A stretch of DNA of 64,000 bases, from assembly GCA_036339735.1 (NCBI GenBank), contig JAYZAL010000064.1, forward strand, positions 1 through 64,000. Reading direction: 5' to 3'. Below the pieces are notes generated by a model, which was not told the DNA's origin, made no database searches, and worked only from the letters and a program-made list of their open reading frames with translations. The stretch's first letter is position 1. Each line of letters starts with the position of its first letter. This DNA comes from Candidatus Poribacteria bacterium. GTDB lineage: Bacteria; Poribacteria; WGA-4E; UBA9662. The position numbers and the translations under genes are program-made. Below, piece after piece: positions 1 through 64,000 of this stretch.

Positions 1-183
1 TTACCTACCGCTGCTTCCTTCCGGACCTGACGGGGTTCGGTAACATCCAGTTGCTCAGGACCCAGCTCTCAACGCCACATACTACTGGCAGTCCAAGAGA
101 AAGTTCGCCGTCCAATGGTAATTCAGCCCTGCTATAGCGGATTGCAGGTCTAGGGCACCGCTACCTCCCCGCTTAGCATAACC
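1..183 (-). ncRNA. ffs: Large (Alu-domain) bacterial SRP RNA, 3' part cut by the window edge
   Basis: Minus strand reads TGCTAAGCGGGGAGGTAGCGGTGCCCT...CCTGCAATCCGCT.TAGCAGGGC (Alu domain as in Bacillus scRNA) and GTCAGGTCCGGAAGGAAGCAGC (helix 8, Ffh site). Confidence 0.95.
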
Positions 184-196
184 AAGTCTGTCAAAA

Positions 197-286
197 TGGC
201 GGAGAGTGTGGGATTCGAACCCACGGTACGGTTGCCCGCACACATGATTTCCAATCATGCCAGTTCAACCACTCCTGCAACTCTCC
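197..286 (-). tRNA. tRNA-Ser(GGA), CCA encoded
   Basis: Cloverleaf; anticodon arm CATGA-TTGGAAA-TCATG; long variable arm; GGTTCGAATCC T-arm. Confidence 0.97.
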
Positions 287-295
287 TATTTTGAA

Positions 296-368
296 TGGAG
301 TAAACGGGACTTGAACCCGTGACCTCAACCATGCGAAGGTTGCGCTCTCCCAGCTGAGCTATTACCCC
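296..368 (-). tRNA. tRNA-Ala(CGC)
   Basis: Acceptor GGGGTAA/TTACTCC with G3:U70; anticodon arm CAACC-TTCGCAT-GGTTG; no encoded CCA. Confidence 0.96.
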
Positions 369-422
369 TTAACTACTTACTAAAATTAAAAAGATAAAGA
401 TATGGCCTTTATTCTTTCCGAA

Positions 423-512
423 TGGCGGAGAGTGTGGGATTCGAACCCACGGTACGGTCGCCCGCACAACAGTTTTCGAGACTGCCCAGTTCAACCACTC
501 CTGCAACTCTCC
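423..512 (-). tRNA. tRNA-Ser(CGA), CCA encoded
   Basis: Anticodon arm GCAGT-CTCGAAA-ACTGT; long variable arm. Confidence 0.97.
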
Positions 513-526
513 ATGAGATGCTTTTA

Positions 527-979
527 CTACTCTCGCCTACTTCGAAAAAACGATTGTAACAATTCCCTACTTTCCTTCCACAAAACACCTGCTGTAACCT
601 CGGTCTGATGATTCAACCGACGATCACGGAGTAAGCAATAGAGGGAGTCGACTGCCCCCGCTTTTGGGTCGGCGACCGCATAGACCACCCGTGGGATACG
701 TGCGAGCAAAATTGCACCAGCACACATCGGGCACGGTTCCAATGTGACGTAGAGGGTTGTATCTGTTAGCCGCCAACTGCCAAGATACGCAGAAGCCGCC
801 TGAATTGCTAACACCTCGGCATGGGCGACGGGATTACTGTCGCTCTCTCGACGATTGTGCGCCATTGAAATCGGGGAATCACCCCGTACTACGACAGCAC
901 CTACAGGAACCTCACCCAAGCTATCCGCAAGCCTAGCTTGCTCTAATGCCACGGCCATCCAATCTGTATCTGAAATCAT
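527..979 (-). CDS. tadA: tRNA adenosine(34) deaminase TadA
   Basis: EVPVGAV, AHAE and TLEPCPMCAGA zinc-deaminase motifs; C-terminal FFRSRR; position next to tRNA-Arg(ACG) and near SRP RNA. Confidence 0.95.
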   Translation of the reverse strand: MISDTDWMAVALEQARLADSLGEVPVGAVVVRGDSPISMAHNRRESDSNPVAHAEVLAIQAASAYLGSWRLTDTTLYVTLEPCPMCAGAILLARIPRVVYAVADPKAGAVDSLYCLLRDRRLNHQTEVTAGVLWKESRELLQSFFRSRRE

Positions 980-982
980 AAA

Positions 983-1056
983 AGCGCCGGAAGGGATTCG
1001 AACCCCCGCCCTTCTGATCCGTAGTCAGATGCTCTAATCCACTGAGCTACCGGCGC
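983..1056 (-). tRNA. tRNA-Arg(ACG)
   Basis: Acceptor GCGCCGG/CCGGCGC; anticodon arm TCTGA-CTACGGA-TCAGA; A20 present; discriminator U; no encoded CCA. Confidence 0.95.
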
Positions 1057-1061
1057 GAATA

Positions 1062-1146
1062 CGGAGAGTGTGGGATTCGAACCCACGGTAGCTTTCGCTA
1101 CAACTGCTTAGCAGGCAGCCCGGATAGACCACTCTCGCAACTCTCC
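1062..1146 (-). tRNA. tRNA-Ser(GCT)
   Basis: Anticodon arm GCTGC-CTGCTAA-GCAGT; long variable arm. Confidence 0.96.
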
Positions 1147-1156
1147 ACATAGACAA

Positions 1157-1241
1157 CGGTGAGGGTGGGATTCGAACCCACGGTAGCTCTCGCTACAACG
1201 GTTTTCAAGACCGCCACGTTCGACCACTCCGCCACCTCACC
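1157..1241 (-). tRNA. tRNA-Ser(TGA)
   Basis: Anticodon arm GCGGT-CTTGAAA-ACCGT; long variable arm. Confidence 0.96.
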
Positions 1242-1263
1242 AAGAGACGCAAATTGCGGGCTA

Positions 1264-1292
1264 ATTCTAGCAGACCTAGATTTCGATGTCAA
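1264..1292 (-). promoter_or_regulatory. Sigma70 promoter of the tRNA/tadA/SRP operon
   Basis: TTGACA-17 bp-TAGAAT with extended TG, followed by GC-rich TAGCCCGC; -10 box about 20 bp upstream of the first tRNA. Confidence 0.8.
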
Positions 1293-1315
1293 TGTCAATT
1301 TGATTTTCAACTTTC

Positions 1316-1900
1316 CTATTTAAAGCAAGAAATTACACCATTTTCAGTCAAGATAAGATCAACAGGATAATCCCAATCTTCTGATGGTAGGAGGTCTACA
1401 ATTTGAACAGAAAAAGCCAGACCAACAAGCAAAGCTTGTGGACAATTAGGAAGTAAACGATCATAGAACCCTCCTCCATATCCAAGCCTGTGACCAAATT
1501 TGTCAAAAACACAGCCTGGAATTAATATCATATCTAATAGATTGGAATCGAGAGAAGTACATTGATCAGGATTAGGCTCTTTCATTCCCCATTTATGAAA
1601 TTGAAACTGTATATCTGGGTTTTGTATCCGATAAATTTTGAGATTTTGTCCCTCAACTCTTGGCAAGCCAACTAATCGATCACTTGACAATTGGGATTCC
1701 AGTAAATAGCTAGTTTCGACTTCGCTTCTCATATGAAGATATAGTAAAATACTAGTTGGTTGGTGAGTATCGATCAACTGTTTGGCAAGCCGACAAATTT
1801 TTTGACTTAGGTTTCGTCTAGTCTTCGCGGGCATTTTATCTCGATTATTTTGTGATTTAATGCGTAACTTTTGTTTGTCAGCTTGTTTTTTTTTCATCAA
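1316..1900 (-). CDS. 5-formyltetrahydrofolate cyclo-ligase
   Basis: K..LR N-terminus, SEVET, PGCVFDKFGHRLGYGGGFYDRLL, WDYPVDLILTE. Confidence 0.93.
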   Translation of the reverse strand: MMKKKQADKQKLRIKSQNNRDKMPAKTRRNLSQKICRLAKQLIDTHQPTSILLYLHMRSEVETSYLLESQLSSDRLVGLPRVEGQNLKIYRIQNPDIQFQFHKWGMKEPNPDQCTSLDSNLLDMILIPGCVFDKFGHRLGYGGGFYDRLLPNCPQALLVGLAFSVQIVDLLPSEDWDYPVDLILTENGVISCFK

Positions 1901-1929
1901 CTGATTGATTGTTCTTAAGGATAATTTAT

Positions 1930-4248
1930 TTACTGATACCAGAAGGTCAATTTAGCTAATAAGGCTCTATCGGTGAAGCGTAAAGCTGGCGGAAGTGTTA
2001 GGTCATATACTTGGTTTAATACCAAGTAGAAATTACTACCTGGTTGATAAATATAATTAATCAATAAATTCGTCGATATGAGTTGATTCCCACTATTCCA
2101 TTGAGTGAACAGTTTTATATAAGCAGTCGTCGAGACAGCATAGACTACTCTGGTGTCAATTACGTTGGCGTCGAAAGAGCCTGTAGGCAGTTTAACTCTA
2201 TTCAGACTATAACTGGACTCTAGTGTAAAGCTATTGCTCGGTTTAAATCTCATAAACCCATTCAGTCCTGACCGTTTCCCATTGTAGTATTGACCAAACC
2301 CAGCAGAGACTCTTGCTGATACTGAACGAGTTTGATCAGTCTGTGTAGTCAGCCAACAATTTGTATAAAAGTACTGGTCAGGTGGGATTTCGTGATCTCT
2401 ATGGACCTTAAAAGGTTGTTCTAGTCTATCCAATGTTCTGCGAACATCAATAGCAAGCCAGTCATTACTGACAAAGTTCATCCAGTGTAAATATCGAAAA
2501 ATGATAGTTTCTGGTTGATATTCGCTGTTCAAGGAAATATCGGTTTCTGGCCCGCTGAACATCTCTTTCAAATTCATAATTTTCAGTATAGGTCCTAACC
2601 AGCCACCTACATCTTTTACCCATGGAGACCAGCGGAATTCACCACGCAATCGTTGTCCACCGCCCCGCTCAGCAAAACCAATACCTGGTTTGAACTCGGG
2701 ATCAATACCACTGTAACCAATAGAAGCTCGCCAAGAATCGCTTCGCCACCCACCAGCTAAGGCGTATGCCAGCCCACTTTGTTCGCTAGGGCTAGTCTCA
2801 TTTTCTCGATTTACGTCAAGTGAACTTGCGAATAGGCTATTAACGGTTATTGTCTCAGTTGGTCGATAATTCAAATCCAGTCCAATTGTTCGATTGAACA
2901 TGTCTTTGCTTGATTGTCGGTTAGTCGTTATAAACCCAAAATTTGACGAAGATAAAATGTCCCTCCGTATTCGAAAAACAGAGAAATTAGTACTTGGGAT
3001 AGTGATTTCACTCGGGGTCGTCATCATTTCACTAGATAAGACATGTAGTAAACCAATTCCATAATCCCCAACTTTCCCAGTTACTTTACTGCCACCTACG
3101 ATCGGAATCATTTGCCCTTGTTCAATTCCGATTCGACGACTGTAAAATAATAAAAGTGGTGGAGCTTTACTTAATGTGGCTTGTGGAATACTGAATTCGA
3201 AAAAATTCGATCCCTCCAGAAAAAAGGGCCGTTTCTCTGGAAAAAAAGTACTATATCGAGTCAGATTGATATACTCTTGATCAGCCTCAACTTGTGCAAA
3301 ATCGGTATTGTAAGTCGCATCAAAAGTTAGATTAGGAGTAAGACTATATTTGAAATCTCCCCCCAATTCCAGAATCCTGTTTGGTTTATTATTTTTTTTC
3401 TCTTGTTGATTGACTAAACTAACTCCACTTGTCAAGTATGGTAAAACTTCAAATTTGCGTGTGGGTGAAATTAATGTCAAACCAGATAGAACTGCAAGGT
3501 TTTGTGTACGATATTTGGCCTTCGAACCATATTTTTTTGGTACAGGAACTAAAATTGCCTCCTCATGTAAACGGGCAATTTCGCGTCCAACATTCAATCC
3601 CCATTCGTTTATATCTTTCGGTTCAAAACGTAATTGACTGAAAGGAATACAAATTTCGGCTACCCAAAATCCTTCTTCATCGTTTGTTTTGTTAATCTTC
3701 GTCCTAGCGTTCCAAACCGCGTCCCAATCAAAATTTAGACTATCACCATTTTTGAATACTCTGGCATCTTGTAGTGCTCCAAGAGGATTAACTCGAAAGA
3801 AAAAACCATCCCGTCGGTCATTGTAACTGTCAATTAATACGAACACATTGTCGTTTTCGTGAATGTTTGATCCGTCTCGACGCATTTCGTTAGAGACAAG
3901 TTGGTCAATTTTACTGTCATAACAAGTAAAACCAAAGTATATGGATTCAGAATTATAAACTATATAAACTTTTGTCAACAGGGAAGCTGGTTGGCCTTGA
4001 TCAGGCTGAATTTGTACTAGGTTGGAGACTGGGTTGGCTTTCGACCAAATGTCCTCTTTTAAAACGCCATCAAGTTCGATAGGCTGATCAGTGTAAGTAG
4101 CAGTCAGATCTTGACTAATTGAGTCAAAGACTACTGTTGTAAAAAACGAAATAAAACCAATTAAATACAAAAAAAGTATTCTCGAGAATATCGAGAGATT
4201 AGTTTCTCGATGTTCTCCATGAATTAGACTTTTCAATTGTTTACTCAT
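1930..4248 (-). CDS. CBM9-like plus DUF5916 putative outer-membrane protein
   Basis: IELDGVLKEDIW CBM9-like start; TYNTDFAQVEAD and FFPEKRPFFLEG..F, FYSRRIG motifs; C-terminal AKLTFW. Confidence 0.8.
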   Translation of the reverse strand: MSKQLKSLIHGEHRETNLSIFSRILFLYLIGFISFFTTVVFDSISQDLTATYTDQPIELDGVLKEDIWSKANPVSNLVQIQPDQGQPASLLTKVYIVYNSESIYFGFTCYDSKIDQLVSNEMRRDGSNIHENDNVFVLIDSYNDRRDGFFFRVNPLGALQDARVFKNGDSLNFDWDAVWNARTKINKTNDEEGFWVAEICIPFSQLRFEPKDINEWGLNVGREIARLHEEAILVPVPKKYGSKAKYRTQNLAVLSGLTLISPTRKFEVLPYLTSGVSLVNQQEKKNNKPNRILELGGDFKYSLTPNLTFDATYNTDFAQVEADQEYINLTRYSTFFPEKRPFFLEGSNFFEFSIPQATLSKAPPLLLFYSRRIGIEQGQMIPIVGGSKVTGKVGDYGIGLLHVLSSEMMTTPSEITIPSTNFSVFRIRRDILSSSNFGFITTNRQSSKDMFNRTIGLDLNYRPTETITVNSLFASSLDVNRENETSPSEQSGLAYALAGGWRSDSWRASIGYSGIDPEFKPGIGFAERGGGQRLRGEFRWSPWVKDVGGWLGPILKIMNLKEMFSGPETDISLNSEYQPETIIFRYLHWMNFVSNDWLAIDVRRTLDRLEQPFKVHRDHEIPPDQYFYTNCWLTTQTDQTRSVSARVSAGFGQYYNGKRSGLNGFMRFKPSNSFTLESSYSLNRVKLPTGSFDANVIDTRVVYAVSTTAYIKLFTQWNSGNQLISTNLLINYIYQPGSNFYLVLNQVYDLTLPPALRFTDRALLAKLTFWYQ

Positions 4249-4287
4249 AGAAAAATATACTTTTTTGCTCGGTACTCTGTTAGTTAG

Positions 4288-5421
4288 TTACCAGTTGGTA
4301 AATGAACCATCTGATTGGTGGAGTTGTGGCGGCATTTCCATACGGAAATGCTGATCTAGGGCCGCATTTTCATCGAAAACGATTCCTAATCCAGGCATCC
4401 TTGGTGGTAACAAATGCCCATCGACCAAAGAAACCTGAACCGGGAAAACGTCGGGCAAGATAGAATTAGGACTTCGAACTAATTCTTGAACACCAAAATT
4501 AGATGTAGATAAGTCTAAATGTAAACAAGCAGCTGTTGAAATTGGTCCCAAGGGGTTATGGGGTACAATGTTGATATAATGTGTCTCGCACCAATTTGCT
4601 ACTTTTTTGGCTTCGGTCAATCCTCCAACAATACAAACATCAATACGTGCGTACTGCATTAAATCATCTTCGATCAAATGACGGAACTCCCACTTACTTG
4701 CAAATTGTTCACCAATTGCTAAAGGGATTGCCACATGTCTTGCCAGCTGTCGGTAGCTTGCCACATTTTCTGACCGAAGTGGATCCTCAACAAAATAAGG
4801 TGAAAATTGCTCTAGAGACCTACACAGAGGAATTACATATGGAGGATCTAAGCGAGTATGGATATCAATCAGGATTTCAACGTCGTCCCCAACAGCCAGG
4901 CGAATTGCTTCGCATTGTCTCAGCATTTGACGGGCAGCCTTCCTAGGTTCAATTAGTTGACCTTCGGTTGGCAAACCCAAACGTATAAAACTCCATCCTT
5001 CGTCTATTCTTTGCCGAGTATTATCAACTAACTTTTCTAAAGTATTTCCACCAACATGGGGGTAACAAACTACTTTTTCCCGAACCAATCCTCCAAGTAA
5101 TTCATATACGGGAACACCTAAATGCTTACCTCGGATATCCCACAAAGCAATGTCAATAGCACTAATAGCTGAACAAGCTATTCGTCCCGCCGGAAAAAAA
5201 CCACTTCTGAACATTACTTGCCAAAGGTATTCAATACGACTAGGATCTTGGCCAACTAACAGTGGCTTCAGGTGATCCACACAGCCAGAGGCTGCCATTT
5301 CACGCCAAGTTAAACCTCCTTCACCTAGACCATAGATGCCAGAATCAGTTTCTACTTTGACAAAGAAAAAATTTCGACCATTTTCCCAGACAACAAATGA
5401 CTTAACGTCAGTAATCTTCAT
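4288..5421 (-). CDS. Mandelate racemase/enolase superfamily sugar-acid dehydratase (DgoD-like)
   Basis: AISAIDIALWDIRGK, IDIHTR, FVEDP, GEQ, PHNPLGP, PGLG. Confidence 0.9.
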   Translation of the reverse strand: MKITDVKSFVVWENGRNFFFVKVETDSGIYGLGEGGLTWREMAASGCVDHLKPLLVGQDPSRIEYLWQVMFRSGFFPAGRIACSAISAIDIALWDIRGKHLGVPVYELLGGLVREKVVCYPHVGGNTLEKLVDNTRQRIDEGWSFIRLGLPTEGQLIEPRKAARQMLRQCEAIRLAVGDDVEILIDIHTRLDPPYVIPLCRSLEQFSPYFVEDPLRSENVASYRQLARHVAIPLAIGEQFASKWEFRHLIEDDLMQYARIDVCIVGGLTEAKKVANWCETHYINIVPHNPLGPISTAACLHLDLSTSNFGVQELVRSPNSILPDVFPVQVSLVDGHLLPPRMPGLGIVFDENAALDQHFRMEMPPQLHQSDGSFTNW

Positions 5422-5439
5422 GATTTTCTACTCATAACA

Positions 5440-6438
5440 CTAATTTTCAGAACTACCAAAAAGAGTATTGACAACTAACCGTTGGAAATTTGCAGCCAGA
5501 TAACTGTATCCTTCAGCATTCGGATGTAGTTGGTCAGGCAGATACTGGTTGAGCTCAGGCCCAAAAATAGTCAGCCCGTCGAAATAGAACAGGTTTTCGT
5601 CATTATGTTCTTTTAGAATCATTACTGTTTGAAAAACCTCGTTTCGCATTTGAGCCAATGTGAAACCTGCTGCATTTTTGCTATTTTCTCTTGTTGGTGA
5701 ATAAATTGGAGAAATTAAGGCAATCGGAATGTTAGGGTGCCCCTCCCGAATAGTTAAAATGGTGCCGATGATGGATTGCTGAAAAGCCCTAGGACCTAAA
5801 CTACTTGCACCGTAGATATTAATACCACAGCAGATTGATATAAAATCGGCTGGCAGGTCGCGAATTAAGCGTGCAACCATTAGGTCTAGATGGCACTGGC
5901 CACCGAATCCAAGGCAAGTCAGGTTAAAATGGTTTTGTCGAGCCACGATGGCAGGCCAAGTAAAACTCGGTGACTTTGCTCCAGCACACTGGGTTATCGA
6001 GCTTCCATATGTAATCCAGCGCAACTGAGTATCATCGTAACGCTTGATTGTCGAACCATTAGAAAGTTCCAAAGATTCTAACTGGAATGTGCTTTTTTGA
6101 GGCAACCACAACTCTACTAATTTTTGTTTGTCGGGAAGATTCTCAAATAAAAAATGATTGGTATTTTTTAGGTCATAACTTGTTATCCATTCACCATCAC
6201 AATATAAATCAATTTGGCTATCATTTGGTGTGTTTGCTATTTGGCCTCTGATTATTTCTGTGTTAGAGTAAAAGGAAAGACGTACACCCGCTGGCACAGC
6301 CGCCCTTTCTTGGAGTTGCGAGTGATATAGAGTTCTTATCCCATGAGGAATCCGCCATGGCATTACACCTTTCTTATTAAACTCTAGGGAGACAGCACCA
6401 GCCCAGTTCAATCGAACATCATCAGCTTTCAGTTGCAT
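5440..6438 (-). CDS. SGNH/GDSL hydrolase with N-terminal beta-sandwich
   Basis: YGSSITQ, LGFGGQCHLD, GIN, DQLHPNAEGY. Confidence 0.85.
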   Translation of the reverse strand: MQLKADDVRLNWAGAVSLEFNKKGVMPWRIPHGIRTLYHSQLQERAAVPAGVRLSFYSNTEIIRGQIANTPNDSQIDLYCDGEWITSYDLKNTNHFLFENLPDKQKLVELWLPQKSTFQLESLELSNGSTIKRYDDTQLRWITYGSSITQCAGAKSPSFTWPAIVARQNHFNLTCLGFGGQCHLDLMVARLIRDLPADFISICCGINIYGASSLGPRAFQQSIIGTILTIREGHPNIPIALISPIYSPTRENSKNAAGFTLAQMRNEVFQTVMILKEHNDENLFYFDGLTIFGPELNQYLPDQLHPNAEGYSYLAANFQRLVVNTLFGSSEN

Positions 6439-6484
6439 AATTTCTTAGACCTTGATGATTCTTGAAGTTTGAGTGGATAACAAT

Positions 6485-7255
6485 TCAAACGGTCGTGGTC
6501 AATTTTCTAACAGAAGAAACACCATTAACCACAAATGGCTCAGCATTACCCCATAGCCGACTACCGTCTCGAGATAAAATCGGTTCGGCTGAATATTGAG
6601 CCAAATAAGCCCGACGAGGTTTTTTAGTCGTATTATTTCCACTACTATGGAAATTTATACTTGTAAAAGCCACTATACTTCCCGCCGGCACAATTGCTGC
6701 GATGCCTTTATTCTTACCGAAATAACCAACTAAATCATTAGACCCGTCCTCTCGAATATGTTGAACCCAAGATCGGATACCTGAATGAGAAAAGGGCAGA
6801 ATATGAACTGTTCCATTTTCAATAGTCATATCATCCAATGCACACCAACAAGTCAAATAGGGCCGATGATCTGGGTAGCCAACGTACCCTGAATCTTGAT
6901 GCCAACTGAATTTCATACCTTCTTCGGCACCCTTAACCACATATTGTTCCCAAAACAAATAGGCTGTATCCCCAAGGGTTGCTTGGCAGACTTCCGCCAT
7001 TAAGTCACTGAATAAAAAATCTCTTAGTTTGGGTTCCTGCTGAAAACAATTGGCTATGAAATAGCGCTTGTGGCGATGATTAATACCCAAGACGTCTGTA
7101 CCTTTCTGATCCATTTGCCAATTGACTTGATCAATAAATGCTTGGCACTCATCTTGTAATAACTTTAAAAAATTATTTGGGATCACACGATCTAGAATCA
7201 AATAACCTTCGTCCTGATAATGCTGTTTTTGTTGCTTTGTTATTTTCAGTGTCAT
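6485..7255 (-). CDS. Phytanoyl-CoA dioxygenase (PhyH) family Fe/2OG enzyme
   Basis: YQDEGYL, WHQDSGY, WCALDD.TIENG, FHSSG.N.T..PRRA. Confidence 0.9.
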   Translation of the reverse strand: MTLKITKQQKQHYQDEGYLILDRVIPNNFLKLLQDECQAFIDQVNWQMDQKGTDVLGINHRHKRYFIANCFQQEPKLRDFLFSDLMAEVCQATLGDTAYLFWEQYVVKGAEEGMKFSWHQDSGYVGYPDHRPYLTCWCALDDMTIENGTVHILPFSHSGIRSWVQHIREDGSNDLVGYFGKNKGIAAIVPAGSIVAFTSINFHSSGNNTTKKPRRAYLAQYSAEPILSRDGSRLWGNAEPFVVNGVSSVRKLTTTV

Positions 7256-7354
7256 GAGTTTAAATACCTGTTCAAATTAACAAATACATTGTGAATTGAT
7301 TAATGTATAAATGTTTAGCTTACTATAGTACTAATTATCTGTTATCCACAGGCG

Positions 7355-8650
7355 TCACACTAATGGCTCTCGTACCATGTCTGAGATTTGTTCATATAAA
7401 CGATTAGACCGAGCATTTCTTGCCCAACGTGCTCCACCTGGACCTGAATTTAAATTGCCGCCAGCGTTAGGGTGGCACTTAGGTCGGTTGTTGAAATCGA
7501 TTGTCGCGGAAAGTACATTGTCCACTGATGACGTAGCTAGAGTTTCGCCAACCGAGTTGATAATTGCAGCTGGTGAATTCAGCGTCGACGCAACTAAAAA
7601 GACATTATTGTCAATTGCACGGGCTGGTAGGATTTTTTCTTCATAACCGGCATTAGGAAATAAGATTAGTTCGGCTCCTTTAAGTCCCAAAACTCGTGCT
7701 GATTCAGGCCACCAGCTATCGTAGCAAATCATGATGCCAACCACACCAAAATCGGTAGTAAAAACATCAAATTGATCTCCCGGTGATATGCCTTGTGGCC
7801 CTTCCGGCCAATAAGGATGGACTTTACGTTGTTTACCAATTAGCTCTCCCTGTCGATTGTACAGAACCGCCGAATTAAAGATGTAATTACCATCTTGTTC
7901 CAGCAAACCAGAACAAATATAACTGTTATAGGTAGCTGCTTTGTAACTTAACATTTTACAAAAAGGGCCAGGGACCTTCTCCGCTAGTTTCCACAGAGAT
8001 TGGCCGTGGTTTTGAGGTGCTGAAGCTGTATTAGCAAACTCTGGTAATAGAATGATGTCACAATGGGCCAGTTGGTCAACTTTCTCTGCGTATAGTCGGA
8101 TGTGATCGGATTGGCTCGCCGGGTGATACGGGCGATATCGCATAGCTCCTACAGTAACCATACGAGGAGGTAATGGCTCGGAAACTATGAGAGAAACATT
8201 ATCAAACCATACTTGTCCTTGCTTTGCGTACCGCATTAAAAGACGGATTTCTGCTCCATTGCAATCATTAGGCGCCGTAAACGTGTTTTTTGCAACAACT
8301 TGTCTCGTGCCTTTTTCAAAACTGCGGAAGTCGTATACTGTGTCTTCGGAACAATTGTCTTCAACAGTTTCCTCTCGGCGCCAGACAATGTGCGGTGTAA
8401 TATGCAAAGATAGATCTGAGATGTTTTGGCACTGAAATCGGACTTCGAGTTGATAGGTGCCTCCAGCCTGGATTTCCACATATTGGCACCAAGCTCCAAA
8501 CACATTATGATTTCCGTTACCAGACAAAGAGAGACAGTTTTTTTTCGATTTTTTTTCAACGCTGAACAAAGGAGATAGGCTAGGCATCGGGGTCCACTGG
8601 TACCAACTATCAAAGTTTACTTCAGGATCCCAGGTTAACAAATTATGCAT
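7355..8650 (-). CDS. Carbon-nitrogen hydrolase with N-terminal CBM-like beta-sandwich
   Basis: Catalytic E-K-C in LLPEF, RKVH and MICYD; N-terminal about 155 aa ending GQVWFDNVSL. Confidence 0.85.
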   Translation of the reverse strand: MHNLLTWDPEVNFDSWYQWTPMPSLSPLFSVEKKSKKNCLSLSGNGNHNVFGAWCQYVEIQAGGTYQLEVRFQCQNISDLSLHITPHIVWRREETVEDNCSEDTVYDFRSFEKGTRQVVAKNTFTAPNDCNGAEIRLLMRYAKQGQVWFDNVSLIVSEPLPPRMVTVGAMRYRPYHPASQSDHIRLYAEKVDQLAHCDIILLPEFANTASAPQNHGQSLWKLAEKVPGPFCKMLSYKAATYNSYICSGLLEQDGNYIFNSAVLYNRQGELIGKQRKVHPYWPEGPQGISPGDQFDVFTTDFGVVGIMICYDSWWPESARVLGLKGAELILFPNAGYEEKILPARAIDNNVFLVASTLNSPAAIINSVGETLATSSVDNVLSATIDFNNRPKCHPNAGGNLNSGPGGARWARNARSNRLYEQISDMVREPLV

Positions 8651-8702
8651 TTTCGCAGATTATTACTATCAATGAACCTAATACTTTCAATTTTTACGCC
8701 TC

Positions 8703-8794
8703 ATTATACAACTGTTTAAGACTTAGTCAAATCGTTTTAGGCATTAATCTCAAGCCTTTCACCACTTGTGTTTGAATAGTGCCTGTGATATAAT
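8703..8794. promoter_or_regulatory. Divergent sigma70 promoter pair
   Basis: Minus: TTGACT-16-TATAAT (8730-8703). Plus: TTGTGT-17-TATAAT with extended TG (8766-8794). Confidence 0.65.
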
Positions 8795-8893
8795 CGGCTG
8801 CCTATAGCTTGTTGTTTGGTGATCTTGGATTCACAGGTCTGTTACGTTCGATTTGTCGGTGGATAAGTCCACTGCTACCAAAAGGAGTAGAAA

Positions 8894-9523
8894 ATGAAAA
8901 AAATTAATACGCTGGTCTTTGCAGGTGGTGTTATTCACGATTGGAAAGGGTGTAGTCAGGAAATCGTTAAATCATTATCAAAAACAGATGATTTCGAAAT
9001 CACTGTGGTTGAGGATGACCTAGATGCACTAGTGGCACCGAAACTTGACCCTTACGATCTAATCGTTTTCTATTACACGGTAGGTGAAATCTCCGATGCC
9101 CAAAAAAATGGTTTACTGAACCATATTTCTTCTGGGAAAGGATATGTTGGCGTACATTCAGCTGCTGATTCATTTCGAGGTTGTCCAGAATATCGAGCCA
9201 TGGTGGGCGGTCACTTCACTACTCATCCACACTACCGTGAATACCAAGTCAGCATCGTTGATTCTGAGCATCCAATTACCGAAGGTTTAGTTGAGTTTAG
9301 TGTGACCGACGAACAGTATATTTTGGATTATGACAAAAGGGTTAGCGTCCTGGCCTCAGCCCTACATCAAGGTGAGAAAATGCCAGTGGCTTGGACCAAA
9401 AGCTGGGGAGAAGGACGCGTTTTCTACTTAGCTTTGGGACATGATGCAGCTGCCTGCCAACACGAGAACTTTTCCCTTTTACTCCAGCGGGGTGCTGTTT
9501 GGGCTGGAAAGCCTGCAACTTAG
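8894..9523 (+). CDS. ThuA-like (trehalose utilization, class I glutamine amidotransferase-like) protein
   Basis: GG.IHDW, GKGYVGVHSAADSF, GGHFTTHP, DEQY, WGEGRVFYLALGH; AAGGAG RBS. Confidence 0.9.
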   Translation: MKKINTLVFAGGVIHDWKGCSQEIVKSLSKTDDFEITVVEDDLDALVAPKLDPYDLIVFYYTVGEISDAQKNGLLNHISSGKGYVGVHSAADSFRGCPEYRAMVGGHFTTHPHYREYQVSIVDSEHPITEGLVEFSVTDEQYILDYDKRVSVLASALHQGEKMPVAWTKSWGEGRVFYLALGHDAAACQHENFSLLLQRGAVWAGKPAT

Positions 9524-9540
9524 GCAAACTCATCTGAAAA

Positions 9541-10185
9541 ATGGATCCTGTACCGAAGATTACAGACCTTCAATTCCTACCAGAAGATCGATTACGTGTT
9601 GTGTTTGATGGAAAATTAGATGACCAAATTGTTCCTTCAGATTTTGTACTTATGCTTGGATTACAAGTCGGAACGAAAGTCTCCCCGAAAGTTTTAACAA
9701 AATTGGCCTTTGCCTCGTCGGTAATGGAGGCCAAGAAAGAAGGTCAATTAATTTGTCAAAATTCGGATAAAAATATTACTAGATCTTCGTTAAGAAAGAT
9801 GCTAGCGCAGAGAGGATACCTACCTGAAAGCGTTGATCAGGCTATCGCTGATTTAGAAAAGTCAGGTTATATTAAGGGCGCTGTATTTGCCCAGAAATGG
9901 GTTGATAGACGACAAAAATCCTCGCCTAGAAGTAAACGTTTAATCCAACATGAACTCAGATCCAAAGGTGTTGACAACCCAGATATTGAACAAGTCTTGT
10001 CTGAGTTCAGTGAAAACGAAGAAATAGAATCAGCTTGGCTTGTTTATCAAAAATATGCCAGAAGATATCAATCACTAGAACCTCATGTAGCTAGACGTAG
10101 ATTGCACGGCCTGCTAATGCGCCGTGGATTTAGTCATAGTACCATCCAGAGTGTTGAAGCCCGATTTGAAACTGAAGTATTTTGA
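9541..10185 (+). CDS. recX: Regulatory protein RecX
   Basis: L..LEKSGYI....FAQKWV, RSKRLIQHELRSKGV, L.RRGFS; upstream of alaS. Confidence 0.85.
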   Translation: MDPVPKITDLQFLPEDRLRVVFDGKLDDQIVPSDFVLMLGLQVGTKVSPKVLTKLAFASSVMEAKKEGQLICQNSDKNITRSSLRKMLAQRGYLPESVDQAIADLEKSGYIKGAVFAQKWVDRRQKSSPRSKRLIQHELRSKGVDNPDIEQVLSEFSENEEIESAWLVYQKYARRYQSLEPHVARRRLHGLLMRRGFSHSTIQSVEARFETEVF

Positions 10186-10262
10186 TGAGTATTTTAATTC
10201 GGTCCCTGGTTAGAAGAATGGTAATGTTGAGTTTCTCCCAACTAGACGTCAGAGAGTAACCT

Positions 10263-12908
10263 ATGAAATCCCACGAAGTCCGACAGAGTTTTCTTGATTT
10301 TTTTCAGCAGAAGGGACACACCATCGTCCCCAGTGCGTCATTGGTACCGGCAGATGACCCTAGTTTGCTTTTTACTAACGCGGGAATGAATCAGTTTAAA
10401 GATGTTTTCCTTGGCTTAGGCAATCGCCCATATTCACGAGCGACGGATACCCAAAAATGCATTAGGGTTAGTGGAAAACATAATGACTTAGAAGAAGTCG
10501 GATACGATCAACATCACCATACCTTTTTCGAAATGCTAGGGAATTGGTCTTTCGGTGATTATTATAAACGAGAAGCTATTCAGTTCGCCTGGGAATTGGT
10601 CACAAAAGTTTGGCAAATACCAAAAGAAAAAATTTGGATTTCTGTCTATTTGGATGATGATGAAGCGGCTGATTTGTGGGGAGAAGTTACTGATTTGCCT
10701 TCAGGTCGAGTACTCCGATTTGATGCCAAAGAGAATTTCTGGGAGATGGGTGAGACTGGGCCGTGTGGCCCCTGTTCTGAAATGTTCGTTGACTTAGGGC
10801 CTCAAGCTGACCCCAACTTTACTGGTGATCCTAAAGATGGCGTTAATGTCTCAGATCGATTTCGGGAATTTTGGAATCTAGTTTTTATCCAATATAACCG
10901 GGATGAAAATGGCGAATTGCATCCGCTGCCAGAAAAGCATGTTGATACTGGGATGGGCTTTGAGCGAATCGTTGCCATCATGCAGGGAGTCGATTCCAAT
11001 TATAAGACAGATGTCTTTAGACCATTACTCGAACATGTCTCTGATTATACTGATCAACCTTACTTTGATGATGAACGGGGTACGCCACATAGAGTAATTG
11101 CAGATCATATTCGTTGCCTGACTTTTGCCATTGGCGACGGCGTTTTACCTTCAAATGATGGACGTGGTTATGTTATTCGTAGAATTCTGCGGAGAGCTGT
11201 ACTTTACGGTAAGCGTTTAGGCATGAATGTTCCCTTTATTCATAACTTTGTTGATCCTGTAATTGAGCAATTAGGCACAGCATTTCCTGATGTTATACCT
11301 CGCCGATCACTAATTCAGAAAATTATTCATAGTGAAGAAGATCGATTTCACCAAACTCTGGACCGAGGTCTTGAATTGTTAAGTTCGTCAATTGATAAGC
11401 TTGTGTCCAATGGAGACTCGGTCCTAGATGGTGATCGTGCGTTCGAATTATATGATACTTTTGGTTTCCCTCTTGATTTAACTCAGATTTTGACTCGTGA
11501 AAACGGTATAGTCGTTGATGAACAGCGATTCAAAGATAAGATGGTAGAGCAACAAGAACGTAGCCGGTCGTCTTGGAAAGCAGCTGAAAAAAATCAGGAT
11601 AACCCCATTTTCAGCGAAATTCTAAAAGAACACGGCAGCACCGATTTTGTCGGATATAACACAGACGTCGTATCAGCTGAAATTGTAGCGATCATTCGGG
11701 GGCAAGAAATTGTGTCTGAGGCCACAGTTGGAGAGCAAGTTCAGCTAGTATTAGATCGAACGCCATTTTACGCTGAATCTGGAGGGCAAGTGGGTGATCA
11801 AGGTACTCTTGACGGAGAAGGTGTTACCCTCAGTGTTCTAGAGACGCATAGGTCAATTCCCAACTTGACAGTTCATATTGTTCAGATTGAAAAGGGCTCT
11901 ATTGTGCCAAAGATGACACTTAGAGCCAAAATAAATAAAGAACGACGTCAAGAAACAGCCGTTAGTCATACGAGTACTCATCTATTACATAGTGCTTTAC
12001 GAAACATATTAGGTGAGCATGTTGGACAATCGGGTTCGCTAGTTGAACCCGGGCGGTTACGGTTTGATTTTTCTCACTATGAAACAATCTCTAAAGAGCA
12101 ACTAAGACAGATTGAGACTTTTGTTAATGATTGTATCCGACAGAATGATCCAGTCGAAACGAAGACATTACCACTAGAGGATGCTAAAGAACAAGGAGCC
12201 CTAGCTTTTTTTGGTGATAAATATGGTGATGTTGTACGGATGGTACGAACTGGAGATTATAGTATTGAGTTGTGTGGTGGTACACACCTCAATACCACTG
12301 GTCAAGCGGGTTTTTTCAAAATAATCAACGAAAGTAGTATTGCTGCGGGCACACGTAGAATTGAAGCCAAAACTGGCGCATCGGCTATACAGCACCAACT
12401 ATTAGAGACCGAAACACTACAAGAAATATCTAATCTACTAAAGACGCAGCCTAGTAAAACTTCCGACCGATTAACAAAGTTATTACAAGATAATCGAAGG
12501 CTTGAACGGGAATTAACTAGCCTCAAAAAACAACTTTCTTCTGCTCAAAACTCTGACTTAATCAACCGTGCAGTTGATGTTAAAGGTGTTAGTGTCGTAG
12601 CGGAATTTGTTGAAAAATTAGACCGTACGGAATTGCGAAATGTGACCGATGACCTAAGAAATCGGTTGGAGTCTGGAATTATGGTCTTGGGTTCAGGAAA
12701 AACGGATAATGTTTCTTTGATTGTTGCTGTCACCACTGACTTGGTTGGTAAAGTCCAAGCCAGTGATATTATGAAGCTTGTTGCCAATTTTGCTGGTGGT
12801 CGTGGTGGAGGGAAACCGGAACTCGCGCAAGGCGGTGCAAGTGATCCCAAAAAAGCCAAGCAAGCTATTAGTAAAGCACCTGAAATAATCACTAGTTTGC
12901 TCACTTAA
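10263..12908 (+). CDS. alaS: Alanine--tRNA ligase
   Basis: LLFTNAGMNQFK, HHTFFEMLGNWSFGDYYK, HTSTHLLHSAL, ELCGGTH, GGRGGGKPELAQGG. Confidence 0.99.
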   Translation: MKSHEVRQSFLDFFQQKGHTIVPSASLVPADDPSLLFTNAGMNQFKDVFLGLGNRPYSRATDTQKCIRVSGKHNDLEEVGYDQHHHTFFEMLGNWSFGDYYKREAIQFAWELVTKVWQIPKEKIWISVYLDDDEAADLWGEVTDLPSGRVLRFDAKENFWEMGETGPCGPCSEMFVDLGPQADPNFTGDPKDGVNVSDRFREFWNLVFIQYNRDENGELHPLPEKHVDTGMGFERIVAIMQGVDSNYKTDVFRPLLEHVSDYTDQPYFDDERGTPHRVIADHIRCLTFAIGDGVLPSNDGRGYVIRRILRRAVLYGKRLGMNVPFIHNFVDPVIEQLGTAFPDVIPRRSLIQKIIHSEEDRFHQTLDRGLELLSSSIDKLVSNGDSVLDGDRAFELYDTFGFPLDLTQILTRENGIVVDEQRFKDKMVEQQERSRSSWKAAEKNQDNPIFSEILKEHGSTDFVGYNTDVVSAEIVAIIRGQEIVSEATVGEQVQLVLDRTPFYAESGGQVGDQGTLDGEGVTLSVLETHRSIPNLTVHIVQIEKGSIVPKMTLRAKINKERRQETAVSHTSTHLLHSALRNILGEHVGQSGSLVEPGRLRFDFSHYETISKEQLRQIETFVNDCIRQNDPVETKTLPLEDAKEQGALAFFGDKYGDVVRMVRTGDYSIELCGGTHLNTTGQAGFFKIINESSIAAGTRRIEAKTGASAIQHQLLETETLQEISNLLKTQPSKTSDRLTKLLQDNRRLERELTSLKKQLSSAQNSDLINRAVDVKGVSVVAEFVEKLDRTELRNVTDDLRNRLESGIMVLGSGKTDNVSLIVAVTTDLVGKVQASDIMKLVANFAGGRGGGKPELAQGGASDPKKAKQAISKAPEIITSLLT

Positions 12909-12951
12909 TTCTATATAGAGCCACAAATAAGTACGGATAGATAGAGGATAG

Positions 12952-13437
12952 TTGACTATGAAAGCGGAGTTACTATGGCAAGTCCCCTTAGCTATTTCTT
13001 TGCTTAGCTTAGCGTGGTTTCTGCTTTCTTTGGCCTTCCGGTTGGGAAAAACACTGAAATCGGTGGAGGCTGTTCTGGATGGAGAAGTCCTAACACTCTT
13101 AAAGCAACTAAATCAAACAATAGGAAGTCTCGATCGGGATTTACCCGAGCTACTGGAAAGTCTTAATGGGTTAATGGTAACTTTGGAAAAGATCAGTGCT
13201 CAAGAAATACAACCAACTTTGCACTCTTTGCAAGAAATAACCGAATTAGTTAACCAAAGAGTCTCTGAAATTGATTTGTTCATTATGGAAGTTAACAAAT
13301 TTTCTAAGGAAACCGTTACTCGAGCGGAGTACTACAGAGATCAGTTATCAGTTCCGATCACAGATATTCTGAGTTTGTGGAGCGGTGTCCGAGCCGGAAT
13401 AGAAAATTTACTTCATTTAATCAAGCAAAAAAAATGA
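12952..13437 (+). CDS. DUF948/YoxC-like membrane-anchored coiled-coil protein
   Basis: N-terminal TM helix then amphipathic heptads; paired with a YtxH-like gene. Confidence 0.6.
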   Translation: MTMKAELLWQVPLAISLLSLAWFLLSLAFRLGKTLKSVEAVLDGEVLTLLKQLNQTIGSLDRDLPELLESLNGLMVTLEKISAQEIQPTLHSLQEITELVNQRVSEIDLFIMEVNKFSKETVTRAEYYRDQLSVPITDILSLWSGVRAGIENLLHLIKQKK

Positions 13438-13500
13438 GTGATTATCTACTTATATGTAACTATAAATATCTTTTCGATGTAAAAGGAAAGGAGAAGAATT

Positions 13501-13881
13501 ATGAGTAATGACAGTAATAATGGCGTTTTAGCTGTTATTTTAGCCTTTTTTACTGGTGGATTGATCGGCTCAGCCTTGGCTGTTTTGTTGACCCCTTTCT
13601 CAGGTCGAGAAACAAGAGAGCGTATTGTAGAATCAACAATTGATACCAGAGAGAAAACAGTCGAAATAGCTGGACAAGTTGGTGAAATAGTATCCCAATC
13701 GATTTCGGCTGGAACAAAAGCCTTTCATGATAAAAGAGAACATATTAAGGCAACTGACACTGCCGAAGAAAACTCAAGAGACCCCATAGAAGAAACAGTA
13801 ATTACAGATTTAGAAAGTGAAGGCCAGGAAGAGGTTAACCTAGAAGTATTGGAACCTTTTGCTGAAAAAACTACTGGATAA
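13501..13881 (+). CDS. YtxH-domain protein
   Basis: F..GGLIGSALAVLLTPFSGRETRERI signature. Confidence 0.85.
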   Translation: MSNDSNNGVLAVILAFFTGGLIGSALAVLLTPFSGRETRERIVESTIDTREKTVEIAGQVGEIVSQSISAGTKAFHDKREHIKATDTAEENSRDPIEETVITDLESEGQEEVNLEVLEPFAEKTTG

Positions 13882-13906
13882 AAGGTTTGACATTAATTGA
13901 TTACGG

Positions 13907-13939
13907 GAGTCAGAGACCAGCTCTTTGGCTCTTTTTTTT
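13907..13939 (+). terminator. Probable intrinsic terminator
   Basis: Imperfect GAGTCAGAG..CTCTTTGGCTC stem followed by T8. Confidence 0.5.
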
Positions 13940-13974
13940 GCCATATTTTTAACAATAGATCATGATTATCTCAT

Positions 13975-14754
13975 ATGAACATAGATAAACTGACAACACT
14001 TCTAAACCAAGTTCAACAAAATCAAATTACCATCGATCAGGCAATATCTTCGTTGAGACAGTTACCATTTGAAGACCTTGGTTTTTCAAAGATTGATTAT
14101 CATCGACAGCTAAGACAAGGATTCCCGGAAGTCATTTTTTGTGAAGGCAAGACCATTGAACAAGTAGTGAAAATAGCTGAACGCCTAGTAGATGTGGGTC
14201 AGCCTTTATTCGCTACTCGTGCAACAGTTGAGATGTACCAAGCTGTTCTTTCTATTGCTCCGAAAGCTATTTTCAACCAGGCTGGTAGAACCATTAGTTT
14301 ACCTGCTGAAAAACTAATACAACAAACCGGGATTTTAGTCGTCTCTGCCGGAACCTCTGACATTCCAGTAGCAGAAGAAGCGGTTGAAACCGCGAGTATC
14401 ATGGGAAATCAAGTCGATCGACTGTATGATGTTGGGGTAGCCGGTCTCCACCGTCTATTGAGCAACTATGAACAGTTGGCTGATGCTAATGTTCTAGTAG
14501 TAGTCGCTGGGATGGAAGGTGCATTAGCGAGCGTCGTTGGAGGGTTAGTTGATAAACCTGTAATCGCGGTACCTACTAGTATTGGGTATGGTGCTAGCTT
14601 TAATGGACTAGCGGCTTTACTCACTATGCTAAATAGTTGTGCCTCTGGTGTGAGTGTAGTAAACATCGACAACGGGTTTGGTGCCGGTTACAACGCGGCT
14701 TTAATCAACCGTCAAATCCATCAGCGAGTTACTAATGATGAAAACAATTATTGA
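13975..14754 (+). CDS. larB: Nickel pincer cofactor biosynthesis protein LarB (PurE-like)
   Basis: [67 protein letters not shown]. Confidence 0.95.
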
Positions 14755-15688
14755 TACTGACCCAGGTATCGATGATGCATTGGCAATTATCTATGCACTT
14801 AGCCATGAAGACTTATCGGTTCATTCTATTACTACAGTTGCCGGTAACGTAGATGTTAACAGAGCGAGCCAAAACAGTCAGATAATTCTACATCAACTAG
14901 GTTTAACATTGCCTATATCAGTAGGGCAGAGTCAACCCATCTGTTACGAACTTCAGACTGCAACGCACTTTCATGGCCAGGATGGGCTTGGCAATACTAC
15001 ATCGGAACTTGATTTTACTGCTGGCACTGAATACGGACTTTCCTCTGCTGCCGAATCTATTCTTAGCTTAGTCCGTGATTCCTCGGATTCAGGTGTTCGT
15101 TTGATTTGCCTTGGTCCACTAACTAACGTTGCTCAAGCCATTCTAGCGAATCCTAAACTGATGAAACAAATTGACCAAATTGTATTGATGGGTGGGGCCT
15201 TCGAGTGTTACGGTAACGTTACTCCGGCCGCTGAATTCAACATTTACGTTGACCCACACGCAGCAGAAATTGTTTTTTCTTCCGGAATCCAAACCACCGT
15301 TCTACCATTGGATGTAACCCGACAGGTTGAAATTAGCGCAAACCAACTGGAAAAGTTAGCATCGAAAAGTAGTGTGCCATGGAAGAAATTCGTCCGCTCT
15401 ATAACTCATCATTCCATGAACGTACGCCAACTGAAAACTGGAAACCGAAGATTATATCTGCACGATCCCTTGGTAGTGGGTTACGTCTTATACCCGGATT
15501 TATTCAAAACTATCGAAGCCGACGTCCGCGTTGAAACAGGGTCAAGCTTGACAAGGGGAATGACCGTAGCCGACCTGCGCCAGCCATCCGATAACTCTAA
15601 TGTTCGAGTGTGTGTTAAGGTTAAGTCTCAGTCGTTCCTCAACGATTTCTTCTCTACTGTCTTCGGCCTTCCTCGAGGTGATTTTTGA
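14735..15688 (+). CDS. Nucleoside hydrolase (IU-NH family)
   Basis: [42 protein letters not shown]. Confidence 0.95.
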
Positions 15689-15954
15689 ACGAACCGATAC
15701 ACTCTCTCATTTGGTTTTATATAACCAATTTTTCGTACTAGTGCTTCTTGAGTTAGTAAATCTGATTCAAGACGATTTAGCTGATCCTTTAAACTATTTC
15801 TTTGCTGTTTGAGTTGTTTTAATCTTTCTCTTTGCAAAGATTGATAGACAGTTGCCTGTCTCCATTTTAGAAAATTCCCGACGGTATGAAATAAGCTTGT
15901 CGCCAGGAGTATTAGTAAGAAGGAAAACAAAGAGACTTTCAAAAAACGAAACAC
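15628..15954 (-). CDS. Septum formation initiator (FtsB/DivIC family)
   Basis: TM helix, coiled coil, E.LVRKIGYIKPNERVY; follows eno as in the common eno-ftsB order. Confidence 0.75.
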   Translation of the reverse strand: MFRFLKVSLFSFLLILLATSLFHTVGNFLKWRQATVYQSLQRERLKQLKQQRNSLKDQLNRLESDLLTQEALVRKIGYIKPNERVYRFVQKSPRGRPKTVEKKSLRND

Positions 15955-16086
15955 GTAATTTTCAATTTTGGGTCGCTAGGTGTATTTATCCGGTAAGCAA
16001 GTTGCTGAACCAGAAATAAACAACGTCATAACTCCAAGCTTGGTTACGCTCGCTTTTTGGGTTAATCGACTAGAATTGGTATTGTT

Positions 16087-17394
<1,308 letters not shown>

Positions 17395-17404
17395 TCATAT
17401 GTAG

Positions 17405-18199
17405 TTAAAAAATCTCCCACAGATCAGGATTATCAGTTAGAATCTCTGGTCCATCTGAGAGAATTGCGACTGTGTGTTCGAAATGAGCTGACAAGCTTAA
17501 GTCTGAGGTCGCAGCAGTCCATCCATCGTCCAAGGTAACTGATTGACTCGTACCAATGTTAACCATTGGCTCAATAGCTAATACCATACCTGGTTTTAAC
17601 CTGGGGCCAGTACCGGGCACTCCCACATTTGGTACCTGAGGTGGCTCGTGCATCTTTTTTCCAATACCGTGGCCCACAAAGTTATCTGCCACGTAAAAAC
17701 CATGGGTTTCGACATGAGACTGAACAGCATGACATACATCTCCTAACCGATTTCCGGGTTTGGCTTGTTCAATAGCTTTATAGAGTGATTCTTTGGTCAC
17801 GCTCAGTAATTTTTGAGCTTCTGATGAGATCTGGCCAACCTTAAAAGTAAAGGCATTATCGCCATGAAAACCATCTAGGAAAATTGCAGTATCAATACTG
17901 GCGATTTGACCTTCCTGCAAAATTTGATCTTCTGTTGGGATACCATGAACAATGACTTCATTAATGGATGAACAGATAGTTGCAGGGTAAGGTGGATGGT
18001 TAGGTAACTGGTACCCTAAAAATGAAGACTCTCCACCTAGTTCCTCAATAGTTTGATGACAAATCTGATCCAATTCTGCTGTCGATATACCGGGTCTGAC
18101 AGCTTCTCCTACCCGTTGTAACATGATTGATGCCGAACGTCCACTTCGTCTCATTTTTTCGATATCTCTTTTTGATTTAAGCCGGATTCGGTTTCGCAT
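17405..18199 (-). CDS. map: Methionine aminopeptidase type I
   Basis: SINEVIVHGIP, GFHGD, GHGIG..MHEPP, AIEPMVN, SAHFEHT. Confidence 0.97.
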   Translation of the reverse strand: MRNRIRLKSKRDIEKMRRSGRSASIMLQRVGEAVRPGISTAELDQICHQTIEELGGESSFLGYQLPNHPPYPATICSSINEVIVHGIPTEDQILQEGQIASIDTAIFLDGFHGDNAFTFKVGQISSEAQKLLSVTKESLYKAIEQAKPGNRLGDVCHAVQSHVETHGFYVADNFVGHGIGKKMHEPPQVPNVGVPGTGPRLKPGMVLAIEPMVNIGTSQSVTLDDGWTAATSDLSLSAHFEHTVAILSDGPEILTDNPDLWEIF

Positions 18200-18291
18200 A
18201 TCAATTCTTAATTGACTATCCTATTAAATATTAAGGAGGAGAGTGAGGCAGGAGAAAATCTCAAAATTTGGTTTATTAATCGCTAATGTAA

Positions 18292-19695
18292 TCACTGATT
18301 AACGGAGACGATGTCACCAATCAGAGTCTGGGCTGTGGCTGTATGTATTTTTACTTCTACAGTTTCTCCGACTCTAGTGTTTCTTCGAGGGAAAACCGTA
18401 GTTTTGAAACTTTTTGTTTTGCCAAAAAAATCTTCTGAGGATTTTTTCGATTCACCTTCAATCATTACTTCAACGACTTTACCTATGTAGGTCTGGTTAA
18501 TCTGTCTGGAGATTTTGTATTGTTGATCTATAATTAACTGAAGTCGTTCCACTTTTACTTTTTCTGCGACATCATCAATCAATGATCTATGTGCTCGAGT
18601 GCCATCACGATCGGAATATTTGAACATAAAAGCAGAATCATAACGAATCTCAGCCATCATATCGTAGGTCTTTTGGAAGTCGGCTTCTGTTTCACCACAG
18701 AAACCTACAATAATATCAGTACTAATAGCTAAATTTGGCATAAGTTTACGCATCCGATTAACTAATGAGCGGTATTCGTCAGCAGTATAGGTACGCTTCA
18801 TAGTTCGGAGTATGCGAGTAGAACCTGACTGTAATGGCAAATGAATTTGTTGACAGACTTTTTCACAACTGGCCATGGCTGAAATCATGGGTTCTGAAGC
18901 ATCACTAGGATGAGGTGAAGTAAACCGAATACGTTCTAACCCATCGATTTCATTAAGGGAAATCAGGAGATCTCCAAAATCATTCTGTCCATCGTGATAT
19001 GAATTGACAGTTTGTCCTAGCAAAACGACTTCTTTGAATCCTTCATGAACTAACTGGTAACATTCATCCACAAGTTTTGATAAAGCAATGCTTCTCTCTC
19101 TTCCACGTGTGAATGGTACAACGCAAAAGGTACACATCTTGTCGCAACCTCGCTGAATGGTCAACCATGCTCGGACTCCGTCCTTTCGGATAGGCGAGAG
19201 ATCCGCATAGTCTTCCGATTTATCTAGCTTGAGACCAACGAATGGATCTTTAGAGCGAACCGTTTGAATAGCTTGTGGAAGGCTGCGGTAAGCATCTGGC
19301 CCTAAGATAATATCAACGAATGGTGCAGCATCGATGATTTGTTGGCGAAGGTGCTGCGCCATGCAACCACAAACTCCTAGAACAATATCCGGCTTACGTC
19401 GTTTTAGGCTGTTAAGATGTTTAAGTCGATGAAAAACTTTTTCTTCTGCGTTCTCCCGAATAGCACAAGTGTTGATTAAAATGACGTCTGCAGTTTCGGC
19501 ATTGTTGACCATCTGGTAACCAATATTGGACAAGATACCTGCCATCAGCTCACTATCACTGATGTTCATTTGACAACCGTAAGTCTCGATATAAGCCGTG
19601 GCGGTCATTTGGGAGTATGATGGCGCAACCAAGAAAGTTGGGTCAGAATAGTTCTGTTTATTAGTGTAGAGAGGAAGTTGCTTTTTCATTAGCAC
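18292..19695 (-). CDS. miaB: tRNA-i6A37 methylthiotransferase MiaB (start may be ATG 19689)
   Basis: TYGCQMN.SDSE, NTCAIRENAE, GCDKMCTFCVVPFTRGRERS, C-terminal TRAM domain. Confidence 0.97.
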   Translation of the reverse strand: MLMKKQLPLYTNKQNYSDPTFLVAPSYSQMTATAYIETYGCQMNISDSELMAGILSNIGYQMVNNAETADVILINTCAIRENAEEKVFHRLKHLNSLKRRKPDIVLGVCGCMAQHLRQQIIDAAPFVDIILGPDAYRSLPQAIQTVRSKDPFVGLKLDKSEDYADLSPIRKDGVRAWLTIQRGCDKMCTFCVVPFTRGRERSIALSKLVDECYQLVHEGFKEVVLLGQTVNSYHDGQNDFGDLLISLNEIDGLERIRFTSPHPSDASEPMISAMASCEKVCQQIHLPLQSGSTRILRTMKRTYTADEYRSLVNRMRKLMPNLAISTDIIVGFCGETEADFQKTYDMMAEIRYDSAFMFKYSDRDGTRAHRSLIDDVAEKVKVERLQLIIDQQYKISRQINQTYIGKVVEVMIEGESKKSSEDFFGKTKSFKTTVFPRRNTRVGETVEVKIHTATAQTLIGDIVSVNQ

Positions 19696-19740
19696 CTTGA
19701 GTCTTTATAGGTAATTAATAAGACTGAACCAAACACTTGT

Positions 19741-19821
19741 ATTATACTTCAGAGCTGAAATTATCTGCAAGCTGATGCTGACCAATGTGGATTTGTATGG
19801 CTTTTCAGCCTATGATATAAT
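19741..19821. promoter_or_regulatory. Divergent sigma70 promoter pair (miaB / PhyH gene)
   Basis: Minus: TTGCAG-18-TATAAT (19770-19741). Plus: TTGTAT-17-TATAAT with extended TG (19793-19821). Confidence 0.65.
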
Positions 19822-19842
19822 TCATTGCTGCGAAGGTTACTG

Positions 19843-20595
19843 ATGACGTCTAAATTGGCTCAAGAAGTTTTCGATCAGGGATACTGCGTATTAGAAGGTT
19901 TTTTCGACAAAAGTAGCAGAGAGCAAATTATATCAATCTTGCATCAAGTTTGGCTAAATGCTAATCGACCCAGCATGGGTGGCCGGTTTGGTTATGTATT
20001 ACATCCAGTTCTAAAATTTGCTCCCGACCTAGCTCCCTTCTACGCTCAATCAGAGATAGTAAAACTGATGGCCGAAATTTTACAAGACGAAGTGCGTCTT
20101 GCTCACAGTGGAGCTATATTGTGCGATGAAAGCCGAAATTTCTGCGATTGGCATTGCCACTTGAACGGCAGCAAATTCAATCAATGGCACCCCAAAAAAA
20201 ATACTGATCAAAGGATAGATCGGTTGCTGTGTAATGTTTACCTACACGGTTCTACGTCAGAAACAGGAGAACTATTAGTCTACCCTCGCAAGACCACGGA
20301 TTCTTGGCAAATCCCTTTCGAAAACTTACTATCAGAATGGGAGGGCCAATCGGTAGTGACCTGCCCTCCAGGATCTGCGGTAATTTTTGATACTGCTCTA
20401 TTACATGCGGCTCGCCAGCCAACCCAAGCGGGTCTACGCTACATTTGGGGAGGGCACTACCAAGGTCGAAACAACCTAACCCCACATCGGGAAGACAATT
20501 GGTATGAAAGCAACCAAATTGAGCAGTACAGGCAAGAATACCCATTATTTGGGAGATTGACTGATCCAAAATATAAACCGATTACCATTCGATAG
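19843..20595 (+). CDS. PhyH-family protein with atypical H-C-H metal motif
   Basis: FDQGYCVLEG, WHCH, PPGSAVIFDTALLHAA..P, R; ATG 19843 chosen because it lies downstream of the -10 box and has an AAGG RBS. Confidence 0.75.
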   Translation: MTSKLAQEVFDQGYCVLEGFFDKSSREQIISILHQVWLNANRPSMGGRFGYVLHPVLKFAPDLAPFYAQSEIVKLMAEILQDEVRLAHSGAILCDESRNFCDWHCHLNGSKFNQWHPKKNTDQRIDRLLCNVYLHGSTSETGELLVYPRKTTDSWQIPFENLLSEWEGQSVVTCPPGSAVIFDTALLHAARQPTQAGLRYIWGGHYQGRNNLTPHREDNWYESNQIEQYRQEYPLFGRLTDPKYKPITIR

Positions 20596-20696
20596 CATAG
20601 TATGGTGCCAAAAACTATAATATGTTATATCCCTTTAGCAAAAAACACAAAATACAAAACCTTATTTCATCCCTAGATAAGTGTTAGGCAAATGAT

Positions 20697-21131
20697 ATGG
20701 CTCGTCGAAATCTTCAAATCCCAAAAACTGTAAAGTGGATCGATAGTAGTTCACTAAAACAAAAAATTAATTACCAGGTATCAATTGATCGAAATGGAAT
20801 CGTCCATTTTTCTCGTAGTTTTAACAACTTGATTGGCGATTTATCAGAGGTACGTGTTGGTTACGATCGAACAAAAGAAGATCTATACATCTTATTTGTT
20901 GCTGATGGGGGGGATGCGCAGATTCGTCAAAATGGGAAGCATAAACTAGTTTTGTATCGAAAGGCCTTAAGTTGTTTAGACTTAATGCCAGATCCCAAAA
21001 AAGGTCGTGAGTTGCTTTTTACTGAAGAAAATGGTCTTGAAGTTGATGAAGATCAGAAACTAGTTCGTCTTAGCTATGAACAAGCTACTTATCGTCAACT
21101 TAGAAGAAAAAAAATGCCCGAGTATTTATAA
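20697..21131 (+). CDS. Hypothetical basic protein, possibly AbrB/MraZ-like
   Basis: 144-aa ORF; VSIDRNGIVHFS...VRVGYD...LYI pattern. Confidence 0.6.
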   Translation: MARRNLQIPKTVKWIDSSSLKQKINYQVSIDRNGIVHFSRSFNNLIGDLSEVRVGYDRTKEDLYILFVADGGDAQIRQNGKHKLVLYRKALSCLDLMPDPKKGRELLFTEENGLEVDEDQKLVRLSYEQATYRQLRRKKMPEYL

Positions 21132-21655
21132 TCAAATACTCATGGGATTTGGGTGGGTATTGAATAGATCGCGAACTTTTAAAAATTGCACACACAAAAG
21201 TGTTAATCAGGCTTAAAAGACAAGAAATTGGCCTAAGTAGAGATAGTTTACCAACAAAACTACCCTGAAAATTTCACATCGCTTCGGTTAGGATGACCGA
21301 AGCGCGTCGTTGCCGGATTTTCATGTTGATAATCTATTCTATACAAAGGCCTTGTGCATCTATTTTCTCCATTATCGTTTTTGTTCCGTTCTGTCACGGG
21401 AAGAAGGAATTTCGTCTAGAATTGGCAATACTTGATTTTTCTTTCGTAAGAATTCATATCCTCATTGGATGGTATTATATTGAAATAGTTGACATTTCTG
21501 GTTTGCCTCTACTAGTAAACTCGGCTATAGTATTACCCATATCTTATATGAATTATTAGCTGGTTACGTTGCCTCAGAAGATATTTAACAATAGAATTGT
21601 AGCGTCGCTTGGCTAAACTAAGTTTCAATTATCACAGACAAAGAGAGAAAATTGG

Positions 21656-22879
21656 ATGTCTAAAAAATTGGCTATTGACGGTGGAATACCAGTCCGATCT
21701 AATCAACCTTGGTTGACTTGGCCCTTAGTTAACCAACAAGAATGGGAAACTGAAATCGAGCCCAAAATGCGAGCTGTTTATCTCAGCGCTAACGAAGGTT
21801 TACCTGGTACAAAATCACAAGAATTTAGTCAGTCTTATGCTAATTATACTGGTACTAAATATGCTACTTTTTTACCACATGGTACTGACGCCATTAGCGC
21901 TGCTGTTTCCGCTGTATTAGATCTTGATGGATTTGGGGACGGTGGGGAAATCATTACCACTAACTACACCTTTGTTGCTACCGCTTCAGCTGTTCTCGAT
22001 AGAAGATGTTCAGTGGCTTTCGTTGATATTGATTCCGATAATTTTACAATTGACCCTACCGCTTTAGAATCTGCTATTACTGACCGTACGAGGGCTATCT
22101 TAGTAGTTCACCTCGGTGGGCACCCAGCTGACATGTTCACCATTAATCAGATTGCACAAAAACATGGTTTAAAAGTTATCGAAGATTGTGCTCAAGCACA
22201 CGGTGCCGAATCCAACGGTAAAAAAGTCGGATCTCTGGGTGATGCTGGAGCCTTCAGTTTTCAATCATCAAAGAACTTAACCTCTGGCGAAGGAGGTATG
22301 GTTACCACTAATGATGAAATGACCCATCATTTAGTACACGCCTTTATGAATGTTGGGCGGGAACCATCCGGTGCAAGATGGGAATACCCAAGACTTGGTT
22401 GGAATTATCGACCATCCGAGTACTTAGCAGTATTACTAATGAAGAGGCTAGAAAAATTGGAAGTGCAAACCGATATTCGTAATGCCAATGCAAATTATCT
22501 GTCGGCCGAATTGAAACAAATTGAAGGAATTATACCTCCACACAACAGTCATTGGGTTACGAAGCATGGATATCATCTTTATATGATGCGTTATCAATCA
22601 GAAGCATTTGGTGGGAAATCGCGAGCCGAATTCATGCGGGCTCTCGAAGCAGAGGGTATCCCGGTATCCAGTGGGTATGGACAACCATTGTCCCAAGAAG
22701 GTGGCATGCAACGAGTATTCGACCAATACCCACATCTGATTCGAGTATTACCTTGTCCGAATGTAGAGCGAGTTTGTTCAGAGAGTATCTGGTTATTTCA
22801 AAACATTCTGCTCGGCTCACAAAAAGATATGGATCAAATTATAGAAGCGACAACCAAAATCCAAGGAGCTTGGAGTTAG
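21656..22879 (+). CDS. DegT/DnrJ/EryC1/StrS PLP aminotransferase
   Basis: TFVATA, VHLGG, IEDCAQAHG, SFQSSKNLTSGEGG. Confidence 0.95.
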   Translation: MSKKLAIDGGIPVRSNQPWLTWPLVNQQEWETEIEPKMRAVYLSANEGLPGTKSQEFSQSYANYTGTKYATFLPHGTDAISAAVSAVLDLDGFGDGGEIITTNYTFVATASAVLDRRCSVAFVDIDSDNFTIDPTALESAITDRTRAILVVHLGGHPADMFTINQIAQKHGLKVIEDCAQAHGAESNGKKVGSLGDAGAFSFQSSKNLTSGEGGMVTTNDEMTHHLVHAFMNVGREPSGARWEYPRLGWNYRPSEYLAVLLMKRLEKLEVQTDIRNANANYLSAELKQIEGIIPPHNSHWVTKHGYHLYMMRYQSEAFGGKSRAEFMRALEAEGIPVSSGYGQPLSQEGGMQRVFDQYPHLIRVLPCPNVERVCSESIWLFQNILLGSQKDMDQIIEATTKIQGAWS

Positions 22880-23056
22880 TAGCATATTACTACCCTGTTG
22901 TATGCGCATGTATTTAACTGCGTACTATGTTTTGTATCTTACCTTCATTTTATAAAAATGCCTGTAATCATTTATGAATGACTTGATAATTTGTAAAACA
23001 GAATTTCCGTATGGAGGTCCATCGGTAAATAAACACATCAGTTTAGCCTGACTGGT

Positions 23057-24187
23057 TTAATTCTGTGTATTCAACAATGGGTGAACTCGATCCTGTAATG
23101 GAATTTTCAGGCGGGAACCATTCGATAGATGGGAAAGGTAAACCCCTTGAACCATTTCAGAAATATAAATAGCGTTTTGTACGCTGGACAGTGGATCTCG
23201 ATTTTCTTCTATTGACTCAATCAGATCTTGGATCAAAATCTGGTTGCCCAAATGAAGGAAAGTCTTCCAAAGCCTTTCTTCATCGTATAAATCATGCCAG
23301 CCGGGCACAAAAACCTTCTCCCAACCCAAATGAGCCTGATCAGGTAAAAAACGAGGGGCTGGATAAACAAAGTAATTTCCGGGTTCTCTTAACTCAATTC
23401 TGGCCAACTCACATTCTAAGGATAGACCAAATAGATTACTAAATTTTGATCGATTTGGAATAGCTAGGTTGGCGGTCGATTCGAAATAGCCGCGAATACC
23501 TTGATCAAAACCGAAGGTCGCACTGATCGAGTCGCCCATAATTGGACCGACGGGTTGTTTTCCCTGACGAGTATCACTAATAGTTGCATTTCGCCTGTCT
23601 TGCAGAATATGACCTGTAACCCAACGCGGCAAACCAGCAAAAGTAATCATCAGATCGAACAAATGTGTACCATGTAGTAAAAGTTCTTCACCACCACCTC
23701 TACTATCGTCTTTTGGTCGAGCCCACATACGTAAAAGTTGACCGTACTTATTGGACTTGACATCAATGATAGCCTTTTTTATAGCTGGCATAGCTCTCCA
23801 CTGATGAGCAATTGCCATCTTAATATTTGCTCTATCACAAGCCCTCGCAATTTTATCTACCTCAGCTAACTCGCTTGCTACTGGTTTTTCACAATAAATG
23901 TGACTGCCTACTGACGCTGAGGCTTCAACCATTGCTAAGCGCTCGGTAACCCAACCAGGAGCGATACTCACCAATTCTGGTTTTTCCGTTTTCAACATTT
24001 TCTGGTAGTCACGGTATAAATTTGACAGCTGTAGCCGCCGTCCAGCCTGTTGTAAGCCAATAGGATTGGTATCCGCGATAGCAACCAATTCGACATGGTC
24101 CAAACCAGAGAATACACGGTCAAGGCCATGTCCATAATCGCCCTGCCCGCTTGATCCGATTATCGCAGCCCTATACTTTTTTCTCAC
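23057..24187 (-). CDS. Gfo/Idh/MocA oxidoreductase
   Basis: AAIIG Rossmann start, HIYCEKP, GGGEELLLHGTHLFDL. Confidence 0.92.
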   Translation of the reverse strand: MRKKYRAAIIGSSGQGDYGHGLDRVFSGLDHVELVAIADTNPIGLQQAGRRLQLSNLYRDYQKMLKTEKPELVSIAPGWVTERLAMVEASASVGSHIYCEKPVASELAEVDKIARACDRANIKMAIAHQWRAMPAIKKAIIDVKSNKYGQLLRMWARPKDDSRGGGEELLLHGTHLFDLMITFAGLPRWVTGHILQDRRNATISDTRQGKQPVGPIMGDSISATFGFDQGIRGYFESTANLAIPNRSKFSNLFGLSLECELARIELREPGNYFVYPAPRFLPDQAHLGWEKVFVPGWHDLYDEERLWKTFLHLGNQILIQDLIESIEENRDPLSSVQNAIYISEMVQGVYLSHLSNGSRLKIPLQDRVHPLLNTQN

Positions 24188-24486
24188 TATCTTTTATTAC
24201 CTTCCTACCTGTTCTCTATCTGTAACCTTCAGTTAATTGGAAATGTAAAGTTGACTAACTAGTTCATTAATTTACCTAATAAAGCGAGTATCAGTCCATA
24301 GGATACACAACGCCAATTTATCTTTCTATGCTCATATAAAGCAGGAAAGATAGATAATACGTTAGCCTCAAAAACATCATTGGCTTAATTTGGCTTTTGG
24401 TATCTCTTGAATACTGATGATCTCAAAGTACTTTTCCATGTCTACTTGAATAAAACTTGACTAGTTTTTTTCTTATTCAATTTCAA

Positions 24487-26199
24487 TTACATTCTTTCTG
24501 GAGTCGAAAGGCCAAGAATCCTTAGCCCATTTCGCAGAACGATTTGCAAACACGAAACTAGTGCTAGCCTTGCATAGCTAAGATCCATTTGTTCAACGTT
24601 TAACACCCTAGATTTGTTGTAAAAAGTATGAAATTGATTGGCTAAATCTTGTAAGTAGTTAACTAAGCGATGAGGCTGACGATTATCCGCAGCTGCAATA
24701 ACTAATTGTGGAAATTCGGCCATCTTCCTAATCATTTGTTGCTCATCTATCGAATTCAGTAAGCTTAAATCGGCCTTTTGAAACCCATATGCCCCAAGCC
24801 CTCGTTGGGTCATCTCACGAAAAATACTACAGGATCGGGCATAAGCATACTGCAAATAAAAGACAGGGTTATCATTAGCTCGCTTAAGGGCTAGGTCAAA
24901 ATCAAAATCAAGATGACTATTGTTAGAACGGTTTAAAAAAAAGTAACGAGCGACATCCACAGCGAAATGCTCATCAACCGATTCTGCCAATCGATCAAGT
25001 AGATTATCTAGGGTGATTAGTTGCCCTTTTCGCTTGGACATATCAACTTTCTGACCGGTGGAGTCGACCAAACTAACCTGCTGGATAATCAGGCATTCTA
25101 ACCGGCTTTGATCATATCCTAAAGCTCGAAGTAAACACTCCAGATGCGAAATATGCCCTTGGTGATCAGGACCCAAAAGATCAATCAACGTATGAAAACC
25201 ACGATTGAATTTGTTTTGGTGATAGGCTGCATCCGGAACAAAATAAGTGTACTCACCGTCGCTCTTAACTACGACTGTATCCTTATCATCACCAAAATCA
25301 GTCATTTTAAACCAAGTAGCACCTTCGGATTCATAGAGTAGATTTCGATCTTTGAATGACTGAATGATTTGTTCTGGGGCACCAGACTCACGAATATCTT
25401 TCTCGCTTGACCAGACATCGAACTCAACTCCAAATCGTTCTAGTGATTTCTTCTGATCAGATAGTAGCCGTTCAACGGCGAGATCACAAAAAATTCTAAT
25501 TCGATTATTTTCCGATAAATATAGGTATTTATTGCCAACTTCCTGCTTTAATTTTTCTGCCAATTCAACAAGGTATTCTCCCTGATAACCTCCTTCAGGA
25601 ATTTCCAGATTAGAGTGACCGAATTGCTGTCGGTATCGCACATCTAGTGATGCTCCAAGTCTCAGAACTTGTCCTCCAGCATCATTAATATAAAATTCGC
25701 TTGTTGCTTGATAACCAGCCATATTTAAAAGGTTGACAATAGTAGAACCAACTGCAGCAGCTCGCCCACTAACAATATTGAGTGGCCCAGTCGGGTTAGC
25801 GCTAACAAACTCTACAAGTATTTTTTTGCCTTGCCCGTGTTCAGTATGACCAAACTTGTCACCACGCAGATAAATTTCTTTTAAGGAAGAAGTCATCCAG
25901 TTATTATCAATGAAAATATTAATAAAACCTGGACCTGCCACGTCAATCCGGTTGATCAACGGTTGTTTTTCTAAATCAATTTTATCTACAATAATCTCAG
26001 CAACCTTTCGTGGCTTAATGCCAGCGGACTTAGCCAAAGATAAAGCAATTGGAGAAGCAATGTCGCCGTGTTCCGGGGTTTTGGTAGGTGAAAAGACAAT
26101 CTTAGGTATTTTGTCTATTTTTAGCTCGTTGATGTTTACTGCTATCTGGATCGCTGTTTCTAATACTTTGTGAATATCGTTTTTGATCTGTTCAATCAT
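24487..26199 (-). CDS. argS: Arginine--tRNA ligase
   Basis: HGD, AGPGFIN, EFVSANPTGP, MSKRKG, NPVFYLQYAYAR, PERM; ATG 26199 has a GGAG RBS. Confidence 0.98.
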   Translation of the reverse strand: MIEQIKNDIHKVLETAIQIAVNINELKIDKIPKIVFSPTKTPEHGDIASPIALSLAKSAGIKPRKVAEIIVDKIDLEKQPLINRIDVAGPGFINIFIDNNWMTSSLKEIYLRGDKFGHTEHGQGKKILVEFVSANPTGPLNIVSGRAAAVGSTIVNLLNMAGYQATSEFYINDAGGQVLRLGASLDVRYRQQFGHSNLEIPEGGYQGEYLVELAEKLKQEVGNKYLYLSENNRIRIFCDLAVERLLSDQKKSLERFGVEFDVWSSEKDIRESGAPEQIIQSFKDRNLLYESEGATWFKMTDFGDDKDTVVVKSDGEYTYFVPDAAYHQNKFNRGFHTLIDLLGPDHQGHISHLECLLRALGYDQSRLECLIIQQVSLVDSTGQKVDMSKRKGQLITLDNLLDRLAESVDEHFAVDVARYFFLNRSNNSHLDFDFDLALKRANDNPVFYLQYAYARSCSIFREMTQRGLGAYGFQKADLSLLNSIDEQQMIRKMAEFPQLVIAAADNRQPHRLVNYLQDLANQFHTFYNKSRVLNVEQMDLSYARLALVSCLQIVLRNGLRILGLSTPERM

Positions 26200-26534
26200 T
26201 TCAATTTTCTCCGTTGGGCTTTTCTTTTTATTTCTACACACAGAGCAAAGAAAAATGAGTTAGTTAACGTATTTAATTTCTGCTTTATTGTGTATTTGTA
26301 TTATTTAGGTTTACTTTTTATTTTTTGTTTCACACAATTTTTTATTTGTGTGCAAAGCCTCCAAACACAGCATAAAATTTGACGATAGACCAAGAAAAAT
26401 AAAATAGCCCTATGAAAACACACCACAAAATTTTTAAGGAAACGACCCAATGCAAAAATGCCCAACCTCTTCTGATATTATACTAAGTAAAAAATAATTG
26501 TGATTTGTATAATCAGAAACTTGAGATATTCGCC

Positions 26535-29500
26535 CTAAAATACATAAATAAACTCTTTTAGGTTGAATATAGCGTGTGTAAGGTCGGTCCAAGACTGAAG
26601 GTATATATCCTTTTCTGAAGATGTGCCATGTATCGAAGAATACAGGGAAACCTGTTTTTTAAGAATTTCTGAAGCCATCTCTATTTCTTCAGGAGAGGGA
26701 CTACGGGATAAGGCTTTCTCGAATATTTCTTGAATTTGTTTCTCTCGTTCTGTCTGTTGATTTAGCAAAATCTTCTTGGCCCAGAATTTAGCCTGATCCA
26801 TGACAAAAGGATCATTCATCAGGGTTAGGGCTTGGGATGGAACATTACTTCTATTTCGGCTACCAATAGTTGCAAAAGGTGTGGGCATATCGAACGTCAA
26901 CATCATTGCCGGCAGAAAATTTCGTCGTATTTCGATATATATACTTCTTCTACCATTCCCATCCAGTGGTCCACTCTCATTGGGTTTACCACGACCAATC
27001 ATAAATGGCGTCAAATGTACTTTCACACTTGGACCATACATCTCAAGATTTAGACGCCCCGAGACAGCTAGCATTCCATCTCTAATTGACTCAGATTCTA
27101 ACCGACGAACATTCATAGCCTGCAATAACTTATTGGTTGGATCGATTAATTTTGATTCAGCTGATTGGTTACTAGAAATCTGGAAAACTTGAGATAAAAC
27201 AATTTCACGAATAACACTTTTAACCGACCATTTATTATGGACGAACTGATGTGCTAAATAGTCTAATAGTTGCGGATGACTTGGCTCTTGTCCCATATGA
27301 CCAAAATTATCGACTGTTGGTACAATACCTCGTCCAAAAAGATGATGCCATATTCGGTTCACCATAACTCGAGCTGTCAAAGGATTTTCCTCTGAGATTA
27401 TAGATTCGGCAAGTTCTAATCTACCACTTCCTTCAGAATTAAATGGCAATGTTGACTGGCTCAGAACTTCTAAAAAACGAGACGAAATAGAAGCACCCTC
27501 TTGCCTGTAATCACCCGAAACATACACCACTCCTGGTCGGTTTGGACCATCTGTCATAGCAACAACTCGTTGATCTTCGGGTATTAGCTTCTCAAGTTTT
27601 ACATAGTCAGATAAGTTGATCTGTACGTTTTCTGCTGTTTTAAGTAGTTGATTAGACAACAAGAAGTTCAATAAATCAATATCACTCGAATCTGCTGACC
27701 CATTATACCAACGGTGAAAAGTGTGGATTAATGACTTCTCAAATTTTTCTGCTAGACTCGTTAGGCTCGAATATGATCCTAGATACGAAAGGGAACTCTC
27801 GTTTGGCTGTTGGTTAAATTTTACAGGTAATTGACCATTATGCAAAACTACTAAATCGGCTGCTATAAAGTTGTCATTTCCGCCGTCTTGTAGCAACTCA
27901 ACATAGGCTCGGTGTCCTTTCCAACGACTTAGGTCAAACTTATGCCAAGTTGGTTTTTTACTATTGACAGTATGCACTAATCCACCATGCAGTGGACCTC
28001 GAATAATTTGCAAGTTATTGATGACGATACGAATCTGAGCACCATGCCCCATTGCTCTGATATGAATGAAGTCATGTTTTACATCAAACGTTGGTGAACG
28101 CAAGGCACCAGCTAGTCGGGTAGAAGATCCAGCACTATGCCAACTAGATGGAACTAGAGAAGAGATGTGCCGGTCAATACCACTAATTACTATATCTGCG
28201 TATTGGCTAGGTCGTACTGGGAAAGCTGTTGCCTCGATGCGCCAGTCTTTAAATTTCTCTCCAGATAAACTTCCTAAAACTCGGTATTCGTTGGTCGGAT
28301 TAACGGTTGTCTTTGACTGTTGTGAATGGTTATCCTGCACACTTATTGGATCATTTGAAAGTCGGCGGACCTCCTTCCACCAATGAAACAATGGATGATC
28401 TTTATTATCGAAATCACTTTTCTGTCTCGTTTCATACCACTTTTTCAACAAGTCAACTTTCAAATTCTCATTTTCGGTAGCCAGTTGTTCAATCATTTGG
28501 TGATAGTAATGATCAATATCGGTTGAAAGATTGCTCTGAAAAATATGGTCAATGAGAATATGCCCCCAACTTCCACTGTAATTATCGACGATCTCGAATT
28601 GAGCAATCTTACCCATAAAAGGTTCTACTGACCAGCTGACGGCTTCTAACTTATCCGCGTTTCTGCCAGTCTGGGTATGAACAATTTGACCTTCAATCCT
28701 CAAATTAGCACATGTTTTACCTTGGTGATTACCTCCGCCAATCAGAAAATTAATATAGGGCTTATTAATTTTGAAAGGTGAGGAAAGGAGTTTACCTTTC
28801 GGTTTGTCACTTTTTAAGTAGGAATTCGCAAATTGTCGACCTTGAAACCCATCTATGTCTTTTTGAGTGCTATTGTTACTACTAGCTGGGAATTTTCCAA
28901 AAGCTGTACCCGAAACTGTCCAACCTTCATACGTGCCTGACTCAAAGTCACTAATCAGTGAGTCTTCTTTTTTGTTATGCTGTTTTCTTTTTTCCTGATA
29001 GTTCAATAGCGTGCGTGTTTTAAGTTCAGGTAAAGCGGTAAGAAAATACCCAATTTTCTTTATTTGCTGTGGCCAAGTATCGATAAAATTCTGTTTCAGT
29101 TCATGTTTGGAATGTTTTAACCGGTCAGTCAAAGACTGTAGCTTTTCTGGGTGTTGGATAGAAGCAAACGTCATTCTAGAATTTGCCAACGTATTAAAAA
29201 GTGCATAGTAGTCTGCAGTTGAAATCGGGTCAAATTTGTGGTCATGACATTGAGCACAACCGACGGTCAACCCAAGAAAAGTTTTACTTAAAACGTCAAT
29301 CTGGTTAGATAACCGGATGCTTTCATCTTGTTTAACATCTACTGGGCTGTGAGTAGCTTCTCCTAAGTGGTAAAACGCTGTTCCCATTACTGATTCATTG
29401 TAACCAAGCTGTGGATGAATCCTTGGCTCTGGTAGCAAATCACCGGCTATATGTTCACGAACAAATTGGTCGTATGGAATATCTTGGTTGAAGGCGCGAA

Positions 29501-30314
29501 TCAAGTAATCCCGATAAGGCCACACATTCCCAATGGAAAAGTCTCCTTCATGACCATAAGATTCTGCGTATCGTACTAGATCCATCCAATGTCGGGCCCA
29601 CTTTTCACCAAATCGTGGTGAGGCTAACAAACGGTCAACCAAATCCTCGTACGCTGTGGCAGATTTATCATCTTCAAACGATCGAATTTCTTCTGGCGTA
29701 GGGGGTAAGCCTATCAACGCATAAGTCAAACGACGAATTAACGTTTGTTTTTTCGCCTGGGGAGATGGTTTCAAGCCTTTCTTCTCTAGTTTATTTAAAA
29801 TGAAATGATCTATTCCCGTGATGGGCCAACCAGTGTCAATAACTGTCGGCAATTTCGTATATCTTACAGGCTGAAAACACCAGTGATTTGATCTTGCCTG
29901 AATATCAAAAGATTTGATTTCTGGCTGATGGGAATCTCTTGGATCATTCGCACCTTTCTTGATCCAAGTCTCAAAATCATCAATTATCTTTTTCGGTAAT
30001 TTCCCTTTTGGTGGCATAGATAAGTTAGGGTCCTGATAATTAATAGCTGTCATCAGAAGACTATTACTTGGCTGATAAGGAACAATAGCTCCACCCCTAT
30101 TTCCACCAACTATCCAACCGGGTTTACTATCGAGTCTTAAATTTCCTTTGACTTGAAGTCCACTATGGCAAGGATAGCAATACTTAACTAGGGCAGGGCG
30201 AATACGATTCTCAAAAAAATCGAAGGATTCAGTTTTTGCAGAATCTGGGAGAAAAAGTACTACCAAGAAGGCTAGAGTAGGAATATTAACAACTATCGCA
30301 AATGTTTTATGCAT
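26535..30314 (-). CDS. PSD1/planctomycete cytochrome c protein (DUF1549 + DUF1553) with inserted beta-sandwich domains
   Basis: FFENRIRP...CYPCH, WARHWMDLVRYAES, GCAQCHDHKFDPI, RVMVNRIWHHLFGRGIV, PSQALTLMN; two inserts resembling DFE.G...W...G.AF. Confidence 0.92.
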   Translation of the reverse strand: MHKTFAIVVNIPTLAFLVVLFLPDSAKTESFDFFENRIRPALVKYCYPCHSGLQVKGNLRLDSKPGWIVGGNRGGAIVPYQPSNSLLMTAINYQDPNLSMPPKGKLPKKIIDDFETWIKKGANDPRDSHQPEIKSFDIQARSNHWCFQPVRYTKLPTVIDTGWPITGIDHFILNKLEKKGLKPSPQAKKQTLIRRLTYALIGLPPTPEEIRSFEDDKSATAYEDLVDRLLASPRFGEKWARHWMDLVRYAESYGHEGDFSIGNVWPYRDYLIRAFNQDIPYDQFVREHIAGDLLPEPRIHPQLGYNESVMGTAFYHLGEATHSPVDVKQDESIRLSNQIDVLSKTFLGLTVGCAQCHDHKFDPISTADYYALFNTLANSRMTFASIQHPEKLQSLTDRLKHSKHELKQNFIDTWPQQIKKIGYFLTALPELKTRTLLNYQEKRKQHNKKEDSLISDFESGTYEGWTVSGTAFGKFPASSNNSTQKDIDGFQGRQFANSYLKSDKPKGKLLSSPFKINKPYINFLIGGGNHQGKTCANLRIEGQIVHTQTGRNADKLEAVSWSVEPFMGKIAQFEIVDNYSGSWGHILIDHIFQSNLSTDIDHYYHQMIEQLATENENLKVDLLKKWYETRQKSDFDNKDHPLFHWWKEVRRLSNDPISVQDNHSQQSKTTVNPTNEYRVLGSLSGEKFKDWRIEATAFPVRPSQYADIVISGIDRHISSLVPSSWHSAGSSTRLAGALRSPTFDVKHDFIHIRAMGHGAQIRIVINNLQIIRGPLHGGLVHTVNSKKPTWHKFDLSRWKGHRAYVELLQDGGNDNFIAADLVVLHNGQLPVKFNQQPNESSLSYLGSYSSLTSLAEKFEKSLIHTFHRWYNGSADSSDIDLLNFLLSNQLLKTAENVQINLSDYVKLEKLIPEDQRVVAMTDGPNRPGVVYVSGDYRQEGASISSRFLEVLSQSTLPFNSEGSGRLELAESIISEENPLTARVMVNRIWHHLFGRGIVPTVDNFGHMGQEPSHPQLLDYLAHQFVHNKWSVKSVIREIVLSQVFQISSNQSAESKLIDPTNKLLQAMNVRRLESESIRDGMLAVSGRLNLEMYGPSVKVHLTPFMIGRGKPNESGPLDGNGRRSIYIEIRRNFLPAMMLTFDMPTPFATIGSRNRSNVPSQALTLMNDPFVMDQAKFWAKKILLNQQTEREKQIQEIFEKALSRSPSPEEIEMASEILKKQVSLYSSIHGTSSEKDIYLQSWTDLTHAIFNLKEFIYVF

Positions 30315-30341
30315 CTTTCAGCTATTTTACAATTTAACTTT

Positions 30342-31856
30342 TTAAATCAATAACTCACTGCTAATTGGGTAGAATTTGTCAACTTGTCTTTGCAGATCCA
30401 TCGCTGTATTATGTTCAAAAGCGATTACTTCAATACGTTTGTTCTTTTGCTGAATTAGTTCTACCAAAGGACAAAAATCACCGTCTCCACTGGCTAAAAT
30501 AACCACATCTAGTATATCCAGCATCGAGACAATGTCGATAGCAATACCAACATCCCAATCTCCTTTTGCTGTTCCATCTCCACGTAAACGAAGGTTCTTA
30601 GTTTTTATTCGATACCCATTATATTCCAATAAAGATAAAAAACCAGATTGGTCAATTTCCGGAATTTGGACAATATATGCATAAGCAGCCACCAGATGTC
30701 GAGGCCCTACGGTGAGATCTAGTAACTTAATGTAGTCGAGCCGTGAGGCGTACCGATCTTTTGCTGCGTAAAACATATTCTGTACATCTACAAAAACACC
30801 CACTCTTGTTTGATGATCTGTAAAGTCGTCCTTAGGCGTTGTACCAGTAGTTTTTGTATCCCCTTCGCCTATATCAACATTTTGGACTGAGTCCGATAAT
30901 CTACACTTAATATCTCTAAGCGTTTGGTTTGAACTCTTGTGTATCCACTCTAATTTGTCAATGCTAGATTCAAAATCAGATACCACTCTATGAAGTAGCT
31001 TCTGACTTCTAGACTGCAAATCTTCTAGAGTGGATAATTCCAGATCGAGTTCGTCTTTTTTTTGTTTTGTATTCTGAATAAGGCTTAATTCTAACGATTG
31101 TTTAGCCAGTTTTTGTCTGAGTTGTTCTTTTTCAAATTCAATAGAACTGATGTGTGCCTGATATTCTTCGACTGCAATCAGTTCTTCCTTCCTAATATCG
31201 TCAGATATTTCGAGATTAACGTACTCTTGAGCCGAAAATTCGAGCTTCCCTTTTAGCTGTTTATTTTGGTGTTTTATTTTATCGTTTTCGATCTTCAACT
31301 CATCGATTCGATTTTTTAGTTCATCGGTTACTAAATTAATTTGTTCCTGTTCGTGATTACCTTTTTTGTCGGTCAATTCTTGATGTATATCTGTATTTCT
31401 AAATCGATTGGGTACAAAATCTAAATAATTACAATTCTTAAGTAAATTGATTCCATGTTTCTGAACACTTTGGCGTTTATCAATTAGCAAAGACCAAATC
31501 GTTGTTCCACCAATTCCTTGCGTGCTTAATTCTATTAAACAAGAAAAAAAATAATATATTTCCTTTGTATTCATATATCCAATTCGTCGTATTAACAGGT
31601 TACTTTTCTGACTCAATTTTTCAGTAATCAAATGGAAACTGGATAAAGAATAAAAGAATTTTTCTACTAACCAGTGAATGAGGAACTCTCTTTCATACTC
31701 CTTTGCTAAATTCACTTCCAGAAAACCAGCAAAACAATCTTCGACTAATTTAGTCAATTCGTTAGTACTAAAACAATCATCCAAAATGAAGGCCAGCTGC
31801 TTTTTTTTAATTTCTCCTTTAATCCAAACTAAATTCTGATTTTTTTGTTCTGGCAT
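30342..31856 (-). CDS. NYN (LabA/DUF88, PIN-fold) protein with long N-terminal region and coiled coil
   Basis: VFVDVQNMFY, KGDWDVGIAID, LASGDGDFCPL in the last about 155 aa. Confidence 0.88.
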   Translation of the reverse strand: MPEQKNQNLVWIKGEIKKKQLAFILDDCFSTNELTKLVEDCFAGFLEVNLAKEYEREFLIHWLVEKFFYSLSSFHLITEKLSQKSNLLIRRIGYMNTKEIYYFFSCLIELSTQGIGGTTIWSLLIDKRQSVQKHGINLLKNCNYLDFVPNRFRNTDIHQELTDKKGNHEQEQINLVTDELKNRIDELKIENDKIKHQNKQLKGKLEFSAQEYVNLEISDDIRKEELIAVEEYQAHISSIEFEKEQLRQKLAKQSLELSLIQNTKQKKDELDLELSTLEDLQSRSQKLLHRVVSDFESSIDKLEWIHKSSNQTLRDIKCRLSDSVQNVDIGEGDTKTTGTTPKDDFTDHQTRVGVFVDVQNMFYAAKDRYASRLDYIKLLDLTVGPRHLVAAYAYIVQIPEIDQSGFLSLLEYNGYRIKTKNLRLRGDGTAKGDWDVGIAIDIVSMLDILDVVILASGDGDFCPLVELIQQKNKRIEVIAFEHNTAMDLQRQVDKFYPISSELLI

Positions 31857-31877
31857 GATTGTTTCTCCCTGATTTTT

Positions 31878-32423
31878 CTATTTTGTATTATGAATGATCC
31901 AAGAAGTTGCAGCCATTAGGTTAAGAGCAATTTGGTCTGGCACTACAGCTTTTGTGTTTTCCTGTCTAATAGGCAAATTTTGGCCAACGAGACACGTCTT
32001 ACAATTGACCTTTCGGCCTGCTACTATATCTCGCAAGGAATCTCCGACCAGAAAACGATTCGTGGAATCAATACAAAAATCTACCAATGCTTTTTCTAGT
32101 AAACCTGATTTAGGTTTTCGGCAGAAGCAATCGTCCTTATCTTCATGAGGACAGTAGTAAATAGCGTCAATTTTTCCGCCAGCTATAACTATTTGTTCGA
32201 GCATTTTTTCGTGGATTGAGTCGAGCTTGTCGGCTTGAAGAATGCCCTTGTTAACACAAGCCTGATTTGTAACAATAATCAACTGGTATCCTTTGTCGGT
32301 CAATTGGCAAATGGCATCAATTGCATCCGGCAAAAACTCAAATTCATTCCAGTTTTTTACGTAGTCGTTGGGGCGCAAGCGATTGATCACACCATCTCTG
32401 TCCAAAAATACAGTTTTCATCAC
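31878..32423 (-). CDS. gmhB: D-glycero-D-manno-heptose-1,7-bisphosphate phosphatase
   Basis: FLDRDGVIN, VTNQ, CPH....C.CRKPK.G, VGDSLRDI. Confidence 0.9.
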   Translation of the reverse strand: MMKTVFLDRDGVINRLRPNDYVKNWNEFEFLPDAIDAICQLTDKGYQLIIVTNQACVNKGILQADKLDSIHEKMLEQIVIAGGKIDAIYYCPHEDKDDCFCRKPKSGLLEKALVDFCIDSTNRFLVGDSLRDIVAGRKVNCKTCLVGQNLPIRQENTKAVVPDQIALNLMAATSWIIHNTK

Positions 32424-32432
32424 AGGTTTTTG

Positions 32433-33437
32433 TTATTGTTCCCAAAATCGGTTTAATTTTTTTCTGTCTACTGCGACACACCCAACTTCAGTTACAACAA
32501 TGCCTCCGGCCATATTAGCCATCTGTGCTGCTTGGAATGGTGTAAGGCCAGCTGATAAGGCCATAGTAAATACAGCGATAACAGTATCACCGGCCCCCGT
32601 AACATCAAATACGTCTTGAGCTTTTGTCTCAATATGTTGAACTTTTAACTGACCTTCAGAAGTTTTTTCAAATAGACTCATTCCATGCTCTCCTCTAGTA
32701 ATAAGTAGGTGAGCCAAATCTAACCGTTCTAATATTTTTTGTCCTACTTTTAATAAGGTTTTTTGATCCAAAATTCGAACACCAACAGCAATACTTGCCT
32801 CTTTTTGGTTAGGTGTAATGGAGGTAACACCTTCATAACTCCAAAAATTTTCTACTTTTGGGTCTACTGTTACTGGTATACGGTTGAGCTTCGTTTTTGA
32901 GGTAACTGCTCGGATCAATTCACTATTTACAACACCTTTATCATAATCAGCAAAAATCACCGCATCGACCGTATCCACTTTTTCTAAAATGACGCTCAAA
33001 AGTTGGCTATGTAGGGGTTGAACAGAATATTGGGTTGACTCTTTATCTATACGCACAATCTGTTGATTGCCAGCTATGATTCTGGTTTTTGTGCTTGTAG
33101 GTCGATTGTTGTCAACTCTAACAGCACTGGTTGTGACAGACTGTTCTTGCAGAAGGCTGATTAACTTCTCACCATTTTCGTCAGCACCAACCAAACCAAC
33201 AACTTCAACCTGTCCCGATAAACTAGCAATATTACAAGCTACATTCGCGGCACCACCCAAGCGAAAGGTTTCTTTTTGAACTTCTACCACTGGCACTGGC
33301 GCCTCAGGAGAAATACGATTAACATCTCCCCAAATATATTGATCAAGTACTAGGTCTCCGATAACCAATAACTTTTTCTGAGCCATTAACTCTAGGTCAG
33401 GATGAATTTTTGGTCGCTCAATTGGGCAGGAGTTCAT
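32433..33437 (-). CDS. hldA: Heptose-7-phosphate kinase (RfaE/HldE domain I)
   Basis: GDLVLDQY, RISPEAPVPVV, GGAANVA, DVTGAGDTV; start moved to ATG 33437 (GAGGGG RBS), removing the overlap with the next gene. Confidence 0.92.
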   Translation of the reverse strand: MNSCPIERPKIHPDLELMAQKKLLVIGDLVLDQYIWGDVNRISPEAPVPVVEVQKETFRLGGAANVACNIASLSGQVEVVGLVGADENGEKLISLLQEQSVTTSAVRVDNNRPTSTKTRIIAGNQQIVRIDKESTQYSVQPLHSQLLSVILEKVDTVDAVIFADYDKGVVNSELIRAVTSKTKLNRIPVTVDPKVENFWSYEGVTSITPNQKEASIAVGVRILDQKTLLKVGQKILERLDLAHLLITRGEHGMSLFEKTSEGQLKVQHIETKAQDVFDVTGAGDTVIAVFTMALSAGLTPFQAAQMANMAGGIVVTEVGCVAVDRKKLNRFWEQ

Positions 33438-33507
33438 ATTTTTATCATTTCCCCTCAATATCACTTGTACTAAAAAGCCATTAGCTGACAGGAGTTCCAG
33501 TAGGTTT

Positions 33508-34338
33508 TCAATACAATTTATGTTTTTGAAGCCAAGGCCGAAATAACTTTTGCTGCTTAGCCTCATATCGTCCCCAAGTTTCTTCTGTTATGTAGGGAGG
33601 TTCATCCATTGTAGCAATGTTTTGTGACATCATCCAAGACGGCCCATAGCCAACATGTAGAGTTTTTCTTGTTTTTTGACTACTGTTTGTAAACCCCCCA
33701 TGTCTCAAATTTTCAGTAAATAGAATAGCATCACCAGCATCGACTTCCAGTCCAATCATGCCTGGCTCATCATTTACTGAACATTTATAAGGTGAATTGA
33801 AATTGGATTTGTGTGTACCTGGAACAACACAAAAAGCACCTTCTTCAGATTTGACTGAGTGGATGAAATAGATGATTCGTACCATCATACAGTCAATGCC
33901 TTTCGAATTAAATGTATATCTATATTTGTGGCTCAGGGGGCCACCCATGTGTGTACTACTGAAGTTGCCCGGATAGCGAATTCGTAACTCTGAATTATTA
34001 ATTCCAATTTCTTCTTGTACAATTGCTGATATATACTCCATTGATTTTTCGTGACTGACCAAAAAATCAAATGCAGGTGAAAAATTGAAAAAGTCTTCGA
34101 TAATCAAAGTTTCTCCACTCTCAATTCCTCCTTGAAAGTGATAACCATGATCAGGGCAAAGATAATATTTGGGTCCCCACTTGCTAATTTTTCTTTTGGG
34201 TTTATCTAACTTCGACCTCGCATGTGTCTCAAGTTGTTCGATGGTACACGATAGTGAATGGATTTCAGCCGTTGTTAGAAATTGGGGAATATGAATAAAA
34301 CCTTGGCGATCAAATTCATATAGTTCAATTTGATTCAT
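33508..34338 (-). CDS. PhyH-family protein with H-x-G motif
   Basis: YEFDRQGF, THMGG, GAFCVVPGTHKSN, AGDAILFTENLRHG, RKTL..GY. Confidence 0.85.
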   Translation of the reverse strand: MNQIELYEFDRQGFIHIPQFLTTAEIHSLSCTIEQLETHARSKLDKPKRKISKWGPKYYLCPDHGYHFQGGIESGETLIIEDFFNFSPAFDFLVSHEKSMEYISAIVQEEIGINNSELRIRYPGNFSSTHMGGPLSHKYRYTFNSKGIDCMMVRIIYFIHSVKSEEGAFCVVPGTHKSNFNSPYKCSVNDEPGMIGLEVDAGDAILFTENLRHGGFTNSSQKTRKTLHVGYGPSWMMSQNIATMDEPPYITEETWGRYEAKQQKLFRPWLQKHKLY

Positions 34339-34344
34339 TTTGAT

Positions 34345-35277
34345 TCATTTCTGTTTGATTAAATAATCAAATACAGCCTCTAGATTATTATCAAGTGAAT
34401 ACATTTGTTCAATTTGTATACGATTTTCTAGAACAAATTTTGCTATCAGTTCGTAAAATTGATTTGGCCTATGAGTTTCTACTATCAAACGATTTACATT
34501 TTCCTCTAATCGAACCGCAAAAACATCTTCGAAAGAAACACAAACTTCTGCCAATTTTCGAGGGTTTCGGCATATAACACAAATTTTATGCAAATGGCTA
34601 TCCATCTGGTCCCGAATGTCAGAAATTTTACCCTTGGCTACTAGCTTTCCATGCTGCATCAATAAAATATTATCGGTCAAAGATTCAGCTTCTTGCAGCA
34701 TATGGCTAGAAACAAGAACACAATGACCTGATTCTCCCAATGAGCGAATGAGCCTGATCGTTTCACTTCGTCCAACGGGATCCATCCCATTAAATGGCTC
34801 ATCAAGAAGGATAAGATTCGGATCATGAACTAGAGTTTGGGCTAACTTAAGGCGTTGCCGCATCCCTTTACTATATGTTCCTATTTTCTGATTCATCTGT
34901 TCTGCTAATCCAACAGTCTTCATAATAGACCAAACTTTCTGATCTAATTTATCCTTAGGAATCAAGCTAAGCTGAGCAAGAAAACGAATCATTCCAAAAC
35001 CAGTCATGTCCCAGTAAAAGTCTTCGCTGTCAGGACAAAAACCAATCCTGTGATATAAAGTTGGATTATTCCATATTGATTCACCCCAGACTAAAAGGTC
35101 CCCAAGATTTGGCTTGAGCTGTCCTGCGATCAAACGTAGTAATGTCGATTTGCCAGCACCATTTGGTCCGACTAAAGCCGTAATACCCAATTCGAAACTG
35201 ACAGTAACATCGTTTAAAGCAATAACTTGACCAAACCATTTTGACAACTTGTCCGTTTGAATTATAGCTTCAGCCAC
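34345..35277 (-). CDS. ABC transporter ATP-binding protein
   Basis: GPNGAGKST, YSKGMRQR, LLDEP, SSH. Confidence 0.95.
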   Translation of the reverse strand: MAEAIIQTDKLSKWFGQVIALNDVTVSFELGITALVGPNGAGKSTLLRLIAGQLKPNLGDLLVWGESIWNNPTLYHRIGFCPDSEDFYWDMTGFGMIRFLAQLSLIPKDKLDQKVWSIMKTVGLAEQMNQKIGTYSKGMRQRLKLAQTLVHDPNLILLDEPFNGMDPVGRSETIRLIRSLGESGHCVLVSSHMLQEAESLTDNILLMQHGKLVAKGKISDIRDQMDSHLHKICVICRNPRKLAEVCVSFEDVFAVRLEENVNRLIVETHRPNQFYELIAKFVLENRIQIEQMYSLDNNLEAVFDYLIKQK

Positions 35278-35285
35278 AAAATATA

Positions 35286-36323
35286 CTACAAAAAAGCTCT
35301 TTTGAGATTCACATTAAAAGGCGGCTTTATTATCCCTTTCTCTGTTATTATAGACGTAATTAAGTGAGCTGGTGTAACATCAAAGGCTGGACTATAGACC
35401 TTAACGCCTTCTGGTGCTGTACGCAGGCCGAAACCTTCAGTTACTTCTTCGGCACTTCTTTCTTCAATAGGAATTTGATCACCATTCTCCAAAGACATAT
35501 CGACTGTCGATGTTGGTGCTGCCACATAAAATGGCACACCATGTTGCTGAGCCATCACAGCTACCATGTAAGTTCCTATTTTATTTGCAGTATCTCCATT
35601 CGCTGCAATTCGGTCCGCACCGACAACAACTCTTTGAATATAGCCCTCTTTCATTACTTGACCTGCGACACTGTCGCAAATCAATGTAACGTCAATGCCC
35701 GCTCTCATGAGTTCCCAAGTAGTCAATCTTGCTCCTTGCAATAATGGTCGTGTTTCATCCGCATATACATGAATTTGTTTTCCCATTTCATGTGCAGAGA
35801 ACATTACAGCTAGAGCTGTTCCATAGTCTGAGGTAGCTAAACCACCAGCATTACAGTGAGTCAGGATGTTATCCCCATTTTCAATCAAGCCCGCACCGTA
35901 TTTTCCAATTGATCGGCTCATCTGTTGATCTTCACTCATAATCTCCAAAGATTCAGTTAGGAGTCGCTCCTTCAATTCGGGAACTGTCAGGCTTTGGTTT
36001 TCTTGGGCGACCTTAACCATTCTTTTAAGAGCCCAGAATAGATTAACTGCTGTCGGTCTGGAGGTTGATAGATAATCTGTTATATTCTTAAGCTCAATCT
36101 CAAAATCAGCGTAATTATCAGCTGTTGAGCGCCAAACCCCTAAAACCGTACCAAATGCAGCTGCAATGCCAATTGCTGGTGCCCCACGAACCTTTAAAGT
36201 TTTGATTGCTTGCCAAATTTCACTTACTTCATCACAATAAATTTGTTTAAATTCATTAGGTAATAATGTTTGGTCAATTAAGCGAATACGTCCATTAATC
36301 CATTCAATCGTCGGTGTGAACAT
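35286..36323 (-). CDS. mtnA: S-methyl-5-thioribose-1-phosphate isomerase
   Basis: VRGAPAIG, RPTAVNL, LTHCNAGGLAT, ETRPLLQGARLT, NKIGTY, PAFDVTP. Confidence 0.97.
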   Translation of the reverse strand: MFTPTIEWINGRIRLIDQTLLPNEFKQIYCDEVSEIWQAIKTLKVRGAPAIGIAAAFGTVLGVWRSTADNYADFEIELKNITDYLSTSRPTAVNLFWALKRMVKVAQENQSLTVPELKERLLTESLEIMSEDQQMSRSIGKYGAGLIENGDNILTHCNAGGLATSDYGTALAVMFSAHEMGKQIHVYADETRPLLQGARLTTWELMRAGIDVTLICDSVAGQVMKEGYIQRVVVGADRIAANGDTANKIGTYMVAVMAQQHGVPFYVAAPTSTVDMSLENGDQIPIEERSAEEVTEGFGLRTAPEGVKVYSPAFDVTPAHLITSIITEKGIIKPPFNVNLKRAFL

Positions 36324-36407
36324 CAGCTTTACCTCATCGCAGCAGGCATTGTAGCACAGACAACTGATGGTCGCAATAATGAATCAATGCCATTTATTAT
36401 CTTTACC

Positions 36408-36436
36408 TTGCACGGTTAATTTCAATTTCATATACT
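36408..36436 (+). promoter_or_regulatory. Sigma70 promoter about 450 bp upstream of pcrA
   Basis: TTGCAC-17-TATACT. Confidence 0.55.
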
Positions 36437-36453
36437 TCCTGTAGTATATTCAT

Positions 36454-36891
36454 ATGTGTACAGGCAACTTAATAACCAGATAATGTGTTGACAATTTTTC
36501 TCGATCAAGATCGACTGAAAGCAGCTTTGCGCTTTTTACCCGAAGTAAAGAGACCCGGGTTTCAGCATTACAACCAGAATCTGAAAAAGGCGGATCCGAT
36601 CTAGTAATTCTTTTGATGTATCTGACCAGTTCTTTTATTCCAGTTTAATTACTTCTGGGTGGCTAATTCAATGAGAGCTTGAATCCCACGCCTTTTACTT
36701 TCAGAGATCAGCTCTTAGGACGTCGAATCTCGACCATATCGATATCACTGATTTTTTGAATAACGGCTAAAAATTTTGATGTTGATCCTCAGAAAGAGTC
36801 GATCAACACACCACAAGAAGATATTACTTACTCTGATGTAAAAGCTTCGAAAACTGGAGCAGTTTTGCTAATTTATTTTCGTGAGGAATAA
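36454..36891 (+). pseudogene. Possible decayed ORF upstream of pcrA
   Basis: One frame from ATG 36454 to TAA 36889-36891 (TAATG overlap with the pcrA start) broken by four stops at 36481, 36646, 36664 and 36757. Confidence 0.3.
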
Positions 36892-39059
36892 TGGAAATTA
36901 CACAGCTACTACAAAGTCTAAACCCAATACAACAAGAGGCTGTTAGGCAAGTTGAGGGACCTCTTTTGCTATTGTCTGGCGCTGGTAGTGGTAAAACACG
37001 GGTTATAACGTATCGGATTGCGCATCTTATCCATCACTATGAGATTTCACCATACAACATTTTGGCAGTGACCTTCACTAATAAAGCCGCAAGTGAAATG
37101 AAAAATCGTCTAGCTCACCTCATTAGTGAAGAGGTGAGTCAAAAAATTTGGGTTTCGACGTTTCATTCAAGTTGTGCCAGAATCTTAAGAAGACATATTG
37201 ATCGTCTCGGTTACCATACATCATTCACTATTTATGATTCTGCAGATCAAATCACGTTAATTAAATCATTATTGAAAGAATTTCAATTTAGGGAAGAATT
37301 GCACAACCCTCGAGCGGTGAAAAGCCGCATCAGCGATGCAAAAAACCAACTGATGAGCCCAACAGATTATGACGTCTCCATTCGATCTGAGTCTGGCTTT
37401 GTTAATCCCTTTGAAGAAAATGTATCTCAGATTTTTTCTGCTTACCAGAAAAAACTCAGAGCAAATAACGCTCTGGACTTTGATGATCTGATTTTAATGA
37501 CAGTTCAGCTGTTTGAGACTTTTCCTGATGTATTGGAATTTTACCAAAAACGTTTTCAATATATTATGGTTGATGAATATCAGGATACGAATCAATGTCA
37601 GTATCGTTTGGTTCGAGCCTTGGCTAGAAAGCACAAAAACCTTTGTGTGGTTGGAGATGATGATCAATCGATTTATGCATTTCGTGGTGCAGATATTAAC
37701 AACATTTTAAACTTTGAACAGGATTACCAAAACATAAGAATTTTACGCTTAGAACAAAATTATCGTTCAACGCAGAATATACTTGAGGCAGCTAACTTAG
37801 TAATTCAAAATAACAATCAAAGAAAAGAAAAATCGCTATGGACTGAAAATCAGTCAGGTGAACTCATCCGCATATTTGAAGCTAGCGATGAAGTTGAAGA
37901 AGCAAATTATGTGGTTAACGAAATTCGAAATTACAAACACAAAGGTAAATCCTACAGTGATTGTGTGATTTTCTACCGAATCAATGCACAATCGCGTACT
38001 TTTGAAGAGGCCTTGCGTGAAGAAAATATTCCTTACCAAATTATTGGAGGAACTAAGTTTTACGATCGGATGGAAATTAAGGATATGCTAGCTTACCTGA
38101 AGATTATCGTCAACCCTAGTGATTCAGTAAGTTTGCGTCGAATTATCAATGTCCCGGCCAGAGGTATTGGGGGGAAGACCTTAGCTCGCCTAGAAGATTT
38201 TGCTCAATCTAATCAAATTTCGCTGATGAATGCAGTTCGACGTGTGTTTGAAATCGAAAACATTCGGGCTTCTACCCAAAGTAGAATTAAAGACTTTTCT
38301 GAGTTGATAAATAATTATCAACCAACTGATACACCAGCACAAACACTTGATGATCTGATGCATCGTTCAGGATACCTAGCAGCTTTACGTCAGGAAAATA
38401 CAATTGAGACACAAACTCGTATTGAAAACTTGAATGCTTTAGTTAACGGCGTATTTAGTTACGAATCATCTGCTCCAGAACTAACTCTGAGCGGCTATTT
38501 AGAGTCAGTAGCTTTGACTTCGGATATTGATAGTCTTTCGGATCAACATGATGTTGTATCTCTAATGACTTTGCATAATGCGAAAGGCCTTGAATTTCCT
38601 ATTGTTTTTATGGCTGGTATGGAAGAAGGATTTCTACCGCATCAACGATCTATGGAATCTCTAAAAGAGTTGGAGGAAGAGCGACGTCTATGTTACGTAG
38701 GTATTACTCGAGCCGAAGAACAATTACACCTAACACATTCAAAAACTCGTCGGACATTCGGCAATTTTGATTATAGAATTTCCTCTCGGTTCTTAGACGA
38801 AATCCCTCCAGATTTACTCGAATCTGTTCAAAAACACATGGAAACAAAAGTTGATCGAGTCGTTTCGACTTTTGACCCTGATGAATCAGGTTATTTAGAA
38901 TGTTACCAAGTTGGCCAAATTGTCTACCATAGACGATTTGGCCGTGGACGCATAAAAGCAATCTTTGGCTCCGGAGAGAACAGCCGAATAACAATCCGTT
39001 TTGACCGCGCAGGAGAAAAAACACTGATGCAATCTTATGCTAACTTACAAATTACATGA
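36891..39059 (+). CDS. pcrA: ATP-dependent DNA helicase PcrA/UvrD
   Basis: GAGSGKT, VDEYQDTN, VGDDDQSIY, LEQNYRS, TLHNAKGLEF, EEERRLCYVGITRA, C-terminal Tudor-like domain. Confidence 0.97.
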   Translation: MEITQLLQSLNPIQQEAVRQVEGPLLLLSGAGSGKTRVITYRIAHLIHHYEISPYNILAVTFTNKAASEMKNRLAHLISEEVSQKIWVSTFHSSCARILRRHIDRLGYHTSFTIYDSADQITLIKSLLKEFQFREELHNPRAVKSRISDAKNQLMSPTDYDVSIRSESGFVNPFEENVSQIFSAYQKKLRANNALDFDDLILMTVQLFETFPDVLEFYQKRFQYIMVDEYQDTNQCQYRLVRALARKHKNLCVVGDDDQSIYAFRGADINNILNFEQDYQNIRILRLEQNYRSTQNILEAANLVIQNNNQRKEKSLWTENQSGELIRIFEASDEVEEANYVVNEIRNYKHKGKSYSDCVIFYRINAQSRTFEEALREENIPYQIIGGTKFYDRMEIKDMLAYLKIIVNPSDSVSLRRIINVPARGIGGKTLARLEDFAQSNQISLMNAVRRVFEIENIRASTQSRIKDFSELINNYQPTDTPAQTLDDLMHRSGYLAALRQENTIETQTRIENLNALVNGVFSYESSAPELTLSGYLESVALTSDIDSLSDQHDVVSLMTLHNAKGLEFPIVFMAGMEEGFLPHQRSMESLKELEEERRLCYVGITRAEEQLHLTHSKTRRTFGNFDYRISSRFLDEIPPDLLESVQKHMETKVDRVVSTFDPDESGYLECYQVGQIVYHRRFGRGRIKAIFGSGENSRITIRFDRAGEKTLMQSYANLQIT

Positions 39060-39068
39060 GGATAATCC

Positions 39069-39362
39069 ATGTCAAAAATTATTAGTATCGAAGACGTTCA
39101 ACATATTAGCAATCTGGCTCGTTTAACACTTAACAGTGAGGAGGTAAAAGCGAGTCAAGAACAGTTATCTCACATTCTGGACTATATTGAGAAACTCAAT
39201 CAGCTAGACACGGAAGATGTTCACCCTACTTCTCATGTAATACCCATTCGAAACGTAACAAAGGCTGATGATCAAAAAGACTTATTTGAGCGAGATGAAA
39301 TTTTGGCCAATGCTCCCTCTAGTGAACAAGGATATTTTGAAGTTCCTCAGGTTATTGAATAA
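39069..39362 (+). CDS. gatC: Asp/Glu-tRNA amidotransferase subunit C
   Basis: V.HI.NLARL, ILDYIEKLNQLDT..V.PTSH, LANAP....GYF.VP.VIE. Confidence 0.95.
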   Translation: MSKIISIEDVQHISNLARLTLNSEEVKASQEQLSHILDYIEKLNQLDTEDVHPTSHVIPIRNVTKADDQKDLFERDEILANAPSSEQGYFEVPQVIE

Positions 39363-39382
39363 CCAGTCGTTAGATTAGAAAA

Positions 39383-40258
39383 ATGGAAGTGCAACAAACA
39401 ATAAAAGCCACTCGATCTTGGAGTCAACGTCATCGATATCAAGGGAAGTCAGTTGGCTTTGTTCCAACCATGGGTGCCTTGCATCAAGGACATCTCAGTT
39501 TAGTTCGCCAAGCCCGAAAAGATAATGATTTTGTTGTAGTAAGCGTATTCGTTAACCCAATTCAATTTGCACCTAATGAAGATTTTGATAATTATCCCAG
39601 AAAATTTAGGCTAGACTTAGACTTACTCGAGAAAGAATGCGTTGATCTGGTTTTTGCACCTAGCAGTCAAGAAATGTACCCACAAGATGATAACCGTATG
39701 AACCAGACATGGTTGGACGTCGTTGGGCCAATTACTGAAGGACTATGCAGTACTAGTCGACCGACTTTTTTTCGTGGTGTAACAACTGTTGTGGCTAAAT
39801 TATTTAATATCGTTCAACCAAAACGTGCTTACTTTGGATGGAAAGATGCACAACAACTAGCAGCAATCCGACAAATGGTGAATGACTTGAACTTTGATCT
39901 AGAAGTAATCGGCTTGCCTATAGTACGAGAAGACGATGGTTTAGCTATGAGTTCACGAAACGTCTATTTAACAAAAGATGAACGCCAAGAGGCCAAAATG
40001 GTCTACCAATCCTTGGAACTAGCAAAATCCCAAATTCTACGAGGGGGGCAGTCTGTAAAAAAAATCACGGATGAGATGAAACTACTAGTGGAAGACTCGC
40101 CATTGATTCGAATTGACTATATTACAATTGTCTCTAGTCAAACATTCAGCCTAATCTCAGAACTTGAGCACGGACAAGATATCTTAATAGCAATAGCTGC
40201 TTATGTCGGAAACACCCGTTTAATTGATAATTTCCGACTAAAAGTTCCCCAGTTTTAA
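39383..40258 (+). CDS. panC: Pantoate--beta-alanine ligase
   Basis: VPTMGALHQGHLSL, SVFVNP.QF, GVTTVVAKLF, DGLAMSSRN, RLIDN. Confidence 0.98.
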   Translation: MEVQQTIKATRSWSQRHRYQGKSVGFVPTMGALHQGHLSLVRQARKDNDFVVVSVFVNPIQFAPNEDFDNYPRKFRLDLDLLEKECVDLVFAPSSQEMYPQDDNRMNQTWLDVVGPITEGLCSTSRPTFFRGVTTVVAKLFNIVQPKRAYFGWKDAQQLAAIRQMVNDLNFDLEVIGLPIVREDDGLAMSSRNVYLTKDERQEAKMVYQSLELAKSQILRGGQSVKKITDEMKLLVEDSPLIRIDYITIVSSQTFSLISELEHGQDILIAIAAYVGNTRLIDNFRLKVPQF

Positions 40259-41319
40259 TTCTTTGTTACTGAAATTGTGTCATCCACAAAGAATCCCTTA
40301 CTTGACTTAGGTGGAATGCTTAGTTCAACCAGGTTGTCGCTAACAGCAGACACCACTCCTGTTAATTCACGCATGACTCCCAATTTGATCATTTGTCCAG
40401 TTACTGGGTGAATAATTTCTTTGGGCGTTTTACTCAAAGTCAACTTGTTTCCACTCTCAACTTTATTAGGATTAATGCCCGCCATTTGTAGTATATCCCC
40501 TCTTATCGCAATGATCATGGCATTACCTAATAAACTTTTTTGTAGCTGTCCAACCAAGTTCTGGGGGGGGCGCTTAATTCTATCATATATTCCTACAATA
40601 TGCTGAGGCTTACTTTCTATCCCGGGTACGATAATAACTTCGCGGTCGATTTTATGTAATAGCTCAAAGGATGCAATCCCCTCTCCAGCATTTTTACCAA
40701 ATGCAACAGAAATTTCATTTCCATCGGCGTCTACTAAATTTATCTCCTGGTCTGGTTTAAATGGTACTTGTGGGCCGTTATCTAGGGATGCTGCTAGTTG
40801 ATTCGTTTCGGTTTCAGCCAGTCTTTCTTCTATGTCAGATCCTGCACCTTCAAATTTTCTTACTAAAATGGAGTGCCGTCCCAGTACTAGCAAACACTTG
40901 GCAGGTAATCGAACCAGTCGGATATTAGTACCAATATCGATCAGTGGCGGGCTTGTTTTGCTCCGGTCATCTGTTGTAACTTCGAAATCAGAGAGATAAA
41001 GAGTTGATCGGTTCTGATCTACATCGATAACTAACCCCATACCCAGAGGCGTTTTAATCGTTTGTGTCAGATTCGCATTAGCATCATACAAAATCTTTGG
41101 CCTATATATCTCTAATGTCATACCACGTCTAACTCCATCTAATCTACCCAAATTAACATTAACTCGCCGCGAGTTTATACTCAGAATTCGACCATCTTCG
41201 GGTGTAGATGAAATGGATCTTTTTTCTTCTTTTGCTTGGTGGTCATCCGATAGAGAACTGATGGTGATCATCATAACACCAATAGTGATGAGGCACCAAA
41301 GAACATAGTCTTTTTTCAT
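40255..41319 (-). CDS. Exported protein with 2-3 FlgT C-terminal-like beta-barrel repeats
   Basis: N-terminal hydrophobic segment; VNVNLGRLDGVRRGMTLEIYR and IIHPVTGQ.I.LG resemble FlgT_C-type domains (by eye). Confidence 0.55.
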   Translation of the reverse strand: MKKDYVLWCLITIGVMMITISSLSDDHQAKEEKRSISSTPEDGRILSINSRRVNVNLGRLDGVRRGMTLEIYRPKILYDANANLTQTIKTPLGMGLVIDVDQNRSTLYLSDFEVTTDDRSKTSPPLIDIGTNIRLVRLPAKCLLVLGRHSILVRKFEGAGSDIEERLAETETNQLAASLDNGPQVPFKPDQEINLVDADGNEISVAFGKNAGEGIASFELLHKIDREVIIVPGIESKPQHIVGIYDRIKRPPQNLVGQLQKSLLGNAMIIAIRGDILQMAGINPNKVESGNKLTLSKTPKEIIHPVTGQMIKLGVMRELTGVVSAVSDNLVELSIPPKSSKGFFVDDTISVTKN

Positions 41320-41325
41320 GATTTT

Positions 41326-42069
41326 TTACCAACGGAACCTAATTTCTCCAAAGATACCATTTCCAGTTGTTAGATAGGATGTCTGAACCACCGAATCAGT
41401 ATCTTGGTCTTGGATTAAAAATAGAACAGCGCTTGTAGTTAAACTCAAAACCGAAGCACCAAGTAACAATCCAGTTTGCCTATCGAGTTGTTGTGTTTTT
41501 GATTTGAACTCATCGGCTTTTGTTTTTACTAAAGCTTGTTTGAACATTTTATATGTACTATCTGCTCGATGGTTTGAGTAATATGCAGCAATGCTCAATG
41601 CTCCACCAATAGATAATGCCGTCCAAGCAAAGGGATTTGATTGGCGACGGTATGGCTGATCGTAATCAGAAGAACCAGCTAAATCTGGCAAATCTTGATT
41701 TAGAATACTAATACCATCTTTGGTCTGAACAACCTCTTGAACGGATACTAGGTCTGCAAAGCGTACCATTTTCCCAGTATCTGTCTCCGTGATTCTCGTT
41801 ATAGCACTATGTTCATAAGACTCAAGGACCTCTAGGCGAGCTACAGGAGATAGCTGATGTTCAATAGATTCGTATGCATAGCAGATATCACCTTCCTGCA
41901 AGTCATAATCCTTTCCCATATCAATATAGACAAAGCTTCGATCAACTAGGAGAACGTATCCTTGGTCCCAACCATCGAGAGCCATAGCAACATCAGCGAT
42001 CATACCAGCGAATAACAAGCAATAGAAGAAAAATCTTAACTTTAAACTCATTCTTAGAACTCTATTCAC
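41326..42069 (-). CDS. Exported protein with an FlgT_C-like domain and a C-terminal membrane hairpin
   Basis: Signal peptide; VYIDMGKDYDLQEGD; two Gly/Ala-rich hydrophobic helices; ends GIFGEIRFRW. Confidence 0.5.
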   Translation of the reverse strand: MNRVLRMSLKLRFFFYCLLFAGMIADVAMALDGWDQGYVLLVDRSFVYIDMGKDYDLQEGDICYAYESIEHQLSPVARLEVLESYEHSAITRITETDTGKMVRFADLVSVQEVVQTKDGISILNQDLPDLAGSSDYDQPYRRQSNPFAWTALSIGGALSIAAYYSNHRADSTYKMFKQALVKTKADEFKSKTQQLDRQTGLLLGASVLSLTTSAVLFLIQDQDTDSVVQTSYLTTGNGIFGEIRFRW

Positions 42070-42075
42070 AAAGAT

Positions 42076-45000
42076 CTAGTTTTCAATTGGCCTAACACAG
42101 CGAAAACCAATACCGGGGTACCCTGATTCAGGGGAAGCTTTTTCTCGGTTTGTGAGTGAAGTCATGAACCCATCTTCATGTAAACTTATTCCTCCGCGAA
42201 CAGCTTTCAATCCAGTATGGTCAACAGGCCCCGTCGGGTTTGAAGATATACCACTTTTAGAGTAATAGGTAGCGTCATACCAGTCAGCGACCCATTCCCA
42301 AGCATTTCCACACATATTATATATATTGTTCCGAGTTTTTCCATCTGGATGACGGTCAATTGGAGCCAAACCTCTCCCCGTTTGGATATTTACCAAGCTC
42401 GTAACTATGCCATTCCAACGATTTCCCCAAGCCCATCTAGGCCGGGTTTTAATACCTGAAAAATTACCCAACGCAGCCCGTTCCCACTCAGCTTCAGTCG
42501 GCAATCTTTTTCCAACCCATTCTGCATAATCATTCGCATCTTTCCAACTAACGTTCACAACAGGGAATTTGCCCATTCCTTTTGGGTATTTTCGGCCATT
42601 CCAGTGACTTGGTGGCATGCGATTAGTCGCATCCACAAAATCTTTGTACTCTGCATTTGTTACCTCATATTGATCAATATAATATGCTGACAAATTGACT
42701 AACCTCTCAGGTTTTTCATCGGATTCCCCATTTTCATTTCCCATCATGAAAGGAATTGTAGTGGCTGGAACATAGACCATACTTAAAGGAGCGTCAAGGT
42801 CAATTACCTTTGTGACGATAGCACTTTCATTCCCAGCTCGATCCTTAAATTTAACGAAAACTTTCTTTGGGCCTGGAGTTGATTCAACTAACCAATTAAG
42901 GGTTGAAGTGTAAGATTCCCATTCATTAAACTCTTGAGTGTTAGAGACTGACATTTGATAAACACCACTAGCGTCAGTAACGGCAAACTCTAGCTTCAAT
43001 TGCGGAGACTTCGTTTTTCCCTTTCCCCCATTAATTTCGAATTTATGAACAAACGGAGGTTGTTGATCAATCACGAGGCTACGATTAACAAAAGTTGTCT
43101 GACCGACCAAAACAGTGATCGGGGAAACCCTAATTTCATCAGTTCCCGATCGGTGAATAGAATAATTTCGATCACTTTCTAGATCCGTGATAGACCAATG
43201 GTCTCCAGAGGTAATTGTTTCGACTCTCAAAGAGTTAGATAACTTTATATTATTTTTACGTAGAGCAAGAATAAAAGGTTCCGTGAGATGTTGGTGAATT
43301 TCAAATTCACGTGCTATCTCGTCTACATCTATGTCAATTGTTACAGGAGCTTCCTCGACCATATATTTACCCGTATCAATCTTTAGTTGGTACTCTCCGG
43401 CAGGAATATCTCGGATAGTGGTTGGTGTTAGGTAAGGTTTTAGTTGAACTTCGGCACGTCCAACCGAAAATTTCTCTGAAGCTGCTGGTGAAAAAATTAA
43501 CGATCGCATCTGCCGTGGCTGGAGGCGAATATTAGCTTTCCCGACTTCAATTTGAACTTCGATAGGAGGCTCTATGTCGATTTCCGTAACCTGATCCGTA
43601 ACCTCGGCTTTTTTTACGGTAAGTTCCTTTCTTTCCGATATTTCACCATTTTCACCCAACTGCTCTAAATACAGAGTGTCTCCCGGAAATACAGCCGTAC
43701 CTTGTTCCACTACTAATACTTGACCACCTTTGTTGATCTCTTCTAATACCGGTATTTTTGGACCAACCCGTTGTTCTACGTTTTTAATTCCAATGATTTT
43801 ATGATCAGATCGAAACGCCACTAAACCATCAGCTGTCCGATTCTGAAGCCAAACTTTGTCGCCAATTTCAAAAACACGAATCGTTTTGGGCACCATATGT
43901 GTATCTCCAGGTTCCACCCCTCGAATAAGTGGGATAGGATCAGCTACGAGTTTTTCTAATGCCGTAGAGTTATCGGTGAACTGTGGTACTATTTTGATTA
44001 CTGCATTTGAAGGATCCGACAAGATTGTAATACTACCTCTACCACGCTTTAAGGTTAGAGGGGGAAATTTGGTAACTTCGCCAGATTGTATGAGTGCAAG
44101 CTTTTGTTCTGGTAAGTAAAACGATTTTGAAACTGTAATCTTACTCAATCGAAAAACTTGAGCCATATTCGAAAAGTTTCTTCTGAGACTATCCTTAAGT
44201 ATGAGTCGAGTTTGCCTCTCACCGCGACTACTAGATACTAACTGAGGCTCCAAGACCTCAGCGATCTCACTAATTTTAATACGAAATATCTTACACTTTC
44301 CCGTTGAGTAAGTATTTTTTACAGGATATTTCAATGTGATTTTGTTTATTCTATCCGCTACTGATTCAATTTCTGGTAAAGATTCTTCTCTCGTGACTCC
44401 TTCTTCGATGCTAATTACATCTCCAGCTCCAAACTCTGATGTTGAAGAGACAAATAACTCTACATCCCCAGGTTGTAGATCCTTCAATAGACTAACGGAG
44501 ACACCTGTGTTGTCAATTTCCTGAACCAATATATGACTTTCTTTAGGAAAATCAGCGCGCCACCCGATCTTTAGGCTGTGGTAAACCGATACCTTTCCGT
44601 CGCTCATTAAATAACTGCTATTTAGTGGATTTTTTAGTATGATTTTATTTCCTAGTTCAGTGACTGACTCAACTATAGGCAACGGCTTTTCAATGAATGA
44701 ATTGACTCCTATCTCTTGCTTAATCGTAACAACATCTCCAACTTCGAACCCTATGATTGACTCAACGTATATTTCGTTTTCTCCGGAACGGACATCTTTT
44801 ACTAAATGAGTCTTTACGGCTTTAGCATCTTCAACCAAATTGGCTGGTTCAACAACTGGCACGGCGATTACCTGGCCTTTATTAGGAGGTTGTATACGAA
44901 ATACACGAGCCGTTTTTGGGTCACTGACCTCGCTCCTTTGCCCAACACCAAAACTATCTGCTAAAGCAGGCTGGACAAAGAGAGTTGGCATCAAATTAAG

Positions 45001-45390
45001 TACTCCTATTCGAATTACAGTGTGGTCAGAGTAAATTTGCATATTGTCCATTTCGTTCCCACTTTGAAGGATACGTACACGGTCTCCCACGGAAAATCCT
45101 TCAGTAGTTCGAACGGAAACTCGATCATCACCTTTGTCTGAAGGTCGAATTAGCGGGACAGGATCACCTAACATCGGAACCTCGTCCAAAAGTTGACGAC
45201 TGCGTATTGGCCGAGGTTGTTGTTTCTGTGCTCGCTTCAAATTTTCATCAATTTGAATTTGTGCATCTGGAGGGTCTACCTCTATATAAAGATACCCATA
45301 ACCGCTTGCGCGAAGTAACGACACAGGAGATAATACGCAAAGACCAATAATAAAAATAGAAATTATATTTTTCAAGTTCATAACACCCAA
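42076..45390 (-). CDS. Large exported protein: two split PEGA domains, about six 80-aa repeats, an Ig-like domain and a C-terminal FGE/SUMF1 (C-type lectin fold) domain
   Basis: Signal peptide; GYLYIEVDPPDA and GSITILSDPSNA PEGA starts; FEINGG...VFVKFKDRAGNES; YEVTNAEY, PVVNVSW.DA, RLPTEAEWERAA, GNAWEW, GFRC. Confidence 0.85.
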   Translation of the reverse strand: MGVMNLKNIISIFIIGLCVLSPVSLLRASGYGYLYIEVDPPDAQIQIDENLKRAQKQQPRPIRSRQLLDEVPMLGDPVPLIRPSDKGDDRVSVRTTEGFSVGDRVRILQSGNEMDNMQIYSDHTVIRIGVLNLMPTLFVQPALADSFGVGQRSEVSDPKTARVFRIQPPNKGQVIAVPVVEPANLVEDAKAVKTHLVKDVRSGENEIYVESIIGFEVGDVVTIKQEIGVNSFIEKPLPIVESVTELGNKIILKNPLNSSYLMSDGKVSVYHSLKIGWRADFPKESHILVQEIDNTGVSVSLLKDLQPGDVELFVSSTSEFGAGDVISIEEGVTREESLPEIESVADRINKITLKYPVKNTYSTGKCKIFRIKISEIAEVLEPQLVSSSRGERQTRLILKDSLRRNFSNMAQVFRLSKITVSKSFYLPEQKLALIQSGEVTKFPPLTLKRGRGSITILSDPSNAVIKIVPQFTDNSTALEKLVADPIPLIRGVEPGDTHMVPKTIRVFEIGDKVWLQNRTADGLVAFRSDHKIIGIKNVEQRVGPKIPVLEEINKGGQVLVVEQGTAVFPGDTLYLEQLGENGEISERKELTVKKAEVTDQVTEIDIEPPIEVQIEVGKANIRLQPRQMRSLIFSPAASEKFSVGRAEVQLKPYLTPTTIRDIPAGEYQLKIDTGKYMVEEAPVTIDIDVDEIAREFEIHQHLTEPFILALRKNNIKLSNSLRVETITSGDHWSITDLESDRNYSIHRSGTDEIRVSPITVLVGQTTFVNRSLVIDQQPPFVHKFEINGGKGKTKSPQLKLEFAVTDASGVYQMSVSNTQEFNEWESYTSTLNWLVESTPGPKKVFVKFKDRAGNESAIVTKVIDLDAPLSMVYVPATTIPFMMGNENGESDEKPERLVNLSAYYIDQYEVTNAEYKDFVDATNRMPPSHWNGRKYPKGMGKFPVVNVSWKDANDYAEWVGKRLPTEAEWERAALGNFSGIKTRPRWAWGNRWNGIVTSLVNIQTGRGLAPIDRHPDGKTRNNIYNMCGNAWEWVADWYDATYYSKSGISSNPTGPVDHTGLKAVRGGISLHEDGFMTSLTNREKASPESGYPGIGFRCVRPIEN

Positions 45391-45394
45391 CTAA

Positions 45395-45742
45395 CTAAGC
45401 ACTCCTACTTTCCCACTTCCGATCTATCGAATAGACAAAAGCCAAAACCTCAGCTACTATTTGATAAAACTCTGGAGGGACTTCAGTTCCAACTTCAAGT
45501 TTGGCCAAGGCCTCCACTACGTCTGGCTGTTCGTAAATCGGTACGTCATGTTGCCTTGCTAATTCAACTATCCGATTAGCAATTTCGCCATCACCACCCG
45601 CGAGTATTTTGGGCGCTGAGTCAAATTCAGGTTGATAACGCAGAGCAATAGCCTTCTGTTTTTTTCTTAGTAATATATCCTTACTATTTTCTATTATTTC
45701 AACATCGCTGAGATTTTTTCGTTCGCTATGCACTGACATCAA
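45395..45742 (-). CDS. Stand-alone FlhB C-terminal-like protein (EscU/YscU/HrcU family, FlhX/YlqH type)
   Basis: KAIALRY...SAPKILAGG.GEIANRI.ELA..HDVPI, VPPEFYQIVAEVLAFVY; no NPTH and no TM domain. Confidence 0.92.
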   Translation of the reverse strand: MMSVHSERKNLSDVEIIENSKDILLRKKQKAIALRYQPEFDSAPKILAGGDGEIANRIVELARQHDVPIYEQPDVVEALAKLEVGTEVPPEFYQIVAEVLAFVYSIDRKWESRSA

Positions 45743-47051
45743 TTCGTCCCATGTTTACTGATATTTGTGAAACGTCAGTAATAACCTCTACTCCAGTTCT
45801 CTTCGAATCAATAACTTGAAATGCGACATCATCCAAATTGTAACGGATTGACTGCATACGTTCAAGGAGGTCAACTTTCTCATCAATAATGAAACTATTA
45901 TACTGTTGTTTCTCTGACATTATTAGACAGTTCATCTGTCTCTTTTGAACACGCAAATCGAACTTTAAGCTGCCAAGATTTTCTGTTTCAATTGACATTT
46001 CCAAGTGCATATTTTCCGTATCCAGTTTATCTTGGTCGTCTAAGTTATACCCCAAAACTTCCGCTGATAAATCCTTCTTATTTACACTGTATGGAATCTG
46101 AAAATAAACTTGGCTTCGTCCCGTAATCAATGGGTTCATAGCCAATTCTAACGCATCAATCTGACACAATACCGAATCGATGGCTTTATGCACTCGACTC
46201 AAGGATTCATCGGAGTACGGCATTTCTAATACGAGTTGGGTCTTGAATTGAATCAAATTGGCTTTTAGGCTTTTTCTCTGCAGGAATGCCTCTGAGGCAT
46301 TTGACCTTTGACCAGCTAAAAACAATTTTCGTTCGTATGACAACCCCAACAGGTTCACAGATTGAGAAATTTCTTCAGCTAAATTGTTTGAATTAGGGGC
46401 AATTGAACGCGTTGCTTCCAGAATCTGTCGATACAATTCGCTCTTACTACCAAAAGAATTAATCGAATCTTTAATTGAAGCCGTCAGTTCACTTCGTAAT
46501 AACCTAAATCTCTGGTGTAATTTGTCTTGCCGATAATAAAGATTTTTTAAAGCTCGAAACAGATGAGATTTAGGCGGAAAGTTTAACAACCAGCTAGTAA
46601 AGAGAAAGTTTGTACTGTAGCTCGTTCCTGATAGCGAATCAGCTTTTTGAGCATACTGAGCGAAATCAATCACGATACAAGGATCAATTGGAGTTTTATT
46701 CTGATACAGAATTTGAGCAAAATCGAGATGTCGCTGATTAGAAGGTAAACCAGCATCGTTAAGTAGAGATGTAATCTCAGAGTCAAATTTAGAGGGCATC
46801 GTACTTGTAGGAATAAAACTCATTCGTACTCCTCCTTTCAACGATATGACTTTTGCCTCAACTTCTTGACCTCGTCTGAGCCTAGATTTTATTTCAGTGA
46901 CTAACTTCTGTCCCTTAAAATTGATTAGGAATTGATTATTACCCAATACACGAACAACAATACCCTTTAAGATTTCGCCAGATTTTAATCCGGATTTAAA
47001 TGATGAAATCGACGGGTCTGTGACACGACCTAAAATTGGAGTCAATTTCAT
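45726..47051 (-). CDS. FliK-like (hook-length control family) protein, second copy
   Basis: N-terminal GEILKGIVV..L.N...LIN..G; C-terminal YFQIP...LEMSIETENLGSLKFDL..L.ERMQSI.Y; adjacent to FlhB-C, a common pairing. Confidence 0.7.
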   Translation of the reverse strand: MKLTPILGRVTDPSISSFKSGLKSGEILKGIVVRVLGNNQFLINFKGQKLVTEIKSRLRRGQEVEAKVISLKGGVRMSFIPTSTMPSKFDSEITSLLNDAGLPSNQRHLDFAQILYQNKTPIDPCIVIDFAQYAQKADSLSGTSYSTNFLFTSWLLNFPPKSHLFRALKNLYYRQDKLHQRFRLLRSELTASIKDSINSFGSKSELYRQILEATRSIAPNSNNLAEEISQSVNLLGLSYERKLFLAGQRSNASEAFLQRKSLKANLIQFKTQLVLEMPYSDESLSRVHKAIDSVLCQIDALELAMNPLITGRSQVYFQIPYSVNKKDLSAEVLGYNLDDQDKLDTENMHLEMSIETENLGSLKFDLRVQKRQMNCLIMSEKQQYNSFIIDEKVDLLERMQSIRYNLDDVAFQVIDSKRTGVEVITDVSQISVNMGRIDVSA

Positions 47052-47573
47052 CTACCTAGCAAGCCTTTGTAGTTCTTTTGCTAGTGCATCGGGGGGCAAA
47101 TCAACATTTCGATTAACAATTTGTCGAATTTGATCATTGGATTTGTTGAAGTCTCCCGAATAAAAGTATGCTTGAGCCAAAATCAGATGCAGGTGCCTCT
47201 TATTGACTCTAGAGTTAAAAACTGCCTGATAGTCAGCATTTGCTTTTTCCAGTGCAACGTTCGCATGCTTAATTGCCTCGGGAAATTGATTTGTTGACAG
47301 ATATATGCTGGCCAAACCAGCATTCGCATCAACATTACCCTCATCTTCTTTGAGTACTGCAGTGAATATACCCATGGCATCATCAACTTTACCTTCGGTT
47401 ATTTTCTTCCCTGCTTTTTTCAAGTCGGCAGTTTTATCAACAACAACAACTTCTTCTTTTACTAAGTTGTCATAGTTCCTATCGTTACAACCAAAGATAT
47501 ACAAGCAAAAAATAGTAACAAATAAACAACTCTTTATAAGCTTATTTAAAGCAAAATGCCGTACACGAAACAC
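47052..47573 (-). CDS. TPR lipoprotein
   Basis: Lipobox-like IFGC; TPR helices ANAGLASIYL...F.EAI and HLILAQAYFYSGDF. Confidence 0.75.
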   Translation of the reverse strand: MFRVRHFALNKLIKSCLFVTIFCLYIFGCNDRNYDNLVKEEVVVVDKTADLKKAGKKITEGKVDDAMGIFTAVLKEDEGNVDANAGLASIYLSTNQFPEAIKHANVALEKANADYQAVFNSRVNKRHLHLILAQAYFYSGDFNKSNDQIRQIVNRNVDLPPDALAKELQRLAR

Positions 47574-47581
47574 GATTTCTC

Positions 47582-49351
47582 CTACCTTAAAGTAAAAGTA
47601 CTCATTGAAGGTGAAATATCCCGACCTAGATTATCTCTACCAATTACAGTGGCAACGACTTTAACCCCATCTTTTGGTAAACTATCGAGTTGGTAACCTA
47701 CAGTCCAAACACTCTGTGTCTGATCGATTCTTTTCATCATCAATGTTCGAGGCGTTAAATCAGGCGATTCTGGGAAAGTCAAACCAACAGTGAGGTCTGC
47801 AACATTATCCAAGATCGATACAATTTTAAACTCGTAGCGCAGAATTGGATTACGAATTAATATAACGGGAAACGTTTTTTCTGTATCAGTAGGAAGATCA
47901 AAAACAGATATTGTTATAGCTGTCTCTTCCACTTTCTTGTTTTCAAATTTAGCAATTACTTTGACTTTTTCAGAAGCCCCAACCCAGTCCCTTTGAGGTC
48001 TCAATGTCAAAATTCTATTCTTAATAATAACCGACACATGTTCAGAAGAGATAGCTTCCCACACAATATCATTAAAAACTTCCCTAGGTTCTATGTCTAA
48101 ATAACGGTTCAGATCGATATGGTGTTCTTCATTCTTAATCAATGACACCGTATTTGGAAGAGTTAAGTCAAGTTTTACAAAAGGAAGTGGTTGAACTGAA
48201 ACTTCTAACTCGCCACGGTCAAAATTACCATCAGGATCTGTAACAATGACAAACATTTTAAACTTTTTTGTATTGGCTACTGGATTCAATGACCGAAATG
48301 TCAGACGTGGTGGGTTATCAATAATACCTTTCGACTTGTCTAAACGATTTGCGCTGACTCCACCGATGACAAGTGCAGTTGGCATCCCATCAATAGACCA
48401 GCTTAATTCGGCGTTCTTATGATCCATATCTTTGACAAAGTTGTCTAGTAGCAAAATCTCCTCTGAACCAGCACGAAAACTTAGCTCAGGAAAACGAATC
48501 AAAACAGGAATCCCCTTATTATCAAGCCATAACGTTGCGGTGTCGATAGCGAGCGAATCACCAATCTTCAAAGAAACCCGCAAGTCAACTTTGACGACTT
48601 CGCCTTTTGATTTGGGCAAAAGGTCTCCCACGATAAGCTGGTTGGCTACATTCAATTCAACTTTCTTAGGTCTTCCTTTATCATCTTCTGCATTCAGTAC
48701 CCAATTAAGTTTTGGTCTTCCTTCTGTTCCTGAAATTATCACAAATTTATCTAATGGAACATTCTTGCCTGGATTTTCGGAAACAAATCTCTGAAGGTCA
48801 TATCGATCAATTTTGACTAACGTGTTCTTAACCTCAATATTAGCATCAACTAAATCTTTAAATGATCTCAGGCGAGGCTTTCCATCCTTAAGTTGTGTGA
48901 ATAGAGTATATTTCCCTTTGTTCCAGTGTACTTTTGGGTCTCGGTTGAATAGGATACGTGTTTTTCCACTTCCACGACCAACAAACTGAACTTTTGCAAC
49001 AACACCACGTCCTTTTGGGTAAGGAGCAGCATTCGAAATGACAGCAAACCCGACTTCTGTTGTGGATACAATCTTATTCAGGACCACAGTCCCTGTGTAA
49101 AATGGCCCTTGAACAAAAGGCGTCTCTTGGTTTACCAACCGTAACTTGTTAGGCTCGTATGTTAAATATACTTCGACACCAGCACTTGGAGTATCGCCTA
49201 CATCAATAAAAATCTCGAGATCTATTAAATCTCCTTGTTGAACTGTGATATCACTTTTTAGACTATCAGTACTACGAAGCCGAATCTCTGCTCCACTGGC
49301 TGCAGTCTTAAACAATAGAACTAAAAAAATATAGGAGAGTAGTTTATTCAC
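47582..49351 (-). CDS. Exported cohesin-domain protein with Ig/cadherin-like repeats
   Basis: Signal peptide; VQQGDLIDLEIFID...GVEVYLTYEPNKLRLV cohesin pattern; LDNFVKDMD...LSWS and IDLNRYL...W...LTLRP..DWVG repeats. Confidence 0.7.
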   Translation of the reverse strand: MNKLLSYIFLVLLFKTAASGAEIRLRSTDSLKSDITVQQGDLIDLEIFIDVGDTPSAGVEVYLTYEPNKLRLVNQETPFVQGPFYTGTVVLNKIVSTTEVGFAVISNAAPYPKGRGVVAKVQFVGRGSGKTRILFNRDPKVHWNKGKYTLFTQLKDGKPRLRSFKDLVDANIEVKNTLVKIDRYDLQRFVSENPGKNVPLDKFVIISGTEGRPKLNWVLNAEDDKGRPKKVELNVANQLIVGDLLPKSKGEVVKVDLRVSLKIGDSLAIDTATLWLDNKGIPVLIRFPELSFRAGSEEILLLDNFVKDMDHKNAELSWSIDGMPTALVIGGVSANRLDKSKGIIDNPPRLTFRSLNPVANTKKFKMFVIVTDPDGNFDRGELEVSVQPLPFVKLDLTLPNTVSLIKNEEHHIDLNRYLDIEPREVFNDIVWEAISSEHVSVIIKNRILTLRPQRDWVGASEKVKVIAKFENKKVEETAITISVFDLPTDTEKTFPVILIRNPILRYEFKIVSILDNVADLTVGLTFPESPDLTPRTLMMKRIDQTQSVWTVGYQLDSLPKDGVKVVATVIGRDNLGRDISPSMSTFTLR

Positions 49352-50517
49352 TGCGCTTCTAATGCTCGTTTGATTTGCAGTACTTTCTCAATGTATCTCT
49401 GCGTTTCTGAAGGTAAACTGTTCCTTTTTTTTACCCGAGTAGGTCCGGCATTATAAGCCGCTAAAGCTAACGAGACCTGACCAAATGAATCTATTTGCTG
49501 TTTCAAGTACCTAGCACCACCTGATATATTTTGTCGTGGGTCGAACACATTTGTAACACCAAGATCCTTCGCCGTACCCGCCATAAGTTGGGTCAATCCA
49601 CTTGCTTTTTTAGGAGAAACGGCACGACTATTTCCACCAGACTCAACATAAACAAGTGCAATCAACAATTCAGGGTCTAAGTCATTATCCCTGGCCGCCG
49701 ATCGAATCAGGTTCTTGTACCGATTTACTCGAGCAAGTATTTTGTCGTTTAATTCTTGCTTCCTTTTCGATTTTGCGTCAACTGAAGTGAGTTTTTTTTG
49801 CTGACTTTTTTTAGGTTTTGTGTGGACGAAGCCTTTTTTTGCTAATGACAACTTCTCAGTTGAGGAAGGCGGGGAGATAAAGGGTTTCGCTCCCGAACTT
49901 TTCACCAAATCGATTCTATTATCTGCTTGAGACGATCTAGATTCAATTGATGATTTGACTAGCTCTGCCTGGGATTGGTTATGAGGTTTCAATAAACTTG
50001 ATACAACCGTTGAATTTTGGCTCTGGAACTTATCAAATTCCTTGGCTTTTTGATGAGATTGGTGATGGACAAGTGCCAACCTTTGACGATTTCGACGAAC
50101 TATTGCAGCCTTTGTGTAAAGAGCAGATGCTGTGGACTCTTTCCTTACATCCGAACGACTAGATTTCGAAGCCAAAGGAGTAGGGGGTGAAGATTCTATT
50201 CTTACCTGTGGAATTTTTTGATCCCAGGACTTTGTATTAATAAGAGATTTACCATACAAAGATTCATCACTCTTAATTTTCCAATGAGAAATGACTTTGA
50301 CATCCTTAATGAAGGTCACCCCTCCGTTGTATGCAACATAAGTAGATGAATCAACCGCAGTATAATCTATCCATCGATTTCCCCGATAATCTGTCACAAG
50401 CAACTTATAAATTGTTTTCACTTTTGCCTCAGAATTAGAAACAAAACAGGTAAAGGCAAGAAAGCCTAGAACGGCTAGATATAGAAGCCGATGGAAATTC
50501 AAAATTAGTATGCCCAT
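49348..50517 (-). CDS. Lytic transglycosylase (SLT domain) with N-terminal domain and S/K-rich linker
   Basis: VESGG, AVSPKKASGLTQLMAGTA, NISGGARYL, LALAAYNAG, ETQRYI. Confidence 0.92.
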   Translation of the reverse strand: MGILILNFHRLLYLAVLGFLAFTCFVSNSEAKVKTIYKLLVTDYRGNRWIDYTAVDSSTYVAYNGGVTFIKDVKVISHWKIKSDESLYGKSLINTKSWDQKIPQVRIESSPPTPLASKSSRSDVRKESTASALYTKAAIVRRNRQRLALVHHQSHQKAKEFDKFQSQNSTVVSSLLKPHNQSQAELVKSSIESRSSQADNRIDLVKSSGAKPFISPPSSTEKLSLAKKGFVHTKPKKSQQKKLTSVDAKSKRKQELNDKILARVNRYKNLIRSAARDNDLDPELLIALVYVESGGNSRAVSPKKASGLTQLMAGTAKDLGVTNVFDPRQNISGGARYLKQQIDSFGQVSLALAAYNAGPTRVKKRNSLPSETQRYIEKVLQIKRALEAQ

Positions 50518-50572
50518 TAAGGCTAAATTTATAGATTCTTACGAATCGGTTTATGTGGATTGAATGGGTCTT

Positions 50573-53500
50573 CTATTTCAATATTACCATCTTTTTTAAA
50601 GATGTTTGGTGATCCGTTTGTAGCTCATAGAAGTAGACTCCACTCGCAACTTGTTCACCATTTGCGTTACGGCCATCCCAATATGCTGCAAATCCTTGGC
50701 TAGAATAATCTCCTGCAGGCATTATTCCCAAGTTCAATTCCTTAACTAAAATACCTGTCGCATCGTAAATCCGAATCGATACATGCGATTGCTGACTGAG
50801 CTTATAGGGTAACCATGTCTCAGGGTTGAACGGGTTTGGATAGTTCTGGGCTAGTTCAGTTTTCTGCGGCTTCTTTAAAGTCTCAATAGTTTGAACCCAT
50901 CCCCCTTCAGGGTGAGAGTAAATGTTACGGCCTCCATCCACCACTACTAAACGTTCTAGTTTAATGTCGCCATAACCTCCAGCTTTGCTGACAAAAGAGA
51001 AACTTGCCAAATCGGAAGTCCCAGAAGCATTACCATTCCTTCCAGCAATCATATTAGCTACCAAAATCCTGTTAAGACCATTTGATTCCTCAAAAGTACG
51101 ACTAATAAAGAATGTCTCGGCATTAGATGAATTACGTTCCAGAATTTGGCCTGCCTCTACCTTTTCGTCCATTAAATGCCACAGATCAGGATCGTAAGTC
51201 AGTTCGAACGCATAACCTTTTATACTGTCAACCTTAGCCATGACTTGAAGACTTATTGTTTCTCCCTCTTGAACAACCTGTGGCAAATTTGGCTTGATCA
51301 ATTGGAAGGTTTGCTCTACGATCGCAGGTGAAGCTGCTGGCGGCGGACCACCATCGCCAGTAGGTGGAACACCCAATCCCCCAAAGTCACTAACAATGAT
51401 GTCGTAGTCCACTAGGTTGATGTTACCATCGTCGTTCAAATCGGCATTATCATTGAATTGCTCATGCCCCTCTTGAGTCCCCCAAGCTTGCATAAACAAG
51501 TTCATGTCCCCTATGTTTATCCTGTTATCACCATCAATATCTCCACCAATTAAGTATTGATCCTGATCTTTCGAGTAAATGTCGATACCACGCAAATTAT
51601 CACCAGGAATCACTACTAAAGTGGAAGTATTAGCTTTGGGTTGGTATTGCCCACGCAAATAGGAATTTGCCTTGGCAACTAGCTCCCAAGTACCTCTTGG
51701 TACCCCTTGAATAGTATATGACCCGTCAGCTTTAGTTGTTACTTGAATCCCAGGTTTAGCTTCATCTTCATCATTTGCAATACTATCAATTTCTAAATCT
51801 TCAGTTGTACCTGGTTTACGCAAAGAGAATGTAACTTCAGCTGAATGATCTCGACGTCCTTCCAATTTAACTTTTCCAAAAATAGCTGCATGAGGCAAAA
51901 TCTGAATAGCTAGAGCCGGCGTATTGGCTATCGGTGAGACATTCTCCCGAGTATCTGTTAAAGGATCAATTATAGCAATTGAAGTCCCTCGATTACTAGC
52001 AGCCTCATCGAAATCAAATGAAACTGTAGTATTGATCGGGCGTGTACCCTCGTGTTCTTTCACCTTAAAAGTTAAGGTTGTCAATGTTCGATAGATACCA
52101 GTCCTAACAGCTTTAGAATTATTTTTAATAACTATACTGTAATCTAACTGAAACCCACTAATACCGTTGGCCATACTATCCTCAATAGTATCATCGTGGG
52201 TGTCGTTTTCTAGAACCTCTTGCTGGTTTTCTTTAGCATCATCTAGATCAAAAATTAACGATGATTTGTCGACCCCATCATCTGAAGAGGACAGTTGGCG
52301 AAATGGTAAAGCCGAATCCTGAATTTCCAGGTACCGGTCATCAAAAGTCATGTAAATGCTTGCCCCTTTGATCTTAACATCCGGACTTCTTAGTTGAACA
52401 CGGACCTGAAACTCTTCGCCTGGTCCTGCCGCAATAGATGCTGGGCGTAAGCGGATATTCACCTTACGAATGGTTACACTACCGGCAGCTTTACTATATG
52501 CTTCATTACCACTACCATCCGTCGCTTTCGCATAAATAAAATAAGAACCGTTTAAACCAAATTCATTCGCAGATTCGAAAGATTCAATATCCCAGGAGTA
52601 AGACCCTAAGCCGGCTGAAGTCTGGTAATTAGTGGTCAAAACACCCGACTGGACTGTATTATCACTCACTTCACCTATGATTATCCTAGCGTCATCCTCC
52701 AATGTATGATAATACAAGTTAATTTTTATATCATTGTTATCGATATCTTCTGTATGCCATGAAACAGTATATTCATCTATCGCACGAGAGCCCTGAAGAA
52801 TCGGTGAAATTAGCTTAATCGTTGGCGGATATTTGACAATTAGCCGCCCCCTACTGCGCAACGCCTTTTCTTTAATTTCTGATTCTTCTTTAGCTTTCGT
52901 TGGGTCTTTATCGCTGATTATGGCATAGATATAGTAGCCAGAAAGGCTTTCTTTCACATTTTGATTACGAAAGTTCCACTTGTACTGGCCTAAATCCTCA
53001 TCTTCATCTTCACTCAAGTTGCCGGCAATAAACTCAGTGTTTTCCCGTAATGTTACCAAATCTAAGGTCGAGAGATTCTTGTCGCTATAATAAAGACTGA
53101 TCCTAGCGTCCCCTAGATTTTTTTTGTCAGTCCACTGAACTATAAAAGAGCCATCTGTAATATCAACATCGTTCTGAGGTGTTAGATTGCTCAGGAAAAC
53201 ATCATGCCTCACCTCAACTTGCCCCGGAGCTCGAACCAGTTCAGAACTTATGTCAGTGTCTTCTATAATGCCGTATATCGTATAGAGTCCTTCCGGAATA
53301 TTACGTGTTTCCCAGATAATATTGGTTTCTTCTGCTCCAACAGTCAATTCCACTGGTATGGAATCCGAAGGATCGATACTTGGTATGGCTGGAACTAAAA
53401 CGCTTGTGTCACTCTCTGTTGCAACACGGGCTTTCAAGCCAGCAATGTCCTCAGGCCCGAAATCGTCTTTTCCAGAATAAAACAACGTAATTTTTGCCTT

Positions 53501-54703
53501 CGGGTTAGGTCCGCTAGCACTGAACCCAACTTGACCTTGATCATCAAAAATCACGGCAGGTACTTTGAATGGCGAGAGTATTTTTAGTACAGGCTTTTCT
53601 GGCAATTTAGTAATAACAGGACCGGACGAACTGAAGTCTTCTGCAGGACCTGCAGGAACAGATTTACTGAAAGTAAAACTCGTTCCCTGCTGAAGAATAA
53701 CGCCGATCGTATCACCTTCCCTAGCCTTACCTTCGGTCTTTGTTAAAGCTGCCAAAAGAAAAGTGTTTTGCGTTGAGCCTTCAGGTTCCGCCCCAAGTAA
53801 TGGTTGATCAAGTTCAAATGACAGGCTTATAAGATCTGTTTTAATTTCCGCAATTGGTGCACCATCGTTTTCATCTAGGACACGCAAAGGTTCAATATCT
53901 TTGTAAAGATAAAGTGTCTCAACCGACTCACGGACGAAAGGTGGAGCCAATTGAAGAGTCATCGACATCATATTTTGGGCTATATCCGACCTGACTTCAA
54001 TTGCAGATAAAGCAACTCTCTTATTAAAGGAAACTGGCTTCCCATCATTGAGAGCCGTTACTATGATTGATTCGATCCCCTTAACCATTGGCCCATCAAT
54101 CCGTCTCTGATCTTCCATCGCGGAAACCCTATCGGCCTCACGAAAGAAAAAAGCATGACTGCTAAGATAAAGAATTACCTGATTACCTCTCGTGGTTTTC
54201 CCGGGATTAAGAACGACGACTAAAAGGAAATTAGTGGTTGTTTCTTCCCCAAGTTTACCTACAGGTAACCCAAGCCCTGCTTTTTGCAAGTTTAGCGGGG
54301 CTCGGCTATTGATATCAAGAACCTCTGAGGTAATCCACTCAGCGCTATCTGGCTTTCCATCTTTGTTGACGTCTTCATACAGTTCGATCTTGGCAATTGA
54401 AGTGTCCTCCACCCCTTTATTCTGTTCTTCCAATTTAAGATTACTTACTTTCAGGAAAAACCATTCATCTTGCCCTCCATCATCTGTAATAGCTATATTT
54501 GCAACTACAGCTTGCAAGTCACCAGGATCAACCAATTCATCCGAAGTAACTGGTTGGACATTGATGTTAGTGACAAGGCCCCAAGACAAATAGGGCGAAC
54601 AGAAAACACCCACAATACAAAGTATTAAACCAGCGTAAATAGAACTATATGTTCGGTAGAGTAAAGAACAGCTAATAGACACTGCTCGGTCAAACTTCCT
54701 CAT
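50573..54703 (-). CDS. Giant exported Ig-repeat protein with two cohesins, a dockerin and a C-terminal FlgD-Ig/T9SS-type-A-like domain
   Basis: Signal/TM; LYED.N.DG repeats; three I.LYY...W....G.Y.IY repeats; cohesins PGEEFQVRV..GASIYMTFD and EGETISLQV..GYAFELTYD; dockerin GDIDGDNRINIGD...ADLNDDGNINLVD; NYPNPFNPETW..WDGRN..GE.VASGVYFY. Confidence 0.8.
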   Translation of the reverse strand: MRKFDRAVSISCSLLYRTYSSIYAGLILCIVGVFCSPYLSWGLVTNINVQPVTSDELVDPGDLQAVVANIAITDDGGQDEWFFLKVSNLKLEEQNKGVEDTSIAKIELYEDVNKDGKPDSAEWITSEVLDINSRAPLNLQKAGLGLPVGKLGEETTTNFLLVVVLNPGKTTRGNQVILYLSSHAFFFREADRVSAMEDQRRIDGPMVKGIESIIVTALNDGKPVSFNKRVALSAIEVRSDIAQNMMSMTLQLAPPFVRESVETLYLYKDIEPLRVLDENDGAPIAEIKTDLISLSFELDQPLLGAEPEGSTQNTFLLAALTKTEGKAREGDTIGVILQQGTSFTFSKSVPAGPAEDFSSSGPVITKLPEKPVLKILSPFKVPAVIFDDQGQVGFSASGPNPKAKITLFYSGKDDFGPEDIAGLKARVATESDTSVLVPAIPSIDPSDSIPVELTVGAEETNIIWETRNIPEGLYTIYGIIEDTDISSELVRAPGQVEVRHDVFLSNLTPQNDVDITDGSFIVQWTDKKNLGDARISLYYSDKNLSTLDLVTLRENTEFIAGNLSEDEDEDLGQYKWNFRNQNVKESLSGYYIYAIISDKDPTKAKEESEIKEKALRSRGRLIVKYPPTIKLISPILQGSRAIDEYTVSWHTEDIDNNDIKINLYYHTLEDDARIIIGEVSDNTVQSGVLTTNYQTSAGLGSYSWDIESFESANEFGLNGSYFIYAKATDGSGNEAYSKAAGSVTIRKVNIRLRPASIAAGPGEEFQVRVQLRSPDVKIKGASIYMTFDDRYLEIQDSALPFRQLSSSDDGVDKSSLIFDLDDAKENQQEVLENDTHDDTIEDSMANGISGFQLDYSIVIKNNSKAVRTGIYRTLTTLTFKVKEHEGTRPINTTVSFDFDEAASNRGTSIAIIDPLTDTRENVSPIANTPALAIQILPHAAIFGKVKLEGRRDHSAEVTFSLRKPGTTEDLEIDSIANDEDEAKPGIQVTTKADGSYTIQGVPRGTWELVAKANSYLRGQYQPKANTSTLVVIPGDNLRGIDIYSKDQDQYLIGGDIDGDNRINIGDMNLFMQAWGTQEGHEQFNDNADLNDDGNINLVDYDIIVSDFGGLGVPPTGDGGPPPAASPAIVEQTFQLIKPNLPQVVQEGETISLQVMAKVDSIKGYAFELTYDPDLWHLMDEKVEAGQILERNSSNAETFFISRTFEESNGLNRILVANMIAGRNGNASGTSDLASFSFVSKAGGYGDIKLERLVVVDGGRNIYSHPEGGWVQTIETLKKPQKTELAQNYPNPFNPETWLPYKLSQQSHVSIRIYDATGILVKELNLGIMPAGDYSSQGFAAYWDGRNANGEQVASGVYFYELQTDHQTSLKKMVILK

Positions 54704-54744
54704 ATCTTCTCTTCTTCCTTGTTATGAAGTTAGACGAACTAAAA

Positions 54745-56184
54745 CTACATAAAATTAAATAGACTTGGTGACATAGTACGCGCACCGGTTTGAAGCATAG
54801 CTGTCAACATGTTAAGTTGTATCTGATACTCAACAACTGCGTCTGAATAATCAACTTGCTCTACAGTTTCAAGAAACTGTTCGAGCGCTAAATTTTTATC
54901 CGACAATCGATTACGTAATGTGTCAGCTCGGTTAAGTTTTCCCCCAACCTGAGTTTGTAAAATTGTTATATGCTCAATAGAACTCTCCATAGCATTCGAA
55001 AGTTCTTCAATAGCACCTTTCCCTTGATTTCTAACAGCGGCTTGCAAGTCGACTAATTGATCAAAAACTCTTTGAAAAGCTACATCCCCGGGCATCCCGA
55101 CTTCGATAAAAGAGCTTTTTCCAACTCGCTCTAAATGAACCCCTTCATCTCCTTGATAACTAATACCGACTATATCCCCGATACCAACACTGGTATGCTT
55201 TATAACCCTTGCATCTAATCCTGCATCGTAAGTGTTCTGCAGAGGCGTTTTCAATAAGACAACAGCTTCATTCTTTGTTAGATCCGTCTGGACAGTCTCA
55301 ACCAAAGCTATTTCCGAAACCCCTCCCATACCTTGCACAACAATTTGATCTCCTGCTTCCAAAGCTCCTTGAACTCTGTCCAATGGAAGGACCACCGCTC
55401 TTCGTTCGGCACTTTTTAACAATGGAACAGCCACTGTGGTATCTTCGCTTTCTATATCGGCTTCCTCACCATCCACTTTAGGTTTTGTCAAAACAGCTGG
55501 TTGATTCGATTCAACTGAGTAATTATTTGATAAATCTGAATTGAATTGTATCACAACGCTGTCGCCTGACGACTGAACCGACGAGACCGTAACATATTCT
55601 TGATTTTCACCCTGTTTCAAAACTAATTCATCCCCTACGGAGAACGAATCGGCATATTCTAAACCAATCTCTACTTTATCATGAGAGACGTTTCTAGCAA
55701 ATTTAAATTCTCTTGTGGCAACTGTAGACTGGCTCCGCTCAGCCGTAAAAGCTGTACCTTCCGTTCTATTACCAGCAAACAGAGGTTTACCCTCAAAAGT
55801 GGTATTCACAGTTTCCAATGTCGATTCTACTAACTGCTTTAATTCTTCTGCATAAAACTTATAATCCGAAGGATGATTAGTATCGGACAGGGCCATCTGC
55901 GCTAAATCACGAGCTCTACCTAAAATACTCTGTACATCCTGATACACCATATTTTCTACGCTAAGCTGAGCTTCTGTGTGATTCACGTTTGAAACGAATT
56001 GCTCGTTCTGGGAAATATGTCCCCTAATATCCAGAATCTTGTTGGCTAAAGCTGGGTCATCTGATGGTTTCTGAATTCTTAAACCGGTGGAGACCCGCAT
56101 TTGAGCCTTCTCTAGGTTTTCCAACGCAGTATTAATCTTTCTTTTTAGATTGTCAGCTTGTCCTGCACTTGTAACACGAGCCAT
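54745..56184 (-). CDS. flgL: Flagellar hook-filament junction protein FlgL with two inserted repeat domains
   Basis: STGLRIQKPSDDP, GKPLFAG, YQGD, C-terminal VDYSDAV...SLFNFM; follows flgK. Confidence 0.9.
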   Translation of the reverse strand: MARVTSAGQADNLKRKINTALENLEKAQMRVSTGLRIQKPSDDPALANKILDIRGHISQNEQFVSNVNHTEAQLSVENMVYQDVQSILGRARDLAQMALSDTNHPSDYKFYAEELKQLVESTLETVNTTFEGKPLFAGNRTEGTAFTAERSQSTVATREFKFARNVSHDKVEIGLEYADSFSVGDELVLKQGENQEYVTVSSVQSSGDSVVIQFNSDLSNNYSVESNQPAVLTKPKVDGEEADIESEDTTVAVPLLKSAERRAVVLPLDRVQGALEAGDQIVVQGMGGVSEIALVETVQTDLTKNEAVVLLKTPLQNTYDAGLDARVIKHTSVGIGDIVGISYQGDEGVHLERVGKSSFIEVGMPGDVAFQRVFDQLVDLQAAVRNQGKGAIEELSNAMESSIEHITILQTQVGGKLNRADTLRNRLSDKNLALEQFLETVEQVDYSDAVVEYQIQLNMLTAMLQTGARTMSPSLFNFM

Positions 56185-56216
56185 TTATTTGCTCCTTCAA
56201 CGGTACGAATATTCTA

Positions 56217-57728
56217 TTATCTTGGTGCCATTCGATTAATAACAGTATCAGTCATTTGGTCAATTGTTGACATCATCCGAGCCGCAGCTTCGAAAATACT
56301 TTGATATTGCATCATGGTAACGAGTTCTTCATCTAAAGAAACTCCAGAAACACTTTGCCACCTAGCCTCAAGTTGATCCCGTACCAGTTGAGTTGTATTA
56401 ACTCGGCGCTCGTTTTCATCTGACAACCCACCCAAAGAAGCGACAGAAGTGTTATAAAAATCTGTAAAATTCAAAGTTCCTTCTTCAAAAAACAAAGTAT
56501 TCTGTAGAGATACCATTTCCAAAGCATTCTCATTCTCTCCCCTAGCTGTTCCTTTTGCCGTAGCAATCAGATTGAGGTTCCCTGCAACTTCTGGTGCCAT
56601 TTTGATGGTAGCTGCAATTCTAGATGGTGGTTGAGTTTCAGGAGGAGCTGTTTCGCCAGTACCATAAGAAACTGTTCCATTAGCATCCGGCAAATTAAAC
56701 TGAAATAGGGACTGACCGTTCGACCCTGTTAACCCACGACCAGACTGATGTACACGATTAATTTGACGAACAAAAGTGTATGCAAAACGGTCTAAGTTTT
56801 TGAGTGTCTGAGGAATTATTTCATCCTGCATCCGTAACAAACCAGCGATTGCACCACCACGGATTGTTACATCTCGGGTTTGACCTGGCTGTTTCAGTAC
56901 GACGTCAACCAATTGCTCTGAGATTGCAGTCGTTGTGTCCATCGCACCATCCAAAGGTTTCTTTGGAATTACTTTCAGTTCATTAACTTCGGTTTCTTGT
57001 ATAAGCGGATTACCATCTAACATCACCATGACGGTACCATTATCTTGCTCTATAACACGAACGTCAACCAATTGAGCTATTTCACCTACTAATTCGTCTC
57101 TCAAATCCAGTAAATTTGCGGCTTCTGTCGGCTCTGCCACACTGGAAATATCTTCATGTATAACTGATAATTGACGCAATAGAGAATTTACACGATCAAC
57201 ACGGATCTTTATATCTTCGGCAAACGTTGGCTGCAATTCTTCTAAGTCTGCATAAAACCCACGCAAATCTCCGGCAACAGCTTGAGCCTTGGTCCTGACC
57301 TCTGCTCTGAAAGCTGAATCAGTAGGATCTTGAGCCAAAGTCTCCCAAGCGTTAAAAAAATCAGAAACGGTACTATTGAAATTATCCTCCGATAAAGAAT
57401 TAAAGATAATCTCAATCTGTTGGATGCCTTTTTGCTCCTCTTCTAACTGATTCAACCTCTGATCAGCATACCTAATCTGAGTTTCAATAAACACATCACG
57501 CTTGCGGTCTAGCCTGGCCAAAGCACTCCCAGTACCAAGATGTATCGTTCTGCCAAGACCAGACAAACCACGGTGCTCTATACTCTCCGTGGTTGAAATA
57601 ATTGGAACCTGACGATGATAAGCCCTATTGCCCGCGTTAGATACGTTTTGCTGATTTGTCTGAATCGCAGCCTGATGCGTTTGCATCGACCGTCGACTCA
57701 TTTCGAGAATACTAAAAAGAGTGGACAT
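56217..57728 (-). CDS. flgK: Flagellar hook-associated protein FlgK
   Basis: NVSNA...YHRQ, FFNAWE.L..DP, LLDLRD.L, SVSGVSLDEEL..MMQYQ..F.AAAR. Confidence 0.96.
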   Translation of the reverse strand: MSTLFSILEMSRRSMQTHQAAIQTNQQNVSNAGNRAYHRQVPIISTTESIEHRGLSGLGRTIHLGTGSALARLDRKRDVFIETQIRYADQRLNQLEEEQKGIQQIEIIFNSLSEDNFNSTVSDFFNAWETLAQDPTDSAFRAEVRTKAQAVAGDLRGFYADLEELQPTFAEDIKIRVDRVNSLLRQLSVIHEDISSVAEPTEAANLLDLRDELVGEIAQLVDVRVIEQDNGTVMVMLDGNPLIQETEVNELKVIPKKPLDGAMDTTTAISEQLVDVVLKQPGQTRDVTIRGGAIAGLLRMQDEIIPQTLKNLDRFAYTFVRQINRVHQSGRGLTGSNGQSLFQFNLPDANGTVSYGTGETAPPETQPPSRIAATIKMAPEVAGNLNLIATAKGTARGENENALEMVSLQNTLFFEEGTLNFTDFYNTSVASLGGLSDENERRVNTTQLVRDQLEARWQSVSGVSLDEELVTMMQYQSIFEAAARMMSTIDQMTDTVINRMAPR

Positions 57729-57746
57729 TCTTAATCCTTAAACTAT

Positions 57747-58256
57747 TCAAATCCTATGATCGAACATGCCTTTACCTTGTGGGCTACGGACATGACCATC
57801 ATCTTGATAAGTATCTCCTGGTTCATCAATTCGCATTACTTCATCAACCAGGAAAGACGCGTATTCTTGCTCACTTTCTAATAGACTTTTGTTGGTATCA
57901 TTAATAAACTCGAACTCTCTTTTTACTCGTTCTACACGCTGAAAAAGCTTTTGATAATCCGATTTTAGAGGTTCGTCTGCCAATTTGGTAATCGTTGTCG
58001 CGTTTAGTGATTGATCAACTAAACCTTCTTCCGTCGCCAACTTAGTCAGAAGAACATCACGAGTAATTTCAATCTTTTGGATCTTTTGGATAGTTGATTC
58101 CTCATTCTTAATCAATTCTTCCAATTCTTTAATTTCACGCTTTACTAACAGATCTCGCTCGGCATACAAAATCTTCAAGAGTTCATAGTACTTATCAAGT
58201 TCATAGCGCAACAGTTCAAACAAATCAGAAAGCAATGCTTGCAATATAACTACCAC
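57747..58256 (-). CDS. flgN: Flagellar export chaperone FlgN
   Basis: Helical protein with L...E..LL, N..N..LL, TY...G and C-terminal FDHRI; directly upstream of flgK. Confidence 0.8.
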   Translation of the reverse strand: MVVILQALLSDLFELLRYELDKYYELLKILYAERDLLVKREIKELEELIKNEESTIQKIQKIEITRDVLLTKLATEEGLVDQSLNATTITKLADEPLKSDYQKLFQRVERVKREFEFINDTNKSLLESEQEYASFLVDEVMRIDEPGDTYQDDGHVRSPQGKGMFDHRI

Positions 58257-58284
58257 TAAGCCCCAAGATATTCGCTACTTTAGG

Positions 58285-58311
58285 GTATCGACAGAAAAGC
58301 CAACAACTTTA
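58285..58311 (-). promoter_or_regulatory. Sigma28 (FliA/SigD) promoter for flgN-flgK-flgL
   Basis: TAAA-15 bp-GTCGATAC versus consensus TAAA-N15-GCCGATAA. Confidence 0.75.
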
Positions 58312-58312
58312 C

Positions 58313-59098
58313 CTATACAGAAACCCTACCCAGAGTTTCAATTGCTTTTCCCATAATTGTATCATGGGCCTTTATCACTCTTTGATTGGCTTGATAAGCT
58401 CTTGTGACGGTAATCATATCAACCATCTCGGTAACAACACTAACATTAGACATCTCTAACGTTCCTGATTTCATACGAACAGTTCCAACTCGTTCTGGTA
58501 TCGCATTAGGATCTGTCGGAATAAAAAGGCTATTACCCATTTTGGTCAAATCGTATGGCTTAGAAAAATCAACGACTTGTAATCGGTCGACAAATTCGTT
58601 GTTGACCATGATTTCACCCACTTGATTGATATCGACCTGACTGCCAGTTATTTTAATTGGCCCATTTTCTCCCAATACTGGATGCCCATCAGCAGTTACT
58701 AACCGATATTCAGTATCAACTACAAAGTTTCCATTTCGCGTGTAACGTTCACCTGATGGTGTTTGAACGACAAAAAAACCTTGATTAAAAAGCGCCAGAT
58801 CAAGAGTATTGCCTGTCTCTTGGTAACTACCCGATGTCGACAGATCATGAGCCGTAACATCCGGGTTAACCCCCAAACCAATCCGACCAGCGACAGGTCG
58901 AGGGTCGACTTCGAAACCACCACTTATGGCCTTGGGATCGTGGATCCGCTTTAGCAACAAGCTTGGAAATGCCTTAGAAACAGAGATGTCTCGCTTATAA
59001 CCTGCAGTATTGACGTTTGCTAAGTTATTTGCAATCACCTCTTGCCTCTTCAACTCATTGAGCATTCCTGTTGTGGCAATGTACAAACCTCGTGTCAT
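58313..59098 (-). CDS. flgF: Flagellar basal-body rod protein FlgF/FlhO type
   Basis: RGLYIATTGM, IANNLANVNTAGYKRD, TGNTLDLAL, YTRNGNF, LEMSNVSVVTEMVDMI. Confidence 0.85.
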   Translation of the reverse strand: MTRGLYIATTGMLNELKRQEVIANNLANVNTAGYKRDISVSKAFPSLLLKRIHDPKAISGGFEVDPRPVAGRIGLGVNPDVTAHDLSTSGSYQETGNTLDLALFNQGFFVVQTPSGERYTRNGNFVVDTEYRLVTADGHPVLGENGPIKITGSQVDINQVGEIMVNNEFVDRLQVVDFSKPYDLTKMGNSLFIPTDPNAIPERVGTVRMKSGTLEMSNVSVVTEMVDMITVTRAYQANQRVIKAHDTIMGKAIETLGRVSV

Positions 59099-59133
59099 GA
59101 AACTTTCCCCTATCTTAGATACCTAAAGATCTA

Positions 59134-60699
59134 TTACCGCTTGAGACCTAGTGCTTCCTGAAGAATGCTATCTGAAGTTGTAATAATCCGTGAGTTAGCT
59201 TGAAAACCCCTTTCAGTTGTTATTAGGTCAGTAAATTCTTCAGTCAAGTCAACATTAGACATCTCTAGTGCTCCCGATGAGATTTCACCCATGTTACGAC
59301 CTCCAGCAGCAATATACGATGGAGCGCCAGAACTAGGAGACACTGCAAACATACTATCTTGAATCGTATTCAATCCTTCTGGGTTAGGTATGTCAGCCAA
59401 AGCGACTTGGGCAATTGAGCGACTTATACCATTAGAGAAAATCCCATTGATAGTTCCGTCAGCGCCAATACTAAATGAGGTTAACGTCCCAGGCCCCACA
59501 CCGTCTTGCCGAGATGCCATAGCATCTGAAGTGGAAGCAAACTGAGTCAAATTACCAAACTGAAGGTCAAAGGTTAAATCTTTTCCATCACCTTTGGGCT
59601 TTATAGTAACCGTTGGCTCAGCAGGCGTAACAAACTCAAACGCGCCAGAATCTCCATTGAAACGTACTAAGCCGCTACCACTAACACCATCAGCCTCAAC
59701 ATCTGTAGCACCGGTTGCAGCCCAAGTCCAAGTGTTATCAGTGTCTTTCTGCTTTGTAAATGTTAACTCTACATCGTGGCGTTGACCAACACCATCGTAT
59801 ACACCAATTGTACTCTTATGTACTGCGGACACGACGTTGATTGAAGCAATCCCACTATTAAGATTTTCACCAAAACTGAGAGTTACACCATTACCATTAG
59901 GATCCTGAAGTGTTACTGCCTGATCCGCACCAGGTATTGCTACGTCAGGCCCACCATCGAGAGAGGCTACCAAATTACCACTTTCAGGGTCAGCAGGATC
60001 TCTTTTCACAATAATCCTGTGCGCTCCAGTCGACAACTGACTGTCGGCAGGTAAATCATAAGTCTTAATTCCAGTACCACCACTTTCCGTCAACTCGGCT
60101 TGTCCCGCTCGAGTATCTAAATTTCCCATATACTCAACAAATCCGGTTGATTTAGCGATTGATTTCGAGAAAGGAAAGTTAATCTTCCCAACGGGCTTAC
60201 TACTATCAACTAACCCTGTTGCACTATCAGCGTTCCAGCCCATGACTCTATAACCATTTGGCCTGTACATCATATCACCGTTAGTGTCAATTCCAAAGTT
60301 TCCTGCTCTTGTAAAAACTTTGACAGAATTCGAAGACGCTGCCACTCCTTTACTGTTTGGATCTACTTGAGCCGCGTCGGGGGCTCCCAGAACAAACATC
60401 CCCTTACCACGAACCATCAAATCCGTCGCAACGTCAGTGATTTGCGGACTCCCATTTTTGTGATTAACGTCAATGGAACTTATCTGCACGCCTGCGCCCA
60501 CCTGATTAGGATTAGTGGCACCTCTTTGACCTGTAGCTGCAACTCCACCTTTCAGAGTTTGAGCAAATGTTTCTCTAAAAATGACCCGAGATTTTTTAAA
60601 TCCAGTTGTGTTTATATTAGCTAGATTATTTCCAATAATATTAACCTTAGCCTGATGGGTCCGTAACCCTGTCAGCCCTGAATATAATGCACCAATCAT
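59134..60699 (-). CDS. flgE: Flagellar hook protein FlgE
   Basis: IGNNLANINTTGFK, FTRAGNF, VYDGVG..H, LEMSNVDLTEEFTDLI..RGFQANSRIITTSD. Confidence 0.96.
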   Translation of the reverse strand: MIGALYSGLTGLRTHQAKVNIIGNNLANINTTGFKKSRVIFRETFAQTLKGGVAATGQRGATNPNQVGAGVQISSIDVNHKNGSPQITDVATDLMVRGKGMFVLGAPDAAQVDPNSKGVAASSNSVKVFTRAGNFGIDTNGDMMYRPNGYRVMGWNADSATGLVDSSKPVGKINFPFSKSIAKSTGFVEYMGNLDTRAGQAELTESGGTGIKTYDLPADSQLSTGAHRIIVKRDPADPESGNLVASLDGGPDVAIPGADQAVTLQDPNGNGVTLSFGENLNSGIASINVVSAVHKSTIGVYDGVGQRHDVELTFTKQKDTDNTWTWAATGATDVEADGVSGSGLVRFNGDSGAFEFVTPAEPTVTIKPKGDGKDLTFDLQFGNLTQFASTSDAMASRQDGVGPGTLTSFSIGADGTINGIFSNGISRSIAQVALADIPNPEGLNTIQDSMFAVSPSSGAPSYIAAGGRNMGEISSGALEMSNVDLTEEFTDLITTERGFQANSRIITTSDSILQEALGLKR

Positions 60700-60715
60700 T
60701 GTTTATCTCCTCTTT

Positions 60716-60760
60716 AATCTTTATCTTCTTAGACGTTCTTCAATCTTTATCTTCTTAGAC
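60716..60760. repeat. Perfect 19-bp direct repeat at the flgC/flgE junction
   Basis: AATCTTTATCTTCTTAGAC at 60716-60734 and 60742-60760. Confidence 0.95.
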
Positions 60761-61174
60761 ACTTCGGCCAATACTTAGTGCTTCACGCGCCATCGTTTTT
60801 GCCGCATTAATAGCTTGTACGTTTGCCTCATAAGCACGAGTCGCAGAAATTAAATCAACCATTTCACTGACGATATTGACATTTGGCATGTGGACATAGC
60901 CATTTTCATCTGCATCCGGATGTCCTGGATCATATCGCAACTGAAGTGGGTTAGTCAGCGAATGATCTTCTCGAATACCATTCTTCGGAATATGAACGCC
61001 CTTCAAATCAGGCCTTGGCATAAAGACAACCATCTTCCTTCTAAATGGTTCACCTGTTTCCGTTCGTGTGGTATTGACATTAGCAATGTTGTTAGAGATA
61101 ACTTCCATACGTAATCGCTCGGCTGTTAACCCTGAACCACTAGCTTGAATCGCCGAAATAAAACTCACAACCAT
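60755..61174 (-). CDS. flgC: Flagellar basal-body rod protein FlgC
   Basis: SGLTAERLRMEVISNNIAN, YDPGHPDAD..GYV.MPNV, ATRAYEAN. Confidence 0.97.
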   Translation of the reverse strand: MVVSFISAIQASGSGLTAERLRMEVISNNIANVNTTRTETGEPFRRKMVVFMPRPDLKGVHIPKNGIREDHSLTNPLQLRYDPGHPDADENGYVHMPNVNIVSEMVDLISATRAYEANVQAINAAKTMAREALSIGRSV

Positions 61175-61180
61175 TTACTC

Positions 61181-61576
61181 CTAAACAATAATTGCACTAT
61201 CTATATTGGTGAAAACGTTATCCTTCATATTATGTCCGTCTATCACCGTAATAACAGTCCGATTTTTTACACTAACAATAAATGCCAAATCGTCCATTAA
61301 CAACAAGGACTCACTAGCACCTTTTTGGGATGCTCTCTCGACAGCATTTTCGATTTTTACCAAATCTTGTCGGCTGAGATCTATTTGACGAACAGCCAAC
61401 CTTCCCTCAGCATGAGCACTAAAATTTATCCCCTTACGCTCTCCGATCTGTTTTTTGAGAGCCTTTTTAAAAGAAGCCTTTGTATGAGGCGAACCGACCC
61501 CTTTATTCGACCGGAAATCGTTTTTCTGAACTAAGGGCGTAGTTACGTTTTCTGTTCGCTGGATCATGTTCATCAC
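61181..61576 (-). CDS. Flagellar operon protein (TIGR02530 family)
   Basis: FSAHA..RL..R.I, A..KG...SLLL.DD.AFIVSVKNRTVIT, NVFTNIDSA. Confidence 0.92.
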   Translation of the reverse strand: MMNMIQRTENVTTPLVQKNDFRSNKGVGSPHTKASFKKALKKQIGERKGINFSAHAEGRLAVRQIDLSRQDLVKIENAVERASQKGASESLLLMDDLAFIVSVKNRTVITVIDGHNMKDNVFTNIDSAIIV

Positions 61577-61607
61577 TGTTCAAAATCTATCGTAATTTCC
61601 GTTTCAA

Positions 61608-62024
61608 TTATTGGGAAATCTTCTGTACATTGTTGACATTGACGTCCCGCTCCCCAACCCTGAGGATAGTCTTTCCATCTAACAAACGGACCGATGATAC
61701 GACGCCATTAATCACTCGATCACTTGTACCGCTTTCAGCTGCTTCGATTTCTTTCCCAATTAATGAGCTAGCCTCTAGCAAAGCCACTGACGCAAAACTT
61801 TTATTCAGGTTTTGCATTTGTTCCAAAGCACTAAACTCTGCCATTTGGGCCACGAATTGCTGGTTGTCCATGGGCTCAAGTGGATTCTGATGTTGGAGCT
61901 GAGTGGTTAACAAACGAAGAAAAGCTTCTTTACCTAGCGTATTAGTCGGTGTCCGCTTTGCAATTGGACTAGCCACATCTCCTAACATTTCATCGAGATG
62001 GCCGACAGGGCCAATGTTACTCAT
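61608..62024 (-). CDS. flgD: Flagellar hook cap FlgD (short form)
   Basis: LGKEAFLRLLTTQLQHQNPLEPMDN.QFVAQMA.FS.LEQM.NLN, ASSLIGK. Confidence 0.96.
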   Translation of the reverse strand: MSNIGPVGHLDEMLGDVASPIAKRTPTNTLGKEAFLRLLTTQLQHQNPLEPMDNQQFVAQMAEFSALEQMQNLNKSFASVALLEASSLIGKEIEAAESGTSDRVINGVVSSVRLLDGKTILRVGERDVNVNNVQKISQ

Positions 62025-62038
62025 TGTAATTTGCTCCT

Positions 62039-63892
62039 TTAAACTAGATGGTCTATCCCAGTGGAAGAAAAGTTTATATGTTGGGCTCCCATTTGCTCGT
62101 CGCTCCTCGAGCTACCTGATAACTCATACGAAACGTCATTGTTTGGTGTACCTGCTCCTTGAAATCGACGATACCCCAAATCTTGGTCCCAATCACTAAA
62201 GTTTTGCCACCCACCTTGTTGTTCCGAATTATTAGACATTACCTGAAAGTTATCGATTTGAATTCCATGTTCCGATAGCGCGTTTCTTAATTGTGCCAAG
62301 TTACCTCTAACAATCTCACTTACCATCCCATTTCTCGCCTGAACTTGTGCTGACAATACACTATCTTCAAAAACTAAACGAATATGAAGCCTACCGAGGG
62401 AAGGAGGCTCCAAGTCGATAGTCGCCTGTTGAAACCCACGCCCTAACTGGGGCTGTAGCTTGTCTGCGATTTGGATGATCACTTGATCAGAACTAACAAT
62501 CTGAGTTGGTAGGGTCGCGTCGCCCTGAGCTCCACTTAGCACATTTGCTAAACTGACAGTATCCATACGCTGAATCTGATTCCAACTCAATACCATATTT
62601 TGTGTGCCTTGAGCTGTTTCAGTATATCCTTGACTAATCTCGAATTGAGGTAATTGGAAACCTCTATACTGAGACTGTAACCCTCGCTGGTTAAGGGTCT
62701 GATGATTTGGTGAATTCTGCTGCTGTAGATTGAACTGTAACTGGCGTAACTGGTTCAAACTTTCGTTGCCAGGTTCAAACGCTTTACCTGTCAACATATT
62801 TGAAAAATTAGATTGAGGCATATTTTCAGCTGGTGGCAAAACAATCACTCGTTCTACTGGCACTTCCAACTGACTAGCCAAATCCTCTACATTACTAACA
62901 TCACCAAAGGGTAATAGTTCAGTCTCAATCAATTTTTTTTCGTTAGTGTCGAATACACCCACCACACCTTTTGAGTCATTCGATTCAGTCGAAACCTGGA
63001 CTTGGCTCTCGAAATCCTGCCCATCCTCAAATCCCAAGGCCATAGGTGTTTGTGCTACCTGAACGCCTGAATCTTCAGTATGAGTCGAACTAAATCCATG
63101 GGGGCCCAACTTAGAATCAAACTCATTTATATCGTCATGATTAATCCCATCAGCAGAAGTTCCAGATTCGGCCGAAACCGACATAACCTCTTGCTCTAAC
63201 AACAGATCTGCCATCGACAGTTCACCTGACTGCAGATTACTTTCTAAATCTCCCTGCCTGCCTCTAGCGCTTTCAGCGAAACGTGCAACAATCTGCTCTG
63301 CCAACTGATCTAGTTCTGTCTCACCGAGTGCTTCGATATTAAGATCTGAAAGCAACTTTGGCAAATTTATATTCGAAGTAGCTACAGAGGCCTCTGAACC
63401 ATCCAATGAACTCAACCCCTGATTACCGGCCTTATCATCGAAAAGCGTTTTTTGTCCGCCTGAAAGTTGCTGGATCAACATTTCAGCCAATCCTAACTGG
63501 CCGGTTTTTGCAATTTCCATTGCATACTTTTCGTCTAGCATGCCGTTGAAAATTTTCATCGTGGTACTGTTTTCGCCTAAAAAATCAGTCTCAGTAGACG
63601 ATTGCCGCATAGTTGAAAGTAATTGAGCAACAAAAACGGATTCAAACTCTTGAGCAGCAGTTCGAAGCTTACTCTGTTCAGGAGTTAAAGGCCCCTGAGA
63701 TGATAATGACAATGAAGAGGCTCGGAGCGAATCCGCCTGTTGCTGGCCTCCACTTTTGTCATTGCCCATCATTGCTGATATTTTAGCCCCTAGCTTTTGA
63801 GCTTTAGACTTGTATGTATCATAGTCAGTCGACGCAGCGCCCATTGAGCCTTTACTGGATTCTTGTTGCAATAAGACAGGGAAAATATCCAT
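62039..63892 (-). CDS. Fusion of an FlgJ N-terminal rod-binding domain and a FliK hook-length control C-terminal domain
   Basis: aa 75-143 KLRTAAQEFESVFVAQLLSTMR...MLDEKYA.EIA...GLAEMLIQQL; C-terminal ATIDLEPPSLGRLHI...L.QLRNALSEHGI; one uninterrupted ORF. Confidence 0.85.
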   Translation of the reverse strand: MDIFPVLLQQESSKGSMGAASTDYDTYKSKAQKLGAKISAMMGNDKSGGQQQADSLRASSLSLSSQGPLTPEQSKLRTAAQEFESVFVAQLLSTMRQSSTETDFLGENSTTMKIFNGMLDEKYAMEIAKTGQLGLAEMLIQQLSGGQKTLFDDKAGNQGLSSLDGSEASVATSNINLPKLLSDLNIEALGETELDQLAEQIVARFAESARGRQGDLESNLQSGELSMADLLLEQEVMSVSAESGTSADGINHDDINEFDSKLGPHGFSSTHTEDSGVQVAQTPMALGFEDGQDFESQVQVSTESNDSKGVVGVFDTNEKKLIETELLPFGDVSNVEDLASQLEVPVERVIVLPPAENMPQSNFSNMLTGKAFEPGNESLNQLRQLQFNLQQQNSPNHQTLNQRGLQSQYRGFQLPQFEISQGYTETAQGTQNMVLSWNQIQRMDTVSLANVLSGAQGDATLPTQIVSSDQVIIQIADKLQPQLGRGFQQATIDLEPPSLGRLHIRLVFEDSVLSAQVQARNGMVSEIVRGNLAQLRNALSEHGIQIDNFQVMSNNSEQQGGWQNFSDWDQDLGYRRFQGAGTPNNDVSYELSGSSRSDEQMGAQHINFSSTGIDHLV

Positions 63893-63902
63893 TATAACTT
63901 CC

Positions 63903-64000
63903 TTACATAATGATCAGCTTGGCGTGCAATGCGCCAGCTTTTTCCATCAGTTTCAAAACTTCGATCAACTCCATAGTAGATGTACCCGCAGCTTTTAAAG
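63903..64000 (-). CDS. flgI: Flagellar P-ring protein FlgI, C-terminal fragment (runs off the window)
   Basis: Translated by hand as LKAAGTSTMELIEVLKLMEKAGALHAKLIIM*, matching the FlgI C-terminus; immediately upstream of the FlgJ domain. Confidence 0.85.
   Translation of the reverse strand, partial: LKAAGTSTMELIEVLKLMEKAGALHAKLIIM

Follow-up and report, generated by a model that had tools for sequence, protein, structure and literature searches.

Nine genes downstream of flgL in a pelagic Candidatus Poribacteria genome, six of them probable envelope or surface parts of its second flagellum

Analysis of a 64,000-nucleotide stretch of a Candidatus Poribacteria genome (here called the window) reveals a late flagellar operon that continues beyond flgL into nine further genes, numbered g1 to g9 from the flgL side. 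We judge it rather likely that these nine genes work with the second of two flagella specified by this genome, and that six of them encode lineage-specific envelope or surface parts around its base. Three of the nine, a lytic transglycosylase (SLT) gene and a pair of FliK-like and FlhB-C genes, belong to accessory classes known from other flagella, and the remaining six (g1, g3, g4, g7, g8 and g9) are undescribed in flagellar loci. The original prediction had taken the whole block for an undescribed flagellum-associated apparatus; its link to the flagellum stands on gene order and on co-occurrence with one flagellar gene set, and its cohesin-dockerin, FlgT_C and TPR proteins are upheld, but the SLT, FliK-like and FlhB-C proteins are not novel.

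The genome belongs to a free-living, marine (pelagic) lineage of the phylum and contains two complete sets of flagellar genes. Contigs C68, C77 and C24 hold set A. Set B is made up of C79 (flgB fliE-fliJ flbD motAB fliL-fliR flhB flhA) and the operon of the window, which begins flgG-A-H-I; the window holds the axial and late half of this second complete system. The genome has two genes each for flhA and fliD and flagellin genes at three or more loci, both fliD genes and all flagellin loci being outside the window operon, and in trees of FlgK and of FlgI the set B sequences form a clade in each case (support 100/99). Vibrio parahaemolyticus likewise has two flagellar systems, polar and lateral. 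The two complete, divergent sets per genome are also comparable to Fla1 and Fla2 of Rhodobacter sphaeroides, as described in PMC7277832. In contrast to the known dual systems, the Poribacteria are an uncultured phylum and only one of the sets carries an extra block. The flagellar genes of set B preceding the block are as follows.

62039..63892, minus strand: 617-aa fusion, within a single ORF, of the N-terminal (rod-binding) domain of FlgJ with the C-terminal domain of FliK (Pfam Rod-binding 43.6 bits, Flg_hook 67.5 bits)
61608..62024, minus strand: flgD (Pfam FlgD 84.6 bits)
61181..61576, minus strand: TIGR02530/Flagellar_put protein (NCBIfam TIGR02530 112.5 bits, cut-off 83.2)
60755..61174, minus strand: flgC, displaced into this operon (TIGR01395 159.9 bits, cut-off 102.1)
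59134..60699, minus strand: flgE, the set B hook gene (Pfam Flg_bb_rod, FlgE_D2, Flg_bbr_C)
58313..59098, minus strand: flgF-like rod gene (TIGR02490 182.9 bits, cut-off 178.5)
58287..58311, minus strand: predicted sigma28-like promoter site, TAAAG-N15-GTCGATAC, read from the sequence in the 56-nt gap preceding flgN
57747..58256, minus strand: flgN (Pfam FlgN 69.9 bits)
56217..57728, minus strand: flgK (Pfam FlgK_D1 189.7 bits; set B clade, 100/99)
54745..56184, minus strand: flgL (Pfam Flagellin_N 66.3 bits, without Flagellin_C)

The flgC gene is called displaced because the C79 cluster runs directly from flgB to fliE. The FlgJ-FliK fusion is also found in another genome, G139.

Downstream of flgL the ORF list gives nine minus-strand ORFs extending from 54703 down to 40255 (14,449 nt); six of the junctions are gaps (41, 55, 8, 4, 6 and 6 nt), one is an abutment and two are overlaps (4 and 17 nt). 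These coordinates agree with the predicted tight same-strand continuation past flgN-flgK-flgL (gaps of 55 nt or less, with overlaps and an abutment), and flagellin, fliD, fliW and csrA, said to be absent after flgL, were indeed not found there within the window. The 3′ end of the operon faces the convergent panC gene. A site was assigned to the sigma28 (FliA) class if a TAAA-N15-GCCGATAA-like sequence lies ahead of the first gene and is kept in relatives. The site predicted ahead of flgN-flgK-flgL is present and conserved at all eight loci compared, which represent three families; its −10 element GTCGA is invariant (8/8) upstream of flgN and TAAAG is kept in seven of the eight, and it is therefore a predicted sigma28-class promoter. 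The pattern occurs four times in the window against 0.85 matches expected. There is no terminator-like site in the 41-nt gap between flgL and g1. A weak hairpin followed by a T run is situated 16–37 nt inside the g1 ORF and counts against co-transcription. Contigs from RNA libraries of four studies span 40001–60000 and bridge the flgL/g1 gap in 4/4 runs, and parts of the stretch are present in 18 RNA-library runs from 13 studies, although in both cases the contigs may include DNA. Probably flgN-flgK-flgL and the nine genes form one transcript, and the sigma28-type site together with read-through from the upstream rod and hook genes would account for their expression. The nine genes are the following.

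50573..54703, minus strand: g1, secreted giant of 1376 aa (Pfam; PDB profile matches to X-module-dockerin (XDoc) structures; full-length orthologues at 31–95% identity)
49348..50517, minus strand: g2, exported lytic transglycosylase, SLT domain at 270–371 (Pfam SLT 95.2 bits)
47582..49351, minus strand: g3, exported protein of 589 aa with a predicted cohesin-fold head (18–177) and four Ig-like domains (AlphaFold2, VIA-align, Foldseek)
47052..47573, minus strand: g4, small TPR protein and probable lipoprotein (Pfam TPR_19 45.9 bits; lipobox-like IFGC read from the sequence)
45726..47051, minus strand: g5, weakly FliK2-like (adjoins flhX, as in P. putida; Flg_hook below cut-off)
45395..45742, minus strand: g6, FlhX, a stand-alone FlhB C-terminal domain of 115 aa without the membrane part (Pfam Bac_export_2 74.8 bits)
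42076..45390, minus strand: g7, exported PEGA protein of 1104 aa with a C-terminal FGE-fold domain (Pfam FGE-sulfatase 144.5 bits)
41326..42069, minus strand: g8, 247 aa, with an N-terminal signal, a small barrel and two hydrophobic helices near the C-terminus (no Pfam match)
40255..41319, minus strand: g9, 354 aa, with two FlgT_C-type barrels (FlgT_C 22.7 bits, cut-off 27)

The block is found after flgL in three families at 24–95% identity, in the window, seven further genome loci and 16 metagenome loci, and the predicted synteny with flagellar genes thus extends over 24 loci. All 18 queried genes are in unchanged order in three genomes (G003, G005 and G006; 27–77% identity). In families f6 and f7 flgL is followed by the giant, g3 and, at the position equivalent to g4, a TPR gene; of these two, the PEGA/FGE gene is seen only in f7, the f6 contig ending within the FliK-like gene, and SLT, FliK2 and FlhX gave no BLAST match in the f7 locus. 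In the f7 genome G139 the block has flgL on one side and a flagellin gene of 537 aa on the other. At the 16 metagenome loci, each with a g3 orthologue, all neighbors in reach are block genes with their order kept, and flgN-flgK-flgL precede the giant at 4/4 of those extending far enough upstream. The profiling of flagellated and non-flagellated relatives that had been proposed gives a concordant picture. Among 151 sampled genomes, full-length g3 is present in five, every one with two full flhA genes, and in none of the seven genomes with a single flhA or the 138 without flhA; G004 and G054, genomes showing only A-type flgK, gave no match to the giant's payload. In no sampled genome was the block seen without set B, and across the 24 loci no orthologue of the giant payload or of g3 was found outside a flagellar locus.

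The giant has an N-terminal signal and a payload of about 700 aa with a fold that has no assignment, followed by a predicted cohesin 1 (~745–930), an X-module and dockerin (~980–1105), a predicted cohesin 2 (~1125–1275) and a C-terminal domain of the T9SS type (1288–1374). Dockerin_1 scores 27.2 bits (cut-off 22.9), and FlgD_ig is also matched. PDB profiles match with E values of 3.6e-11 (5k39_B) and 2.9e-9 (2b59_B), and the X-module and dockerin of 2b59_B, 3kcp_A and 5g5d_B are both covered at positions 981–1100 (2.9e-9 to 3.6e-8). The giant thus has a type II-like dockerin, a domain recognized by its duplicated calcium-binding segment, immediately preceded by an X-module. The cohesins of the giant were predicted along with its dockerin, and here the support differs. 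The Pfam cohesin family PF00963 matches no block protein of the window, and the cohesin assignment comes instead through orthologues, with PF00963 exceeding its cut-off of 24.1 at both positions among orthologues (25.6 bits in G139, 39.7 bits in G005) and precomputed for seven of ten giant clusters. A second cohesin protein had been proposed, and the g3 head (mean pLDDT of the AlphaFold2 model 82.6) bears this out: when residues 18–177 are compared with 48,161 chains by VIA-align, cohesins take all of the top 20 places (Z 11.9–15.7; 127–151 residues aligned, rmsd 2.2–3.9), consistent with a nine-stranded jelly-roll cohesin fold over the whole modelled domain. From sequence profiles the similarity is weak (PDB profile E 0.18–0.96). 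Foldseek matches of g3 are strings of Ig domains, and the lectin-fold head that had been envisaged was not seen.

Type II cohesin/X-dockerin pairs anchor cellulosomes to the cell surface, going by the titles of PDB entries, and the Poribacteria pair resembles these in the matches of the giant's X-dockerin to 2b59, 5k39, 5g5d and 3kcp (3.6e-11 to 3.6e-8) and in the cohesin fold of the g3 head (for example 5k39_A, Z 14.2, 18% identity). It differs from cellulosomal pairs in having no glycoside hydrolase or CBM, in its diderm host, in the additional T9SS-type tail and two predicted cohesins of the giant, and in the location of its genes within a flagellar operon. The tail (Por_Secre_tail 31.2 bits, cut-off 27; TIGR04183 30.1 bits, cut-off 23) is predicted to be a T9SS type A C-terminal sorting domain. 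The T9SS machinery is not clearly present in the genome, with SprA_N at 22.5 bits (cut-off 27) in a 2176-aa ORF and the best PorV-like match likewise below its threshold (90.4 bits, cut-off 250). The g3 protein has a Sec-type signal only, without a sorting tail, and if the giant were on the surface and g3 kept in the periplasm the pair would not meet.

Among the remaining envelope genes, g4 conforms to the predicted TPR lipoprotein in both its TPR_19 match and its lipobox-like sequence. The predicted PEGA/FGE protein is likewise recovered in g7, in which the PEGA match is weak in the window protein and over the cut-off in four of seven orthologues. Formylglycine-generating enzymes (FGEs) use two catalytic cysteines. 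Aligned to the FGE structure 6muj, g7 has H and M in these two columns, and the consensus of a six-sequence family alignment has no cysteine in either; by these alignments the FGE-fold domain is dead. In this respect, and as an exported envelope protein, it is similar to PorK/GldK, a T9SS ring lipoprotein with an FGE fold. However, true FGEs match the domain better (6.6e-28) than PorK does (3e-9), and GldK (TIGR03525), although the best NCBIfam model, stays below its threshold (74 bits, cut-off 350). There are about 33 FGE-domain paralogues in the genome.

Two FlgT_C-like proteins had been predicted. The case for g9 comes from its orthologues, all seven of which match FlgT_C at E <0.01 with none over the cut-off, whereas g8 is linked to this fold solely by an hhalign comparison of its N-terminal domain with the g9 barrel (probability 67%, E 5e-5) and an HMM cross-hit (E 8e-6). 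Remote homologues of the g9 profile carry Pfam FlgT_C in 68 of 94 cases, CsgG in 21 and LpoB in 13, and barrels of this type also occur in non-flagellar envelope proteins. An insert in g9 (130–231), present in this genus only, is a copy of the FlgE outer domain (35% identity to FlgE 208–300, E 2e-14). The barrels of g9 resemble, at scores under the Pfam cut-off, the C-terminal domain of FlgT from the Vibrio H-ring, but g9 has two of them and, in this genus, a FlgE-like insert, and neither g8 nor g9 matches FlgT_N or FlgT_M at E values up to 10.

Motor scaffolds are built from FlgT, FlgO, FlgP, MotX and MotY in the H and T rings of Vibrio, and from FlgP, PflA and PflB in the disks and cage of Campylobacter and Helicobacter; spirochaetes have a collar. 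The block is similar in that its exported proteins are specific to the lineage and their genes are grouped with those of the flagellum, and it shares with these systems the FlgT_C-type barrels (g9 and probably g8), a TPR lipoprotein (g4), and a diderm motor with L and P rings. Searches of Pfam and NCBIfam gave no match in the block to FlgO, FlgP, MotX or MotY. Relative to the known scaffolds the block adds the PEGA/dead-FGE protein and the cohesin-dockerin pair, which were not found in the flagellar literature searched. Such motor scaffolds are the subject of two reviews, PMC7990780 and PMC6375700.

The other three genes have clearer counterparts. SltF of Rhodobacter sphaeroides is a flagellum-specific lytic transglycosylase. 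Like SltF and BB0259 of Borrelia, g2 is an exported SLT enzyme encoded with flagellar genes, and as in those systems the set B FlgJ has a rod-binding domain only, without a hydrolase. However, only the catalytic domain of g2 matches these enzymes; its N-terminal 260 residues are unrelated, no g2 was found by BLAST in the f7 locus, and the best NCBIfam model, the BB0259 flagellar lytic transglycosylase NF047373, scores 79.5 bits within the SLT domain, below its cut-off of 234, so that g2 is assigned by Pfam SLT and not as a BB0259-type enzyme. Of the FliK-like and FlhB-C genes predicted mid-block, the second is well supported and the first weakly. The Bac_export_2 match of g6 covers profile positions 262–335 of 335 (TIGR00789 103.2 bits, just under the cut-off of 117.35), and g6 is a predicted FlhX, having the FlhB C-terminal domain alone. 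In g5 Flg_hook scores 21.1 bits (cut-off 29.8), with E ≤0.01 in four of seven orthologues and none over the cut-off, and comparison with the operon's own FliK-C domain gives an hhalign probability of 0.7%. Pseudomonas putida has a FliA-dependent fliK2-flhX operon, and FlhX of Helicobacter pylori is HP1575, according to bioRxiv 10.1101/2021.08.29.457346. The P. putida operon described there has the same order as g5-g6, a FliK-C-like gene followed by a stand-alone FlhB C-terminal domain with a FliA-type promoter, but g5-g6 are embedded in a 12-gene late operon and the FliK likeness is weak.

The giant and g3, perhaps with the PEGA/FGE protein, could instead be a surface adhesin or particle-attachment system that shares no more than its regulation with the late flagellar genes, such that swimming cells are made ready to stick and only the SLT, FliK2-FlhX and FlgT_C/TPR proteins serve the flagellum. 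At least four other large proteins (on C45, C58, C94 and C100) carry a copy of the giant's C-terminal dockerin-cohesin-tail cassette, its tail alone is present at about 39 further places in the genome, and a 1489-aa paralogue of g3 lies on C1. None of these is near flagellar genes, so that the giant and g3 may belong to a broader set of general surface proteins. Moreover, the string of Ig-like domains in the g3 model resembles adhesins and S-layer proteins, and PDB titles describe cohesin-dockerin pairs as surface-anchoring devices. We nonetheless consider this account unlikely, although it deserves some weight, since the giant payload and g3 directly follow flgL in three families at only 24–51% identity, are missing where set B is missing, and gave no orthologue outside a flagellar locus among the 24 loci.

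It is more doubtful that the nine are unrelated envelope genes which came to lie downstream of flgL by packing chance and have no flagellar function. Operons do acquire unrelated genes, and for six of the nine no flagellar family model scores above its curated cut-off, but chance packing is disfavored because three families have kept the gene order and the presence or absence of the block tracks set B. Likewise, the block lies between flgL and the flagellin gene in f7, it includes FlhX, FliK-like, SLT and FlgT_C-barrel genes, and g9 has its copy of a FlgE domain; we regard this explanation as very improbable. The idea that set B is a filament-less hook-basal body repurposed to display or anchor a cohesin-dockerin scaffold, also raised in the original prediction, derives from an operon without flagellin or fliD in family f1, and we give it almost no credence. 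The suggested genome search for fliC and fliD located flagellins at three or more loci and two fliD genes outside the window, in a genome with two complete flagellar systems; set B retains flgK, flgL and flgN; and in G139 a flagellin gene comes directly after the block. In addition, the giant, g3, g7, g8 and g9 start by inspection with Sec-type signals, which argues against passage through the flagellar export channel.

If the nine genes do work with the second flagellum, we infer the following course of events, including its binding steps, its locations and the formation of any ring, collar or scaffold. Sec-exported g2 would make an opening in the peptidoglycan for the rod, the FlgJ of this system being devoid of a hydrolase domain, and the FliK2-FlhX pair (g5-g6) would modulate the export switch. 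By analogy with the H and T rings, basal disks and collars, g4, g7, g8 and g9 would most likely form a periplasmic or outer-membrane-associated scaffold around the L and P rings. The giant would probably exit the cell by a T9SS-like route via its C-terminal sorting domain, and its X-dockerin could bind the cohesin head of g3 or a cohesin of a neighboring giant, these contacts joining the proteins into an assembly on the cell surface, at the base of the flagellum or close to it. With one dockerin and three cohesins per giant-g3 pair, head-to-tail chains or rings are possible. Only tentatively, as a specific version that we think unlikely to be right in full, do we propose that the giant and g3 self-assemble through cohesin-dockerin contacts into an extracellular or outer-membrane collar at the base of the second flagellum, resting on a periplasmic scaffold of PEGA/dead-FGE, TPR and FlgT_C-barrel proteins. 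If this is true, the collar would be the first flagellar structure with cellulosome-type connectors and T9SS-type cargo.

The operon lies on the minus strand of contig C64, which extends past the window; its start, flgG-flgA-flgH-flgI, is at about C64:67468, and its final stop codon overlaps the stop codon of the convergent panC. Within the window it is arranged as follows:

62039-63892, minus strand: FlgJ-N::FliK-C fusion (Pfam and NCBIfam)
downstream of the fusion ORF, minus strand: flgD, TIGR02530 protein, flgC, flgE and an flgF-like rod gene, in this order (Pfam and NCBIfam)
60755-61174, minus strand: flgC of set B, between the TIGR02530 gene and flgE, not after flgB
57747-58256, minus strand: flgN, with a 56-nt gap before it
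56217-57728, minus strand: flgK (Pfam and NCBIfam)
54745-56184, minus strand: flgL (Pfam and NCBIfam)
54703 down to 40255, minus strand: nine more ORFs (the block)

The fusion ORF, also present in G139 (a genome of another family), carries a FlgJ rod-binding domain at 94-142 and a FliK C-terminal domain at 481-559, and a separate fliK is absent from the set B cluster on contig C79. In that cluster flgB is directly followed by fliE (G000:C79:116455-117194), flgC being displaced. The block encodes a 1376-aa protein (g1, the giant), an SLT protein (g2), a 589-aa cohesin-head protein (g3), a TPR protein (g4), a FliK2-like protein (g5), FlhX (g6), a PEGA/FGE protein (g7), a 247-aa protein (g8) and a FlgT_C-type protein (g9), and its junctions comprise gaps of 41, 55, 8, 4, 6 and 6 nt, one abutment, and overlaps of 4 and 17 nt. 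Elsewhere in the window, a 1259-aa PSCyt1/PSCyt2/PSD1 ('planctomycete cytochrome') protein is encoded at 26535-30314 on the minus strand, followed by a 504-aa NYN-domain protein (30342-31856).

A sigma28-like site, TAAAG-N15-GTCGATAC, is located in the gap before flgN. The loose sigma28 pattern has four matches in the window against 0.85 expected, and the site before flgN is kept at 8 of 8 loci, which come from three families; GTCGA does not vary among them and TAAAG is found in seven. The flagellin gene on contig C47 has a similar site. A consensus scan reveals no terminator-like site in the gap between flgL and the giant, and a weak hairpin with a T run is found within the giant's ORF, 16-37 nt in. 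The tight minus-strand run proposed to follow the sigma28-like site and flgN-flgK-flgL is thus borne out by the ORF coordinates, the junctions, the site and the terminator scan. Part of 49300-58400 is present in 18 RNA-library runs from 13 studies, and in four of the runs, each from a different study, contigs span 30, 30, 28 and 30 of the 30 bins of 40001-60000, with depth varying along the stretch and two bins empty in run X3. The flgL/giant gap is bridged by a contig in all four runs and the downstream junctions by other contigs, which may include DNA carry-over and are no proof of a single transcript. One contig of run X4 has an in-frame AAA insertion behind window position 47492, a strain variant in the TPR gene (g4).

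The genome (G000) holds two complete flagellar sets, with two flhA genes, distributed as follows:

set A, contig C68: sigma54-type two-component pair, flgC, fliE-J, fliK, flgD, flgE, motAB, fliM, fliO-R
set A, contig C77: flgA-H-I-J-M-N-K-L, flgG/F
set A, contig C24: flhB-A-F-G, fliA, FapA
set B, end of contig C79: flgB, fliE-J, flbD, motAB, fliL, fliM, fliN, fliO-R, flhB, flhA
set B, contig C64: the operon described here, with the axial and late half of the set

A hydrolase domain is absent from both FlgJ proteins. Between fliJ and flbD of set B, a place often occupied in other phyla by small motor accessory proteins, is a 241-aa ORF without a Pfam match (G000:C79:122910-123635; L033:2910-3635). 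Extra partial flhA pieces are present in sister genera (G005:C34:36996-37736, G003:C67:144036-144757 and G004:C506:9691-10401); they span only the first ~240 profile positions, one has an internal TGA, and they could represent either remnants or a truncated third copy.

The block is conserved together with the flagellar genes that precede it. In the sister genus (G003, G005 and G006) all 18 queried genes are in the same order, at 27-77% identity. The order in G143, of a second family, f6, is flgN-K-L, giant, SLT, g3, TPR and FliK-like, where the contig ends. In G139, of a third family, f7, flgG-A-H-I, FlgJ::FliK, flgD, TIGR02530, flgC, flgE, flgF and flgN-K-L are followed by the giant, g3, TPR, PEGA/FGE, a GNAT protein, an FlgT_C-like protein, a 244-aa protein and a 537-aa flagellin; SLT, FliK2 and FlhX were not found by BLAST in this locus. 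A scan of metagenome contigs yielded 16 loci with a g3 orthologue, in which the neighbours within reach are all block genes in the same order, with flgN-K-L ahead of the giant in all four that extend far enough upstream. Rejected candidates were the weakest four of the metagenome loci (L084-L087), which are Ig-domain paralogues with no block genes beside them, and a TPR paralogue next to a weak barrel match on contig C26, which adjoins an MFS transporter and DnaJ and is therefore not a module. The linkage and shared order expected by the original prediction therefore hold in three families, apart from the SLT, FliK2 and FlhX genes that BLAST did not find in the third.

Co-occurrence was scored in 151 sampled genomes of the phylum, 13 of them with flhA, and here too the prediction stands. 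Full-length g3 is restricted to five genomes (G000, G003, G005, G139 and G143), each with two full flhA genes, and is present in none of the 7 single-flhA genomes and none of the 138 without flhA, four of which have weak domain matches only. Two genomes with A-type flgK only (G004, 80% complete, and G054, 95% complete) have no full-length g3, and the query used did not recover the giant's payload from either. No giant follows flgL in the fetched loci of the single-set families f5, f8 and f9. In FlgK and FlgI trees (unrooted, no outgroup) set B of the three families forms one clade, with support 100/99.

The giant is conserved over its full length (31-95% identity), with a Sec-type N-terminus by inspection and a payload of ~700 aa whose family was recognised by none of the searches (the ESM Atlas returned nothing, with similarity of 0.81 or less). 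Cohesins lie at about 745-930 and about 1125-1275; Pfam Cohesin scores over the cut-off at both places in the giant's orthologues and is on record in 7 of 10 clusters, and neither a single-sequence nor a profile PDB search recovers a cohesin in the window's own giant. The X-module and dockerin match type II XDoc chains (5k39_B, 3.6e-11; 2b59_B, 2.9e-9), and the protein ends in a T9SS-type tail. For g3, which has no Pfam match, the model is good (mean pLDDT 82.6, 20 sequences). The head (residues 18-177) is a cohesin, a fold that fills each of the first 20 places among 48,161 chains, with Z of 11.9-15.7. A string of Ig-like domains makes up the remainder. With E of 1e-5 and 1.2e-4 the g3 profile also picks up the first of the giants' cohesins, and its ESM Atlas leads are Ig/He_PIG/cohesin clusters (0.89 or less). 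As far as domains and fold go, the cohesin-dockerin pair is real, and its binding and location are inferred; the lectin-fold head once envisaged for the scaffold was detected in no search. The giant's last 100 residues (T9SS-type/FlgD_ig tail) recur at ~39 other places in the genome at 36-60% identity. A 3101-aa giant paralogue with the same cohesin-XDoc-cohesin-tail end is encoded at G000:C45:24249-33554 (L067:2250-11555), upstream of a DUF2007 protein, a TPR protein and then mutS2, dnaG and rpoD.

Three of the other block genes are familiar flagellar accessory types, namely the SLT enzyme and the fliK2-flhX pair. The exported SLT enzyme g2 has as its best NCBIfam model the Borrelia flagellar transglycosylase, below the cut-off. 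The products of g5 and g6 match the fliK2-flhX pair of P. putida, which is FliA-dependent there; g6 is clearly an FlhB C-terminal domain standing alone, the likeness of g5 to FliK is weak, and the g5 profile finds nothing in the PDB or in the operon's FliK-C fusion.

The six remaining genes are a conserved core of undescribed envelope and surface genes. Besides the giant and g3 it includes g4, whose small TPR product has a lipobox-like IFGC, and g7. PEGA domains of g7 pass the cut-off for 4 of 7 orthologues, and its FGE-fold domain, nearest to true FGEs, has H and M at the two cysteine columns, so that a structural role without catalysis is most likely for it. FGE-fold domains recur at ~33 places in the genome. 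A reading of the N-terminal half of g7 as a row of FlgT_C barrels was rejected (hhalign against g9 and g8, 0.2-0.3% probability). The FlgT_C match of g9 is weak in Pfam yet present in 7 of 7 orthologues, and FlgT_C is present on 68 of the 94 remote homologues that a full HMMER scan recovers (CsgG on 21, LpoB on 13, FlgT_M on 4 and FlgO on 3). Residues 130-231 of g9 (window 40627-40932, minus strand) are an inserted copy of an FlgE outer domain, 35% identical to residues 208-300 of the operon's own FlgE (E 2e-14), limited to this genus and close metagenome relatives and absent in the sister genus. AlphaFold2 (7 sequences, mean pLDDT 48.2) is usable only for residues 262-354, for which a fold search returns generic six-stranded barrels; the Vibrio LPHT ring chain 8z5n_5 (Z 9.2, 22% identity) does not rank above unrelated rows. 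By sequence comparison g8 probably shares the N-terminal barrel, and two hydrophobic helices are seen close to its C-terminus by inspection. A barrel HMM from four g9 orthologues has no significant paralogue in g7 or g8, and the g8 and g9 profiles found no relatives among the flagellar loci fetched for single-set lineages and for set A. Distant from both flagellar sets, a 617-aa CsgG/LpoB and FlgT_C protein adjoins a 478-aa LPP20-family (FlgP-like) lipoprotein (G000:C1:90222-93527; L066:14222-17527), a pair that could be either an envelope complex or components of the set A motor.

The evidence fits an accessory block that is specific to this lineage and belongs to the second flagellum; its core genes are comparable in type to the rings, disks and collars added to other motors, but their building blocks differ. 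Its main rival casts the giant and g3 as an adhesin co-regulated with the flagellar genes. That reading is favoured by the occurrence of the dockerin-cohesin-tail cassette and of g3-like proteins away from flagellar genes as well, by the absence of a sorting tail from g3, and by the faintness of T9SS machinery in the genome, where SprA-like and PorV-like matches are dim. The original prediction, which noted no flagellin after flgL, had also offered a hook-basal body repurposed for adhesion or display. A filament-less hook of this kind is unlikely, since the genome has flagellin genes on C46 (with flaG, fliD and fliS), on C47 and at the end of C11, and two fliD genes, on C46 and at the start of contig C5; the flagellin-free stretch therefore reflects gene placement rather than loss of the filament.

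The literature found describes neither two flagellar systems in Poribacteria nor a flagellum-linked cohesin-dockerin pair (most subscription journals were outside coverage); the paper defining Pelagiporibacteria reportedly noted flagellar genes. Flagellar motors of different lineages vary mainly in added periplasmic and outer-membrane parts, and most of those known were described in a small number of cultured Proteobacteria, Campylobacterota and spirochaetes. Two complete flagellar systems occur here in an uncultured marine phylum, one with six conserved envelope and surface genes, and the block is a clean genomic marker that tells the two apart. To our knowledge, neither a cohesin-dockerin pair nor a T9SS-type tail has so far been linked to flagella. 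If the six genes build a part of the motor or its surroundings, the list of known parts would be widened, and cellulosome-type connectors would have found a second use in a motility organelle; if they are instead a co-regulated adhesin, swimming would be linked to particle attachment in a pelagic bacterium.

Follow-up and report, generated by a model that had tools for sequence, protein, structure and literature searches.

Rhodobacter sphaeroides possesses a single-domain FlgJ together with a separate lytic transglycosylase, SltF. The single-domain FlgJ of Borrelia binds a separate lytic transglycosylase, and the published account (PMC8517470) assigns it a hook-stage role, in hook and filament assembly and not in the rod. 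FliK is presented in PMC13344023 according to a two-domain model, as a ruler and a switch. The mode of length sensing by FliK, and what its N-terminal end grips at the tip, are still debated. In the locus described here, a FlgJ-type N part and a FliK-type switch domain are carried by one protein. The window, i.e. the whole stretch of DNA analysed, comprises 64,000 nt (contig JAYZAL010000064.1, positions 1-64,000, assembly GCA_036339735.1, Candidatus Poribacteria bacterium), and the source genome belongs to free-living marine Poribacteria. The component families are already known and annotation pipelines label both domains, while no description of a FlgJ-FliK fusion was found in the literature searched, in agreement with the initial annotation of this DNA, which knew of no such description. 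Features of the window are compiled in Table 1.

Table 1. Features of the fusion locus in the window, with residue ranges (aa) counted along the fusion protein.
Feature	Position (nt)	Strand	Evidence or remarks
flgI 3' end (P-ring gene)	63903..64000	-	Open frame, continues past the window
Fusion gene (FlgJ-type and FliK-type parts joined by a spacer predicted to be disordered)	62039..63892	-	617 aa, ATG start
FlgJ-like module, aa 1-150	63443..63892	-	Conserved N-terminus and Rod-binding helices
Rod-binding domain, aa 94-142	63467-63613	-	Pfam
Spacer, presumed ruler, aa 147-455	62528..63454	-	Poorly conserved, predicted disordered, variable in length
FliK switch (T3S4 / Flg_hook) domain, aa 481-559	62216..62452	-	Pfam, 67.5 bits
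Variable tail, aa 560-617, and stop codon	62039..62215	-	Last pentapeptide conserved (IDHLV type)
flgD (hook cap), 138 aa	61608..62024	-	Pfam FlgD, E 5.5e-24
TIGR02530-family flagellar operon protein	61181..61576	-	112.5 bits, cut-off 83.2
flgC (proximal rod)	60755..61174	-	TIGR01395, 159.9 bits, cut-off 102.1
flgE (hook)	59134..60699	-	Pfam FlgE_D2, Flg_bb_rod, Flg_bbr_C
flgG/F-like rod gene, flgN, flgK, flgL	54745..59098	-	Pfam; same set as the fusion
Lytic transglycosylase, 389 aa	49348..50517	-	SLT domain, E 2.6e-27; signal-peptide-like N-terminus
FliK-like protein, 441 aa	45726..47051		Flg_hook, 21 bits, under cut-off

The initial annotation had placed an FlgJ rod-binding motif and a FliK C-terminal domain in the same ORF, and both assignments hold in Pfam: Rod-binding PF10135 scores 43.6 bits (cut-off 25.1, E 4.2e-11), and Flg_hook PF02120 is well above its cut-off of 29.8 bits (E 9.4e-19). 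Among NCBIfam models, aa 73-164 align with positions 20-103 of TIGR02541 (FlgJ; E 3e-13) at 50.3 bits, which is under the full-length cut-off of 193 bits. FlgJ models cover aa 64-175, and the matches of the N part are all to FlgJ models. Neither Pfam nor NCBIfam detected a glucosaminidase or any further type of cell-wall hydrolase domain in the fusion. Its FlgJ part, which lacks a muramidase, represents the single-domain type, a feature that had escaped the initial annotation. The conserved N-terminus likely represents an export signal. AlphaFold2 places helices at aa 71-144 with low confidence (pLDDT 55-65), the mean pLDDT over the whole fusion being 43.5.

The segment between the two domains, earlier described as low-complexity, is indeed long (about 300 residues) but only mildly biased in composition (L 11%, S 11%, Q 10% and E 9% in aa 147-455). 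Its pLDDT is below 50 at aa 145-192, 204-379 and 388-438, and two short intervening stretches score higher. In the search for a retained FliK N-terminal region, profiles of spacer segments (aa 150-330, 172-232, and 331-455) were compared with 142 non-fused proteins, comprising unfused FliKs and stand-alone FlgJs, and the only matches were fragments of the fused family. For this reason, the joining of a whole fliK cannot be demonstrated. The FliK switch (T3S4) domain takes up residues 455-617, and its C-terminal end is conserved. A match of the family profile to the solved structure of the FliK domain (2rrl) has an E value of 1.8e-8, and AlphaFold2 gives an alpha/beta pattern with pLDDT 70-78. 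V617 is nearly invariant in alignments of fused relatives, and the role of the C-terminal tail may be the one proposed for FliK (PMC13344023).

The position of the ORF between flgI and flgD, as proposed in the initial annotation, was also confirmed, with the upstream frame corresponding to the flgI 3' end and the downstream gene to flgD. A full-length flgI is present in L008 (1904-2923, FlgI Pfam E 9.6e-88). The flgI stop codon TAA overlaps a GGAAG ribosome-binding site located 6 nt ahead of the fusion ATG, and an AGGAG site precedes the flgD start, which lies 14 nt past the fusion stop. These ribosome-binding sites and the gaps of 10-14 nt indicate that flgI, the fusion, and flgD form one operon. 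The fusion unites both usual adjacencies, flgI-flgJ and fliK-flgD. In 44 unfused loci from other phyla, flgJ directly follows flgI in 39, and in none is it followed by fliK, flgD or flgE.

Two other genes in the window are relevant to the function of the fusion. The Sec-type lytic transglycosylase gene is situated 11.5 kb from the fusion and is syntenic in the relatives G059, G061, and G006; its best NCBIfam match is the model of the flagellar lytic transglycosylase BB0259, under the cut-off. We infer that this enzyme is a candidate for cutting peptidoglycan in partnership with the FlgJ part, which has no muramidase of its own. Complex prediction with the enzyme (aa 32-389) and the fusion (aa 60-235) returned a score of 0.00, which is no answer and speaks neither for nor against binding. 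The 441-aa FliK-like gene, 16 kb from the fusion, adjoins a gene encoding FlhB-C only. It was detected in 15 of 176 genomes, including genomes with a single FlhA and a FliK of their own (among them G032, G037, G010-G012, and G016), and is thus not specific to the flagellar set of the fusion.

The genome carries two FlhA, two FliF, and two full FlhB, with NPTH in both FlhB, revealing two flagellar gene sets. Set A is ordinary, with a separate FlgJ of 117 aa and FliK of 1025 aa in the orders flgI-flgJ-flgM and fliK-flgD-flgE. This set was not noticed in the initial annotation, which had recommended looking for a separate flgJ elsewhere in the genome; the 117-aa gene is that flgJ. The core of set B is located on contig C79 (flgB-like, fliE, fliF ... 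fliJ, flbD, motA, motB, fliL) and lacks fliK, flgD, flgE, and flgC, which are carried by the window. Only two Rod-binding and three Flg_hook matches exist genome-wide, and no FlgJ or canonical FliK of set B other than the fusion was found in this genome (92% complete, 107 contigs), while a further flgJ or fliK could sit in its unassembled part. The fusion accordingly belongs to set B and serves the extra system, and the canonical pair is not replaced in the cell. The stand-alone FlgJ of set A might serve both systems. The FlgI tree separates set B from set A and places it weakly beside Bdellovibrionota (support 86, long branches). Given this weak placement on long branches, no donor was drawn.

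Contigs of four independent runs (three RNA-library runs from three studies and one DNA run, the presence in RNA libraries being no proof of transcription) cover all 30 bins. No indel, joint or stop was seen in the ORF in these contigs, and single contigs bridge the spacer (62424-63502, 62605-64000, and 61600-63023). Among the 34 listed of 41 variants within the ORF, 24 are synonymous and 10 are not, and none introduces a stop. The fusion is not an assembly error.

Both domains are retained in 33 of 34 homologues (48-99% identity, 609-618 aa), and splitting of the two halves among close relatives, which the initial annotation had allowed for, was not observed in this set. The one exception, P0034 (437 aa), ends just ahead of the switch domain. 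Candidates for split forms, P0038, P0040, P0049, and P0051, turned out to be fragments (contigs of 623-929 nt or pieces of transcript assemblies). Conservation within the protein is highest in the Rod-binding and switch domains. In a divergent set of nine homologues, identity amounts to 84-93% in aa 91-150 and about 90% in the switch domain, and only 9-18% in the spacer (aa 211-330). The total length of fused relatives ranges between 354 and 688 aa, which, under a strict ruler, would translate into hooks of widely differing length.

Within the phylum, the fusion was found in 8 of 176 genomes, all eight having at least two FlhA matches, while single-FlhA Poribacteria genomes contain set A only. 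Searches with this query disclosed no fusion in G058 (80% complete, two FlhA matches, one of them partial) or in G007 (73% complete). The gene order flgG-flgA-flgH-flgI-fusion-flgD-TIGR02530-flgC-flgE-flgG-flgN-flgK is complete in the loci of seven relatives and partial in five more, which are cut by contig ends. All fused members with an assigned taxon are Poribacteria, and six divergent members are without taxon. A metagenome scan aimed at the four fused proteins that diverge most, P0041 and P0043-P0045, yielded none of their loci, only fusions of the Poribacteria type and unfused flgJ. The N domains of P0043-P0045 (51-56%) and P0041 (41%) are nearest to the fusion of G017, a member of Poribacteria.

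The explanation that we favour, and regard as fairly probable, is that the fusion is an early export substrate acting as the ruler and switch of set B, whose FlgJ-type tip-binding end also provides the rod-cap function. The set B flagellar type III export gate would take up the protein among its early substrates and export it with the N-terminus ahead, and the FlgJ-type end would dock at the growing rod or hook tip, rod and hook subunits presumably having the same terminal helices in common. The spacer would extend through the channel like the FliK ruler. With sufficient length reached, the switch domain, which trails behind, would dwell at the FlhB of set B and flip export to late substrates. 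A rod-cap or scaffold function could come from copies that are exported while the rod is still growing, with peptidoglycan probably being cut by the Sec-type lytic transglycosylase, which has a gene of its own. Borrelia FlgJ offers a precedent for this explanation (PMC8517470). A stronger version, in which the fusion is a true cap-ruler that reads axial length (of the rod, or of rod and hook) from a defined structural anchor and couples rod capping mechanically with the export switch, is put forward as a tentative possibility. Tethering of the ruler at the rod tip, a joint measure of rod and hook, or capping and switching in a single event had been suggested as possibilities in the initial annotation.

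Other explanations of the fusion were considered. It may act as a FliK only, the FlgJ-type domain replacing the usual N-terminal tip-binding end, with the 117-aa FlgJ of set A capping the set B rod in trans. A stand-alone FlgJ is present in every fusion-carrying genome listed, and some members of the family are named FliK by NCBI. In addition, a protein atlas search using language-model neighbours of the whole fusion returned FliK-like clusters exclusively, at a score of 0.88, which is under the level that counts and can be used as a lead only. However, the N part shows the full single-domain FlgJ layout and occupies precisely the place of flgJ behind flgI, and its identity with the FlgJ of set A is just 36%. 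Moreover, the separate clades of set A and set B FlgI indicate old and divergent systems, making the sharing of parts less likely, and we consider this explanation unlikely. It is improbable that the protein is mainly a FlgJ, in which the switch domain would be vestigial or a rod-stage checkpoint, while the hook length of set B is determined by a different gene product, for example the 441-aa FliK-like protein. The existence of this second, weak Flg_hook protein beside the FlhB-C-only gene is compatible with such a division of labour, but the same gene accompanies an own FliK in single-FlhA genomes. In addition, the fusion occupies the canonical fliK slot ahead of flgD-flgE, and its switch domain, the most conserved part of the protein, is not a vestige.

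One gene could also give rise to two proteins, if an internal start or proteolysis in the spacer frees FlgJ and FliK and the fusion matters for expression only. The long, disordered, and poorly conserved spacer should be accessible to proteases. On the other hand, the alignment of 20 fused proteins contains no invariant or nearly invariant methionine in the spacer, and a freed FliK part would be devoid of the N-terminal export signal. FliK without this signal is not expected to be secreted, and we find this explanation quite improbable. The joining of two adjacent genes through a missed stop or frameshift has practically no probability left. It is suggested by the draft state of the genome (107 contigs), by truncation of the P0034 homologue and by the G006 gene, which is divided across two contig ends. 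It is refuted by the uninterrupted frame in nearly all homologues, derived from several sources, by the same frame in five species-representative genomes and in 6 of 80 metagenome loci, and by the indel-free contigs of the four runs.

In the fusion, the N-terminal end of FliK has been replaced by a domain whose partners are known in kind, i.e. rod-type subunits. The conventional unfused system in the same cells, together with a spacer that varies by more than 300 residues among relatives, represents a natural comparison that bears on tip anchoring, on the relation of ruler to hook length and on whether one protein can combine rod capping with the substrate switch. Should the cap-ruler prove true, the natural series of spacer lengths would already supply a test of the ruler model, with conventional FlgJ and FliK as an internal control. 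The carriers are uncultured, and direct tests are thus some way off.

Compared with known systems, the fusion shares with the single-domain FlgJs of Borrelia burgdorferi (with BB0259) and Rhodobacter sphaeroides (with SltF) an N-terminal rod-binding module without muramidase, as well as the Sec-type SLT enzyme, encoded nearby. Its gene also occupies the slot of single-domain FlgJ, directly after flgI. However, known single-domain FlgJs end soon past the rod-binding motif (115-292 aa in the 44 unfused ones), whereas the fusion runs about 470 residues further and includes the FliK switch domain. FliK (e.g. that of Salmonella, PDB 2rrl) and the fusion have in common a C-terminal T3S4 domain, a LEPPxLG-type motif, and a conserved extreme C-terminus. 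Both also have a disordered region ahead of the switch domain, the ruler action of which is putative in the fusion, and both genes are located directly upstream of flgD-flgE. They differ at the N-terminal end, which is a recognisable FlgJ rod-binding domain in the fusion and a family-specific region in FliK, and no similarity of the fusion spacer to unfused FliKs was found among the 142 non-fused proteins searched in all. Two full sets with separate export gates are likewise present in Vibrio parahaemolyticus (polar and lateral) and Rhodobacter sphaeroides (fla1 and fla2); to our knowledge, flgJ and fliK are separate genes in both sets of these species. The rod-binding module is also the N-terminal carrier of a second module in dual-domain FlgJ of beta- and gamma-proteobacteria (Rod-binding and glucosaminidase) and in Rod-binding proteins with SLT, one of which (P0152, 293 aa) was met in the homologue search. 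The modularity already known for the N-terminal domain of FlgJ is extended by the fusion past cell-wall enzymes. The cargo of dual-domain FlgJ is a periplasmic cell-wall enzyme, while that of the fusion is a switch domain on the cytoplasmic side, so that one terminus of the fusion would work at each end of the export channel.

Both domains claimed in the initial annotation match above the Pfam cut-offs in one ORF: Rod-binding (PF10135) at aa 94-142 with 43.6 bits (cut-off 25.1) and Flg_hook (PF02120) at aa 481-559 with 67.5 bits (cut-off 29.8). Among NCBIfam models, TIGR02541 (FlgJ) is aligned over its N-terminal part (positions 20-103) by aa 73-164 of the fusion (E 3e-13), with a score below the full-length cut-off of that model, and no FliK model is present among the matches. 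A profile of 20 fusion-family members matched 2rrl, the solved structure of the switch domain of Salmonella FliK (E 1.8e-8), and no other PDB entry at E ≤ 0.01. The AlphaFold2 model from the same alignment is poor overall (mean pLDDT 43.5); helices are predicted at aa 71-144 (pLDDT 55-65), an alpha/beta domain at aa 468-553 (pLDDT 70-78), and pLDDT is below 50 at aa 145-192, 204-379 and 388-438. The spacer, originally described as low-complexity and Q/S/E-rich, showed only a mild compositional bias (L 11%, S 11%, Q 10%, E 9%). The position between flgI and flgD was borne out: the upstream frame is the 3' end of flgI, whose stop codon (TAA) overlaps a GGAAG site located 6 nt upstream of the fusion ATG, and flgD, preceded by an AGGAG site, starts 14 nt past the fusion stop.

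Homologues found at E ≤ 0.001 carry both Pfam domains in 33 of 34 cases (609-618 aa, 48-99% identity), so that relatives encode the fusion unsplit and not as two halves; those with a name are all Candidatus Poribacteria. The 34th, P0034 (437 aa), is collinear to aa 435 and stops just short of the switch domain; it may be truly truncated, contain an error or have reached the end of its contig. In the nine homologues less than 70% identical to the fusion, identity is 84-93% at aa 91-150 and 481-540, and 9-18% at aa 211-330. The stretch was found in 20 public runs from 11 studies, including eight RNA libraries, in which presence is not proof of transcription. All 30 bins are covered by contigs from four runs (three of RNA libraries, from three studies, and one of DNA), and these contigs are free of indels, joints and loose ends; single contigs (62424-63502, 62605-64000 and 61600-63023) bridge the spacer wholly. 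The 34 in-ORF differences listed, to which 7 unlisted ones are to be added, comprise 24 synonymous and 10 non-synonymous changes and no new stop codon. Run contigs spanning the linker show no indel, joint or stop, and an artefactual fusion is scarcely conceivable. The fusion is one conserved gene, in which the full layout of a single-domain FlgJ is followed by a variable spacer of predicted disorder and by a FliK switch domain with a conserved C-terminal end.

The assembled genome amounts to 4.32 Mb in 107 contigs and is 92% complete. FlhA, FliF and full-length FlhB are each encoded twice, and both FlhB proteins have NPTH. The ordinary flagellar genes (set A) reside on contigs C77, C68 and C24, and the second set (set B), which includes the fusion, on C64 and C79. 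Set A consists of flgA-flgH-flgI-flgJ-flgM-flgN-flgK-flgL on C77 and fliH-fliI-fliJ ... fliK (1025 aa)-flgD-flgE-motA on C68; its flgJ (117 aa, Rod-binding only) is the separate copy sought elsewhere in the genome. The set B core on C79 runs flgB-like, fliE, fliF, 333-aa ORF, fliH, and then 439-aa ORF, fliJ, a 241-aa unknown, flbD, motA, motB and fliL. This stretch lacks flgC, fliK, flgD and flgE, and the genes missing from it are located in the cluster of the window, which runs flgG-flgA-flgH-flgI-fusion-flgD-TIGR02530-flgC-flgE-flgG-flgN-flgK-flgL. Throughout this 92% complete genome, Rod-binding has only two matches and Flg_hook only three, the third being a weak one in a 441-aa protein. 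The fusion fills both the flgJ and the fliK slot of set B, with no other gene of either kind.

Fifteen of the 176 genomes of the phylum have the 441-aa gene, among them single-FlhA genomes, so that it is not specific to set B. Its neighbour encodes only an FlhB C-terminal domain (115 aa, TIGR00789 type, no NPTH). The proximal rod genes of set B are split in an unusual way: flgC is in the hook module, between the TIGR02530 gene and flgE, and on C79 (locus L009, 8405..9201) the flgB-like gene leads straight into fliE, without an flgC. The set B cluster has no flgM at the site where unfused clusters have it; a second, weaker FlgM-like match (27.5 bits, G000:C5:3090-3254) is away from both flagellar clusters. 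The 1376-aa protein is wedged between flgL and a lytic transglycosylase gene within the flagellar cluster; its FlgD_ig match overlaps with its sorting domain and is probably due to an Ig-like fold common to both. Several PhyH dioxygenase genes are present in and near the window.

Features of the window with their coordinates
Feature	Position	Strand	Remarks
PSCyt1/PSCyt2/PSD1 protein	26535..30314	-	Planctomycete-type cytochrome family
247-aa ORF	41326..42069	-	no Pfam match; in or beside flagellar cluster
1104-aa protein	42076..45390	-	FGE-sulfatase domain
441-aa protein and FlhB-C-only gene	45395..47051	-	Flg_hook 21 bits, below cut-off; adjoining genes
589-aa ORF	47582..49351	-	no Pfam or NCBIfam match; in or beside flagellar cluster
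1376-aa protein	50573..54703	-	type IX secretion C-terminal sorting domain, dockerin, carboxypeptidase-regulatory-like domain
flgC of set B	60755..61174	-	
Fusion ORF	62039..63892	-	ATG start, 617 aa

Flagellar genes have been reported in free-living Poribacteria. FlhA was detected in 24 of 176 genomes of the phylum, and the fusion in one open frame in seven (G000, the window's genome, G059-G063 and G017); in G006 it is divided over two contig ends. All eight have at least two FlhA matches. This query revealed no fusion in G058 (80% complete; two FlhA matches, one partial) or G007 (73% complete). Single-FlhA genomes inspected (G032, G037, G016 and G001) have an A-type flgI-flgJ cluster with stand-alone flgJ, and A-type fliK-flgD-flgE is present in G005 and in the A cluster of G058. 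The second set is limited to a subset of FlhA-bearing genomes (families f1, f5 and f9). In the FlgI tree, nine set B sequences form one clade (support 98) apart from seven set A sequences; long branches make its wider placement unreliable.

Recurrence of the architecture extends to species-representative genomes, with five full loci, all labelled Poribacteria or uncultured, and one interrupted by a contig end, and to metagenomes, where six of 80 loci have the fusion. Seven loci show the complete gene order around the fusion, and five more show part of it. Among species-representative genomes, an unfused flgJ (115-292 aa) is present at 44 loci from other phyla, where it is followed by flgM (21), flgN (11) or flgK (5), and never by fliK, flgD or flgE. 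This agrees with the initial proposal that the fusion joins the flgI-flgJ and fliK-flgD adjacencies, and we infer that the hook module entered the ring/rod module between flgJ and flgM, at the site now marked by the fusion.

The mechanism proposed here derives from knowledge of FlgJ and FliK. One source describes FliK as an N-terminal ruler and C-terminal switch whose terminal residues act on FlhB (PMC13344023); another states that single-domain FlgJ works with a separate lytic transglycosylase and, in Borrelia, acts at the hook stage (PMC8517470). By analogy, the fusion protein would be exported as an early substrate and could bind the growing tip with its FlgJ-type end, the spacer might serve as ruler, and the trailing domain would flip the FlhB of set B. 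The likely wall-cutting partner is an SLT enzyme of 389 aa whose N-terminus resembles a signal peptide and which is syntenic in G059, G061 and G006; complex prediction for the pair gave no answer.

We consider a dual cap and ruler the probable function. FliK function alone is an unlikely reading. That the protein acts as FlgJ, another protein being the ruler, appears distinctly improbable; that the gene yields two products is very improbable.

A full-text literature search, with most subscription journals and supplements outside its scope, found no paper describing this architecture. Annotation pipelines use 'Rod binding domain-containing protein/flagellar hook-length control protein FliK', as well as 'FliK', 'FlgJ' and 'hypothetical protein'; the domain pair is thus visible in databases, though not interpreted.

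In a scan of 1.84 billion representatives, 5468 matches reached E ≤ 0.001. Six of the ten top matches scanned with Pfam have both domains (354, 384, 497, 552, 650 and 688 aa), and a further fused member has 396 aa; with total lengths of 354-688 aa, the spacer differs in length by over 300 residues. Four of these fused proteins, the most divergent ones and all without taxon, share 51-56% (P0043-P0045) and 41% (P0041) N-domain identity with the G017 fusion. P0042 (497 aa) has three Flg_hook stretches in Pfam and P0037 (1638 aa) is matched by the phmmer query in 11; possibly, both are multi-switch-domain FliK relatives. The fusion is mainly of interest as a natural experiment, in uncultured organisms, on the tip anchor and length of the ruler. 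In P0152 (293 aa), Rod-binding is fused to an SLT lytic transglycosylase domain, and the same FlgJ N-terminal module thus carries a cargo other than that of the fusion.
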